A DNA stretch of 63,762 nucleotides, the filler included, from Chrysochromulina tobinii (taxonomy: Eukaryota): the NCBI GenBank assembly GCA_001275005.1. It is 10 parts of 10 records of this genome, joined end to end, with 100 filler letters (N's around TTAATTAATTAA, not from the genome) between each part and the next. Parts side by side here need not be neighbours in the genome. Positions count along the whole stretch, not along the records: positions 3,262 to 18,018 come from JWZX01000585.1; positions 18,119 to 26,271 come from JWZX01000586.1; positions 26,372 to 35,554 come from JWZX01000587.1; positions 35,655 to 44,522 come from JWZX01000588.1; positions 44,623 to 54,855 come from JWZX01000589.1; 5 more parts are not named here. One strand, given 5' to 3'. The number at the start of each line of letters is the position of its first letter. Within the stretch, counting starts at the first letter, position 1. The notes beneath the pieces were generated by a model that saw only the letters and a program-made list of their open reading frames with translations, was not told the DNA's origin and made no database searches. Positions 1 through 63,762 of the stretch are shown here, piece after piece. The position numbers and the translations under genes are program-made.

Positions 1-2
1 AC

Positions 3-3000
3 GGCACCGAGCGCAAAACCCCGGCCCATGACGCTGCCAAGCCATGGCATGCACTCTGGACGACCGGCAACACCACCGCGACGTGCATTGCAGACACCTT
101 CCTCGGCACGCTCGACAGCATGCCTCGCGACGGCGGCGCAAATCTTTTCCACTCGCTCAAGCTGGGCGACGCAAAGAAGCTGCGCATGCAGCACGTGACC
201 TGGCTCAGGGCCAACCCGAACTACCTGTTCCGCACCTCGACTCTTGCCGAGTATGTGTTAGGCGACACGGGCGAACCATGGGTAGAGTACTGTAACCGCA
301 TGCAGCGTGAGCATACGCATGCCAGTCTCCCCGAGCTCGTCGCAGTCGCACAGGTTCAGCGCGTCGGCATCCGCATCTTCGATGACGCCGGTCACGGACG
401 CTTCCACCTCAAGGCCATTCTAGGTGAGGAGTTCATCGTCTCCGACATCAATGCCGCGACGATTGACCTCGTGCACGGGTCAAACCATTACGATTCCCTG
501 TCCAACGTACGACTATTGAAGCCGTGGGAGCACGACGTCGCGTGGACCGAGAAGCTGACGGCGCCCGCGCCGCGCGAGCCCGAGAAGACCGACGTGTCGG
601 CCACGCCCAAGGAGCTGGAGACGACCACGAGTAGGCCCGTGATGCACGCGGAGATGGACCCCGTCATGCACCTTACCACGCACGCGGAGGCGGCCGTATT
701 GAAGCTCCTCGAGCAGCAGCGCCACTCGATGCCACTCGACTTGCACGCGCTCCTCGCGCACCCGGACCCCCTCCCGATGCTCGGGGAGCGTCTCTATAAA
801 CTCATCGAGTGCCACAACGTGACGGTGCCTGGCAAGATCACGGGCATGCTGCTCGACGGGCTGTCCTTGGACGAGCTGCACTCGCTGCTCGTGAACGTGC
901 CCCCCGGAGACGCAGCCGCCGAGATCGCCTCATGGATCGACACCGCACTCCAAGTCTTACATGAGGCCGCCGAGGGTGCCGCCATTTCTCCGGGCGAGAC
1001 GACCAAGGAGCCGAAGGCGCCAGCCGCCGAACTCCCTAAGGTGCACGGCGAGCTTGCTGCATGTGAGGAGCCCGAGTGCCTTGAGGAGTGCGAGCCGCGA
1101 GCGACGCGTGAGGCACGCACAGGACTGGCCGCACACGAGGCGACCGACCAGACCGTCAAGCGCAAGGCCGAGCACGAGACGCTCGATCAGCTCGCTGCAC
1201 CCAAGAAGACCAAGAAGACACGATCCACAGCGTGGAAACTGCGTAAGGCACGCCGAGCGCGAGATGCACGCAAGACCCGCAAAGTCGAAGCGCGCGAGCT
1301 ACAGCAAATGCAAGTGCATGACGCGCAGCGAGCACTCGCATCGCAGCAGCTCGAAGTACGACAAGCCCGTGAGCAACACGAGGCATGGAAGAGGCGCGAC
1401 GAGATGCGCGAGTTCAACAAGGAATTCGCGCTGCCCGAAGCCTGGCCGAGACCGGAAGTTTGCGAATGGAAGCCTATCTTCGTGACGAGGGAAGTCAGCA
1501 AGATGCAGGCGAACGATGAGCGGGCGACCCACGTGCGACTCCTGTTCACTGCCATTAGCACTCCCACGCCATCCCTACTCGGCATCGCACTGTACGCATC
1601 CATTTTGCACTCGACGCCGCATGCGCCCTACCTACGAGGGGCAGCCCCGAGAGTGTTCGGCGAGGCCACGCCGAAGGCGAAGGCCGATGAGGAGAAAGAT
1701 GCGGAGTCGGCAGGCAACCCGAAACCCTACTTTCCCCCCAACTCGGTGAGCGCACGCCACATTCGCTGCTCACCAGTGGGGCACCGGGGCACCGTTGGTG
1801 GCAGCCCCAAGGAACGTCATCATCAGATCGTAGCCGCCATCAAATCCCATCGGTGCAAGCATACGATGGTCGTTATCCCGCGATCCAGCCGAAGCCCTTG
1901 GTACTACGTGTCCCTGCAGCGCCTGCAACGCCTACAATGCCGTAAGCCTGCTGGCCCAATCGAAGCCAAGTGCCACGAACAGCCTCTACAACCGCGACGT
2001 CGCCGCATCCGCGAAGCCCGCAGGACTTCGAGGAGGCAGCGCGCTTGCGCCGAGGCCCCCTGCGCCCGGCCCCGCGCCGCCCCGTACAGCATTTCCTGCC
2101 CTCCGGCCAGCTGCCGCACCACGACCAACGCGGCGCTCCGTGCAACGATCGCCCCAATGAGCGGCATGACAGTCCAACTGTCCATCGCTCTCTGGGACAC
2201 TCCGGCGCCGATCACAGCCACGAGGGTTGCCCCCATGCACCACGACGCCACCCACGCCGCTGGCCCCACGACGCCCCAGGCGACTGTTGCCGCGCTCGAA
2301 GGTGTACCGCCCCCGATCGCAGTGCCCGCTGTCGTGCCCGGATTGCCCGTAGCGCCGCCCCCGGTCGGCATGATCTTGCGCCTCCGAGGCGCTGGCCGCC
2401 GCCGCACCCCGACACCAGAGCCCACGCAGGCGCAGCCCGTGGTCGACCCCTCGGGCGTACCAGCTGGCCCTACCCACGGAGATTGCCCCCCACCCCACTT
2501 CGGCCTCGGCACGATCTGCGGAGCCCTGCAGATGACTTACTCCCTCACGCACCTCACGACCGACAGCAACGGGCCGCAAGGAGGAACCTCTGTACGGCAT
2601 GGCGCCGGCCTCGAGTGCCTCTCGGACCACGACTATGAGGCAGCATTCAGCCACCTCATTAACCACTCGGGATGCCTGCCGGACGAACCACGGATTGTCC
2701 CCGAACTCGCACACCACCCACAGATCGCCGCAATACTGCGCGCACTCGACGTCGGCGGAGTCCACTCCTTCCCCACGCGAGCGCCGGAGGCTGATCAGAG
2801 ACGACCTCGGCCCGCCGCACTCCCCACCTGCAGCATCGCCGCCATAGTCCATACCAAATGGGCCGACCCGATCTGCACCGGCCGCCCCTCCGTGGATCCA
2901 GACTACCCGGTCGTCGCCGCCAGAAGCGACGTGCGCTACGTTGTTGAGGAGGGTGACACTCCGTTCCACCGCACGGCCGAGCTGTACGTTATCTGCAAGG

Positions 3001-3161
3001 CTCTGGCGGAGGCTCTCGTCACCTCGACCGCGCTCGAGAAGCTGCTACTCCTGCCCCTGCTGTACCCCGGCTACGCGCATGCGCACCTGCCGTTCCCGAA
3101 CCACCCGAAAAGGTTCTTGGGGCTCGATGTCATCGGCGAAGGCTTCCGCCGCGTCCTCCTG
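3..3161 (+). CDS. Partial (both ends open) multidomain ORF: OTU-like domain, MLLE/PABC domain, coiled coil and ubiquitin-tail-like LRLRGA motif; probably from a mobile element
   Basis: Frame is open from position 3 to the gap with no introns. OTU-like motifs: DGGANLFHSL, YCNRM, ELVAVAQ..RVGIRIF, HGSNHYDSL (120-510). MLLE signature LGERLYKLI...GKITGMLLD (777-965). LRLRGAG at 2376-2396. Confidence 0.7.
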
Positions 3162-3261
3162 NNNNNNNNNNNNNNNNNNNNNNNNNNNNNNNNNNNNNNN
3201 NNNNNTTAATTAATTAANNNNNNNNNNNNNNNNNNNNNNNNNNNNNNNNNNNNNNNNNNNN
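3162..3261. other. Artificial contig linker (N44-TTAATTAATTAA-N44); identical linkers at 18019-18118, 26272-26371, 35555-35654, 44523-44622, 54856-54955, 57209-57308, 59990-60089, 62136-62235
   Basis: The same 100-nt N-padded spacer carrying stops in all six frames occurs nine times. ORFs are cut off at these points. Confidence 0.98.
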
Positions 3262-6200
3262 CCGCACTGGACGGGGCACGGGCACCACCCCGTAGCCTTC
3301 GGGATTGGCGATCGCGAGATGACCGAGAGCGATCTGCGCCGTGGTGGCATCCACTGCCTGGTGTGGTGCTCGACCGGGTGCGGATGGGAGACGCCAAAGC
3401 CTTCCAGCGATCCAAAGTCCCTGAGCATCCCTGGGCTCTGTGAAGTGCTCACGAGCCTGGAGCCGACCAAGCGGCCCGCCGTCATCTTTGTTGTGATGCC
3501 GTACGGTGCGAGGCGTGCTGCAGGCCAGCTAGCTCACGCCCTTGCAGGCGGCAGCACGCTGGTCGTGTGGATCGCGGAGAACATGCTCGACGAGCAGCGG
3601 GCCAACGGCGTCCTCTTTGGCGTGCTCGCTCCGGCTTTGCAGTCGCTTCATGAGCCTTGGATCAACGGTCTCTCCCGCAGCGAGTTCACATCCGAGGTGC
3701 TGCACAAATCGGGGCAGATGGTCTTTGGCTCGCAGTGGGATGCGGCCGACTGCCTTGACGTGTCGACGACAGTTCCGCAGCTGCGCTGGGCGCCGTCGAG
3801 CCTGCCGCAGGACCGCCCGTGGGTGCATAATCTCACCTCGTCGTTTGAAGGAATGGCACTGCCGAGGGACGGTGCGGTGCAAACTAGGCGGATGATGGGC
3901 ACAGACGACGACAAGGGCGAGCAGCGTTACCTCGAGGTGCAACTCATAGTGCGCGAGAATGGCAAGGAGATCGATGTGCCGCAACTGTTTGCGAGGGAGG
4001 ATGGCCAAACGCCTGAGATTGTCTTTGCTTGGCTGGCAAAGGCACTACCCAACGGGGATGCGAAGAACGTGACTGCCCTGTATTCTCACGAGGTCAAGAG
4101 GGCTTCCGGTGGTTGGATGAGCACGCTGCAGGTGCGGCTGATGATCGGCGAGGTGGGCTATCTGCACCAGCTGCGCGACTTGGCGCTGACGGGTGCGCCA
4201 AGTATACTGGAGAAAGAGCTGAGCAGTGCATTGCTCGACGGCCGTCGCTACGAGGTCTCTGTGGACCGTGCGCAGTTTGCTCTGTCCTACGAGGAGAGTG
4301 TCTTATCACTCGATAAGCTCACCGTGCACCAGAAAGAGAAGCTCCGAGAGTGCTACGGCACGGCCGAGTCCAACCCGCTCCATCGTCTGCTTCGCCGCTC
4401 GCAAGAGCTCTTCGACGGCACGGCCACACCAAGCTACATCCACGTCGAGGCTCCTGCAGGGGCGGGCAAGACCTTTGTGGCGCTCAACTACCTGCTTAGC
4501 CGGCTGCAGAGCCATCCGACTATGACGGCGCTGTACGTTGCGCGGAACCGTGCCCTCTGCCTCTTTTTCGTCCGCTGGATCATCAAACGCGAGCCCAACC
4601 CGCTCAATCGTCTGGGACTGCTGCGCCGCTTGCAAGTGCTCTTCGAGGGCGACGAGCGTGAGCCTCCGTTTGCACTTGGCCCGCAGCGAGTCATGCTCAA
4701 AAATGGCGTCATCCAGGTTGAGTCATCTCACTCGGACACGCACAATTTCAGCCTGACGATCGTCGACGAGGCGCATCATATTTACACAAACCCTCTGTGC
4801 CGCGAGTGCGTCGGGGCCTATGTGCTGCCGCCGACAGAGGCGAGACACCTCATGCTGCTCTCAGACATCTCGCAGTCGAGTGGCAAGGACAAGGAGCTCT
4901 ATCCCAAGGGAAAGCCGAAGGTTGTCACGCTCACGGAGGTCGTGCGCTCCTCGCAGCGCATCGTTGAGGCGGCCTCTGTATTCCAGCTGGGCGACTCCGT
5001 GCACAAGATCTCATGCCAGCACTCGGCAGCCGGCCCCCCGCTCAAGGCCTTCATGTTCAACCTCGAAGGCGCGGTACCAGATGCGGTGCCATTGATGAAG
5101 GACCTCAATGACGGCCAGGTCCGCCAATACGCTGGCCAGACCGTTGAGGCCATCAAGCACATCATCTCGATGTTCGGCTCCCTGCGGCTGCACGACCGCG
5201 TTGCGATCGTCGTCGACGTTGACATACTGAATGACTTCCGAGGCACCTTTTCCGCGGGGGCATACCAGGGTGGCTTGCTCGGTGCAGAGCTGCTTGAGCA
5301 CTTTATGAGGCGAGAGTCGGCGACGAAGCAGCAGATTGAGGCTGGGCACGCCCGATCCTTTCAGATCATCGACGCGACGCAGGCGGCATCGATGGTGATG
5401 GGCGGCAGCCAGGACGATCGCGAGTGGCTGATCGTGGACACGATCGAGGCGTTCGATGGGCTGGAGAGGCTCGTCGTGATCGCCGTAGGCCTCGATGCCA
5501 AGATTGTCCAAGGTGACAAGACGCTCAAGACACGATCGTTACTCTACCGAGCGATGACTCGCGCGCACATGCTCGCCATCGTCGTTCAGCACAACATCCC
5601 CGGCGGCTTCTTTGCCTTCCTCCATCAAGTCAAGCTCGATCCTTCTGCTGAATTTGATGCCGCGAAGGCGCAAAAGGCGCGCGACAGCACGGCGCTCAAC
5701 AAGGTGATGACAAAGGGAAAGGCGTCCTCAGCCACAGAGCAAGCCGAGATGACCGTCCCATCATTGTCGACCGCAGTTCGAAGCCTCTTTAGCCGATTGG
5801 TGGGGAAAGTCGAGGTGAACTTTCCAGCATTGTCAACCACAGTTCGAAGCCTCTTCAGCCGATTGGTGGGGAAAGCCTCTTCAGCCGTTGCTGGTAGTGA
5901 CGCGGCCGCAGACAGGGCTGCGCTCGAGGCCGGCGAAAAGAAGGTGGCGACCTTGTATCTCACCACGCTCGGCCACCTCATCTGCGCCTCGCTGTTGCTC
6001 GCCAAGTGGGAATCGCTAGAGGACCTCAATGGCGGCCCGCTCAACGGCACGCGCTTCGATAGCCTGCCGACCCACGACGCTCCGGGCCTCTCCTGGTTCA
6101 GCGTCTTTGTGCCCTCGTGGATCGCTGAGCTCATCGTGGTTGGGATGGCGATCTGGTCCGTCATGTTACTGCCGTCGACGGCGCGCAACCTGCGCATCCA

Positions 6201-9200
6201 GCACATCAACACGATCGCGCAGACGATTCTGTGCGCGCTCTTCCAGCTGCTCTTAGCTATCCGGCTCACCACCCAGCGTGGCTCGTGGCTGGTCGTCTTC
6301 TCGCCATGGTACGCATCGATGCTCGTACAGGTCTTCTTACACTGCCGCAAGATTCCTGATGCCGCCGGATTATTCCGCGGCTTGCGGCCAGGCTTACCGA
6401 TCGGTTTCCGGCAAGTGCTCGCCCTCATGTTCTCGATTCCCATGGAGAATTATTTCCACTCAGACTATTTGGACTACTCGGGGCCCCAGCTGAACTACTC
6501 ATACTCATACCCAGAGAACTTGACAGCTTTACTTTTGGAGTCCTCGACTACAGCTGTTGATTTCTCCCAGACTTTGACAGATGAACCTATGGTGATCAAC
6601 ACGGTCTTTCCTTATGTTGTGACTGCGCTACTGACTGCGCTTGTGACTGCGATACTGACTCTGCTATGGCTCAAAAAACAACTACTCAGGTCAAGACTCG
6701 CTTTTCAAAAATTCCTTTGGGTATACTCAACCGTCGTGTCCTTTACTTCCTCATTCGGTTTGTTTTTCCGCCTCCCAGAGGGTTTACAAGGCATAGTATC
6801 CGCGCGCGGCGTCCTTGAGCCGTACATCATCGTAGAGTCCATCCCGCTGCTGCTTGGGTGCGTGTGGCTCGCAATCATCTCGTTCTCGTCGGTGCAGCGC
6901 GAGCGCAGCGGCCTGGGCACGCGTGGAGCATCACTGAGCTCTATCCGAGTGGAGCGCGTAGTGGCCGAGGGAGGCAAAACCTCTTCAAACAACGCTGGTA
7001 GCGGCGCAGCCTCTTCAGCCAACGCTTGTAGCTGCGCGGCCTCTTCAGCCAGTGCTGGCAACGGCGCGGCCTCTTCAGCCAGTGCTGGCAGCGGCGCGGC
7101 CTCTTCAGACAACGCTGGTAGCGGCGCAGCCTCTTCAGCCAGTGCTGGTAGCGGCGCAGCGCATGGAGAGAAGAATCTCACCAAGCAGACGATTTGGGAT
7201 ACAAGCAGCATCGAAGAGTCTGAGGAGGTGGAGGCGGGTTCAGTCGAGTTGAATCCCTTTGCTGCCGCAAAGACGACGGAAGGGATCGACGCGCCGATTG
7301 AGGCCGCCCTCCGCGACGGCGCAGTGCGCCTCATCGACGTTGCCTGGCTGTTGGATTCCGATCGCTCGGATAAGCAGCTGCCGCGCGTCACCAAGGTGGT
7401 GGCACGCCTCGCTTCTAACGAGCCGACGGACGTGCTGATTCGGCAGTTGGCGAAGCTCTGCGGGACCTCGTCCATCTGCATCACGGTGGAGGCGGCCTCG
7501 GCAGCCTCGCCGCCCCCCTCGCCGCCTCCCTCTCCTCCGGAGGTGGCTGCCCCGGCGGAGGTGCAGCTCGAGCGCTTCAGGCACGAGCTGGCCGAAGCGG
7601 GCCTCTCGCAGCTCGCGCACGCGATCATTGACGATCTTGGCATCGAATCTGTGGAAGGGCTCTGCGACTTCACATTCAACGAGCTCAAGGAGCGCCTGAA
7701 GGCCGAGGCCGGCGTGACACTCGACCTGGGGCATTCACAGAAGCTGAAGGCGTTCCTCGCCGCATCGCCTAGTGGCACGTCGGAAGAGCGCATGGCCGGT
7801 GGGCCGAAGGTGGCGTTCTCCGCCCACGGGCTGCAGCCAGATGCGAAGCGGAGGTGCAGCACGAAGCACGCCGATGCCAAGCTCACGCGCAGCCTCACAT
7901 CGTCGGCGATGCTCAGAGCTCAGGTCAAGAACGCCGAGGCCGGCGAGGGCGACGTTGAGTCTCCGCACCTTGATACCTCGTCCGCAGCCAGCAGCCTCGG
8001 CTCTGGCCGTTTCCATTCGCGTCGCAGGAGAGATTCCTTTGCGGAAGACCTGACGATGGAGGCGGCCTCGAAGTCGGAGCATCCATCCGGCAAAATGACG
8101 GCGCGCGCCGTAGTGTCGGCAAAGCTGCGGCGACAAAACGAGACGAGACTGCCGAAGCCTGGGGCATTGGGTTCCGGCCGGATGGACCATAATCATGGTA
8201 TTGGCCTCGAGGACCTCGACTCTCGCCCAGCACCCTTCGAACGAGGTGCATCTGCGACGCGCAAGACTCCAAATGGACAGCTCGATGCCCATGAGAAATC
8301 ATTTGTGGTCACCTTCCACCTCAGCACGTTTGCCGAGGTCGCCCCGCTCACCGCAGCCGGCCTGTGCCGCAAAGCCGAGGCGGTGAAGGAGAGGCTGGCT
8401 GAGCTTGGGGCCGAGGACATCAACATAGTCATGGGAAAGCCCTTTCTGCCACGCTGCCAGGACATGCCGCCGGAAGCCTTCCTGTCCCCCGAGCGCGCCG
8501 CGGACCTCTATGCGCGGGGGCGCCGCGGCGTTTACGTGTCCAGCTGTTGCTGGCGCACTTCTGACTTGCCCGACCCCGATGGCCGCACGCTCGAAAAGTT
8601 GCGCGGCTACATGAAAGGCAGACACGGCGAGTACGGTCTCTTTGTGGACTTTGCTTGCACGCCGCAGATCTTTGCGTGGCCGTCGTGGCACGCCCCGGAG
8701 GCGATCTCGCGGCGCTTTGGCGCCGAGGTGAGCCAGGGCCCGCTCACCGTGCTCAAGTTTGAGTGCGAGCGCGTCGCCACGGAGGTCGAGGCGCAGGTTT
8801 GCGTCGACAAGCTCGTCTCCCTGTGCTCGCAACAGGGCTGGGCGCTGGCCTCCATGGCGGACTTTGAGAGCCTCGGCCTACACTCGCGCGACTACGGCAG
8901 TGCGCTCTTCCACGGGCGTTACGTCAGAGGCGCGTACCGCTTCGACGAGGATGAGGAAGCATTGCCTGCAGAAGGCTACGTGCGCTTCCGCACGGAGGGC
9001 GACGCGCGCGCGGCATGGCGCCATCCCGAGCTCAAGCGCTTGTGCGGCGGCAAGGAGCCAGAGCTGATGGGCGAGCACGTCTTCGAGAATGAGCTCAAGT
9101 TTGAACGCGGCCTCTCTGTCATGCCCTGCCTCTTCGCGTCCGCCACAGGCACCTGTGTGCTGCAGTTCACGGACCAGCCTGGCGAGCTCGGTAGTGACGA

Positions 9201-9861
9201 CGGCGCGCCGAGCGAGCTCGTCTCCGAGCGCACGGGGACCGTCTTCGTCGTGCGCACCAACACGTCGCTCGAGGAGCTGCGGAAGGAGCTGGGCGACGGC
9301 GTGCTAGCCTGGGAGAAGAAGGGGTGGGGTGAGTTTGTGGTGCGTGTCGCTGGCGAGACGGCGGCACGCGCCGTGCGCTCGTTGAACGAGCGCGGCTACC
9401 CGCTCCGTCGCAAGGATCGCGTGGTGTACCCAATGTACAACTTGCGGCCGTACCGCTCTCGCGGCTGGCCAGTCTTTGATACGGCCGTCGCCTCGATTGT
9501 GGTCGCGTACGTCACGCAGCACAAACGGCAAGGCAAGCCGCTTCCGGATCTCGTCGCGCGGGCGGAGGCGAGCAGTCCAAAGTTCATCAACATCGACGTG
9601 ATCGGCGCACCGCGTGTGGTGGAGGTCACGCAGTCGCCGGAGCGCCTCCTCCGCGCGTGCATAGAGAAACTGAGCTCCAATAGGATCGTTTTCACCGGGA
9701 ATGTCCAGCTTCGGCAGGTGTCCAGCTTCGTCCAGCTGCTTTCCGACTTAGAAGCCTCGATCGCGGTCGAGGTGACCGGGAGCGCGCCAGCACCTCTGAG
9801 GAGCCCGCGATCCCAGAACATGGTGTTGGCGGAGAACATGATGAACTTCATTTCGAGCTGA
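3262..9861 (+). CDS. Giant (>2180 aa, 5'-partial) protein: SF1/UvrD-like (Schlafen-type) helicase, multi-TM segment, SAM-like domain and split HET-like domain
   Basis: Helicase motifs: Walker A APAGAGKT (4450-4473), IVDEAHH, LTEVVRSSQRI, DTIEAFDGLER, YRAMTRA. Hydrophobic helices with SWFSVFVPSW and SWLVVFSPWY (TMEM185-like). SAM-like LAEAGLSQLAHAIIDDLGIESVEGL. HET-like SCCW..PDPDG, FVDFAC, YRSRGWPVFD. Confidence 0.8.
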   Translation, partial: PHWTGHGHHPVAFGIGDREMTESDLRRGGIHCLVWCSTGCGWETPKPSSDPKSLSIPGLCEVLTSLEPTKRPAVIFVVMPYGARRAAGQLAHALAGGSTLVVWIAENMLDEQRANGVLFGVLAPALQSLHEPWINGLSRSEFTSEVLHKSGQMVFGSQWDAADCLDVSTTVPQLRWAPSSLPQDRPWVHNLTSSFEGMALPRDGAVQTRRMMGTDDDKGEQRYLEVQLIVRENGKEIDVPQLFAREDGQTPEIVFAWLAKALPNGDAKNVTALYSHEVKRASGGWMSTLQVRLMIGEVGYLHQLRDLALTGAPSILEKELSSALLDGRRYEVSVDRAQFALSYEESVLSLDKLTVHQKEKLRECYGTAESNPLHRLLRRSQELFDGTATPSYIHVEAPAGAGKTFVALNYLLSRLQSHPTMTALYVARNRALCLFFVRWIIKREPNPLNRLGLLRRLQVLFEGDEREPPFALGPQRVMLKNGVIQVESSHSDTHNFSLTIVDEAHHIYTNPLCRECVGAYVLPPTEARHLMLLSDISQSSGKDKELYPKGKPKVVTLTEVVRSSQRIVEAASVFQLGDSVHKISCQHSAAGPPLKAFMFNLEGAVPDAVPLMKDLNDGQVRQYAGQTVEAIKHIISMFGSLRLHDRVAIVVDVDILNDFRGTFSAGAYQGGLLGAELLEHFMRRESATKQQIEAGHARSFQIIDATQAASMVMGGSQDDREWLIVDTIEAFDGLERLVVIAVGLDAKIVQGDKTLKTRSLLYRAMTRAHMLAIVVQHNIPGGFFAFLHQVKLDPSAEFDAAKAQKARDSTALNKVMTKGKASSATEQAEMTVPSLSTAVRSLFSRLVGKVEVNFPALSTTVRSLFSRLVGKASSAVAGSDAAADRAALEAGEKKVATLYLTTLGHLICASLLLAKWESLEDLNGGPLNGTRFDSLPTHDAPGLSWFSVFVPSWIAELIVVGMAIWSVMLLPSTARNLRIQHINTIAQTILCALFQLLLAIRLTTQRGSWLVVFSPWYASMLVQVFLHCRKIPDAAGLFRGLRPGLPIGFRQVLALMFSIPMENYFHSDYLDYSGPQLNYSYSYPENLTALLLESSTTAVDFSQTLTDEPMVINTVFPYVVTALLTALVTAILTLLWLKKQLLRSRLAFQKFLWVYSTVVSFTSSFGLFFRLPEGLQGIVSARGVLEPYIIVESIPLLLGCVWLAIISFSSVQRERSGLGTRGASLSSIRVERVVAEGGKTSSNNAGSGAASSANACSCAASSASAGNGAASSASAGSGAASSDNAGSGAASSASAGSGAAHGEKNLTKQTIWDTSSIEESEEVEAGSVELNPFAAAKTTEGIDAPIEAALRDGAVRLIDVAWLLDSDRSDKQLPRVTKVVARLASNEPTDVLIRQLAKLCGTSSICITVEAASAASPPPSPPPSPPEVAAPAEVQLERFRHELAEAGLSQLAHAIIDDLGIESVEGLCDFTFNELKERLKAEAGVTLDLGHSQKLKAFLAASPSGTSEERMAGGPKVAFSAHGLQPDAKRRCSTKHADAKLTRSLTSSAMLRAQVKNAEAGEGDVESPHLDTSSAASSLGSGRFHSRRRRDSFAEDLTMEAASKSEHPSGKMTARAVVSAKLRRQNETRLPKPGALGSGRMDHNHGIGLEDLDSRPAPFERGASATRKTPNGQLDAHEKSFVVTFHLSTFAEVAPLTAAGLCRKAEAVKERLAELGAEDINIVMGKPFLPRCQDMPPEAFLSPERAADLYARGRRGVYVSSCCWRTSDLPDPDGRTLEKLRGYMKGRHGEYGLFVDFACTPQIFAWPSWHAPEAISRRFGAEVSQGPLTVLKFECERVATEVEAQVCVDKLVSLCSQQGWALASMADFESLGLHSRDYGSALFHGRYVRGAYRFDEDEEALPAEGYVRFRTEGDARAAWRHPELKRLCGGKEPELMGEHVFENELKFERGLSVMPCLFASATGTCVLQFTDQPGELGSDDGAPSELVSERTGTVFVVRTNTSLEELRKELGDGVLAWEKKGWGEFVVRVAGETAARAVRSLNERGYPLRRKDRVVYPMYNLRPYRSRGWPVFDTAVASIVVAYVTQHKRQGKPLPDLVARAEASSPKFINIDVIGAPRVVEVTQSPERLLRACIEKLSSNRIVFTGNVQLRQVSSFVQLLSDLEASIAVEVTGSAPAPLRSPRSQNMVLAENMMNFISS
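6981..7160 (+). repeat. 30-bp coding tandem repeat (about 6 units, SSASAGSGAA-like)
   Basis: Repeated CCTCTTCAGCCAGTGCTGGCAGCGGCGCGG-like units. Confidence 0.85.
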
Positions 9862-10093
9862 GGGCCACTTAGGTGAGGCCCGACGGAGCCACGTGGACCG
9901 CGGGGCACGCGTGGGACGAGGTGCGGGTCCTATCGCCGCCGTCCGGACTCAAGCTTGAGGGCGGCTCGCTGGCCGGAGATCGTGCCAAGTTCCTTTTCGT
10001 CAACGGCAAGCTTGTCAACGGTCGGCCGGCATGGCAGCACACCGTGGTTGCGTCGCTCTGGATTGTATTCGACGGCGCTTGCTGGATGGGGCA

Positions 10094-10240
10094 GGCGGCT
10101 TCTTTGCATTCCTCCATCAAGTCGCGCTCGACGAGTCTGCTGAATTTGATGCCGCGATGGCGAAAAGGGGGCGCAACAGCACGGCGCTCAACAAGATGAT
10201 GACAAAGGCATCCTCCGCAGAGCCACAGAGCCACAGAGCC
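10094..10240 (+). repeat. Diverged duplicate of the post-helicase segment (5602-5740) lying downstream of the gene
   Basis: GGFFAFLHQVALDESAEFDAAMAKRGRNSTALNKMMTK here versus GGFFAFLHQVKLDPSAEFDAAKAQKARDSTALNKVMTK in the gene. Confidence 0.85.
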
Positions 10241-10498
10241 ACATACACGAAAGGGCATACATGTACATGTTCATGCAGAATTCACATAGCCGGCACTGCG
10301 AGCCACGACAGCGTGACGAGTATTTACTCTTGGTTATGGGCCAGAGCTAAAACTTGAACTTGAATTTTCGCACTCATGTAAGGTGTGTGTATTCTGAGCG
10401 GGCAGTAACAGTGCCGTAGACCGGCTGTCGCGTCTGTCGTGTTCACGTTCACACATGTGGACGAAGATTCCCCGAACTAAAGTCGTGAATCTCGGAAA

Positions 10499-11627
10499 AT
10501 GCTGTATGCCTTCTTGGCAAGCGCGGCGCTTGCCTTCGTCAGCCCGAGTGGCCTGCTCGCACCGAGGCCGCGCCTCGCACGGCCGCCCACCATCACCGCA
10601 CTCGCTGACGCGGATCTTGACGCGCAGCTCGACGCGCTCACGCAGAAGCTCGAGATCCTGCAGCTCAAGGCGCAGCTCGCCGAGCTGCAGCGTTCCGCTG
10701 CCGCAGCGACGTCCGCAGAGGCAACAACCATTGTACAGGCGGCGGCTCCAGTGCCGCCAGCCGAGCCCATCGCTGCCGCTGTGCAGGCCGTTGTGACGGC
10801 GCCTGCTGCCATCGACTCGGCGGCTCAGGTCGCCACCGCCGAGCCCGTGGTGGCTCAGGTCGTCGCCGCACCGGAGGCGATCCAGGCCGTGGTCGCGGCG
10901 GCCGCGGCCGCGGCACAGCCGAGCTCTCTGCCCCTTTGGCCTGCCCTTTGGCCTGCCCACCGACGGCGGCGTGCCCACACTCGCCCTGGCCGCGGTGCTC
11001 GTGCCGACGGTCGCGTTCGGTGGAAAGCTCTTTATCGACTTCGTGGAGCAGCGGTATGCGGAGCTGAAGGCCTCCGAGGCGCCCGGGGATGCCGACGCGC
11101 GCGCGCGCTCGTTTGCGCCGCCCTCCGCCGGCAACCTCGCCGCCAACCGCCGCTGGTCCGAGCGCGAGGCCGCTGCGGAGGCGGAGCGCGCCTCGAGCTG
11201 GGTTTCGTCACCCGGCGGGCGGAGCTCGACGGAGATCGTGGCCAAGGGACTGACGAACCTGGCGGAGGACCCGATCGGCTGGTTCTTCGGGGAGCCATCG
11301 CCGCTGTACTCCAATGTCGCTGTGGCGCGGCCGCTGATGGCGACGCCTCCGCCCGCACGTCCGATGCCACCGGCGGCGGCGGCCTCATCCATGGAAGCAC
11401 CCCCCTTCGAAGGGCGCGTGGTGCCCACCCCAGCGCGCTCCGAACGCCGGCAGCGGCGCGAAGGTGCTGGCGAGGGCTTCGTCAGCCGTACCGGTACCGG
11501 TGCTGGTGCTGGTGCCAGTGCCAGTGCCGGTGCTAGTGCATCACGACCGGCCCGTGTGCCACCGAGCACACCGGAGGAGGTCGAGGCGGCGCGGCGTGGC
11601 GAGTGGGACTATGGGCAGTTCAAGTGA
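10499..11627 (+). CDS. Probable plastid- or secretory-targeted Ala-rich membrane protein with one apparent frameshift near 10930
   Basis: Signal peptide-like MLYAFLASAALAF. Reading frame 10499.. joins frame 10971..11627 (TM LALAAVLVPTVAFGGKLF) if one C of CCCC at 10931-10934 is removed. Confidence 0.55.
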
Positions 11628-12045
11628 GCGCGCCGTGCGAGGCTGTTGCAAGGGGGCTGGTGGAGGGTGGAGCGACTGCCTCTTGGGTCCCACTCGTACC
11701 TCCCTAGCTCCCGCCATGGCTCCCCACACGATGTTGCTAGGTTGGGAGTGGACACGCGCCGTGTTGAGCGCCGAGTGCCGTTGGAGCGTTGGGACCAACG
11801 GCCATTGGCGCGAATCTTGAGGAGGATGGACGTAGGTTGGACGAGTGATGGACGACGGGTGTGGTACTGAAGTGTGCCTGCGGGGAAAGATGGGCTCCTC
11901 AATTCACGATTGGTTCACACTTCACAGCAAGTCTCCCGCGCCGCGCCGCGAGTCGCTCCTTCGACGCCTTGACACACATTGCCGCTCTTCCACTTCCGTT
12001 TCTCGTCGCCGGCCGACGCTGCCCTCGAGTGCGCGTGGCCACCTC

Positions 12046-13744
12046 ATGGCTGCTGCAGCCGCTTGTGCGCCGCTGCCGGCAGGCGTGGCAGATTTGCATC
12101 AGACCGTGCTCGTGGGGCCTCACATTGTGCAAGTCGAGCATCTGTGGGACATGACGATCACTGACGAGGAGCGCCGAGCGCCAGACAGGCTGCCCGCGCA
12201 AAAGCGCATGCTCAAGGTGCATCTGACCGACGGCCATCAAAGGGTCTGTGGCATCGAGTACGCCCGCATTCCACAGCTCGCCGAAAACATGGCGCTCGGC
12301 ACCACGCTTGTGCTTCACAACGTCACCGTGCGCTACGGGCTCCTCTTTCTGACGCCGTCGTGTGTTCACGTGGCCGGCGGCGCGCCGGGCGCCGCGGTGG
12401 CCACTTTGGGACACCCTGCAGGTGCTCAGCCTCAGCCGCCTCAGCGCGCGCAACCATCTCGGCAGCAGCAGCAGCTGCCGCAGCCGCAGCCGCAGCCGCA
12501 GCCGCAGCCGCAGCCACAGCCGCAGCCACAGCCGCAATGGCCGCTACGGACGCTCCAGCCGCTCCAGCCGCTCCAGCCGCCGCAGGCGGCGGCGGCGCAG
12601 CCACACACAGCCCCGCCGTACCATACGGCTTTGCAATGGCCCTCTGCCGCCGCAGCCGCCGCCCCACCTGCTTTCGCACACTCTGTCGCTCATACAGCCA
12701 CAGCCGCCGCCGCCGCCGCGCCGTCCATCTCCTCCATCTCCGCCGCCGCCACCGCAGAGGAGTGGGAGGACGAGGAGGAGGTGCCGTTAGCAGCTCGTCG
12801 ACGCAAGCTGGCCAAGACGAGCTCTCCCTCTCCACAGGCTACCATATTTGGGAAGCCGAGCGCGCCCTCTTCACAGCTGCCCGTTGCAGCTTCACAGCTG
12901 CCCGTTGCAGCTTCACAGCTGCCCGTTGCAGCTTCACAGCTTCCCGTTGCAGCTTCACAGCTGGCCGTTGCAGCTTCACAGCTGCAGCCGGGTCCTGCGC
13001 CGCCGCCGTCGTCGGGGCAGTACCACGATACACCGCGACCGTATCCGCCTGGCGACCCAACGGCTCCGTTTCGTCACCTGCCGGGCGACCCAACGGCTCC
13101 GTTTCGTCACCTGCCGGGCGACCCAACGGCTCCGTTTCGTCACCCACCGATGGCGCTCCATGAGGCCTGCACCCGCCATGCCGCCGGCGGGCTGTTTGAG
13201 CACGGGCGAGCGCGCGTGCTCGTGCGTGCGCTGAGCCACCTGCCCTCGCCCAGCATGCATGAGCTCACTTCGACGCTCTCACTTCCCCACAGGTGCGTGC
13301 GCTGAGCCTGCGGGCGGCCAAGCTCACCGTGCAGGACGAGGGATACGAGTGCGAGCTCGAGCTCCGAGATTCACCCCGAGATAGCGGAGATGCAACCTCC
13401 GAGTTTCGTTGCATGCTCACCCTCGATCCTCAGCTCGTCGAGGGCCTCTTCGGTGCGCGCCCACGACGGCGCCCACGTTCCACAGCCGTCTCCAGAGTAA
13501 TGGCCTCGGATGAGCTCCTTGATTGCCTCCCTCATTGCATGCAGGTGCGCCGGCGCCCACGTTCCACAGCCGTTTCCAGAGCGAGGAGAAGGCGACACGC
13601 AGGGCGGCCAAGGCCGTGGCGAAAAGTGTCAACGATCGGTTGCAAGAGCTCGAGGGCCTCTTCATGCTGGGGCCTGGGCCGCAGGGGGTACTGATGGTGA
13701 TCGAGATCCCCCAACGACCGCCAGCAGCGGTAGGCGAATGTTGA
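12046..13744 (+). CDS. RMI1: RecQ-mediated genome instability protein 1 (exons 12046-13221, 13293-13452, 13545-13744)
   Basis: N-terminal OB fold RMLKVHLTDGHQRVCGIEYARIPQL...GTTLVL.NVTVRYGLLFLTP. Two GT-AG introns restore a C-terminal OB-like region (ECELELRD...LDPQLVEGLFG...LQELEGLF). Confidence 0.75.
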
Positions 13745-14185
13745 TACATAGACACGGACCATTGGCAGATTGGCTGTGTGGGTCAGCGAGGCCACACATT
13801 GACGAATCTTGATACGTAATCACGGACCATTGGCTGTGTGGGTCAGCGAGGCCACACATTGACACACGACGCTAGACGCCCACACGTTCTTGATGTTGAG
13901 ATCGTGAGGAGCCGAGTGTGATTGGATCTCCCTCGAGATCCAATCACACTCCAATCTGCAGCGAGTGTGATTGGATCCGGATTCGGTACGCGTCAACCCG
14001 CCCGTGCGTCGGCCGTCGGAGAGTGTCGTAAGGCTAAAAGGAGCGCGTCGACCCGCGTCCGCGGGGGTCGGACCGGACCACAGCTGTACACAGTCCGGAG
14101 TACGCTCGTAATCAGTACCGACTCGACATTGATTCTATCACTATTAACGCCCCCTGAGGGGCAGTAAGTGCTACCCCTCCGGGCG

Positions 14186-17067
14186 CTACGTGAGTGGGCC
14201 AAAGAGGGACAAAGGCTGGTGTCGCTCCATCGAGCGGTTGTACATGAGCTCGAGGCCCTCCTCGGTGCTTGGCACGAAGAACGTGCTGCTATCGCCCAAT
14301 ACGACGCCCAATCGGTGGCTTCTCAGGGCCTCAGCCGCAGATCCCTTGCCCCGAAGGAGCTGATGCTCATTAACGAAACCGTGGACATAGGACAAGGCGG
14401 TGCGCAGGTGCCCTAGTAGCCGAGCCTGCCGCTCCGAGCATGGGCGGCCAGCTGAGCATCCCAAATTAGGTAGTTCCGAGCATGGGCATCGCTTAGAAGA
14501 GGCCTCCCCGACGCTCGGGACGGCGCCCCTCCATGCCTCCCCGACGCTCGGGACGGCGCCCCTACCCCCGACGCTCGGGACGGCGCCCCTCCATGCACAT
14601 CGGCGCGCCGTCCCGAGCGTCGGGTGAGACTCGACCGCACCTGATGAGGGCGGCAATCAGCGGAACTTAGCGGCACTCAGCGACAATCAGCAGCACTCAG
14701 CAGCACTCAGCGGCATTCCGCGGCACTCAGCAGCACTCAGCGGCTCTCAGCAGCACTCAGCAGCACTCAGCAGCACTCAGCGGCTCTCAGCAGCACTCAG
14801 CAGCACTCACCCGTGCACAGTTGTCTCAGTAACTGCTTCCACTCCATGAAAGGAGTCATCAGTGAGCGGCCGCTGCTCAGGTCGACGTTACACTCGCGCA
14901 ACGCTGGCCGAGGGATACGGCATCGGTAGCCGCGGTCGTCCCGCTCTCGGTCATCCGCTGTGGGGAAATCCCGCGCTTCGCCATCCGCTGTGGGGAAATC
15001 CCGCGCTCGGTCATCCGCTGTGGGGAAATCCCGCCCTTCGGCATCGGCGTGGACAGCAAGGGACGAGATCGCGCGGAGATGTGGCGAGATCGCGCGGAGA
15101 TGGAGCATGCCAGCCTGCGCGAGTCGAGTGCACTTTTGGGCGAGGGCAATCAAGGCCAATTAAGAGCCATCAGGGGAGATCGCACCTGCCCCAGTCGAGT
15201 GCACTTTTGGGCCCAGGTTGAGCTAAACGTGGCATGCAGTGCCAAGGTGCTGCGGCCGACACAGGGAGAGGGAAAGAGGGAAAGGATGTGTGAAGGATGC
15301 ATGCAGTGCCAGGGTGCTGCGGCCGACACAGGGAGGGTATAGATACGGTGTCTTCACAGGGAGAGGGTATAGGTACGGCGTTTTCGGATCGCTTCTCTAC
15401 TCACGACTGAGGCCATCAGAGGCCATCAGAGGCAAGCAGTGCCACGCAGAGGCGATCAATGAGTGGCAATCATCCATTCATTACTGTAATCAGTGGCAAT
15501 CATCCATTTCATTACTGAGGGCGTGCCCAATGGCTTGATGCGAGCCAAACTTCGTCAATCAGTGGCAATTATCCATTTCATTACTGAGGGCGTGCCCAAT
15601 GGCTTGATGCGAGCCAAACTTCGTCAAAGCGCCCCGAGACGAAACGATCGACGCTGAGCATGACCAACGGCGCCGTATTGGGCACACCCTGTTCATAGCG
15701 ACCCGCCTTCATATGGGTCGCATCCCTACTATGGGTCGCATCCCTACTATGGGTCGCATCCCTACGATGGGTCGCATCCGTTGAGGGCACGTCCTGTTCA
15801 TAGAGGCGCACGTCCTGTTCATAGAGGCAGCCCGTGGCGCTCCGGTCCCGAAGTAGAGCGTTCTGCAGCTGGGGCTGGTCGTTGCCGTCTTGCAAGATGA
15901 GGGGGCATGAGCCCACCCATCGCTCAAGCATGGAGACGGACCTGAGGAGGGGGGGCGCAACCAGAAGGCATCAGAGGGCATCAGAGGGCATCAGAGCTCA
16001 TCAGAGCTCATCAGAGGTCATCATCCAGAAACTATCGCTCGAGCATCGCGACGCACCGCGGAGTCATCAACGGGGATCAAAGGAGATCAAGGGGGATCAA
16101 GGGGAGGACAAGGGAGATCAAGGGGAGAACAAGGGAGATCGCGACGCACCACGGAGTCGGGCGCACGTAGACGAAGCCGCTGTTGACCTGCTTCAGCGTG
16201 CAGCCTCGATGTCCGAGCGCCGCACACCTGGCCATCAAGCGAGATCAAAGGGAGATCAAGGGAGATCGGCGGAGATTCAACGGAGCGCCGCACACCGGGC
16301 GAGCCCCTCGTTTACTTCCCGCCCACACCAGCCCGCTCTTGGTAGGCATTTGCCTAATTTGGAACCTCGCTCCCAAAATAAGCGGCCGCATGGGTATCGC
16401 TTCGCGTCGAGGAGGGGATTGTCGACGGGGACGAAGAGCTCACCTGATGAGGAGGGGCAATCAGCATGCACGATCAACGGCACTCGTAACGGCTTCTGGT
16501 GACGAAGAGCTCACCACCCGTGCGGCGCGCGAGGCGCTCGAGGTAGCCGATCACGTCGCCCGACCATGCCACATCTACGTCTTGGCCGATCGCCGAGAAG
16601 CCCATCGCGGCGGCCGCATACAGGACCCACGCCTTGAAGACGGCGAAATGGGCAAAGTCGGGCGTGCCCGCGGCGGCCATGGAGTTCCCCACAGGTTTGA
16701 GCACGCCTCTGCCGTTGAGCTGCTGCACTCGTGGCCAGTCCCTCGCCAGTCGTGTGGCAACACACGTGTCCAAGGCCACGACGAGCACGTGCTGCAGCGA
16801 GTGAGCGAGCCCGGGACGCTGCTCAAGCCCACATAGGAAGTTTTGCAGCAGCGGGTACTGGGCACACGAAGTGCTCATGATGACGGCCGGCTGGGCCGTG
16901 ATAAGCAGTGCGCTGTGCAGCTCTGTCCACAACGGCTTGACTCGAGTCGCCAGCGTGTGGCACTCGCCGCTCGTGTTGAGGTTTTTGAACCTGCGCTCTA
17001 CCATGACGCTCGGCAGCGCATTGGCCAGGCCAGCTATGTCCACGCCACCTTTAAGGCGGTCCATCAC
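14186..17067 (-). CDS. Multi-exon nucleotide-diphospho-sugar transferase (GT77-like); exon boundaries and start uncertain (may extend to about 17233)
   Basis: VLVVALD, FAVFKAWVLY...GFSAIGQDVDVAWSGD (DxD motif), downstream fragments DQPQLQNAL and ALHATF, separated by repeat-rich introns. Confidence 0.55.
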
Positions 17068-17263
17068 GAAGAAACTCCAGACGCGAACGCAGCTCGCCGA
17101 ACAAATCGGCGGCGACTGAAGGTTCGCTGAAGCTTAGCACCGCAGCGAGCGAGGTGCCGCCGAAGAGCACCGCACGTCGGCTAAAGACGGCCACGACGCT
17201 GCACTCGCCAACATCATGCGACGAATTCCGCACAAAATTTTCACATGAAAACCCCTTTAGGTT

Positions 17264-17914
17264 TCAAATCTCGTGCTGTGGCTGATGAAACCCTCTACAG
17301 AAGTCTTCGGCCTCGGCGTCCGTCTCCTCGGCCGCCGCCGCCGCCCTCGCCTCCGCCTCCGGGTTGCGCTCGGCCAGCCGGTCGCACCCAAAGTTGGCGT
17401 AGAAGCTCCATCGGCCGTCGAGGCCGAACCCAGGCAGGTCGGGCTTGAATGGCTTGGGCGAGAGGCCCAGCAGGTCGTACATGGTCGCGTCAAAGTTCTC
17501 CATGGTCGAGAAGAGGATCTTTGCACCTGGGCCCGCGAGCAAGCGGATAGAGGTCGCGTAGCATTCGAGCGTCTTGGTGTTGATGGCGGGCGGATCGGCA
17601 ATGAGCAAATCGAAGGTCTGATGGAGCGATGGCGGCAGCTGGGTCGGTTGATAGCAGTCGAAGAATACAAAGCCGTCGTCGTCGGCCCAGCGCCGATCGA
17701 ACTCAAAGTTGAGGACGCCGTGCGCGTTGCGCATCTCTTCGCTCAGATGGTAGAAGACCGACGGGCACGAGAGGCAGGCAACGCGCTTCGGAGAGAGCGA
17801 GGCGATTATTTCTCTTATGGCCTCGAGCGTGAACGTGGAGTACCACACTTGCAGCAGTCCTGGTGTGATGACGTCCAGGTTGCCCGGGCGCATCTGCCTC
17901 GTCGCGCCGTCCAT
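17264..17914 (-). CDS. EEF1AKMT1: EEF1A lysine methyltransferase 1 (N6AMT2/Efm5 family)
   Basis: QVWYS, RVACLSCPSVF, FEFDRRW, FVFFDC..P, FDLLIADPP, FYANF are family motifs. Confidence 0.85.
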   Translation of the reverse strand: MDGATRQMRPGNLDVITPGLLQVWYSTFTLEAIREIIASLSPKRVACLSCPSVFYHLSEEMRNAHGVLNFEFDRRWADDDGFVFFDCYQPTQLPPSLHQTFDLLIADPPAINTKTLECYATSIRLLAGPGAKILFSTMENFDATMYDLLGLSPKPFKPDLPGFGLDGRWSFYANFGCDRLAERNPEAEARAAAAAEETDAEAEDFCRGFHQPQHEI

Positions 17915-19613
17915 GTTCGACGTTCTCGTCAGTCACGCCGCGCTCCGCGCGCCGTACCAGGCGTTCACACAACACACACTCGGGTAGCTCACTGAGCTCT
18001 TCCTCACTAAGAGGGGGTNNNNNNNNNNNNNNNNNNNNNNNNNNNNNNNNNNNNNNNNNNNNTTAATTAATTAANNNNNNNNNNNNNNNNNNNNNNNNNN
18101 NNNNNNNNNNNNNNNNNNGGAGCCCAGTCGCAGACAGGATGCCAGAGAAAAAACTTTGCCCCGAATAGAACTAGGAAGAACGAGCGCTCATCATGCAGAG
18201 CCTCGGAAAAAAGATCGCTCATCTCACAGAGCCTCGTGTCTCGACTCAAAACCACGCCTCAACGGGGGGAAACAAGGAGCCGAGACGGTTGTGCAGGTCG
18301 TTCACGTCTAGGACGGTGATTGATACGTCGGATGTAGCCTCATCCGGATCGTCGCCCCCTGATCTATCGAGCCGTGGTGCCTGCCATGCGCATCACGTGG
18401 CGCGCCGCGCGCAGTATGGGGTCCATGCTAGCGATGGCAGCGCGGCGGGCGCGCGCCGCATCGCAAACGCGCGCGACCGTTGCGGCGGCGTCTGGGCGCG
18501 AGGCAAGGAGGCGCATCGCGTGGACGTGCTCGCGCAGTGCCCGTGGCGGCGGCGGCAGAGGAGGATGAGGAGGCGGAGGCGGAGGCTGGAGATGAGAGCG
18601 GCGGGCACGGAGTGCCAGCGGCGAAGGGCGAGGAGAAGAGCCGAGCACCGGCGGCGGGAGAAGGCTTGGACGGCACGCGTCGTGCTCGCTTGAGCAGCGG
18701 TGATGCCTCGACGTACGTCAAGGGGGTGGGAGGAAGACCCTTCTTGAGTGATGCGGTTATGTGAAACCTCAGGCGCTTGAGCCGACCAAGCCGATCACGC
18801 TGCTGATGACGGTGCCCGTCGTCAACCTCCTGGAGCGCCCGGTGGAAGATAGTTCACCCCAGCCGCAGCGCAAAAGTCGGCGATCGCCAGCTCGTCCATG
18901 CAACTCATGGCGATGTTCTTACCGTGGTGCATGCCGAGATGAGCAGACGCGCTCATAGTCATCGCTCGCAGCCGCTTCGGGCTACATGCAGGCGCTGTGC
19001 AGCAGAGCAACGAACACGCTGCTACGTCAGCACAAGTCTCAGCTGCAGAATCGCAGAACGCGCCGGGACTAGCAGACGCAGAAGGCAGAGGAGAACCCAA
19101 GAGTGAGGCTCGCGAGCAAAGAGCTACCTTCTAACGCCGATGCCACCACGCAGAGTGCATCGAAGGCGGACGCCATTTGCCCGGGAATTGGGGTCGTTTT
19201 CCGCAAGCGGCTCGCCCCTCCCTCTCCCAGCCGAGCCCCTTGAGCTGTCTTGCGTGGTTTCGCATCAAGTTTAACAAGTTTGCGCATGCAAACTGTGGGA
19301 AAGGGGGAGGGGGGGGGAAGGGGATCGTCGGAAGTACCGGGTTCTGAAGCTCAAACAGGAGTGGGCGACCTCTGTGTTGGGGGGTGGGGAGCTGCAGAGG
19401 CGCACCTTCAAAGCTGTGGCTCTCTCTGGCGTCTTGGCGCCGCCGGAGGGCACTCTTACGCACTCGGGAGGTCCATCTGGCCGCCGTGCCCGTGGGCGTG
19501 GCCGAGCGCGAGCTCCAGGCAGCGGCACGTGCCGTCTCCCCAGATGGGTGCACGCTCATGGGGGTACATGGGGGCGGGGTGGCAATGTACGGAAGTAACA
19601 TCGTCACGCAAGC

Positions 19614-20827
19614 TCAAAACAGTCTCCCCAATTTCTCAAGGAGGCTGATGGCTGTCGCCACACTCGCCTGTTCCGCTCTCACCTCAGCGGCCAAACGCCG
19701 CTCCGCCGCCTCCCCTGCCGCAGCCTCTGCCGCCTCCGCCGCCTCCTCCCTGACCCTGGCCTTGATGACCGCCTCCTCTACGGCCTTCGCGAGAGAGAGA
19801 ACTTTGTAACTTACCAAGCTACCTACGCATTAAGAGGACCCCCTAAATTCCTTCGCGAGAACGACGGGGGCGCCGCCGCCGAGGTTGGAGTCGCCGACGT
19901 GATGGGCAGATGCGCCGCCGCGTCAGAGACGGCAGGGACAGCAACGAGCTCAGCGATGGCGCCGGAGTTGGGGGCGCTGGACGAGGAGGCCTCGGAGGCT
20001 GATGTGAGGCCAGGGTTGGGCGTGGCAGCTGGCGCGATTGCGCTGCCGCTCGCCGCCGCCGCCGCCGCCGCCGTTACCGCCGCCGCATCGCCACCACCAA
20101 GCGCCGCCGGCGTCTGGGCACCGCTTCGCTCGCTACTGACGCCCTTGCCGTTCGCGCTGCTTCACGCCGGCGCCGTGTCTTTGCCGCCTGGAAGAGCCCG
20201 GGATGCCGAGGCGGATGCAGCTGCGGTGCCGCATGCCGCAGGCGTGCTGCTCCCAGCGCCGCCGTCACTGCCCTTGCCGCTGCCGCCACAGCTGCTGCTG
20301 CCGGCGGCTCCCCGCCCAACGGATGCTTCCGTGCGCTGCTTCGCTGCCGACGGCGGTACGCCCGCGTCGGCCGCCGCCGCTGCATCGTGCCGCGCGCGCT
20401 TGCTGGCGGCCGCCGCAGACAGGGATGCCGCCGTCGAGATGGCCGTCTGCGGCCGCTTCGAGCATCCAGGAGCGCTCGTCTGCTCCTGCTCCTGCTCCTT
20501 GGCAGCCTTGGCGGCTGCGCTGAACCGCTTGAAGTTGGTGGGCGTGGTGCCGAAGACGCCTCTCAGGTCGTGGATTCGACGGAGCAGCTCGTCAGGCCGG
20601 CGCTTGGGGCACCGCTTCGACCTCATATACTCGATGATGCTCTCGACGTACTCCTCGCACGCCTCCCTGGGCTTCGAGGCGGCGAGCGTTGTGCCCAGGC
20701 CGGGCAGGGCTAAGGAGTGGCCGAAGGCGATGTCGTCGTTACGGTTGATGAGCATCCCCTCAGCGAGGTAAAAGTCCTCCGTCGGCGTCCACGGCGGCGA
20801 AAAGCCTGAGCCATCGGGCAGGCTCAT
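19614..20827 (-). CDS. Hypothetical protein with N-terminal Myb/SANT-like start and low-complexity tail; in-frame TGA at 20162-20164 (possible pseudogene)
   Basis: PPWTPTEDFYLAEG...KRRPDELLRRIHDL. The frame continues Ala/Ser-rich past the TGA. A coiled-coil fragment lies at 19614-19817. Confidence 0.3.
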
Positions 20828-21024
20828 GCCCGGAGCAGCAGTGGAACAAGCGCCGCCGCGAAGGAGGTTGCTGGCGCGAGAGAAATTTGTGTGGCGGTTT
20901 CATTCTGGCGCAATTACATCCCTCATCAAGGGGCGCCTCCCAGACGCAGCGCGGCGCAGCATACGTCTACAAATCCCCACGATTAAAGAGATACCCAACA
21001 TTGAACAAACACCAAACGGATTTG

Positions 21025-21175
21025 CCGCGTTCGTGCCTTTTGAGGTCGCTCGAGCGCAGCGCAGCGCGCGCGAGCGCCGAGCGCGAGCGCAGCGCGAGAA
21101 GCACTTGTCGCAGCCCGCGTAGTCGCACTCGTACGGCTTTTCGCCCGTGTGCGTGCGCTTGTGCCGATTGCGGAA
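21025..21175 (-). pseudogene. Disrupted C2H2 zinc-finger remnant
   Basis: HKRTHTGEKPYECDYAGCDKCFSR, then a roughly 38-nt GCGCT-repeat insertion, then SSDLKRHER in another frame. Confidence 0.7.
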
Positions 21176-21185
21176 TTGTTCGCAA

Positions 21186-24150
21186 ATGTCTGCCTCATTC
21201 CTAGAAGCCGCCACGCACCGTACGGCCGACGCACGCGGCTCTACCATTCTGAAGGCTGCTGAGGTGCAAACAATAACAGATGCTCTCAGCACGCTCGCGG
21301 TCACTGACGAGGAGAGCATCCGGTGCGCAGCTCAGGCCATGGATCGCGAGACACTTCGACGCTGCCGTGGCAACCTCGCCAAGCTCAAGGATGTGCTTGA
21401 CGATATCTGCGAATCTGCGACGCCAGAGCTGTGCCGCTTCCCGCCCGGACGGCCCGACATCGAGCTGTACTCACAGATGCTTGAGACCACTTCGAATAGA
21501 ATAGATCACTTCGAATTCGGCGCCCATGTCTACATCAACGGGCAGAAACTTCGTCCGGAAGCCAGCCGCTATGAAGGCTTCCGGGTGGTCCAGTTTGATC
21601 GACGGTGGTCCGTGCTGAGCGATGATGTCTATGAGATCTATGGGGATTACGAAAGGGGCGGCGACAACCCGAAGAAGATGCGAGATTCAATCTCCCGCAT
21701 GGAGCTCGGCAATCCGGTGGCTGTCATCACCGGGGATGCAGCAGGCACGTCCGACGGCAGCTCCTTCGTCGCCAACACGCTGCGCGAGGCCCTGGCGTTG
21801 CTTGGCGCGTCCGTCTTCCCCACAGAGTTTCGGATGGACAACCGGCGCGCCAAGAAGCCGTCTCGGCACGATACCGTCATACGTTTCGCGTACGCCGCGC
21901 TCCTCATCCGGGGCGCACCGCCTGGCACGTACGGCCTCGTAGAGAGCTTCCAGGACTACTGCTGGCTCGGCCCCCACACGCACGTGGTGCTTGCGGCTCC
22001 GGGCGCGCCGGCGCATGCTCGGCTGGCGTCGTTCCTCAAGCTGGCTCAGGCGCAGACGCCGCCGCAGGAGCCGGTGCCCGAGGGCATATTTGACGGCGTG
22101 CGCTGCATCTTGTCCGGCATGTGCCCTATCATCGGCAACAGGTACGAGCTGCCCGGCAAGGTGCCGTGGTACAACCTGTGCGAGGCGGAATACTCACGGC
22201 TGCCCGCTCACGAGCAAGCGCTCTATCTCAAGTTTGAGCCGACGCACTTCTTGCGACGCCTCGGGAGCGCCACAGGCGGGAGCGCCCCGATCGACGTCGC
22301 GGCGTTGCAGCGTGAGATCGGGGCGGCGCGACTGGCCGGCGTGCCGGAGACTTTGCTCGAGCAGGCGAGCAAGGCGATGGAGGGGGAGCAGCAGCGACGT
22401 GCCCGCGTGGCGATGGAGATCAACATTCGCGCCGTCTGTGGCGAGGGCACGCCCGCTGACCTTCTCGCCTACCTGCGCTCGCTGCGAGCGTGGATCCCGA
22501 GAGCGGAGCTGCTCCACGCGGACGTCGAACCCATCCACATGCGATTCAAGAAGGAGCTGCCCGGGGTGGAGGCGCTCCTCTCGCAAGCCCTCGAGCCCGA
22601 TGCACCGGATGGGATCCCGTCCGACTTGGAGCGGCTCGAGCGCTCGCTCGAGATGGCGGTGGTGGCGGGCGTGGCGGAGCCCGTCGTCGCGGCTGCGGCG
22701 GAGGCGCTCGCGGCGCACCGGAAGCGGCGCAAGGAGCAGGCAGCGCTCGAGGAGCAGCTTCTAGCTCTCCAGAAGCGTGAGTGGTCCGACGACCCCACCA
22801 GCGCCGTTGCTGCAGCGGCGGACCTCGTGAAGCGCGCACGCGCGGCCGGCCTCAACGAGACCCTCGTGCAAGCCATCGAGCGGAGGATCGAGAGGGAGGA
22901 GAAGCTCAAGACGACGGGGGTCCTTGAGCTGCAGCTCAGGGCAGTCTGTGCGGAGCTCGGCATGTTGCGCGGCCCTGATGACGGCTCTGACGAGGAGGCG
23001 AGCGCAGTGGGACGGGGCAGCGATCATGAGAGCCGCTACCAGATTGAGACGCTCGTGTTCGGGCTGCCTGTCGACGCCGCGCGTGGCCTCGCGTATTACT
23101 GCCACGTGTCCGACGAGGAGCTCAACCGTGCCAAGGCGCTCGGCGTCGAGGCCATTCGCGCCGAGTTTCGTGGATTGACCCACGAGCGCGCCGCCGAGGA
23201 TAACGAGTGCGTCGACTATGTCCTCGATGCGGAGGCTGGCAGGTGGGGGTGGACGATTGCTTGGCACTGATTGGCACTGCTTGGCACGTGATTGGCCCTT
23301 GATTGTCCCTTGATTGCCACTGATTGTCACTTGATGGGCCGCGATGGGGCCCTGCTTGCTTCCCTCCTCAGCTCGGAAAAACGCTTCCAGGGCGGCCTCA
23401 TGCGGGATCGGGACCGGTTTGGCAACGTGCTCGCCAGCCGCCAGGTGGACGACGGGAACGGCGGCCGGCGAGGGATGCGGCTCGAAGACTTTTTGCGCAC
23501 GCCGAGCGCGATCTTGGCCGGGCTCTCGCTGGCCGATGTAGCCTCTGTACGGATCTACTCGACCGCCGCCTTTCGTTCCATCAATAACCCGCTGCGCGAT
23601 ATGGATCGTCATCTTGCAGGGATGCCCCATCCGCTGCCAGTCACCGTCAGCTTTCTCCAGGACGCTGTGAAGAAGGTATAGGCCCATCCGCACCTCTCCC
23701 CTCTCTTCCCTCCCCCTTCGTTTCTCCCCCTGCGGTGAAGCCCCCATCCCGCCCCCATCCCGCCCCTGGTCCCGGCAGCTCCGGAGCGTCGATGCAGTGT
23801 CTCAGAGCCGGAATGATGAAGTACTTCTCTGGCGTGGCATGTCCAATCGTACTTGCTCCACCGACTTTTTCCGAGATGGAGGAACGGAGCTGGCGCCGAT
23901 GAGCACGACCACGAGCCTGAAGACGGCAGTTGAGTACTCAGCCTCCGAGTCGTCCGTGCTGCTTCGGCTGGCGACCTCGTCATTCATGGCCCGCGGCGCC
24001 GATATCAGCTTCCTCTCGGCCTTCGAGGCAGAAAGGGAGGTGCTTTTCCCTCCGTTGACTTACTTACGTGTCGGCGAGCAACACGAGATTCAGATCAAGG
24101 AATCTGGCTTGTCCTTCACTGTGATTGATGTCACCCCAATGCTGTCATGA
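21186..24150 (+). CDS. ILEI/PANDER-like domain, helical region and mono-ADP-ribosyltransferase (R-S-E/ARTC type); exons 21186-23242, 23372-23675, 23779-24150
   Basis: ILEI-like GFRVVQFD..VYEIYGD..VAVITGDAA..LREALALLGA..FAYAALLIRG. ART motifs RIYSTAAFRSINNPLR, LWRGM, PMSTT, SAFEAEREVLFPP. GT-AG introns keep the frame. Confidence 0.85.
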
Positions 24151-24898
24151 GCCTCAGATGATTTGGCGGTACTGTGTCCGTACTCGGCACGATTGAAAAG
24201 GCCGAGAGGGGCCCTCAAACAAGACCCGCAGGATGAATACGATACTTGGAAATTTGAGGAAACTCATGACGGGTGCGGAGCCGTCCTTTGAGACGGTGAA
24301 ACTGTGCAAGCAACGCAAGAATTTTATTCAGAATTAGTCGAAACCAGTTACAAGCGACAAGTACCTAAACAATGATTGAATCATTGATTAAACAAGCGCA
24401 ACCGAGACCCCAGTAGCCAGCAGATTACGCGGTAGGATCTGTACCACGGGGAATACAAAGGGGTGGGCGCCTGGCCCCTGGGGCTGGGCGGAGTCCGCGA
24501 GAGAGACTGCGAGAGAGGATTTGAGAGGATGAAGATGTGTGCGAGTGGTGACTGGTGTGCCCAGACCGCTAACGCTCACCAAGACATGCTGGCATCATGC
24601 TTCCCAACGTGAGGAATGCCGCTCGATTGTGACGCGCGCCTGTGGGCCACTAGTGGGCCACCCATAGCGCCATAGCAATCGTCGACGCGGCAGCCACTGG
24701 ACACTTGATCGGCGTGTGTGACCGCTGTTGGCTGGGCTCAGGCGGCGAGGCTGAGGGACCGCACCGACAGAGGAAAAGCTCGCGACCTGCAACGCTCCTC
24801 GAGGGAACGTAGCCCGGCTAATTTCGCTGACTTCGAGCTTGCTAAAGGAAAGGTCAGCTGGCAAGGACAAAAGTCCTCATGACGAAGCGCCCAAACTG

Positions 24899-25798
24899 AT
24901 GAAGCTCTCCGCCGCAGCAGCTGGGCGCCGCTGGCGGAAGCGCTGCTATGCGACCATGGCTCCAGTACAGCCGCCGCTGCACACACTCTTCAAAACCTTC
25001 TCTGCCGCTGGCGACCACAGCTTCACGGCATCCATCACGGAAGAGTGGATGCAGGGCAGAACCACATACGGTGGCCTGAGCGCTGGGATATGTTTTGAGG
25101 CTGCCAGCCGCTTCATCAATGATGACAGCGTGCCGTTGAGATCGGCGCAGGTCACGTTCGTCGGCCCTGCTGGTGGCGGCGCGGAGATCGACGTTACGCT
25201 CGTCCGGGCAAGCAAGGCGATGTCGTTTGTGCGTGCCGAGTTGTCTACAGGCGGCAAGGTAGCCACATCAGCTCTCTTTGCCTTTGGCGCCGCCCGCTCC
25301 TCCAGCTTTGACGAGCTGCACATTCATCCAGCTCCCGCCGACATTCTCTCTCCGAACCAGTGCCCCGACTTCTACGTCGCTGGGATGAAAATGAGGCCGG
25401 TGTTCCTCCAAAACTTTGAGGCGAGGCTCGCGCGTGGCGGCCGCCCAGTCACCGCCTCGTCGGATTGCGATAATTGGCTGTGGGTACGCCATCTAGGCGC
25501 CTGCGATGCTGGCCACGTGGACGGGCCGATGACCTCGACCACATGTCTTCTCGCGCTTGCGGACATGCCTCCTCCGGCGATTATGCCCAAATTCACTGAG
25601 GTTGCCCCGGTTGCCTCTGTCTCTTGGCATGTCAACCTGCTCACGGACACTCCGCGGTCGGCGCCGGGCGGCTGGTGGCTCCTCCGGTCGCGAGCGGAGT
25701 CGGCTCGACAAGGTTACTCCTCGCAAGACATGACGCTCTTCGGGGGCGATGGGCAATCGGCGCTCGTTGGAAGGCAAAGCGTCGCCATCTACGCGTGA
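24899..25798 (+). CDS. Acyl-CoA thioesterase (double hotdog, TesB-like), possible mitochondrial presequence
   Basis: WMQGRTTYGGLSA, LRSAQVTFVGP, LALADMPPPA, GYSSQDM...GRQSVAIY. Intronless. Arg-rich N-terminus; alternative start at 24956. Confidence 0.88.
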   Translation: MKLSAAAAGRRWRKRCYATMAPVQPPLHTLFKTFSAAGDHSFTASITEEWMQGRTTYGGLSAGICFEAASRFINDDSVPLRSAQVTFVGPAGGGAEIDVTLVRASKAMSFVRAELSTGGKVATSALFAFGAARSSSFDELHIHPAPADILSPNQCPDFYVAGMKMRPVFLQNFEARLARGGRPVTASSDCDNWLWVRHLGACDAGHVDGPMTSTTCLLALADMPPPAIMPKFTEVAPVASVSWHVNLLTDTPRSAPGGWWLLRSRAESARQGYSSQDMTLFGGDGQSALVGRQSVAIYA

Positions 25799-26371
25799 GC
25801 GGACGGACAGAGGCGTCGAGCGCGCGGTATCCCACGACCATGTCGCGAAAGCTTGAGAGAGCGCGCGCCCAGAGCCTCCTGCTTTTTGAAGAACTCGTCA
25901 CAAGTCGTAACTTTCGTGGCGGATCTGAGGATCGTTAGTTCGTTACAAACATAATAGCCAAGCCCTTTTTGGGTTTCTTATGGTCCCAGAGACCTTCCCA
26001 GGTTCGCCGCGAGTCCACCCCTCTCACAGCCCGACTCTCGCCGAACGGCGGTCACCATCACGCTCGGCCTCAACGACGAGTTCCCACTTCAAGGATGCTC
26101 TCGAGCATCTTCTTGAAGACGCAGCATGGGGGCTTCCCCACGCTGCGGCCACGACAAATCACGAACAACAAGCGAATCTGCAGCCCTGCACGCCCTCCTT
26201 CCATGCTGCTCACATTCGCCGACGCTCATGCAATGCGCCCGTCAGGAATACAGCAGATTCCCTATGACGCGNNNNNNNNNNNNNNNNNNNNNNNNNNNNN
26301 NNNNNNNNNNNNNNNTTAATTAATTAANNNNNNNNNNNNNNNNNNNNNNNNNNNNNNNNNNNNNNNNNNNN

Positions 26372-26400
26372 CCCCCATGCCCCCCATTCCCCCCATTCCA

Positions 26401-26435
<35 letters not shown>

Positions 26436-28253
26436 ACCCTTCTGCGCGCCTCCGGCCTCAATTCCAACCGACTGCATGTCCTCAACCACCTCCTCAACCT
26501 CCACGAGGTCTGATGGATCGAAGATGATCGGCGTGTGCCTGTCGGGCAACGGCTGGTCCGGAAGGTCCACCTGATGAGGGAGGCAATCAAGGACGTGGTC
26601 CGCCTGATGAGGGAGGCAATCAAGGACGTGGTCCACCTGATGAGGGAGGCAATCAAGGACGTGGTCCGCCTGATGAGGGAGGCAATCAAGGACGTGGTCC
26701 ACCTGATGAGGGAGTCAGCCAGAGAGCATCAAGCGCATACCTCCGGCCCATAAGAGGGCGTCCATTCAATTGGCGGCCTCTCGCTCCGAAGCGCAAAGTT
26801 CTTCTCTTGCCCCGGCAGCCACAACTGGCCGCCCAGGCCTATCGTATAAGGGTCGAGGTTGCAGGTGGCATGCCACCAATTGTCTGGAACCCAAATCGTC
26901 TCACCCGGCAGCATCAAGCAGTGCTCGACACCCTCGGCCTTCGCGGTGACATAGTCAATGCGCCCGTTGTGCTCGCACTCTCGGTTCGAGGGGCGCGGCA
27001 GGTGCGGCGCCGCCACGTGCCACAGCTTGGCACCCGAGACGAGCCCGAGCCATGCAGCCCCATGTTGCATCACCTGTGGGGAGAGGCGCCGTGGTGAGCA
27101 CTTGCATGCCATATGAGCCATGCAGCCCCATGTTTCATCACCTGTGCTCGCGAGAAGATGCAATCAGACGCACTCAGACGCACTCGGACGCACTCAGACG
27201 CAATCACCTGAACGCCGCGGTGGCCTCCTCCAAAGGAGAAGACGCGGCACTGTGACGCGCACTCAAACACCTCCGGGTGCGAGTACTCGGTGCCGAGGTC
27301 ACTGAGGAGCTCATCCTCCTTGGCGCCCTTGCCGAATTCGTCCAGTACGATGATGTGCTCCGATTCGGTATGCTGCACGAGCTCCGCCACGGAGATGGAC
27401 GCACCCGACGTGTGCACGTCTACCGGCGGGACCATCTCTGCGGCGCGTGTCCATCCGAACCCCGCGCGCTTGGCCAGCACACGATGGTGGCCAAAGCGCG
27501 CCGAGAAGGCACGCGGGTCTGCATGGAACGGGGGGGGGAAAGCAACATACAATCAGCAGGCAATCACTACGCAGTCAAGCCGCAAACAAACAACAAGCAA
27601 CACGCACCAGTCCAATTGCGCCGAGCAATCCAGTCGTCGATCATGCCGGTGATGATCGTGGGCCTTTCGAAGAGCGCTTGCCTCTCCTCGAGGCTGAGAT
27701 TCCGCAGCTCGCCGTAGCTGATGCGCTGCAGTTCACACTTGACCAGCTTGCCTCCGGCTGTCAGTCCGTCGTGACGTGGCCTGAGGAACTTGGCCTCGCG
27801 GCCCCCGGCTCGTGCCACGCGCCGGAGCTTCCGAGGCGCGCGCGCGCACTGCCGTGCAGGCGCCTCGACACTCAGTGCGCCGCCGCCTTGCTCCTTGCGC
27901 TGGAGCTCGATGCGTAACCTCTGTCGGACACGTATACACCGGAGCGTGTGACAGTCGGGATACAATTGGTCGACCGCCTTTGAGGCGCTCGAGGCGCTGC
28001 CCGCCGTTGTGAGGGCGCTGTTCGAGCTGTAGGAACGCGCTTCCTTGGCGGCCGCGCGCTCTTCCCATGTGCTGAAGCCCTCCGCACCCGGATAGCAAGC
28101 ATGTGTGGTCTCAGGGCAGTCTCTGCATTCGTACGACACGTCTCCGTTGAGCTCGGTGCACGGCGAAGTGCACCACGGCTCGCACACCGCTCGCGTGAGC
28201 GTCCCGAGAGATAATAAGAGTGCCTTGAGTAGCATGATCTCAGACTTTTTCAT
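26372..28253 (-). CDS. Secreted JmjC-domain protein (JMJD8-like), multi-exon, 3'-partial
   Basis: Signal peptide and Cys-rich N-terminus; RPTIITGMIDDW, FSFGG, HGAAWLGLVSGAKLWH, LPGETIWVPDNWWHATCNL. Ends in GGM repeats at the gap. Confidence 0.8.
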
Positions 28254-28412
28254 GTGGCCGACGGTGTGGGGGCAGATCTTGCCGACGAAGAGGTGAAGAA
28301 AAAGGGGGGCGCCGCGCCCGCCCTCGCTCGGTTCTTCTGCGCGTGGTGGTGTGAATGCGGCGTGAATGTAGGATTTTGGACTTTGAAAACCGCCAGAACA
28401 CGCGGGGGCAGA

Positions 28413-28934
28413 TCAGCCCGTCGGAGTGGGCGGCACCAGCCGGGCTGTTGCCCCGTCATTCGTCGACTGGCCGCTCACGAAGTATCCAATCATCGCGAGC
28501 ACGAGCCATGTTGTGCCCGCGACGAGGAAGTACGCGCACAGGATTGCTCCAGAGACCAGACCCGACGCGATGATGGCCACGCCACCAAGGTAGGCGATCG
28601 CCGGCAGCAAGCAGCCCATCAATGAGATCCAACGCGCTGGCGGCCAAGTCGGCCGACAGAGAGCGATGGCAGCGGAGAGCGCTGCCAAAGGGAACACGAC
28701 GATGCCGCTATCGAAGCGTTTCAGGCCGAAGTTGAGGTAGACGGACCAGAAAACGAAGGGTGTCGCCAGGATGAAAACAGCCATGGCGTGCATCGTGAGT
28801 TTGCGTGGCCGGCTCTTGGATCTGCCCTGGTTGCACTGAAAATTGGGTGTCGTAGCCAAGATCGGGACACAGAGCGCGCATACCAATGCGGCACCAAAGG
28901 TGATGAATGCAGGTGCACCTACCGGCAACGTCAT
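28413..28934 (-). CDS. Hypothetical small multi-pass membrane protein
   Basis: 173-aa ORF with 4-5 hydrophobic segments. Confidence 0.55.
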   Translation of the reverse strand: MTLPVGAPAFITFGAALVCALCVPILATTPNFQCNQGRSKSRPRKLTMHAMAVFILATPFVFWSVYLNFGLKRFDSGIVVFPLAALSAAIALCRPTWPPARWISLMGCLLPAIAYLGGVAIIASGLVSGAILCAYFLVAGTTWLVLAMIGYFVSGQSTNDGATARLVPPTPTG

Positions 28935-29181
28935 GCGGCAAGGCCAGCAGTGTGACGTCTCACTGGGGTCTCGTACCGCGTGTTATATTCGGGCGTCGAC
29001 ATGAAAATTCGTCACGACGGAGCCCCGCGATTCTCGGCGGCGAGAGGTGTGAAATTGATGAATCGCGAGAGAAATTGCGAGTGAAACATGTACCAAGCTG
29101 CACCATGTCAGGGCGCGCGAAACGATCACCCTGACTGTCCGTGGAGCTGGACCCGAGCCTCCCAGAACACAGACGGCCTTC

Positions 29182-30793
29182 TCATTGCGGCTCCTCTGCG
29201 CGCTGCTCACCACCTGCGAGCACTCTGCCCGAGTAGTCGAAGAAGTACGTTTGCACGAACTGGGGATACATGTCCATGCTCGTCGTATAATTGTAGATGA
29301 GCGCGTAGTGGAATTCCACTGTTGGAGAAAAAAAATAGTGGGTGCTCGAGCGGCACTGCTGGACGAAGAAGTTGGCAAAGTACTGGCTCACGCTCACGGC
29401 GGCGAGCGTGTGCTTCGTCACCTCGTACGGCGCGCCCGAGGGCAGGGACGCCCCTTGCTCAAAGATATTCTTCTCAGGGTGCCACTGTGTCGCCCAGATC
29501 GGCGCGCTCGTGTGCTCGACCATGCTGATGAACTCCTTACCGGCACGATCATAGTTCGTGGACAGGATGTTGAAAGCCTGGCGAAGGGCGGGGCTCGCCT
29601 GGAAGGAGGCGGGCGTCACGGCATTCTTGTGGTTGTTCATGGTCACGGGCAGCGCGAGCGCATCGTAGATGGAGCGCCCGTCGAAGGGCACCGGCATCGC
29701 GGCCGCCGGCTTGAGCATCCGGCTCGTAGGAGCTCCGGCGGTGAGATTGAGTGGGAGGGTGAGATTCTCGGAATCAAAGCCGCTCGTGAGGATGCCATCG
29801 TCCCCCGAGGCGAGCTGCATCATCCACTCGAAGCCGAGGCACGTGCCCCACACGGGGAACGTGTCGCCGCGTGCATTCGCCGCAACCGCGTTCGTCCAAA
29901 GCCGTCGAGCGGCAGGCGGCAGCTTTGCGCCGCCCCCCATGAACAGGGCGCCGTTGACCTGCGCGAAGGCGGCGTCGACCTCGTCGTCGGTGGCGGAGTA
30001 CGAGAGGGGCATCACGCGGGCGCCCGCGAGCTCCAGCCACTTGACGTAAGACGCCGCCATGTATTGCTTGCCAGAGCTCTCACCGACGTTTTGGGCGACG
30101 TATTGGGCGTCGTAGGCGCGCAGGCTCGTGTTGGGCGTGTATGGGTGCGACATGATGACGATGACCGGCGAGTCGATGCGCGCGGGCGGCTCTGGGTCGG
30201 TGGTCTTGATGGGGCCGGAGAACACAACCTGATACTGCGGGTAGTTGGTCTCTGACGGCATAGGCATCCCGACTGTTGGGGCATCATTGAAGATGAACGA
30301 CACCTTGCGCCCCGACGTGCCCCCTTGGTAGTTGCACTGCAGCTGGTTTGCGCCGAAGCCCTGGCACACCTGCGTGTCGAAGCTGCCGAGATAGCCGCAG
30401 CTGTCTGTGATGGGAGGTTGTGGGTTAGGGTCGCTGCCGTAGTAATGCATCGCGATCGGATTGATGCTCGAGGCCGGAGTGCATGTAACGCTGGCGGGAA
30501 GTGGGCCGCACGGAGTGAAGAAGTACCAGTGGGCCTGGTCGTCCTGATCCAAGAAGTAGCCAGGCTTATTCATGGCTTTTTGGATGGCGGACAAGTCATA
30601 GTTGACTGCGCACGCAGCAAGCTCGGAACACACCTCAGACAACTGATGGGCGTGGCGCACGGGGCGAGAACGCAGTGCACTTACTTCCACCGCATGTGTA
30701 TTTGCAATTGTTGCTCGGCTGGGGGGAGCACGGACTCCCCGGCGCAGTCTGCGCGACCGTCGCGCTGAGCCACATCGCCGCCGCTGCTGCCAT
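29182..30793 (-). CDS. GGH: Gamma-glutamyl hydrolase (peptidase C26) with N-terminal MRH-like domain; one intron near 30608-30684
   Basis: YMAASYVKWLELAGARVMP, VNGALFMGG, WGTCLGFE (catalytic Cys), ATQWHPEK (catalytic His). N-terminal YDLS...YFFTPCG...C pattern resembles MRH. Confidence 0.85.
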
Positions 30794-32012
30794 CCTGGGA
30801 CTCGCCAAGTTCAGCCACGACAGTGCGGTCTTCCTCGGCGAGCCCGCGGAAAGCGTCCTCAATGAAGCTCTTCACGTTCACGGCAAGTCTCTGACGAGCT
30901 CTTGGTAGAACCCCCTGTCATCTCCGCCAACTCGATTCCACCACTGCTGGCTTCCGTTTGGCGTCTGTTGTTTAGGAAGGTCGGAGGTACAAAGGGATAT
31001 TTTATCAAAGAGCTCGAGATACAGAGTGCTCGTCTCTTGGACTGTAGACTATGGAATTAGTGAACGTCAGTGGCTGAGTGGCACGGTGTGAGTCTATGGT
31101 CCTGTCGACAACTATAGGAGAGGGCGGCGACTCCCCGATGTGCGATGTTCGGATGTTGCTACAGAGGAGATCGTCAAGTTACATCGTACGGTATGAGGAG
31201 AACAAGGCGTGAGTCACCGCACGCCGCACGGGCATGGACTGGACGCGAGCGGGCGCATACACTGGGTACATGTCTGGGTAGTGGGGTCGATATACGCGAT
31301 GAGCGCATGCGAGCGGGGCTCTGTTTTGTGTTAACTACTGTTTTGTGTGCGGCTTGATGTCTCGTGATGATCTGTCATGCTTAACGCGTGCGGTGCGGCG
31401 CACCTCAACCTCTGCGCTCTGCGCTCTAGTGATAAAGACAATCGAGTGTACCTTGCAAGATATTTCGACAGCAATTTGGATACATTTTTACTACATACCC
31501 GGCGCACTTTGTCGGAAGTGGGTAGATTGTAATCGCGGCAAGAGACGGCTCTCAAATGGATTACTTGGTGACCGCGCAAGCTTCAACGATGGGCACACTC
31601 GCGGCCGAGCTTCGCTCGCAGCATCGTCACTGCTGTCTTCGCGATTATCCTCCGCAACTGGCTCTTCGCGATCTGGCTTTCCTTGAGAACGCTGCAGCGA
31701 TTGAGCGATAAGCTTACCAGTGGCCTCCCGCTGAAGCCGTGCCGCCTCTCGCATCTCTTGCTCGGCCTTAATTTCAGTGTGCTGTCGCTCTCTGTTGGCT
31801 GCTTTGACTGCCGCTCGTGTTGCCCAACGGCGGGCAGCAATCTCCGCCTTATCGGCGAGGTCCGGCAGTCGCAGCCACATCGAAGGACTGCGGAATTGTG
31901 CCTAAACAAACGTACCGGTAGCAGTGAGCATTTCTTCACGACAGTCACGTCAAGTCCATTCAAGTCAAATCTTGACTTGACAGAGGGGAGGGCGGGCGGA
32001 AAAAAGGGGATA

Positions 32013-32030
32013 CCCTAACCCTAACCCTAA
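32013..32030. repeat. Interstitial telomeric repeat (CCCTAA)3
   Basis: CCCTAACCCTAACCCTAA. Confidence 0.75.
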
Positions 32031-32169
32031 CACTTATTCGGAGCGCCATTCCGCGAATAAGTAAGCAGAAGTAAGCTTCAGCTTGCATGCCAACAGGCAG
32101 CGTACACGTGGCGAGGGGGACACCCCGTACCCCAGGCATACTAAGCTGGTGCTAACCTTGAGCCAAATA

Positions 32170-32420
32170 ACTCCACTTCTAGCTTCCTCGCTTCTTCACG
32201 TAGATCCTTCGAGACGAATGTGACGCTGACCCATGCACGAGGATTCTTCCCAGTGCGCAGTGGTCTCTGTGAGATTCTTCACTCTTTAAGAGTCACTCTA
32301 GACTCTTCACCCTCCCACTCGACGAGCACGTCCAGCGGACGCCCCCGCCTACCTTCCAAGCGTCGCACAGCCATGATACGCCATACCGCGAAGTTGAGCG
32401 GTTTTTTGCGCGCGCCCCGG
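32170..32420 (-). pseudogene. Degenerate chromodomain-like fragment, probably the 3' end of a retroelement
   Basis: FAVWRIMAVRR...LDVLVEWEGE ... WVSVTFVSKDLREEA, broken by a stop or insertion. Confidence 0.4.
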
Positions 32421-32742
32421 CCTTTGGGTCCCACACATCTGGTTTGATGAGTCCGCCCCCGCGGCGGCCCTGGGCGCCCTGGCGCGGACACAGACCGGAC
32501 GTTGGGTCGTTGCGCTCATCTCTGTAGAGAGCCGTAGTCGATGGACGATGGAGGTCCTGATGTGCGCCTGTGAGTGTGTGTAGGTGCGCTGTGCGCGCTA
32601 TGGCTAGCCTGCTAAAAGACTTAGATAGTAACTTCACACGCAGCACGCAGGTTTCAGCACCGCACCAGCACTGCAGACTGTACAGTACACCCTGATCCAG
32701 CGTATCCCAGCCGACCAGACGCCTAGACCAGACGAGATTAGG

Positions 32743-35409
32743 TCAAAGCATCACCAAGTCCAGGCATGCAATGGGCGCCCGTGTCGAGATCGTGAGCTCG
32801 ATCGCCACCCCGCGCCAAAGTGCGGCACAGTCAGTCGTCTGCATCAGCGCCACCCCCAGCTCTTGCCACTCGAAGCGGAGCCGAGCGTACGCATGATCCT
32901 CGACCTCACATGCCACGAACACCCTACCGCCCGCGTGACACTCGCCCGCCGCTGCGGCCGCACGCGCTTCCTCCTCGCGTCTCAGCGCCTGGGCTTCGTT
33001 GGCTGCCCGCGCCGCCTCCGCTTCCGCTGCTGCCACCGCCTTGCGCGCCACCTTTGCCTCCGCTGCCGCCTCCGCCTCCTCCACCTCCTCCGCCTTGAGC
33101 TCTTCCTCCGCCTTGAGCTCAAGCAGGTTGATGCCTCCCGGGCGGAGCACGTGTCGATTGCGCTGGGTCCGATGTGTGCCAATCTCGCCCTTGGCGCCCG
33201 CGCGCAAGCTCTCAGCGATCTCGGCGCGAGGACGCAGCAGATGCTCGAGCTCCGCGTACGCAATTGAGCCGTCGGCCGAGCTGTCCAGCTCGTTGAAGAG
33301 ATCTCCGATGAGCTCAGGCTCGTCAATGGCGTACCCGAGTTGCCTGAGCCCACTGGTAAACTCTTCGCGTGTCACACCGCCGTCGTGGTCTCCATCCAAG
33401 GAGCGGAAGAGCTGGCTCACTCGGCCAGCGGATTGGGCGAGAGCCTCTCGAAGGGCGTCGATGCTCGCCTGCCGCCCCTCGCCCCGCCGCTCTCTCACGT
33501 CGCCGTGCCGAAGGGAGTGCCGGTTCTTCGCGGTGGCGGTGATCTCGCCGAGAGCTCCGTCCTGGAGTACCGCCGCCAACTCCATCCCACGGTCCGCTAG
33601 CCGGTCGACTGTGAGGAGTGCCTTGAGCTCGTCGTAGCGGATCTCGCCAGAACCATCGAGATCGAGCTCGTCGAACACGCTGTCGATGGCGTCCGTGTTG
33701 GAGCCGTCGTACCCGAGCAACGGCAGCGCACTCCGAAACTCGGCCTTGGACACTGAGCCGTCGCGGTCTTCGTCGAGCTGCTTGAAGAGGGTGATCACCT
33801 TGCCAGCCCCCGTCATCAGAGCATGCCGCAGCTGAACGGGGGCGATTGGAAGGGAGCGTTGGGGGGCGAGCGGCGGAGGGTCAGAGAGATAGGCCCGAGA
33901 TAGGTCCCGAGATGCCGAGACTTGGATCAGGAGTGGACTGCGCATTGGGCGGGAGGAGCGGATGGCGGGTCTACGTACCTCAGCCACAGTGGCCTCGCGC
34001 AGAGCTTGTGATGGCGCTCGCCGTTCCCGTACGTCTCGTCGCAGCTCGATGGCGTTCTTCGGGAGGGGTTCGATTGGCCCTCGGGCACCCTCACGGAGGG
34101 GTGCCCGCAAGCGCACGCGCTTTCCCGGGCGGAGTAGCCGGTAGAGCTCTTTGAACTCCACCTGACGACGAGCAAGGCAATCGGTGGTCATCAGAGCTCA
34201 TCAGCGCCACTGCGGAGGCAGCTGAGCTGGTAGAGCGCTTTGAAAGGCACCCACCTGCTGGTCGCCGTCCGCATCCAACTCGTCCCACAGATCGTCGAAC
34301 ACGTCGTCAAAGTGCGAGGCGAAGGTGGCCTGCAACGTCTCGCTCAGCCCCGTGCGCGTCGATCGATCGAGCACGAACGAACGCACACTGGCCCTGCGCG
34401 CACAAGGGCGCACCGGCAGCGCGGCAGGAGGTGGGCAAGAGGTGGGCCGACCGTCAAGCCAGCGACGCGCAGCGGCAGGCAGCCAACAGTCACATGTATA
34501 GCAAGAGCACGGGGATCGGGGGCAGGGGGCAGGGGGCAGGGGGCAAGGCGTGGTGGTGCAGCACAGTCCCACAGACCTCGACACGAAGCCGTTGTCATCG
34601 CACCCGAGCAAGTGGAACATGTCAACGATACGACGGTGCTCGATCGGGCGGGAGGCGGCCCCTCCACGTAGCGTCATGATGAGCGCCTTGCGCGCCACCT
34701 CGTGCTCATCATCGCCCTCTTCTTCTTCATCCGCCATCGCCTCCGCCGCTGCCACCGTGCCGTCACGCAGCTGGCGCAGACGATGCAATTGCTTCTGGAG
34801 CACATGGTTGTACGCCTCGGCCTCGGTGTAGCCACGGACCATCAGCGCCACCTGCGAGCGGACGCTCACGCGCACCTCCGCGGGCGCCTCTGCCTCGCCT
34901 AGCAGCTGTGGCAGCAGAGGAGGCAGCGGAGGAGGCTGGAGCAGCAACGACTCAGCCGAGGGGAAGTGAACCTTAGACGCGGTCGGGCGCCACGGCACGG
35001 TGGCACGCTCATCTTTGATGCTGAGCAGGGCGGCCTCGGAGCTGAAGCGCAGCAAGAAGCGCTTCTCGCCGCGCTCTTCCTGCTCGGCCCGCAGCGGCTC
35101 GAGGTCAGTCTTCTTTAACACGGCAAAGGATGACTTGGACCTTTGCATCACCTTGCGCAGCGTCCGCCCGCTGACCTCGTGATCGAGTTGACGCGCGAGC
35201 TTCTCCTCCGCCTTCTGAAGCTGCTGCATTTTGCGCTGCTGCTCCCGGAGCGACATAGCAACGAGGAGGGGTGGCTCGCCGCTAGCTGCAAACTCCTTGT
35301 CATGCGGGAACTTGTCAATCGGAGGGAGCAGAAATGGCAACGGCCGTGCCGGGGATCCTAGAGGTTGCGCCAAGGGATTGGAAGTGTAGATGATCTTCTT
35401 TCTGGTCAT
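32743..35409 (-). CDS. Multi-EF-hand calcium-binding protein, multi-exon (3' end uncertain)
   Basis: EF loops DADGDQQVEFKEL (after splicing), DEDRDGSVSKAEF, DLDGSGEIRYDEL, DGDHDGGVTREEF, DSSADGSIAYAEL. Confidence 0.8.
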
Positions 35410-35654
35410 TGATGGCGCCACTGGCTTCCAGCGAGGCGCCTTGGAAACGGGAGGGGCGAGTTTCTAACTGTTGGTTTCAACAAGAAACACTTCGCCTCTT
35501 TTCTCCCAAATCGGACTCCCATTTGAGACCTGGGGCCTTTTTGCCTAGGCCTCANNNNNNNNNNNNNNNNNNNNNNNNNNNNNNNNNNNNNNNNNNNNTT
35601 AATTAATTAANNNNNNNNNNNNNNNNNNNNNNNNNNNNNNNNNNNNNNNNNNNN

Positions 35655-35744
35655 CGATACATGCACGATACATGTTAGATACATGGGATACGTATCCTGA
35701 TAACAAACCCCCCCAAATTCGATAACAAACCCCCCGTCACCCTG
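35655..35744. mobile_element. Probable end of a hAT-like DNA transposon (subterminal repeats and CAGGG terminus on the minus strand)
   Basis: GATACAT repeats and two GATAACAAACCCCCC units ending in GTCACCCTG. The other end is not in the contig. Confidence 0.3.
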
Positions 35745-35928
35745 CCCAATATACCCCAAACGGCAGGGAGACCTCTCCCCGCATATCCCTTCCCCCTGGC
35801 CGGGCGACTGTCTGTCTCTCTTCACACGTTGGTTCACGGCCGCTTAACCGTTGGGGTCAAGCGGCACAGAGGAGCGGTAGCCTGCTGCGTTCCGTTCATT
35901 GACGATTGTCGCGAGACAAGTGGGGAAC

Positions 35929-36211
35929 CGTTCCGTGAGTCATGTTCCTGGGAGTTGGAACACTCACGTGACGTGGAGAATGGCCTTCCCCCGTGTCTCA
36001 GTGTGTGTGTGTATCATGTGTGTAGGTACGCGAAGCGTTACTGACGCTTACTGTGGGGAAATGCGGGGGGGTAGGCGTTCGCTGGAGTTGCGAGTCTCCG
36101 ACTGCGTGTCGCGTGGCTTGCTTGCGCCCGCCTGTGTGAGCGTGGCCTGCGGTGTTACCCGCAAGCAGTGTAAGCTGATTGAGAGACTAATCTGTCCTCG
36201 AACTTGGAACG
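35929..36211 (+). repeat. 5' LTR (283 bp, CGTTCC...GGAACG)
   Basis: Aligns with 42041-42326; similarity stops exactly at the CG ends; followed immediately by the PBS. Confidence 0.92.
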
Positions 36212-36227
36212 TGGTGACGTCTGTGGG
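36212..36227 (+). promoter_or_regulatory. Primer-binding site TGGTGACGTCTGTGGG (tRNA 3' end complement, probably tRNA-Leu)
   Basis: Starts with TGG directly after the LTR. The complement reads CCCAC-AGACGTC-A-CCA (T-stem, acceptor stem, A discriminator). Confidence 0.8.
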
Positions 36228-36245
36228 CTGCGATCCTACGCAACA

Positions 36246-39200
36246 ATGACATCGAAGACAATCGACATCAAGATCGCTTTTCAACAATACAATTGCCAGC
36301 CTGGCCGAGAGGAGTACGACCGGTTTGAGCGCAACTTGTGCGCACACGGCGGCGCCTCCGATGCCGAAGGATGGTCACTTGCTGACTGCTTGATGCGCAT
36401 CGACGACGGGGCAGTTGATGCAGCCGGCGTCCTGATGCCCGGTGTCAATCCCATACCCGCTGCAGGCGGTGGGAACCAAGGGCATTCAGCGCGCACATGC
36501 AGACGCAAGCGCCTCAAAGAAAGCTATAGCTTTATTATCAAGCATATCGACAACGCCGACGTGCTGCGCGCGCTCACCCAGCCTGGTCTTCTTGGCGATG
36601 GCCCGCTGGCACTCGATTTCATCAGATCGAGGTGTCGCACGGCAATGGACGTGGTTGATGCACAAGACAAGCAAGCCCAGTGGCACTCTATCACCATTGC
36701 CAAAGACATTGGAGCCAGTGAGAACACCATTATGGATCTGGACTCTCTGCTCATGACTATCAATGATGATCTACCCGCTGGCCTCCAATTTACAAGCGAC
36801 CAAATCTGCGAGAAAATTCTTCGCGAGATTGCTGTCGCTTCTCGGACCTTCCAGGTCACGGCTACCACCGAGCTGAATGCTCTGGAAGGCGTCCCTGGTC
36901 AGCCACTGGTCCGGCAATTTCAACTCGCGCCTGCCGCCCCTGGCGCTGTGCGCCTCCGCGACAAATCGGCGATGCTCGCATGGTTTCACGGACAGTGGCG
37001 TGCGGCCGTCAAGAACGGGACCATCGCGAAATCGGCTCCAACCTCACGCCACCCCGGAAAACCCAAGGCGACACTCGAATCTGGCCACTCTATGCGACAT
37101 GCAAGCATGGATACGGTCGATTCGGCGCTGCTTGTCCACAATGGCGTCGAGGCGCCCAGCTTCATTGGCCGCCATGTCTCGCCGACGCGTACGCTCTTCG
37201 CGCTGCAAGAGGCTGGCTTCGCCGTCCGCCGTGGGCTTACGACCACGACTGATTTTGAAGCCCTACCCGCGACAGAGCTCGTGCTCGCTGTTCAGGGTGA
37301 TTGCGAGGATTGCGACGCGCTCGGCTTCGAGCTCGAGCACGCCTTCGACGCTGATGGTGCCGAATCTGTCGATATAATCTGCCGCGGGTGCCGCGGCTTC
37401 GGGCACTTTGTCAAGCATTGCCCATCCCCCAAGAAATTTCGGTCCTATGACTACGCCATCACCATGCTGCAGAACGCCAAAGCGCGCGCAGAGGAACGCT
37501 CGCGTGCCGCCGGAGGCGCTTCGGGCGGCTCTCGCCCGCCGCCACGCGGCCAACGGGCGCCGTTCCAGCGCGGTCTTCCTCGCCGTTTCCAGCAGTCGGC
37601 TCAGCCGTTTCGTCGCTTCGTCAAGGGCACTGCCTCTGACAAGGCACGGCTGGCCGAGGAGGGAGTTGAAGACGGCGTCGAGGACGATGAGCCACCGGAA
37701 CCTGAGAAGATCCAGTCGGCGTCTATCCTCCAGCGCGAGGCACCCTCAATGCCGACCACCTTCTCCACCGACCACTTTGAGGGCAAGCAGCAGAACGAGA
37801 AAGCGATGCCACTCGACCTGGCGGACGCTTACATCCAGCTGCCCTACGAGCCGCCGCTCGTGCAATTCCCCGCCGACTTTCCTGCTGAGCAGGTACGCCC
37901 GACGGAGGGCCCGAGACCGTCGCCATCGACGCTGCCAATTGGCACGCACTCTGGCGACACGATCGCGGTGGGCACACCAATCCAGCCGCCAACTCGGCCG
38001 CGCTCTGTCGGCCTCCTGGGGCTTATCGGATTGCTTGCTGCTATCGTCTATGCCCTCCTGCTGGCTATCGAGTCGGCCGCTCTGCAGTGGATGCGCACGG
38101 TTGCTCGGACCGCTTGGGATACAGTCCCGGTTCTCGTCGTTGGACTGATGGGAGGATCGATGACGATATTCATTGTGGTACTCGCTCTAGCTGGACGCGC
38201 GAACGCGCTGCAGCTGACCTCGCATGTGAACACTCTCTCGACGCCCAAGTCCTTGCGCGTCATCGAGAAGGTTCACGCGATCACGAGCGAGCACATCTAC
38301 CTCGGAGACACCAACGTCAAGATGCAACGACCCAACGGACTACATCTTGAACCCGGTCTCATCGAGGGCGACGGTAAGATATTCTGGACCGTTGACAGCG
38401 GCGCAACGGCGATATGCATCCCGGTTGAAGATGAATGGATGCTCGACCGTGTCACCGACGCACACCCCAACATCGGTGTGGAAGCGGCGGACGGTATCCA
38501 ACTGGCAGTCAAAACTGTCGGCGTCATCAACGCAGACGGGCTGCTACCAGGTAAGATCGGGATCGAGACCTACGAGATCAAAGGAGGCCGCTGGGTGAAG
38601 AACGAGGAACCCAGCTACCCGACTATGAGCCGAGTACTCGTCACCCAAGGGCTCAAGCGAGGAACACGTCTCGCCGGCGTAGGGCCGCTCAAGAAAGACG
38701 GCCACTGGACGTACTTCAACAACGACAACTCTGCATCACTGGAGGATTGCCTCAAGTTGAAGAACGGACGATACGCCCTGTTTACCAACGACCCCAAACA
38801 CTACGAGGTCGTCTTCCGCGTCGCGCCCATGCCAGGCATCGAGGAGGCGCGCATGTCGCGGGATACGCGACGGTCTTCGCTCGAAGTGCACGCGTCGCTC
38901 ATGCACTGCAACTCGGCAGCCATTCGCAACAGTCACATTCACATCTCAGGTTTCAACCTCAATACGTTCTCCCTTGAAGCCTCAGCGTGCCACGGCTGCC
39001 GTCTTGGCAAGACCACGGCGCCGCCTCACCGCCGCAGCACTGCCCCTTCGCGCGGTGGAACGAGAGTACCCCCAGGTACGCACGGTACGCGCGCACCGTC
39101 TTCGACCGGATACACTCATTTCGGTCAACGCGTCGACTCGGACATCTCTACGACCTTCCCGGCATCTTGGCCGCATGGATTCACGGCTACGATTGACTTT

Positions 39201-41936
39201 TGCGACCGATACTCGGCGGATGTCTTCTATTTCTTCCTCGTACGCCGATCAGGGAGCGAAGTCGCTGGCGCGGCCCATGAGTTTGTCCGGCGTCATAAAG
39301 GCAAATTGCCTGACGGAACTGTCGGACGCTGGCACGTCGATAACGACTTATCTTTTGCCGGGCCGGACGTCGACAGCTTTGCAACCGAACTCGTCGAGAA
39401 CATCACTGCCCGAGTGCCGTACGACGCCAACACCAACCCTGTTGCTGAACGTCAACTCGGAACGGTCAAGATGGCCGTTAAGGCCGCACTCGCTTACGCT
39501 GGAGCCCCAGAGATCCTTTGGCCATGGGCTGTCTCCCAGTACGAACATGTGCGGCACTACATCAGTACAGAGGCGCTCCACCCGCCTATGTCACCGTATG
39601 CCTTTGCGCACCCCGACAGTGGTCCTGCTGACATGAGCTGGGCGAAACCGCTGTTCTGCGACGTCACCGTCCACCTTCCCTCGCGGGATTCGCAGGGTAA
39701 ACTTGCCTACACCGGCAGTGACGGCTGCTACCTCGGGAGAGATTTCAAACGAAACGCTGACTATGTGTACCTGCCGAAACAGGGCCGCATCTCCTCTTTT
39801 ACTGTCACGGACTGGCGCCCGCACTCATTCGTCACCTGCAAGGGTATCACCGCGGATACGCCCGTTGAGTACCGCGAGCCGCAGGATCTCCGAATGTCGC
39901 CGATGACAGCCGCCCTCGTGCCCAAGCACCTCACCGCCGGACGGCCACGTTCTGCTCACCTTCTCTCTTCGTCGGCGGACAAGGAGGGAGCACTCGTGCA
40001 GGGCAAGGAGGGAGCCGTGCACCAAAAGGAGGGAGAGATGCAACGCGTGCAGCACAAGGAGGGAGACAACGCGTCGATTATTGAGCAAGGTATACTTGGT
40101 CTCCAATCCTCCGGCGAAGAACAATTTGTGCAACACGCTGTGCAGGCGTTTCAGACAAGCGCAATCGAAGTAGCACAAGACTCCCATGAACCCGAGGCGG
40201 ACCTAGAGATCGAGCTCGTGGGCACCGAATCTGCAAAACAAGTGGGATTGCTATCTTCTAACGTCCTGAAGATCGCCTCGGTGGCGGACGCTATGGCTTC
40301 GCCTTACTGGGACCTCATCCGGTCAAATATGGAAGACGAGATTGCTGGCAAGATCGCCAACAAATTTGCAACCGTAGTCAAGAGAGAACCAGGAATGCAC
40401 GTGATGAAAGTCAAATGGGTGATCACCATCGCGCTCAACGACGACGGTAGCATCAAGAAAGTCAAAGCTCGTCTCGTCGGGTGTGGCTATTCACAAAAAG
40501 CCAAAGTCGACTACGACGAAGTCTATGCGCACTCTCTTCCCGCCGTGTGCTTTCGCCTGTTCGTATCGATATTGGCCGATGAAGACCTTGAATCTGACCA
40601 GATCGATGCTGTCAAGGCATTCACTCAAGCCGATCTCGACCGCGATCTTTACTGTAATATGCCCGAAGGATTCTCGATACCCGGACATGTACTCCACTTA
40701 CACAAATGCCTGGAGGGTGTCAAACAGGGAGCACATCTGTGGTACAAGAAGAACAAGTGGGCCATGAACAAATGCGGTCTGATCAGCGACACGGCTGAGC
40801 CCAACCTGTACATTCACGAGTCACTGCAGATCATCGCGGCGGTAGTGACCGACGATGTCGGGGTGGGATTTCACCACAGCGTACGCACGGAATATCTGGC
40901 GATCCGTAACGAGTACGCAAAGTTGATCAATATTGACTCGCCTGGACCAGACCTGACTCGACCGCTGACCGTGTTCACTGGCTGCGAGCTCACTCGGGAC
41001 AGACAGGCAAGGACCATCACTGTGACTATGCGAAACTATACCCAAAAGCTCGCTGTCCGGTACAAAGGGAAGTTCGCCCTCAACGATCTGCCCTACGCCG
41101 CGTCTAAGGCAAAGAGGGAGGAGTTCGAAGCGTTCAAGCCTACTACAGTCGGAAACACTGTCGACAAGGCGGAATATCTCAATGCCCTTGGATCGATCGG
41201 GTGGCCCATTGTTATGGTCCGATGCGAGTGTATGTACGCTTACTCCATCTTGGCGAGTCTGTCGATGGGCCCGACGGCGACACACCTCAATGCCGTCATG
41301 CATGTGATCGGATACCTCGTCGCCACTCAAGAACTTGGCTTGACTTACGGAGGTAAGCTCCGAGTCCCGCTAGGCTTGAGCGACATGCCGCCGTGGTTTG
41401 AGGAATCGCGTGGTCTTTTCACCTCCACTGATAGCTCGTGGGGCAAGTCGACACGACCTTACGGCGGCCACGTGGTCATGCGCACGAATGCTGCTCTGAT
41501 TTGGTCTAGCAAAGCGTTCAAGACGGTTATCCCGCAGAGCACGGCAGAAGCTGAGACTGCTCAGGCTTCTCTGGCTACCCGTGACACGCTATTCGTCAGA
41601 CGGGCGTGTGAAGGGATTAAGCGCACGGTCAAAGGGCCAACGATGCTCCTGGGAGATAATTCGGCTATGCATGACATCATTAAGAAAGATGGTACCACGA
41701 GTCGCTCGCGCTACTTTGAGCGCACGACTATGCTGGTCAAGTATGCGGTCTTACGCCTGATGATCGCCGTTCACCTAATTTCCACCAACGACATGATGGC
41801 GGACATATTCACTAAAGCTGTGGATAAGGATACTTTCCTCAGATTCCGCATGTGGATGTATAACGAGCCTATCAAGGATCGCAGCCGCTTCGGGAAAGCG
41901 GTGCAGGCCCTTGCGGAGGCACTGTGCAAGGCGTGA
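36246..41936 (+). CDS. Copia Gag-Pol polyprotein (about 1900 aa, uninterrupted)
   Basis: Zinc knuckle CRGCRGFGHFVKHC; protease VDSGAT; integrase HASLMH...CHGC with DSD / VDND / VAER; RT KARLVGCGYSQ, QIDAVKAF, VTDD; RNase H TDSSWG, STAEAE, GDN, ADIFTK. Confidence 0.95.
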   Translation: MTSKTIDIKIAFQQYNCQPGREEYDRFERNLCAHGGASDAEGWSLADCLMRIDDGAVDAAGVLMPGVNPIPAAGGGNQGHSARTCRRKRLKESYSFIIKHIDNADVLRALTQPGLLGDGPLALDFIRSRCRTAMDVVDAQDKQAQWHSITIAKDIGASENTIMDLDSLLMTINDDLPAGLQFTSDQICEKILREIAVASRTFQVTATTELNALEGVPGQPLVRQFQLAPAAPGAVRLRDKSAMLAWFHGQWRAAVKNGTIAKSAPTSRHPGKPKATLESGHSMRHASMDTVDSALLVHNGVEAPSFIGRHVSPTRTLFALQEAGFAVRRGLTTTTDFEALPATELVLAVQGDCEDCDALGFELEHAFDADGAESVDIICRGCRGFGHFVKHCPSPKKFRSYDYAITMLQNAKARAEERSRAAGGASGGSRPPPRGQRAPFQRGLPRRFQQSAQPFRRFVKGTASDKARLAEEGVEDGVEDDEPPEPEKIQSASILQREAPSMPTTFSTDHFEGKQQNEKAMPLDLADAYIQLPYEPPLVQFPADFPAEQVRPTEGPRPSPSTLPIGTHSGDTIAVGTPIQPPTRPRSVGLLGLIGLLAAIVYALLLAIESAALQWMRTVARTAWDTVPVLVVGLMGGSMTIFIVVLALAGRANALQLTSHVNTLSTPKSLRVIEKVHAITSEHIYLGDTNVKMQRPNGLHLEPGLIEGDGKIFWTVDSGATAICIPVEDEWMLDRVTDAHPNIGVEAADGIQLAVKTVGVINADGLLPGKIGIETYEIKGGRWVKNEEPSYPTMSRVLVTQGLKRGTRLAGVGPLKKDGHWTYFNNDNSASLEDCLKLKNGRYALFTNDPKHYEVVFRVAPMPGIEEARMSRDTRRSSLEVHASLMHCNSAAIRNSHIHISGFNLNTFSLEASACHGCRLGKTTAPPHRRSTAPSRGGTRVPPGTHGTRAPSSTGYTHFGQRVDSDISTTFPASWPHGFTATIDFCDRYSADVFYFFLVRRSGSEVAGAAHEFVRRHKGKLPDGTVGRWHVDNDLSFAGPDVDSFATELVENITARVPYDANTNPVAERQLGTVKMAVKAALAYAGAPEILWPWAVSQYEHVRHYISTEALHPPMSPYAFAHPDSGPADMSWAKPLFCDVTVHLPSRDSQGKLAYTGSDGCYLGRDFKRNADYVYLPKQGRISSFTVTDWRPHSFVTCKGITADTPVEYREPQDLRMSPMTAALVPKHLTAGRPRSAHLLSSSADKEGALVQGKEGAVHQKEGEMQRVQHKEGDNASIIEQGILGLQSSGEEQFVQHAVQAFQTSAIEVAQDSHEPEADLEIELVGTESAKQVGLLSSNVLKIASVADAMASPYWDLIRSNMEDEIAGKIANKFATVVKREPGMHVMKVKWVITIALNDDGSIKKVKARLVGCGYSQKAKVDYDEVYAHSLPAVCFRLFVSILADEDLESDQIDAVKAFTQADLDRDLYCNMPEGFSIPGHVLHLHKCLEGVKQGAHLWYKKNKWAMNKCGLISDTAEPNLYIHESLQIIAAVVTDDVGVGFHHSVRTEYLAIRNEYAKLINIDSPGPDLTRPLTVFTGCELTRDRQARTITVTMRNYTQKLAVRYKGKFALNDLPYAASKAKREEFEAFKPTTVGNTVDKAEYLNALGSIGWPIVMVRCECMYAYSILASLSMGPTATHLNAVMHVIGYLVATQELGLTYGGKLRVPLGLSDMPPWFEESRGLFTSTDSSWGKSTRPYGGHVVMRTNAALIWSSKAFKTVIPQSTAEAETAQASLATRDTLFVRRACEGIKRTVKGPTMLLGDNSAMHDIIKKDGTTSRSRYFERTTMLVKYAVLRLMIAVHLISTNDMMADIFTKAVDKDTFLRFRMWMYNEPIKDRSRFGKAVQALAEALCKA

Positions 41937-42031
41937 CATGAACCGGACATGTTCGTGCGGGGTGAGATGCCCTCCAACTGCGCATGATTCCCAGGCGCAG
42001 CGACATTGTCGGATGAGACCCTGGCTCGGCC

Positions 42032-42040
42032 AGGAGGGAG
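42032..42040 (+). promoter_or_regulatory. Polypurine tract AGGAGGGAG
   Basis: Purine run directly abutting the 3' LTR. Confidence 0.8.
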
Positions 42041-42326
42041 CGTTCCGTGAGTCAAGTTCCTGGGAGTTGGAACACTCACGTGACGTGGAGAATGGCCTTC
42101 CCCCGTGTCTCAATGTGTGTGTGCCATACAGTGTGTGTGTGTGCCATATAGGTACGCGAAGCGTATCTGTGGGGAAACGTGAGGGGTAGGCGTTCGCTGG
42201 AATTGTGAGTCTCCGACTGCGTGTCGCGTGGCTTGCTTGTGCCCGCCGGTGTGAGCGTGGCCTGCGGTGTTACCCGCAAGCAGTGTAAGCTGATTGACAG
42301 ACTAATCTGTCTGCGAACTCGGAACG
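42041..42326 (+). repeat. 3' LTR (286 bp, CGTTCC...GGAACG)
   Basis: Aligns with 35929-36211 with several substitutions and small indels. Confidence 0.92.
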
Positions 42327-42706
42327 AAAATCCATATTGACGCGCGCGCGGAACATAGCAAAAGGTCACTTGCGCCGTGTTGGGCACTGCTTGACGACAC
42401 TGGACCTTAGGCTTCACCACGTTGCCATTTGCGACAACTCCAGTGTTCGTTCCACCACTCCCAAAGTGTATGGTCGGTGGACCGTTCCTCGTACAACTAA
42501 TCAACGATTCAACTTCCATTGGGACATGTTGGGACATGTTTTAAGAACCTACTAAACTAATACTGACCGGACCTTTGTTTTCCTTTTGCGGAATCCGATT
42601 GCGCGAATTCCTCAATCAGAGACTGTAGGAATCACGCGCGAGTTTCTTAACGCCATCGTCGTCATCGTCATGACAACGTCTTTCCTATCCTCTCGACATC
42701 TGAATT

Positions 42707-44377
42707 ATGCCTAGTTTCTTACACTCCGCAATGTCTGAGGATGCATTCTTGGAGGGCTGCCGCCTCCTTCGCCGTGTCGCCCTGAACGAAATAGATGCTG
42801 TGCGCAAGGCAGTCCTAGCTAACAAGGCCCTGCTCAAGTTTGAGGACTACGACCGGCGCACGGCTCTGCACGTCAGTGCATCCGAGGGCCACCTGAAATT
42901 GACGACGCTGCTGCTCGAGCTCGGCGCCAATCCGAATCGCAGCGATCGGTGGGGTGGCTCGCCGCTCGATGACGCCCAGCGCCACCGCTTCCCCGAGGTG
43001 GCCTCGCTGCTGCGGGCCCACGGTGCTCGTCTCGGGGTTGTCGATGGGTCCACGGACCATGGCATGGCTCTGATCTCGGCGTCTGCCAAGGGGGAGATCG
43101 AGACGGTCGACGAGCTATTGGCAGGCGGCACGAATCCCAACTCGATTGACTACGACTCTCGCTCGGCGATGCACCTTGCGTGTGCCGAAGGGCACACGGC
43201 CGTTGTCACGGCGCTTCTCAAAAGTCGCGCCGATCCCGACTGCAAAGACCGGTGGGGCTGCACCCCGCTGACAGAGGCGCAGGGAAAGAAGCACGCAGAC
43301 GTGGTCCAGCTACTGATCAAGGCCGGCGCGGTCGACTACGGCGTCGAGCCGCCCAATTCGGCGCGTGTACAGATGGAGTCTCCGAGCTTCGATCCCCAGG
43401 TGACCGACCCAAATATGGTCGACTGGGCCGACATCAAGACCTTGGAGAAGATCGGCTCGGGCGCCTTTGGGGAGATTTACAAGTGCCGGTGGCGTGGCAC
43501 CCTCGTCGCAGCGAAGACAATCAAATCAGAGAAGAGTCTACACGGCGGCGCGGCTTTCGTAGCCGGGCTGGCCGACGCACCATCGGACCTACGCATGGCC
43601 GCGCTCAATGACTTCCGACACGAGATCGGGTTCCTGACGCAGCTCCACCACCCTCACATTTGCCTGCTGCTCGGATACTCGCTCTCTGAGCACGGGCGTG
43701 AGTGCATGCTCTCAGAGCTCATGAAGTGCTCCCTGCTCGACGTGCTTCGCTCCTCCGCGCAGTCCGGCGTCCCCTTCTCGGTGCAGCGCACGCTCCGGTA
43801 CGCGATGCAGTTCGCGCTCGGCATGAACTTTCTCCACACGTCCAAGCCGCCCGTGCTCCACCGCGACCTCAAGCCCGCCAACCTGCTGCTCGACTTTTCA
43901 GACAACCTCAAGATCTCGGATTTTGGACTCGCCAAGATCCGCCCGCCCGCCGCCGCCGGCCTCATCGATGAGGACGCGCCGTTCGTGATGACGGGCGAGA
44001 CGGGATCGTATCGCTTCATGGCTCCGGAGGTGTTCCGCCACGAAAAGTACGGACGGCCTGTCGACGTGTACTCCTTCGCGATGATCCTCTTCTATATGCT
44101 CGATGGGGCGCCACCTTGGGCGGACTTGGACGGCGTCGCTGCCGTGCGCGCCGCCGCCCACAATAACGAGCGGCCACCGATCCCGCGCCACTGGGATCTT
44201 TCGTTGCAGGAGCTCCTGCGGTCGGCCTGGGCTGACGAGCCGCGCGCGCGCCCCTCGTTCGCTGCCGTGCTTGAGATCCTCGAGAATGTCTACAAGAGCG
44301 TCTTCAAGATGAGCTACGAGGAGGCGATGCGCCGCGGCGATAAGGAGCCCGATGGTTGCAACTGTACCCTCATGTGA
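42707..44377 (+). CDS. Ankyrin-repeat protein kinase (integrin-linked kinase-like, TKL group) with C-terminal CaaX
   Basis: Ankyrin repeats (DYDRRTALHVSA, DRWGGSPLDDA); kinase motifs GSGAFG, VAAK, HRDLKPAN, DFG, APE, DVYSF; ends CNCTLM. Confidence 0.93.
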   Translation: MPSFLHSAMSEDAFLEGCRLLRRVALNEIDAVRKAVLANKALLKFEDYDRRTALHVSASEGHLKLTTLLLELGANPNRSDRWGGSPLDDAQRHRFPEVASLLRAHGARLGVVDGSTDHGMALISASAKGEIETVDELLAGGTNPNSIDYDSRSAMHLACAEGHTAVVTALLKSRADPDCKDRWGCTPLTEAQGKKHADVVQLLIKAGAVDYGVEPPNSARVQMESPSFDPQVTDPNMVDWADIKTLEKIGSGAFGEIYKCRWRGTLVAAKTIKSEKSLHGGAAFVAGLADAPSDLRMAALNDFRHEIGFLTQLHHPHICLLLGYSLSEHGRECMLSELMKCSLLDVLRSSAQSGVPFSVQRTLRYAMQFALGMNFLHTSKPPVLHRDLKPANLLLDFSDNLKISDFGLAKIRPPAAAGLIDEDAPFVMTGETGSYRFMAPEVFRHEKYGRPVDVYSFAMILFYMLDGAPPWADLDGVAAVRAAAHNNERPPIPRHWDLSLQELLRSAWADEPRARPSFAAVLEILENVYKSVFKMSYEEAMRRGDKEPDGCNCTLM

Positions 44378-44622
44378 GACTATATTGCTGTTTTGGGGAT
44401 TGGTGGCGCTGGTCGGCGGAGGGTGGTGGCGTGATAGTGGCTGCGACGGCGGCCACGACGGCGCCCGCGACGGCTCGGGGGCGAGGGTGAGTGGTGGGCT
44501 GTGTCACAGGCTATGGGCGGGGNNNNNNNNNNNNNNNNNNNNNNNNNNNNNNNNNNNNNNNNNNNNTTAATTAATTAANNNNNNNNNNNNNNNNNNNNNN
44601 NNNNNNNNNNNNNNNNNNNNNN

Positions 44623-46088
44623 CCGCCGCCGCCGCGCGCCGCCACGAGCGCCGTGTCGAGCGCCGCGCGCGCCTCGGCGGCCTCCTGCGTCGCGGCGGAG
44701 AGGGCGCCGTCGTGAGCGCGTGCATGCAAGGGGCGGGGGGCTCGATCGCGACCGCGTGCTCGCCTGCTGTGCGGGCAATCAAGGGCAATCAATGGAGATC
44801 GAGGGAGATCGAGGGAGATCGAGGGAGATCGCACCTGCTGTGCGGCGGAGAGGGCCGCTCGCAGCGCCTTGACGGTTTCGGCAGATTCTGCATCGTGTTG
44901 GCGCCTCTGCACCTCGACCTGCCAAATTAGGGAGGCACTCAGGGAGGGCATCAGACGCTATGGGAGGCGCCATCAGCGGTCATCAGGCGCCATCAGCGGT
45001 CATCAGGCGTCATCAGGGGTCATCAGGCGCCATCAGGCGTCATCAGGCGCCATCAGTAGTCATCAGGCGCCATCATTGGTCATCAGGCGCCATCAAGTCA
45101 GTGGTCATCAGAGGTCATCAGAGGCAATCAGAGGCCATCAAGTCACCGACGCGAGCTGCATCTGCAGTCGCTCCTCTCGTGTCCCTCGAGAGCCCGTGTC
45201 CACGGAGAGGGCGCCGTCGTGAGCGCTTGCATGCAAGGGACGGGGGCCTCCCGTGTCCCCGGAGAGCGCCGCGCCGCCCGCCCCGCTCGCCTTCACCGCG
45301 CCATGCGCCGCGCCGAGCTCCTCTGCGCTCGATACGGCGCGTGGGCTGCTGCTGCTGTTGCCGCCACGTGCGGCGGCGGCTTCGAGCGCATGCAAGCGTT
45401 TCGTCAGCTGGGCGAGCTGTGAATGGAGGCGCGCGAGCTCGGCCGAGGCGGCAAGCGCCTCGCGCTCGGCGGCCTCGGCGCTCTCCCGGGCGCCATCCGC
45501 CTCGAGCCGCAGCGACGCAGCGCCTCGTTCCAACAGGCTGAGCTGCAGTGCCTGCGCGTCGCTCGCCGTTTCGGCCACCGCCGCTGCGAGACGCCCGCGC
45601 CCGCCGCCGCCGGCGGCGCCGCTGAGCGCCAGGGTGCTCCCGCCGCCGCCAGAGTCGACCGCGTTCTGCAGCTCGTCGATCCGAGCGCGCAGCGCCAGCT
45701 GCTGCTGCAGCAGGATGCCCAGGTCGTTCGTGTGCGCCGCTCGCTGCGCTGCCGCCTCACCTCGAAGTTCAAAGGCGAGTCGGGCCAGAGCCTCCTCGTA
45801 CTCCCACCACGGCTTGGGCACCTTGCGGTTGCCGCCGCCGGCGCTGCTGCTGGCCACCGAGGGCGGCCGCCGCGACGGCGGCGGCTTGATGGACCTCGGC
45901 GACAGCGAGGGACTCGGCGCTCGGCCGGTGGGAGCCTTCTTGAGGCCTACCGACGGGCTGCTGCTGCTGCTGGGCTTGGTCGGAGTGTGCGAACGTCGCC
46001 GTGTGCCTCCGTGGCCCTGCCCGGTGGGCGGAGACGCCTCGTAGCCCACGGACGGAGCGGCTGACCGGGGCCTTTGGTTGGAGTCCAT
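44623..46088 (-). CDS. Coiled-coil protein, multi-exon, 3'-partial
   Basis: MDSNQRPRS start, Ser/Pro-rich region, then long heptad Ala/Glu/Leu/Arg stretches and introns with the shared acceptor cassettes. Confidence 0.55.
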
Positions 46089-46289
46089 TTCGAGGCGCCG
46101 GGACGGCGCGTTTTGTGGCCTAACATACCCCTCACCGTTCCCCACTACGCAGAGGCTGGCAGGGTTTGTGGTGTAGGAACGAGTTTCGAAAAAAAGCGTG
46201 CAAGGATGCGCGCGCGAGCGCGCGGCGCGCCCCAACGGCCAAACGCCGGTAAGCCAACCTCGCGCCGCGGAGCCGTCGCCAGACGCGCC

Positions 46290-48070
46290 ATGCTGGCGGC
46301 CGACTCCTCCGACGCGCGGCTCAGTCCGCTGCTCCGCCACTTTGACAATGTGTGCGTGCACGTCGCGTACAAGGGCTCGATGAACCGACAGGCGTACGCG
46401 TGGTTTTCCGACGTGGACGTCCACGGCACCAAGCTTGCCGAGCGCAAGCGGCCGGAGCCGCCGCTCTTCTCGCGCCACACCGAGTTCCTGCACTCGGTGG
46501 ACGAGCTGAAGCGTGTGAAGCCGTGGTGGAAGCCCCAGGATGTCAATCGCACCGTGGGTATCTGGAATATTCGCACGAGCGCCTCCGATCTCAAAACAGC
46601 CCCTCGGCCCGATCAGGTCATCTGGTTGCGCAACACGACCTGGTTTGTCGACGTGTCGCACGGCGGAACGCCCAACCTGTGGACCAACATCTGCCACTGG
46701 TCAAATAGCATGTTCCCCGTCTTCGAGGCCATCGCCAAGGGTGAGCTCTGCCGCCTGCCGCTGCAGCAGCTAATGATGTGGCAGGTGCCGGAGGCTAATT
46801 GGAACAAAGCGCAGCAGGGCTACCACGCAGGCGTCCTGAACGCATTGCTCACCGAGTACGAGCAGCGGGGCCGCGGCATGGCATCGAGGCCGCGCTTCTT
46901 TTTTGACGGCCACGTGACCGCAGGCAGCACCTTTTGCATGGAGGAGGCGATCGTGGTCAAGGAGCCCAACCTGCAGCACCGCAAGATTTACTTGCAGGTG
47001 CGTCCGGCCTCATCATCGGCCGAGTGTGGTTGCCCTTGTCCATTCTCCCGCCCCTGCCTCAAGAAGTCGACGAGCCGCTCACGCGCCTCCCTCTCTCTCT
47101 CTCTCTCTCTCAGACACGCGCGTCGATGAGCACGGCGGGTGTGGCGCGCGGCTTCTCGACCGTCGAGATTCGCTTCGCCTTTCGCACCGCCATCTTGCGC
47201 CAGCTGAAAGTGTCGCCGCCCGGTCCTCGCACGCCGACGGTCACGTACCTGTCGCGCCCCTTTGGTGCCAAGGACGCCAAGTTGCACGGCCGGGCGTGGC
47301 AGCTGCGCTGCCACATCCGCCCGCCCACCTTCCGCAAGCTCGCGCAGGCCGTGTTTCGACAGGCAGGCTATCGGATGGTCCGCGCCGTCTTCGAGAAGAC
47401 CACGTACGCGTACCAGGCGAAAATTATCAGCGAGTCGGACGTCTTCTGGGCGTCGCACGGCGCCGGCATGGTTCATCTGCCGCTGCTCCCCAAGGACGCC
47501 GTGACCGTTGAGATGTTCAACTGCGGCCACTTTTCGTACCTGTACGCGCAGCTCGCGCTGCACGTGGGCGTGCGCTACTTTGTGATGCAGCGCACCGAGC
47601 CGTGGTGCTACAAGCCGCAGTCGCTGTACGGCGACACGCGCAAGAATATGAGTAAGACGTACGCGTACACATTCGAAGAGGCCGAGCCCGTGCTCTTCCA
47701 GGCCATCCGGTACCACATGTGGCAGGACCCCGTTGAGGATCTCAGCGGGCGCGAGCCCATGTGCGACTTTGCGCGCAAGCACCTCGCGGGGACGGGCACG
47801 CTGCCCACCAATGTGCTCCCCAACCGGTGGAGCAAGGAGTGTGCGCCGCTCGTCGCGGGCCCCGTCGCGGCCGACGGCGGCAGCGGCCGAGCCGACGACG
47901 CCACGGCGAGCACGGAGTCCGCGCTCGCGGGCTCCGCAAGCGTCGCCAACATTGCAGGCGAGTGGATGACCAATTTTGGGCAATCCTACCGAGGCCGCAA
48001 ACGGCTCGTCGACCCTCCAGAGGGCGACGGCACGCCCGGCCAGTGGACGCGCTGGGCGGGGCTCGGATGA
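46290..48070 (+). CDS. Glycosyltransferase family 61 protein (intron 46998-47113; start uncertain)
   Basis: NICHW, YLSR, SDVFWASHGAGMVHLPLLPKDAVTVEMF (GT61 HGAG motif); GT-AG intron joins two ORFs in frame. Confidence 0.8.
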
Positions 48071-48413
48071 GGCATGAGCCCGCGGAGATAGACGAGATGA
48101 CCGCATCGCGCATGGAAAGGCGGCTGAGAACCGGCGCACGACCCAACCTCACGATCGGGTACGAGCGCGCCTGGGATGTGTTGACCTCAGTTGGGCCATG
48201 CACGGCGCCGTTGCACAGCCGTGTGCTGCGCGTAAGCAGTACTACGTATTTTTCGCTGCCTAATTACGCGTTACGCGAGAACCACACGGACCGCACACGA
48301 GTACACCGAGTACCATGGTTTAGTGTGTAGCGCGACTAGCCTCGCTCTAGTTTTCTAACGCGCTTGGTTTCATCCGCTCGCATGCAACACGTCCATGTAG
48401 GATCTTTATTCGC

Positions 48414-49769
48414 TTACCGTGTGTGTAGGACCGGAGGTAACGGCGGCGGCGCTACCACCAGACACCCCCTCGCATGTGAATTTGGCGGCCGCGTCGGGGA
48501 CGTGCACGGGAAGAAAAAGGAGCCGGGGATCTTATGCTGTTTCATGAGTTCGCTATCGTTGAGGAGCGGCGACCAGCCGCATGGGATAGCCTTGGCCAAC
48601 ACCATAACGATTGGGAGATTCAACATTAGCAGTCGAACCCCGCGCGCTTCGAGATGAAGGGCAGTTTGCTCCTCCTGGCACAATCCAAAGCAGCGCACGA
48701 GGGTGTTGCTCGTGTAGAATATCTTGCGGTCGGCCGTCATGCTGGCTAAGTGCGCCATCGAGCGTGGAGTCCCTATCTGCAACCAGTCTGACCACTGCCA
48801 ACGCATCTTCGCTCCTTTGGGGCACTCCAGTACAGCCTGGCCCATAGCCGGTTCGCTTCTCAGCTGAGTGCTCATCGACCAGGGCTGATGCGGAGCCTTG
48901 CAGGGACGCATTTGTATGTTCCGTGCACCTGGCTGAAACTGGGTGTAGTAGCCGACGACCCCAATCTCCGGAGGTTCACTCTCCGGAGGCCAAGGTGCGC
49001 TCGTGTCCGATGCTGCAGAAGCGCTCGATGTGTCACTCGAGGTGGGCTGGGGGCGCTGCGCTGGGTCATCACGTCGCACGTGGAGCACGACTGCCGAGTG
49101 ATTGGCCACGACGCGCACAAAGCCGCCGCGGAGCGCGAGAAAAGTAATCGGCACAGTTAGAGACACGTCGAGCCGCAATCGCACGATTACGTCATGAGGG
49201 CCAAAGGCGCGGCGCAGCAGCTCCGACTTGGCGACGTGATCATACTGCGGGAACCACTTGTACATAAAGACGGGCGCTCGGCTAATCGAACGTCCACTTA
49301 CCAATGGGGCGCCAGTTGACGGGTTGATTCTTCCACCAACGGCGGCTCTCAGGGCGTCCTTTGCACGACCGCCGTAACTATGTGGCATTGTCGGATCCTC
49401 CGCCGAAACGAATGCCACGTGCAGCCTGGGCCAGAACTCGAAGAGCACCCTAGCTTGGCGGGTCAGCTCATGCTCGGCGGTCGCAAAATCGCCGTCTAGG
49501 TAAGCCGTGCGAGCGTGCTTTGGTGCGACGCACCAAGAGGTGGGATCGACTGTCAGGAAAACATCCATTGAGTTTGGACGAATGATGTGCTGCAGGTGCT
49601 CACGTGCAACGTGCGCAAATGCAGATGGCCCAAACCAGCGTCCAGCGTACAACGCTGCAATTTTAAGCGTTTCAGAATATGTATTTCTGCTGGGGACGAG
49701 CATCTCCTGACGTTCGCTGCGGAGTCCAAGGCTGTTCGTCACGTTATCGTCGTCGTTCGACGCCGCCAT
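48414..49769 (-). CDS. Hypothetical protein, possibly glycosyltransferase-like (start may be upstream at 49901)
   Basis: Long intronless ORF with KIAALYAGR, DVIVRLRLDV and SDWLQIG motifs; function not securely recognised. Confidence 0.5.
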   Translation of the reverse strand: MAASNDDDNVTNSLGLRSERQEMLVPSRNTYSETLKIAALYAGRWFGPSAFAHVAREHLQHIIRPNSMDVFLTVDPTSWCVAPKHARTAYLDGDFATAEHELTRQARVLFEFWPRLHVAFVSAEDPTMPHSYGGRAKDALRAAVGGRINPSTGAPLVSGRSISRAPVFMYKWFPQYDHVAKSELLRRAFGPHDVIVRLRLDVSLTVPITFLALRGGFVRVVANHSAVVLHVRRDDPAQRPQPTSSDTSSASAASDTSAPWPPESEPPEIGVVGYYTQFQPGARNIQMRPCKAPHQPWSMSTQLRSEPAMGQAVLECPKGAKMRWQWSDWLQIGTPRSMAHLASMTADRKIFYTSNTLVRCFGLCQEEQTALHLEARGVRLLMLNLPIVMVLAKAIPCGWSPLLNDSELMKQHKIPGSFFFPCTSPTRPPNSHARGCLVVAPPPLPPVLHTR

Positions 49770-50129
49770 CGTTATGTACCCGGTTTCCGGTACGTGCTGT
49801 GCGGTGTGGCGTCGGGTGGCCTTGTGCTTCGCCGTCGCCGTCGCCGTTTTGTCGTCGCCATCAGCTCTAGGTGGGGCGTTGCTCGCATCGCCCGGCCTCA
49901 TCCCTGTTTACGAACAGAAATCCTCAAAGCGCTTAGTGACCCTATGTCAAGCTCGGCTTGCAGAGAGCCCCCTTGGTACACTGTGAACAAGATTTGGACA
50001 GGTTCAGAATTTTCGATAGTTTGCGAATTAGTGATCTTTGTTAGCACAGGTGTGTTCAGGCGTCAGGACGCGTGATCGAGACGCGTGATCGAGATGCGAA
50101 GCGCCGTCTCGGGCCGACGGCAATCGTGA

Positions 50130-53100
50130 ATGGCGGAGGCGGCCCTTTTGACGACCGTGGCGTCCGCGCCGCTTGCGGCACCGACCGAAGATCTAGACCC
50201 GCCGCAGGGCCCCGTGCCCGCACTATCCGAAAACCTGGAGGGCCTCGTGCCCGCACTGTCCGAAGATCTAAACCCGCCGCAGGGCCCCGTGCCCGTGCCT
50301 GCGACATCCTTCCTCTTCTGGGTTGAGCCGCCCGCGGGCATCCATCACGCCGAGGACTGCGAGCGCGTGTGCGCGGCGGTGCAATCGGCAGACGAAAGGC
50401 TGGACGCTGCGGCCGACGCGACGTCCGCGGGCGTGCGGCTTTGGTGCTTCAGCCGATTCCGCCTGCGCGAGGCCTTCAAGCTCATGGGCTGCAAGCTGCA
50501 GCACGCCGAGGAGCTCACCGAACGGGTGCTTGCCGAGGTCGCGATGCGGCAACAGGAGGGTGGGCTGGCGCCGGCGCCGGCGCGCGCGGTGCTGAGCCGT
50601 CGCGGCTTCCTCTCGATCGTGAGGGCAAGCCTACTGCGCCAAAACTATTCGAATTCCGAGACGCTGCTGCACTTTTGCATTGCGTGCGACATCAAGGAGC
50701 AGCGACGGTGCGTTGATCACTGATGAAGACCGTTGAGGACCGTTGATGACCAGTATAACCTCTGATGACCACTGATGACCGTTGATGACGGCTGGACTGC
50801 CGCGGATGATCACGCATTTCCACTGATGACTACTGATGACCTCCGATGACCACTGATGACCACTGATGACCTCTGATGGCCACTGATGACGGCAGGTGCG
50901 TCATCCTTCTCTTTGGTGGCACCTCGGGCTCCGGCAAGTCCACCCTCGCGTCGCTGATGGCCAGTCGTCTTGGCATCACCACCGTATGGATCCGACCCCT
51001 GCTGATGACCTCTGATGACCACTGATGACCGCTGATGACTTGGCATCACCACCGTATGGATCCGACCCCTGCTGATGACCTCTGATGACCACTGATGACC
51101 GCTGATGATTTGGCATCACCACCGTATGGATTCGACCCCCGCTGATGACAGCTGATGACCACTGATGACCGCTGATGACCACTGATGACCGCTGATGACC
51201 ACTGATGACCACTGATGACCGCTGATGACCACTGATGACCGCTGATGACCACTGATGACCACTGATGACCTCTGATGACCCTTGAGTGCCTCTTTGATGG
51301 CACAGGTGCTCTCGACGGACTCGATCCGCGCCACGCTGCGTCGCTGCCTTGCATGCATGTGCTCACTAGCTCACCACGGCGCCCTTTCCCCACAGGTGCT
51401 CTCGACGGACTCGATCCGCGCCACGCTGCGTCGCTCGTGCACCAACGCTCAACACAACGCGCTGCTCGAGACCTCGACATACACCGCCGGCGACGTCCTT
51501 CACAGCTCCACCTTCACAGCCCCGCCTTCACAGCTCCACGTTCACAGCCCGTCGCTCACAGCCGGTGACGGCCATGAGAAAGCAGCGGCCTTCACCACGG
51601 AAGGTCCCCCCCTGGCCACTTCCCCGCTGGCCGCTTCCCCACTGGCCACTTCCCCACTGGCCACTTCCCCACTAGCCAGCCCAGCCGCCAGTAGCGCCGA
51701 CAGCCCAACACGGCGCCCACCCGCTGGCACCTCGGCCGGCAGCAGCGGCAGCGCCGTCCTGAGCGCCGTCGGCAGCCCGACGGCCAGGTCGAGGGCGGAC
51801 CAGCGCATCTCGTCTGCCCTCCGCCAGCGCGTCCTCCGTGGGTACCGCGCGCAATCGCAGGCACGCTGATTGCCACTGATGACCTGCTCGGCATGCCAGT
51901 ACTCACCACGGCGCGCGCGCACCGACTCGCTCTCGCAGCTGCTCGCGCGCCATATTGAGCGCCTCGTCGCCTCGTTCGAGCTGACGAACCAGTCGCTCAT
52001 TTTGGAAGGCGTGCACCTGGACGTGGCGCTCATCACGGCGCTCCTCGCGCGCCACACGTCGTGCATCCCCTTCCTCATCTACATCTCCAACGAGGCGAAG
52101 CACCGCGAGCGCTTTGCGGTGCGAGTGAGATTGAGATTGAGATTGAGATCGAGATCGAGATTGAGATTGAGGAGCGAAGCACCGCGAGCGCTTTGCGGTG
52201 CGGAGCGCCGTGATGAGCGGATCCGCCGATGGCCTCTGAGTGGACGTGATTGCACCTGATGGCCTCTGAGTGGCCTATGTTTGTAAATGATGACTGTCCT
52301 GATGCCCGATTGATTGTGCCTGATGCCCGGCTCATCAGGCTCATGATTGTGCCGAACGGGCTCCTCGGCCGTAGGTTCGAAGTTCATTGACGCTCGAGCC
52401 CTGCCTTGCATGCACACGCTCACCACGGCGCGCCTTCCCTCTTCCCCACAGGTGCGCTCGAAGTTCATGACGCTCGAGCCCAACGGCAACCGTTACATCC
52501 GCCACTTTGACTCGATTCGGATCATCCAGGCATGCTGATTGCCACCGAGGCCCCGCCCTGCATGCAACCGTTACATCCGCCACTTTGACTCGATTCGGAT
52601 CATCCAGGCATGCTGATTGCCACCGAGGCCCCGCCCTGCATGCAAGTGCTCACCACGGCGCGTTTCGTTCCATCCCCAGCGCGCGCTCACCAAGGATGCC
52701 GACCAGTGCCTGCTACCTAAGGTGGGCTGATTGCATGCCTGATTGCACGCCTGATGGCACGCCATTGCCTAAGGTGGGCTGATTGCATGCCTGATGGCAC
52801 GCCATTGCATGCCTGATGGCATGCCTGCTGCCTAAGGTGGGCTGATTGCACCCTGATGGCATGCCTGATGGCATGCCTGATTGTGGCTGATGAGTGCTGA
52901 TTGCCTTCCGTATCCGGCAGGTGGACTATACCAAATGTGGACCGATCCGTCGCAACCCTGGCTTGCATGCATGTGCTCACCACGGCGCCCGTTCCCCACA
53001 GGTGGACAATACCAATGTGGACCGATCCGTCGCAACCCTTCACACGACCGTCCTCCGCTGCCTCGCCCGCACGGCCGCCGGCGAAAGGCTGTTCGATCCG

Positions 53101-54855
53101 GTGCGCCCAACACAGCGCCTCCATGGGCCCAATACAGCGCCTTCATGCGCCCAATACAGCGCCTTCATGCGCCCAACACATCGCCTTTGTGCGCCCACGA
53201 TGGCGCCCGCAGAGAGTGCGGATGGCCCGGCCCTGCATGCACACGCTCACCACGGCGCGCCCCCCCTCTTCCCCACAGGTGCGCCAGCAGATTGTGGTGA
53301 TGAACGAGCATGCACCCGCTCACCACGGCGCGCCGCCCCTCTTCCCCACAGGTGCGCCAGCAGATTGTGGTGATGAACGAGCATGCACCCGCTCACCACG
53401 GCGCGCGCCCCCTCTTCCCCACAGGTGCGCCAGCAGATTGTGGTGATGAACGAGCATGCACACGCTCACCACGGCGCGCCCCCCTCTTCCCCACAGGTGC
53501 GCCAGCAGATTGTGGTGATGAACGAGGTGTTCGAGTCGCACAATCGGGCCACGTGGTCCTCGAAGGCGATGCTCCAGGTGCATGCCACTGATTGGATGTG
53601 ATTGCGATGCTCCAGGTGCATGCCACTGATTGGATGTGATTGCGATGCTCCAGGTGCATGCCACTGATTGGACGTGATTGCGATGCTCCAGGTGCATGCC
53701 ACTGATTGGACGTGATTGCGATGCTCCAGGTGCATGCCACTGATTGGACGTGATTGCGATGCTCCAGGTGCATGCCACTGATTGGACGTGATTGCATCCG
53801 ATGGCCACTGATGGCTACTGATGGCCACTGATGGCGATGCTGCCGTGCCAAGCTGGAAGAAGCGCCTTGCATGCAGGTGCTCACCGCGGCGCCCTTTCCC
53901 CACAGGTGATCCGTGCCAAGGTGGAGAAGCGCGAGCTCTTCCTTCGCCTCTTCAAACGCGTCGATGGCGCCGAGGTGGGCGGCGCCGAGGTGGGCGGCGC
54001 CGAGGTGGGCGGCGCCGAGGTGGGCGGCGCCGAGGTGGGCGCCCCGAGCGCCGTTGTGGGCGTTGGCGTCGTCGTGGGCGGCAGAGCTGCTGGTCAGGGC
54101 AGCATGCGCGGCGGCAAGGGCGACGACGGCGGCGACGGCGGCGTTGGGGCCGAAGATGACAGGAGCGGCGGCGGCGGCGGCGAAGCTCACGCCGATGACC
54201 TTCCTAATATGGACGCCGATGACCTTCCTAATATGGGTCTACATGCGACAATATCACCTTTTGAGGTCGAGGGCGATGAGGGCAGCGAGGTCGTATCTCC
54301 CGCGGAGCTCGGCGCATCTCCCGCGGAGATCGTGCCGTCGGCGGCGCGATTGACGAAGCTCGGTCGTCCGTTGACGAAGCTCGACGAGCCATTGACGAAG
54401 CTCGGCGAGCCATTGACGAAGTTCGGTGAGGGCTCGAGGCCAACGTCGTCCATTGACGAAGCTCGACGACCCATTGACGAAGCTCGGAGGCCATCGCCTT
54501 CCACACCGCCACGCTCTCCTCCTCAGCCCTCCTCCGTCGGCGCCCAGGTTCGTCAATGGTTCGTCCATGAGCCCTCCTCCGTCGGCGCCCAGGTTCGTCA
54601 ATGGTTCGTCCATGAGCCCGCCTCCGACGGCGCCGTGTCGGGCGACGAGGCGGCGGCTGCCTTCACCGCCGGCGCCGCCGGCACCGGGCACGGACGGCGC
54701 CGTTCTGGGCGCGAGGGCGGGCGCCGTCGCGGGCGCCCGTTGCTCCGGCGCTCGGTCTCGGGCGCCGTGTCGGGCGCCGTGACGGGCGCCGTCGCAGGCA
54801 CACTCGACGACAGTGTTCCCTTGATCCCGCCCTACCCGCCCTGCCCGCCCGACAC
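50130..54855 (+). CDS. P-loop NTPase, LPA1 / 2-phosphoglycerate kinase-like; many introns, 3'-partial
   Basis: Spliced pieces: LMGCKLQHA, GGTSGSGKSTLASLMASRLGITT|VLSTDSIR, LILEGVHL, IPFLIYISNEAKHRERFA|VRSKFMTLEP, VDNTNVDRSVATLH. Confidence 0.88.
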
Positions 54856-54955
54856 NNNNNNNNNNNNNNNNNNNNNNNNNNNNNNNNNNNNNNNNNNNNT
54901 TAATTAATTAANNNNNNNNNNNNNNNNNNNNNNNNNNNNNNNNNNNNNNNNNNNN

Positions 54956-55900
54956 GATTTCGAGCGGCGGTTGGTGGAAGTCGGCCACCACACAGCACGG
55001 CCCGTGATCGAGAGTGCAGTCCCAGACGCGGCCGCGCGCCCACGCTTGGAATTCGGATTGGCCTATGGCGATAGGACCCGGGCGGTCCCGTACCACGGAG
55101 CCAGGGGGCACGCCGCGGGCTAGCTCGCTGCGGATATGGGCGAGATCCCGGAGTTGATGGTCGAGCCAGCCCCGGAGACGCGCAGCGCCCGCCGGGGTGA
55201 GCAGCTCGAGGGCGTCCTTAGGGCAGGCTGGCGCCTCGAGAGGGGCGCTCGGCTGCTCGGGCGGGAGTGGGTACCAGGCGGTGACAAGGGGGCGCAGGAC
55301 CGGGCTGAGCAAGACGTCGTCCAGGCGGGCGTCCGTAAAATCGGGCAGGGCCTCGAGCAGGTACGCAGGGATCTCACCAATCGCCAGGGGCGTGATGCGA
55401 TCAATCCAGCCCTCTAATAGCGGGTCGTCACCCTCGAGCTCCAGGGCACGACGTAGAGCCGCATCCGCAAGGGTAGCGGAATGCAAGGCGCGAGCTGCTG
55501 CGCCCGCACGAGGGTGGTCGGGATCGGGGCGCTGCTGAAGACTCCGGAGTTTGGTGACGCCGAACGAGAATTCCACTGCCGCTGAGGATGAGATGTCCAG
55601 GGGTTTCGTATGCGGAGACTGAAACATGCGACAGGAGAGAGCGGCACGCGCGGCAGGGTCGCCCAATGGTACGTCCGCCAGCGCGGCGAGTGCGCACCAA
55701 ACGAAGTTCGCTCCGGCTGAGAAGGCTCGGGCCCGAGCGGCCGGCGAGCGCACAATGGCCGTGGGAGGCGGGGCAAAGTCGACCGGGACCGCAAAGAGCA
55801 TAGCGCCCGAGGCATATTGCCCGATCATGAACGGTAAGTAGAGGGTCGAGGAGACGATACGGCCGAGTGCCAGGCTGGAAGCGCTCGAGGCTATTGGGTG
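54956..55900 (-). CDS. Partial ORF downstream of and overlapping the methyltransferase ORF in another frame; probably a mobile-element polyprotein
   Basis: Frame open from about 55900 to the gap; intronless; WARGRVWDC...CCVVADF. No diagnostic domain in view. Confidence 0.45.
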
Positions 55901-56772
55901 CTAGGTCGCCAGAGCCATCGTCCCCTCCGCAGTCGCCGTAGGGGGCGTGAAGGGGCTCAACCAGTGGCGGGCGCCGGCGGTCACCTGGGCCGCGGACTTC
56001 TTGATAGTTTCGCCATTCTGGGCTAGTCGGTTGCGCGTCTGGGTTGAGGTAATCAGCGGGCACTGGGTGTCCGCTGCCGTACCAGTTGGCAGCAAAGCGG
56101 CGGATGAGAGCGACGTAATCAGGCGCCTTGGCGCTGTCCACGCTGGTTAAGTTAGCTAGGGCTTGGCAGGTTTTCACGTGGGGCGCCCAAGAGCTACGCG
56201 CGCGGTCGCGTGCGTCGGGGTTTGGGTACTCGAGATGGCTCAAGCGTTGCGCTTGACGGCACTCGGGATGCGTAGTCGGCGGCAACTGTGCGTTTCGAAC
56301 TGCGAGGCGTATGAACTTGTCGTGTTGCCCTGGATCCCCGTATTGGCTTGTGCGAAATTCGCAGAGCGAGGCGAATTCGGTAACGTCGACATAGTCGTAC
56401 ACGAGTGTGTCTGGCTGCTCCACGACGACAACATCGGCGTTTGGGCACGCGAGGCACCAGAGTACCATGGCCGCTGCCCAGAAGGCACGGCAGTCATCGA
56501 TTTTGAACGGCAGGCACTGTTCGTCGCCCCGCAAGTGTTGAAAACAGTTGGGGAAGAAGTAAGCACGCTCCCAGTGGCGGAGGCCGACGATGTCTCGCAC
56601 GTCACCGCGGTAGTGAGGGAAGCAGTGAAGCGCAGGCCGAAGATCGCAAGAGATAGTGCTAAACCCTGCGGTCTGGAGGGCGCCAACTAGCGCACCGGAG
56701 AATTCGCACGCTACGAGAACGGTGGGTGCGTCAGCACCACAGAGAAGGATCAGCCTCAGCTTTGGGGACATC
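55900..56772 (-). CDS. Phage/bacterial-type C5 DNA cytosine methyltransferase-like domain (within ORF 55428-56924)
   Basis: VLVACEFSG, SCDLRP, HYRGDVRDI, YFFPNC (motif IV-like), VVEQP (motif VI-like), SQYGD...K (motif VIII region). Confidence 0.75.
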
Positions 56773-56847
56773 AACGACGACTTAGCTGTCGACGCGAACC
56801 TATCGCAGCTCCTGAGGACGCTACCTACTGCAACAAGAAATCCTCTT

Positions 56848-57208
56848 ATGGCCACCAACCTGCGCGAGCTGCAATCTCCGCTCAAAACGCTCGCAGGCAC
56901 TCTGAGCATGAACAGCAAATTCATAGTCGACTGTGGCGGTCAGGGCCAATGCGGCCCCAACACTCTCGGCTACCTGCTCGGTTTGGTGGGTAGTGCTACG
57001 GTCGACGGCCCTCAACTTCGCCAGGCCGTGGTCCAGCATGCCCTTGCACCTGCCCATCGGTCTCGATGCACGCGGTTTCGTGACAACCAAGATCGTTTCT
57101 ACACGCTCGAAGGCCTCATACTTCGATGTCTTGCGGACGACCTCGGCCACTCTCCCGGCGCTCTGATGCACACCGTCGAGGCCTGGTGCCACAACATTGC
57201 CAAACCCG
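56848..57208 (+). CDS. OTU-like cysteine protease fragment (3'-partial), divergent from and overlapping the methyltransferase ORF
   Basis: IVDCGGQGQCGPNTLGYLL...LRQAVVQH...VEAWCHNIAKP follows the OTU Cys-box and helix pattern. Confidence 0.55.
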
Positions 57209-57308
57209 NNNNNNNNNNNNNNNNNNNNNNNNNNNNNNNNNNNNNNNNNNNNTTAATTAATTAANNNNNNNNNNNNNNNNNNNNNNNNNNNNNNNNNNNN
57301 NNNNNNNN

Positions 57309-58483
57309 TCACTCGACGCCGCCGTCGTCACGCGACGGCGGCGTCGAATGACTTCTTTTGCGTTCCCTTCGGGGGGGCGCGCCATCGGGCGCGTCTCTAC
57401 ACCTCCGAGCTCCGACGCCCTCTGCGACGACGGCGGCCAGGCGCCGAGTACGCAGACTGCACCTACGGCTCCGACTGCGCGGACTGCGGCCCGAGCGTGC
57501 CGCGGCCGCCGCCCCCGATGGCAAAGACTGCATCGGAATAGCCTCGCACGCCTCCGACGCCGATTGCGACGACGGCGGCCCCGGCTCGGAGTTCCAACAG
57601 GCTGATTGCCCCTACGGCTCCGACTGCCAACGCATGCCGCGCTTCCACCCCCGCGCCGCCCGGCGCGCGCGCGTCGCATTGGCCGCCGCCTTCAGCATTG
57701 TAGGATGTTAATTGTTAGCTATTATGTCGTGACCTCATGTGAATTATCCACAGGACGCGACTCGCGCCAGTACCCATACGGTACTCACAGTACTTAACAA
57801 GTACTCTTCATCGCTGGACGCTGCTCTCATCACTGCTCTCAACAGGGGGCCAGGGGTCATCACTGCCCGCTCGTCCGGTCCGGGCGGCGCGGCAGCAGGG
57901 GGGGGGCGGCGGTGCGGCGGCGGCGTGGCAGTGCACGTGGAGGCCACCGCTGCCACGGCCCGAGACGGCGCGCTGTATGGGGCGGCGGTGACGGCCCCGG
58001 CGGCAACAGCGGTGGCGGCGGTAGCAGCGGTGGCGGTGGCGGCTGTGGCGGCAGGGCGTAGGCGGGGAGGGAGGCGGTGGTCTGCGCGGCGGCGGTCGGG
58101 GCGGCAAAGCAGCAGAGGGGGCGCCGGGGTGAACGGCGAGGGCGGCGCCGGAAGGGGCGGCGCCGGAAGGGGCGGCGTGAACATGGCTCGGGCGGCGAGG
58201 GCAGCTGCCGGTGCTGCCGCCGCGGCGGCCGTCGCTGCCGCTGCTGCTGCCTCTGCGGCTGCCGCTGCCGCTGCTGCTGCTGCTGCTACCGCCGCTGCTG
58301 CTGCCGCTGCCGCTGCCAGTGCGGCTCCCGCTGCTGCCACCGCTCTGCTGCTGCTACTGCTGCGGTAGTGCTACTGCTGCGGTCTGCACTGCCGGCAGAC
58401 GCGCCCGATGGCGCGCGCCCCGAAGGGAACGCAAAAGAAGCCATTCGACGCCGCCGTCGCGTGACGACGGCGGCGTCGAGTGA
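57309..58483. mobile_element. Inverted-repeat-bounded element (arms of at least 87 bp at 57309-57396 and 58397-58483) containing scrambled gene fragments
   Basis: Arms are near-perfect reverse complements and each holds an internal hairpin. The interior has frameshifted CDDGG...CxYGSDC repeats, Pro-rich sequence and a GCT repeat. Confidence 0.6.
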
Positions 58484-59193
58484 CGACAGTGCGTGGCACA
58501 CAGCGGCGGCTCTCTCATGTATCTCCGTCATCCATGGTGTGCTCCACCGCTCGCACAGACTTTCCCCGCAGCTAGCGCAGCACGTGGTGGAGCGCGGCGC
58601 ACTGACGCACTCGCACGACTCGGAGCGCTCGTCGCTCTGCGCGCTCTGCTCGCTTCGCTCTGCTCGCTCCCACGATTTCGCTCTCCTCGCTTCACGAACT
58701 CGGGCACCGCTCATGGGAGGTCAGCATCATCCAAAAGAGTGTCCAGCGCAGCCGCAACCGGCTGGGCTCGCCGCGCATCGACCTCAGAGCCCGTACGAGA
58801 GCGGCGTGTCGCGTCATCGCGAAGTGGCTCGAGCGCTGCGACAAAAGATACAAAAAAACACAAAGAATCGAGGACCCCTACCCCCCCCTCCCCCCACCCG
58901 CTCAATGTCAAAAATTTCGACTGTATTGAGCAATTGCGTATTTTGTCGGGTTCCCCACTAGAGAGGGTCAGGGCGCTTGTGCTCGCGTCGAATCCAGCCC
59001 CTCCTTGCTCTTTGTCATGGGGCCCCCACACGCCGCAACCGGGCCGACTTCTCTGTGGGAAATGGTGAGGAGTTCTTCAATAGCGTCGAAAGCTCGAAAT
59101 CCGCATTCCAGCCGCACTGAGGAACGGCTCCATTCATTGCCGACCAAACGCTCTGGCGGAGCAATCGGCGGAGCCATTGTACAGAGCTCGGAA

Positions 59194-59989
59194 ATGGCCG
59201 CTCATGTGCTGATCGCTTCAGCGGAGGAGCAGTCGGCAATCGCGAGAATCCTCGCACATGCCCGCAGTGCCGGTCTAGATATTAGCAAAGCTGTGCCCAC
59301 CTGGCTGGCCAACCTCGACCTCCCGGCACCCATGGCCACGGCACTGAGGGCGGTGGCCGTTGGCATCAGCGATAGCACTGCGGAAGACGTAGTGCTATCT
59401 GGCTGCTGTCTGGCCGTCGCCCTCGGTGGCAGCTCCGACTGCATCGGCGCGCTCGCGCTCGCCAGGGCGCTTGGCTACGAGGACATCGTGCTCGTGATGC
59501 CCAGTAGCGGCAATTCAGGAGGAAGCCAAGTGGTGTGCGAGCCGGTAATTGCGGCGGAGGCTCCGGCGTTGCCTCCGGGCGGCGATTTCTATTCCAACGA
59601 CACCATGCTCGCCTACCTCCTCTCGCTGCCGATCGGTCTCCGGCCGATGGTCGCAAAGTTCCTGGTCCAGCCCAAGGACGACGGCGACCCTCGCACAGGC
59701 GGCTTCTCGCTCGCATCGCTCAATGCGACCACAGACACCCTGCTCGCGCTCGCACGCGCACATCAGTGCACGGCCATTGTCGGGCTCGACTTTGGCGGCG
59801 ATGTGGTCCTGCCTGATCCACGCCGCGCCTCCGGCGTGAGCTCAGGGCCCTTCATCAAACGGCGTGACACCCTCAATCTCCACGCTCTCGCGGCGGTGGC
59901 ACGAAAGCTCGGGGTGCCCGCGACGCTCGTCGTCTCAGCGCCAGGCGTGGATGCCGCTGCGGTTGCGCCCGAGTACGCACGGCGTCTGG
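59194..59989 (+). CDS. DUF1152-like protein, 3'-partial
   Basis: ALGGSSDCIGALALARALG, IVGLDFGGDV, APGVD. Confidence 0.6.
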
Positions 59990-60089
59990 NNNNNNNNNNN
60001 NNNNNNNNNNNNNNNNNNNNNNNNNNNNNNNNNTTAATTAATTAANNNNNNNNNNNNNNNNNNNNNNNNNNNNNNNNNNNNNNNNNNNN

Positions 60090-61893
60090 CCTCGTTCAGG
60101 ACGATGTACGTCGGCGCGTCAGGGCCGCGCAGAAGCGGGTCGAGCACGTCGTAGCGCGAGGCGGCGGTGGCTTGCTGTCCATCCGGTCCGCCCTCGCTGT
60201 CGCCGCTCCACCAGCCAGCCGCGTTCCATAGAAGAAGGGATTCGACCCGAAGAATGGGTACGGGCGTCGGAGGTATCATGGCAGAGACGAGGGCGGCGGT
60301 CCCCGTCGCACGGGCGAGGGGCGCGTGTACGGGCGCCGATCCAAGAGAGGCGGCGGCGATGACGGAGCGAAGAGTCGAGGCGCGCTGAGCGGGTGCGCCC
60401 TGTGGCAGTGGGGTGAGGGCGGCTCGGAGGATGGGCGGTGCGATCGTCTGATTGCCGTCGTCATCCGGCGGGACGGGCTGATCGTCGTCTGGATCGGCGG
60501 CACGCTCGAAGGAGATTGCGGCAAGGACTTCCTCCTCGTCCTCCCACGTGCAGTGAGAGGAGTAGTGCGCCGCACCAGGCGGCTGGCGGAGAAGAGCACG
60601 AGCGGTCGCGGGGGTCGTTGAGCTGCAGCCCTCTGGCGATGAGGGTCGATCGGCAAGGGAGGCAGGATCAGCGGCGGAGATGGCGTCGGATCGGGCAGCG
60701 ACGGCCGCGGCGGCGGCGATGAGGGCGGCGGCAGCAGCGGATGCGGCGTGAGCGGCGGCGGAAGCAGCGGTGGCAGCTACGAGCACCGCGTGGGCCGCCG
60801 ATGACGTGGCATCATGTGCAGTGATGCCGGAGGCGGCGGTGGTGAGAGCGATGGCGACCGAGGCAAGGGTGGCGGACGCGGTGTTGACGAGGGCGGCCAC
60901 GGCGAGCGTGGCGACGGTCTCGTCGGCCGAGTGATCCCCCGCCATAGGGGAGGTCCCGCTGACTGTGGGAATCGTGGCGGCGCGGGCGAGGGTGATATGG
61001 GCGGGTGCGAGCGGGAGGGTACCCTGCTCGAGGCGCCAGTAGAACCTCGCGCTCGCAGACAGTGCCCTGCCGGCCAGCGCCCTCCGTAGACAGGCGAGGA
61101 CGCCGCCGACAGTGCCGTGCATGAGAACGTGGCCCGGCCCTGCGGAGTGGCCTTGCCACGGTCCAGGGTAGTCGGGTACGCCCTCCTCGAGGTGAAGCTG
61201 GCTGGCGTACATCCCATGCGCGCATCGCGCGCCCGGGAAGGGCGGCAGTGCCACGCGAAGTCGAAGCACCGCGCGATCGGTGGTGATGCGCGCCTCGAGG
61301 GCGGACTCGAGAGCCGAGGCGAGTGCCCAGCGGGCTACCGATGACCCGTCGCCGTTGGCAGCGAGTTCGTCGATCCAGACTTCGGAGGGGATCGCGAGAA
61401 TCTTGGCGACGGCGACGCTCGGCACGTCAGGGGGACCTCGCACAACCGTCCAGCCGACGTGGTAGCCCTGGAACAGTGTGTCCTCGGTGAGGCTGCGCCA
61501 GTGACGCCGGAGGGTCGATTTAGGCGCCGTGGCATGTTCCGGAATGCGCCGGAGCGCCTCCAGCGCCACCCTATCCCCCTCGGTGTCAAGTGCGCCCGTG
61601 AGTGGCGTCAGCCGCGTCAAGTGGCCGTCGTCTCCAGGGCCACCTCCTCGGCACCTAAGGGAAGTTCTAGGGACCCCAGTGTACTCGTGACGTAGAGGTG
61701 GAGCGGTGGTGGCGCGGGGGGCGGCGGCGGATGCAGCGACAGGGGAGGTGGCAACAGCGGGGGCGGTGGAGGCGATGGCGGTGGCGGCGGCGGCAAGGGC
61801 GGTGGCGAGGGCGGCGAGGTCGTGGTCGAGGGCGGCGTGTAGTTCCACGTGGTCCAAGTAGGTAGTATCCATAGAATGTCCAACAATCGACAA
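60090..61893 (-). mobile_element. 5' part of a non-LTR (LINE-like) ORF: LRCRGG motif, GNAT-like domain and start of an APE endonuclease (truncated by the gap)
   Basis: ORF ends LLLWNAAG...PTYIVLNE, matching APE motifs I/II (WNxxG, xLxE). EVWIDEL...LRLRV...A..HGMY resembles GNAT. Confidence 0.55.
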
Positions 61894-62236
61894 AGAGCCC
61901 CCCGCCGGGCTGGGGCTGTTCAGCCCCGGCGGGGCATGTTGGTTAGCACCGCGTTTCGTCGCGGGAGAAAAGGGGTTTTCGGTGACGAGGGCGGTGGCAG
62001 GGCGAAAAAAGGCGTTTTTGGTGACGAGGGCGGTGGCGAGGAGAACACCGGATGTGACAGCAGAGGCGAGGGGAGTGGCGAGGGTGGTATCGAGGGAGGT
62101 GGCGGCGAAAGGGGCGGCGGCGAGGGGGGCAGCAGNNNNNNNNNNNNNNNNNNNNNNNNNNNNNNNNNNNNNNNNNNNNTTAATTAATTAANNNNNNNNN
62201 NNNNNNNNNNNNNNNNNNNNNNNNNNNNNNNNNNNC

Positions 62237-63762
62237 CAACGCGATGGTACGGACTTGATGCCGGCGTGGGACGACTTCCTCCTCAAGATCGCGGTGCGGC
62301 TGCGCAACGCGACGGGCGAGATCAAGAAGAACGTCGCCCCCGAGGCCAGTTCGCTCGACTACCGCGGCGCCGTGACAGGCAAAGGCGGAGGCAAGGGCGG
62401 CAAGGGCGGCAAGGGCGGCAAGGGCGCGGACAGCGGCAAAGGCGGCAAAGGCAAGGGCGCAAGCAAAGGCGCAGGCAAAGGCGCCGGTAAGGGCGCACAA
62501 GGCACGCGGCCGCCGTGGGGCTGCTTCGTGTGCGGCAACACCGAGAAGGGCACCCGCGACTGCCCCTGCGGGCCGTGCACCAACTGCCTGCGGCGCGACT
62601 GCCCGGGGGCACCGGGCGCGGCAGCGGTCACCAAGCTCAAGTGCGTGTTCCTGCTGCCCAAGTACCCGCCGAACTCGGAGGTGCGTCAGGCCAGAGGGCC
62701 ACTCGGCCGCAAGATGTACGAAGACCTCGGCCACGTGTACGCCAAGTACTTCGACGTCCCTTACGAAGTGAGCGAACTCGAGACGGTCCCGGAGGCAGAC
62801 GAGAACAAGAGCTGGAACGCCGAGGGCGAGGCATCCGTGCTCGAGCTCGAGCAGAGTGCGACCGAGCGCGACGTAGCCAACATCGTCGAAGGCCACGCGG
62901 ACCTTCTGGCGATGCGCGACCAGATGTTCATCGACGACGCGAACACGCCGTGCCTCGGCGGCTACGAGACGATCCACTTCGACAGCGGCGCCAACTGCAT
63001 CCTGCTCAAGTCGGACGCGATGCTCGCGGCCTCCAAGCAGCTCGACAGCTCCAAGGGCGCCCTTGGCACCGCCTCCCAGTCGGGCAAGCTGACGCACGAG
63101 GGCACCGCCAACGTCACGATGTACGTCAAGGGCGGCGCCAACGAGCACAGCCCCATCGAGCTCGAGGGCTACCGCGCGCCGAAGGCGAAGCGCAACGTGG
63201 TGCCGCCGCAAGCGCTCGAGGCGCTCGGCGCGACGATCGGGCTTCACCGCACGAAGTACGACGACGCCACGTGGGACATCACGTTCCCGAACGGCCACTC
63301 CTGGCTGGCGCTCAAGTACAACGGGTTGTATTTCGGTTTCGTCAAGCTCGACGCCCAGGAGAACGCAGAGGCCAGCGCGACCGAGGCCGAGGAGCTCGAG
63401 GCGACGATGAAGCGAGGCGACGTACCTCCTCACGTGTGGGCGTCACGCCTCGTGACCGGTGTCGACGGTCTACTCGCGACGCAGAAGGCGGTGCTCAACA
63501 TGAAGATGAGCAGCATGACGCCGAAGGCGATGCGCACCATCGAGATGGACCGGCACCGCCGAGGCAGCGTCGCGAAACGCGTTCCAACGAACGCCAAGCG
63601 CGACGTCACGACGCGCACCTTCATCCCGGGCAAGGTCTTTGTGCTCGATGCGGCGACCTACCCAGCGAAGGACATCGTCAAGCAGATCCCGGACCGCCGG
63701 GGCGCGGCGCCTCCCACGTGCATGATGCACGCCTGGGACGACAGCCCCTCCGACTTCGGCTG
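62237..63762 (+). mobile_element. Second Ty1/Copia gag-pol fragment (open at both ends; absent from the supplied ORF track)
   Basis: My translation of the frame starting at 62237 has no stops: GKGG repeats, CFVCGNTEKGTRDCPCGPCTNC, protease HFDSGANC (about 62975-62998), NGLY, VWASRL, and integrase start PGKVFVLD. Confidence 0.8.

What the first reader, a model, noticed from the sequence alone, without database searches (positions are those of the whole stretch)
13222..53905. Candidate intron-generating system: short mobile acceptor cassettes inserted with GT-starting exon duplications
Seen: in unrelated genes on different contigs, an intron (or its last part) starts with a copy of the first 7-45 nt of the next exon, beginning GT, and ends in a shared cassette. 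Cassette A is TGCATGCAxGTGCTCACCACGGCGC..CCCCACAG; cassette B is CCTTGATTGCCTCCCTCATCAG. Examples: RMI1 intron 13222-13292 (16-nt duplicate GTGCGTGCGCTGAGCC, A-like end); RMI1 intron 13453-13544 (about 40-nt imperfect duplicate, B); JmjC 27047-27144 (about 30 nt, A, minus strand); LPA1 51301-51435 (40 nt), 52371-52480 and 52918-53040; EF-hand about 34140-34255 (duplicate only, different acceptor). Further A copies lie near 44700, 45205, 51893, 52640 and 53870. Known: introners and tandem duplication of AGGT proto-splice sites are described routes of intron gain. Inference: a 30-50-nt element supplies only the branch point (CTCAC) and AG while its long, variable target duplication supplies the GT donor. 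That would give a cleanly spliced new intron, or a recursive AG/GT site. Variable duplication length fits target-primed or repair-templated insertion better than a TIR transposon.
Basis: partly seen in the sequence, partly recalled or inferred. Interest (0 to 1): 0.85.

Follow-up and report, generated by a model that had tools for sequence, protein, structure and literature searches.

The report
Half-copied introns built from exon duplications
In this alga many short introns consist of a roughly 45-letter splice-acceptor piece shared among unrelated genes plus a 10-50-letter copy of the gene's own next exon that provides the GT start; RNA shows several of them spliced out exactly, and the shared piece is likely copied from existing, often nearby, introns during DNA repair, a route to new introns that published introner screens would miss.

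Summary
Real and widespread. In a haptophyte alga, 65-95-nt introns are built from a copy of the next exon's start (supplies GT) and a shared ~45-nt branch-point/acceptor cassette. Among 164 non-redundant cassette-A sites in public contigs, 124 end in an acceptor; 88/124 carry a duplication starting exactly after the AG (control 0.5%). Splicing keeps the frame in 38/44 non-3n units, retention in 1/44. RNA contigs show four such window introns removed exactly. One 81-nt unit is present in L139, absent in L025, and its cassette is identical to an intron 518 nt away; best matches are same-contig neighbours in 19/100 (2.3 expected). A mirror class (donor module plus copy of the previous exon's end) also exists. 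Most cited LPA1/JmjC units extend existing acceptors rather than create introns. Likeliest mechanism (inferred): templated insertion from existing intron ends at staggered breaks; retrotransposon-type priming is not excluded. Works like an acceptor-carrying introner but fails the both-ends, TIR and fixed-TSD tests. The scan noted a similar intron before on other DNA of this genome (e1-2577349).

The parts
13222..13292 (+). RMI1 intron: 16-nt copy of next exon start (donor) + degenerate cassette A acceptor
   Evidence: RNA joint 13221>13293 GT..AG in X16
13453..13544 (+). RMI1 intron: imperfect ~37-nt exon-start copy + B-type acceptor
   Evidence: RNA joint skipping 92 nt GT..AG in X13
15115..15185 (-). 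Mirror-type intron in glycosyltransferase-like gene: donor module + 27-nt copy of previous exon end supplying AG
   Evidence: 25 matches; RNA joint in X12 and X16
15250..15584 (-). Intron holding a 43-nt copy of the previous exon end and a 17-nt match to the next exon start
   Evidence: RNA joint in X12; X16 maps to the repeat copy
15942..16149 (-). Intron with decayed exon-start copy and 10-nt repeat arrays
   Evidence: RNA joint in 4 of 4 runs
16228..16295 (-). 68-nt intron: 13-nt exon-start copy + acceptor of another (GATCTC-repeat) type
   Evidence: RNA joint in X16
16444..16514 (-). 71-nt intron: 14-17-nt exon-start copy + B-type acceptor
   Evidence: RNA joint in 3 of 4 runs
26571..26702 (-). 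JmjC intron end: four tandem 33-nt units of exon start + cassette B
27074..27141 (-). JmjC: 27-nt exon-start copy + cassette A behind an older acceptor (intron 27207-27074)
   Evidence: stop-free 496-aa model
34162..34254 (-). EF-hand gene intron: decayed exon-start copy + B-like acceptor
   Evidence: whole-gene frame not established
44685..44834 (-). Mirror-type intron with core A and copies of the previous exon end
   Evidence: predicted, no RNA joint seen
45185..45247 (-). Core A between 57-nt-period copies inside an open frame; spliced or retained not determined
51306..51395 (+). LPA1-like gene: 40-nt exact exon-start copy + cassette A behind an older acceptor
   Evidence: X12 RNA contig starts to align at 51396 with 28 nt from elsewhere
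51861..51938 (+). Mirror-type intron: donor module + core A + decayed copy of previous exon end
   Evidence: weak score; stop-free 853-aa model
52371..52451 (+). Decayed exon-start copy + cassette A at end of intron 52119-52451
52530..52679 (+). Mirror-type intron with 78-nt tandem unit (44-nt copy of previous exon end) and core A
52921..53001 (+). 39-nt exon-start copy + cassette A behind an older acceptor
53235..53496 (+). Cassette A followed by three 72-73-nt tandem units (exon start + cassette), four in L065
53578..53767 (+). 38-nt tandem array of donor module + previous exon end
53843..53905 (+). Decayed exon-start copy + cassette A at end of intron 53578-53905

Best explanation
These are recently gained spliceosomal introns (and extensions of older acceptors) made of a copy of the flanking exon plus a 40-55-nt piece shared with other introns, and that piece is likely copied in from the end of an existing intron, often in the same gene, by a template switch during repair of a staggered break or stalled fork. 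Steps: (1, inferred) a free 3' end at an exonic G|GT site anneals through 3-4 nt of microhomology to the AG|GT junction of a donor intron; (2, inferred; one worked case) about 48 nt of the donor (branch point, pyrimidine tract, AG) are copied; (3, inferred) the strand returns 15-50 nt behind its departure point, duplicating the target; (4, shown) the first copy's GT and the cassette's AG delimit a 65-95-nt intron that is removed exactly; (5, shown by age spectrum) the copies then diverge and every new intron would be a new donor. The same event on the other strand would give the mirror class; unequal exchange between the copies would give the tandem arrays.
For: Anchored duplication 88/124 vs 0.5%; 104/124 cassettes followed by GT, 7 by GC. 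Frame kept on splicing 59/68, non-3n 38/44 vs 1/44 on retention. RNA joints at 13221>13293, 13451>13544, 16429>16501, 16214>16283 and the mirror intron 15113>15185; X16 record 28 covers 16283-16429 and 16501-17212 as consecutive pieces of one contig. Presence/absence at 98.5% identity: 33-nt exact duplication + 48-nt cassette identical (0/48) to the L025 intron 518 nt downstream, with 2-nt and 1+3-nt junction microhomology. Best-matching cassette is a same-contig neighbour in 19/100 vs 2.3 expected; no cross-contig pair of 12,439 had identical core, tail and >=4-nt left extension; neighbours on the same strand 75:6. Duplicates 26/86 perfect, mean 4.9% diverged, mismatches 28/721, 23/711, 55/702 by codon position, as expected for copies identical at birth. 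Mirror class 6/46 vs 0 in controls, frame kept 4/4. Branch A unchanged in 58/58 unselected cores, 22-37 nt before the AG in all but one. Many plain 20-70-nt tandem duplications in exons and introns.
Against: Only one presence/absence case, and its polarity is not proven (exact deletion between the repeats would look the same; that insert is 3n and stop-free). 81/100 cassettes have their best match elsewhere, and some left extensions recur on different contigs (L006/L014/L018, L009/L130, L067/L107, L117/L124), so copying in trans occurs. The 24-nt core is well conserved (7.3% in unselected neighbours) and its divergence does not track that of the duplication (rho 0.05, p 0.62); the consensus stops about 5 nt upstream of the core, which looks like a defined element end. 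Sense-strand, in-gene and GT targeting is stronger than random repair plus selection obviously predicts. G/AG before the GT (53/68 vs 26% null) is equally explained by donor-site selection. The first cis test gave no signal for the variable trinucleotide or mean tail distance.
Confidence: 0.55

Rival explanations
1. Target-primed reverse transcription: a non-LTR (or Penelope-type) RT acting in trans nicks at G|GT, primes on pre-mRNA or a short RNA at an acceptor, copies ~45 nt and leaves a long variable target duplication; nascent RNA of the same gene gives the local bias.
For: Variable 10-50-nt duplication, intact 3' end at AG, variable 5' extent, sense-only orientation 75:6. Non-LTR-derived introners are reported (PMC12130899 passages; a Pavlovales family 'co-opt 5' carry 3'').
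Against: No poly-A or simple-repeat tail, no Rfam family, no folding beyond shuffles, no identical dispersed young copies; the mirror class has the precise junction at the other end, which cDNA priming explains less naturally. No partner element found in the window (one search shows only a copia-type RT).
Confidence: 0.2
2. A tiny non-autonomous element with a defined core, moved by a dedicated enzyme such as a Replitron-type HUH transposase, with fuzzy ends taken from the parental flank.
For: Replitron-1 inserts orientation-specifically after RG with variable-length TSD and donor-derived fuzzy ends (PMC10288648 section 9); here 36/68 sites follow AG or GG, left extensions are shared with neighbours, and the core has a sharp left edge.
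Against: No terminal direct repeats, no stable hairpin, 45 nt against 0.9-3.6 kb; tails differ among young copies; at least three unrelated acceptor types show the same footprint.
Confidence: 0.1
3. Spliceosome-coupled insertion: a lariat's 3' end is reverse-spliced into the sense DNA strand at a donor-like site, strand-displacement synthesis makes the duplication, and the RNA is trimmed about 20 nt upstream of the branch point.
For: Exact AG end, donor-like targets (GT 80/87, then mostly purine-C-G), in-gene sense orientation and local donors, left edge near the branch region.
Against: No direct evidence; does not produce the mirror class or cores lacking an AG tail (40/164); reverse splicing is described as very rare (PMC3443670 passages).
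Confidence: 0.08
4. Old introns whose ends were overwritten by local duplication or conversion; the cassette is only a conserved splice signal and no intron is gained.
For: 19/87 units follow intron-like sequence and several arrays are plain tandem duplications across a splice site; core conservation is decoupled from duplicate age.
Against: Clean empty site in L025; 42/68 exon-interrupting units have no AG before the first copy; a 24-nt shared core far exceeds a branch motif.
Confidence: 0.06
5. Assembly artefact, with RNA joints caused by RT slippage at the direct repeats or by empty DNA alleles.
For: Joints at duplicated sites have 7-16 ambiguous nt, depth 3-9, from contigs only; two are seen in one run each; no DNA run was laid on 11800-18018.
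Against: Same layout in independent assemblies and sources; diverged copies with codon-position bias; GT..AG ends and frame rescue; one joint in 3 of 4 runs.
Confidence: 0.01

Closest known systems
Introner-like elements of Symbiodinium and Polarella glacialis classes 4/5 and 6/8/10 (bioRxiv 10.1101/2020.10.14.339549, parts 1-2 of 4 read; PMC9860276 Fig. 2B legend)
   Same: Element carries the 3' splice site; the 5' end of the target duplication is the 5' splice site; precise splicing.
   Different: There TSD is fixed (4 or 8 nt) and Symbiodinium elements have inverted repeats; here the duplication is 10-50 nt and forms about 40% of the intron, the shared part is only ~45 nt, has no TIR and is often copied from a neighbour.
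Emiliania huxleyi introner fam24 (PMC12130899 supplement file 8 row 1026)
   Same: Haptophyte, ~70 nt, 'co-opt 5' carry 3'', annotated with 10-bp terminal direct repeats, mechanism unknown.
   Different: 5 copies, automated TSD nt; sequences not seen, so relationship untested.
Chrysochromulina sp. MAG introner family 5 (PMC9860276 Fig. 2C legend)
   Same: No TIR; carries 5' splice site and co-opts the 3' site from the duplication, the polarity of the mirror class.
   Different: 4-bp TSD and whole-intron similarity; the mirror class here has 11-44-nt copies.
Intron gain by tandem genomic duplication of AGGT (PMC3443670 passages)
   Same: Duplicated exon sequence supplies a splice site; explains the secondary arrays.
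   Different: Here the acceptor and branch point come from a foreign shared cassette and 42/68 sites have no AG before the first copy.
[quoted passage not shown]
   Same: Filler DNA between direct repeats.
   Different: Filler here is a recurrent family of intron ends, so the process is self-amplifying; repeats are long.
Replitron-1 of Chlamydomonas (PMC10288648 section 9 part 1)
   Same: Variable TSD, orientation-specific insertion after RG, donor-derived fuzzy end.
   Different: Kilobase elements with terminal direct repeats and a Rep gene; not described as making introns in the passages seen.

Membership tests
Introner (Gozashti et al. operational definition) | Family of >=4 similar introns in non-paralogous genes | tested here: met
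   164 non-redundant core sites in genes with unrelated Pfam domains
Introner (Gozashti et al. operational definition) | Similarity reaching both intron ends (PMC9860276 section 15) | tested here: not met
   5' 14-52 nt are locus-specific exon copy and filler
Introner (Gozashti et al. operational definition) | Insertion creates an exactly spliced intron; recent gain | tested here: met
   one presence/absence site
Introner (Gozashti et al. operational definition) | Mobilised as a transposable element by an autonomous partner | not testable with these tools
   no whole genome held
TIR/MITE introner | Terminal inverted repeats | tested here: not met
   ends not complementary by inspection; ends unpaired in folds, z -0.8 to 0.9
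TIR/MITE introner | Short fixed-length TSD | tested here: not met
   aligned duplicates 10-50 nt, median 29
Non-LTR/SINE (TPRT) | Variable TSD with intact 3' end and 5' truncation | tested here: met
   forward class fits; mirror and tail-less cases do not
Non-LTR/SINE (TPRT) | Poly-A or simple-repeat tail, Pol III RNA-derived head | tested here: not met
   tails end CCCACAG in 96/124; no Rfam match near gathering score
Non-LTR/SINE (TPRT) | Identical dispersed young copies from master loci | tested here: inconclusive
   none among 12,439 cross-contig pairs under a strict test, but shared left extensions across contigs exist; sample is partial
Tandem genomic duplication (AGGT) | Both splice sites come from the duplicated segment | tested here: not met
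   26/68 preceded by AG; acceptor from cassette; met only for secondary arrays
DSB-repair intron gain | Filler flanked by direct repeats with junction microhomology | tested here: met
   microhomology statistic confounded by splice-site selection
Replitron (HUH) | Terminal direct repeats, hairpin, Rep partner | tested here: inconclusive
   no repeats or stable hairpin; Rep gene not searched for lack of a genome
Recursive splicing | AG|GT ratchet point used as splicing intermediate | not testable with these tools
   AG|GT points present at 51305, 52920, 53278ff, 27142; contigs cannot show lariats or intermediates

The most novel reading that the evidence does not exclude
A transposase-free, self-amplifying route of intron gain: ends of ordinary spliceosomal introns act as templates (DNA or nascent RNA of the same gene), the host repair machinery pastes half an intron between two copies of an exon segment, in both polarities and from several unrelated acceptor types, and each product becomes a new donor. 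It would account for much of this alga's intron complement, for intron-dense genes beside intronless ones, and be invisible to screens that need similarity at both intron ends.
Probability: 0.4. Interest if true: 0.87.

Novelty: new variant of a known kind. Interest (0 to 1): 0.72.

Why it matters
Where new spliceosomal introns come from is a long-standing question; most gains have no traceable source. Here each intron carries its own dated birth record (the exon copy) and often an identifiable donor, so rate, donor choice and mechanism become directly measurable in strain panels or mutation-accumulation lines. The published introner screen requires similarity at both intron ends (PMC9860276 section 15) and lists 0 families for Chrysochromulina tobinii (PMC12130899 supplement file 7), so half-copied introns may be an overlooked class in haptophytes and elsewhere (inference; whether C. 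tobinii has them was not tested). They also disturb gene prediction and assembly.

Tried and rejected
No whole genome and no record access behind the metagenome loci, so no genome-wide density, intergenic count or search for a partner enzyme. Viral scan of the core gave 5 hits; 4 (L001-L003, L005) are mutually homologous contigs without tail or duplication and were dropped as chance, L004 kept. Core+tail in genome contigs and viral contigs and cassette B in viral contigs: 0 hits. (three RNA runs, one DNA run on 44623-54855) was swamped by cross-mapping repeats: 216 joints not shown, no listed joint at a cassette unit; one ordinary intron (46997>47125) appears only as two pieces of an X12 contig. 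One search's local-alignment score (128/164 vs 5%) is inflated in tandem cases by imperfect masking; the anchored test is used instead. One search grouped by locus only; repeated with contigs merged, where 1 of the 10 strongest same-contig pairs is a tandem copy. The frame test uses a simple Markov model trained on 16.8 kb of window ORFs and dropped 1 of 88 units for short flank and 19 for intron-like upstream sequence. Only 4 of 36 loci pairs gave the same Pfam families on both sides (L016, L035, L054, L070). EF-hand gene model was out of frame and is not used. Rfam and folding gave nothing. The 13768>13829 RNA joint is not a splice (AT..CC, 35-nt repeat). Paper searches found no description of this architecture; subscription papers, bioRxiv supplements and files 13-14 of PMC12130899 were not seen and may bear on novelty.
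Full report
Setting. The window joins 10 contigs of about 62% GC. A single-exon gene's nearest named relatives are Prymnesium polylepis (60%), an Emiliania huxleyi cluster (59%) and Prymnesium parvum (48%), so the source is a haptophyte alga; a Chrysochromulina-like identity is my recalled guess, not a result. No whole genome was held.

Observation. All cited units exist. Two arrangements must be kept apart. In RMI1 (13222, 13453), the transferase (16514, 16295) and the EF-hand gene (34254) the exon copy is the first part of the intron and no intron precedes it. In LPA1 (51306, 52375, 52921, 53279ff, 53843) and JmjC (27141, 26702) the unit follows or lies in an older intron and replaces its acceptor.

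Generality. Of 210 matches (141 loci; 4 viral chance hits dropped), 176 were non-redundant and 164 had enough flank. 124 of 164 end in a pyrimidine tract and YAG; 104 of these are followed by GT and 7 by GC; 88 of 124 have an upstream copy beginning exactly at the first base after the AG, against 0.5% with swapped partners. A second scan over all 1,571 YAG|GY sites found such copies at 114/167 A-type, 27/80 B-type and 13/143 third-type acceptors, 0 in controls; the 67/1158 'other' hits include many plain tandem repeats and antisense readings. Units are 55-97 nt (one 145), copies 10-50 nt, median 29.

They are introns. For 68 units with exon-like upstream sequence, removing donor-to-AG keeps the predicted frame in 59; among non-3n units 38 of 44, against 1 of 44 if retained. 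RNA contigs from four runs join 13221>13293 (X16), 13451>13544 (X13), 16429>16501 (3 runs) and 16214>16283 (X16), all GT..AG on the gene strand. These are low-depth contigs, the joints lie in direct repeats and no DNA run was laid there, so RT slippage or empty alleles are not excluded for single-run joints. The branch A is unchanged in 58 of 58 unselected cores. No RNA joint was obtained for an undegenerate cassette A; the only hint is an X12 contig that starts aligning at 51396.

They are gains of graded age. L139 carries 81 nt absent from L025 (98.5% identical otherwise): a 33-nt exact copy plus a 48-nt cassette identical to the acceptor of the next intron 518 nt downstream, with 2 nt of microhomology at one junction and 1+3 nt at the other. 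Polarity is inferred, and this insert is 3n and stop-free. Across 86 units 26 copies are perfect, mean divergence is 4.9%, and third codon positions differ twice as often (55/702 vs 28/721 and 23/711), as expected if copies were identical at birth and the exon copy is under selection. Copy number of whole units also varies between assemblies.

Donors. The best-matching cassette is a same-contig neighbour for 19 of 100 (2.3 expected); 10 of 122 same-contig pairs share 12 or more nt beyond the core against 0.2% of 12,439 other pairs; neighbours lie on the same strand 75:6. An earlier, coarser version was positive only for left extensions and near-identical tails. Shared left extensions on different contigs show copying in trans as well. 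Against a simple serial model, core divergence is low and unrelated to duplicate age, and the consensus ends about 5 nt left of the core.

Mirror class. Introns made of a donor module (with or without the core) plus a copy of the previous exon's end that supplies the AG occur at 6 of 46 donor-module sites against 0 in controls; 4 are non-tandem and keep the frame. One in the window, 15185-15115, is spliced in two runs. 40 of 164 cores lack an acceptor tail; many are tandem arrays or mirror cases, some unexplained.

Mechanism. Both classes share one layout, copy-insert-copy, with the precise junction at an AG|GT-like site and mirror symmetry between strands. With local donors, varied tails, several acceptor types and many plain short duplications, I favour templated insertion from existing intron ends by template switching at a staggered break or stalled fork (0.55; inferred; fill-in duplications at staggered breaks are described in PMC8355091, abstract only). 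Target-primed reverse transcription on nascent RNA (0.2), a small HUH-type element (0.1) and lariat reverse splicing into DNA (0.08) remain open, because sense and GT targeting is strong and the core has a defined edge. The cassette has no Rfam match and no notable fold.

Comparison. It works like acceptor-carrying introners of dinoflagellates (bioRxiv 10.1101/2020.10.14.339549, parts 1-2 read), but those have fixed 4- or 8-nt duplications. It fails the both-ends criterion of the introner screen (PMC9860276 section 15). Nearest haptophyte entries are E. huxleyi fam24 (5 introns, 10-bp direct repeats; PMC12130899 supplement) and a Chrysochromulina MAG family with 4-bp TSD. It combines tandem-duplication and break-repair gain (PMC3443670 passages) and echoes Replitron-1 insertion marks (PMC10288648). 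PMC11282704, PMC8469720 and PMC4580454 were seen as passages and hold no such case in them. Nine searches found no description of half-introns with long variable exon copies or of neighbour donors.

Verdict. A real, active-looking route of intron gain, a new variant of introner-like gain with an unresolved motor; interest 0.72.

Noticed in passing
window 50720-51290, 44940-45140, 14650-14810, 15960-16030, 52730-52900: Intron interiors are arrays of 10-nt units that each hold a branch-point-like word; very high summed depth in DNA run X1 suggests genome-wide abundance.
   Followed up: no
window 3262-9861, 17267-17914, 24899-25798, 29185-30810, 42704-44377: Long uninterrupted ORFs (one of about 2,200 aa with helicase and membrane domains) lie beside genes with 6-8 introns; clumping fits local spread.
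   Followed up: partly
window 36183-41936: 1,917-aa ORF with a copia-type RT domain (PF07727), probably an LTR retrotransposon.
   Followed up: no
window 3-3158 and 62237-63762: Element-like ORFs: one with an MLLE domain and an N-terminal stretch resembling an OTU protease (recalled, no Pfam hit), one resembling gag/protease (recalled, no Pfam hit).
   Followed up: no
window 21278-24150: Two-intron gene with a weak C-terminal ADP-ribosyltransferase-like domain, below Pfam cutoff.
   Followed up: no
window 13360-13424: About 60-nt in-frame stretch in the RMI1 exon with a degenerate core-like word; possibly a retained or cryptic insertion.
   Followed up: no
window 32015-32035: Three telomere-like hexamer repeats inside a contig.
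   Followed up: no
window 13768-13829: RNA-library contig lacks 60 nt between 35-nt repeats with non-splice ends; likely an allele or repeat collapse.
   Followed up: no
L126 position 454; L117 and L124; L022: An acceptor cassette on the strand opposite to four neighbours; the same 21-nt spacer before cores on two contigs; a core between exon copies with no exact splice solution.
   Followed up: partly
window 48500-49400: Two DNA alleles at about equal depth in X1, suggesting heterozygosity or two strains.
   Followed up: no
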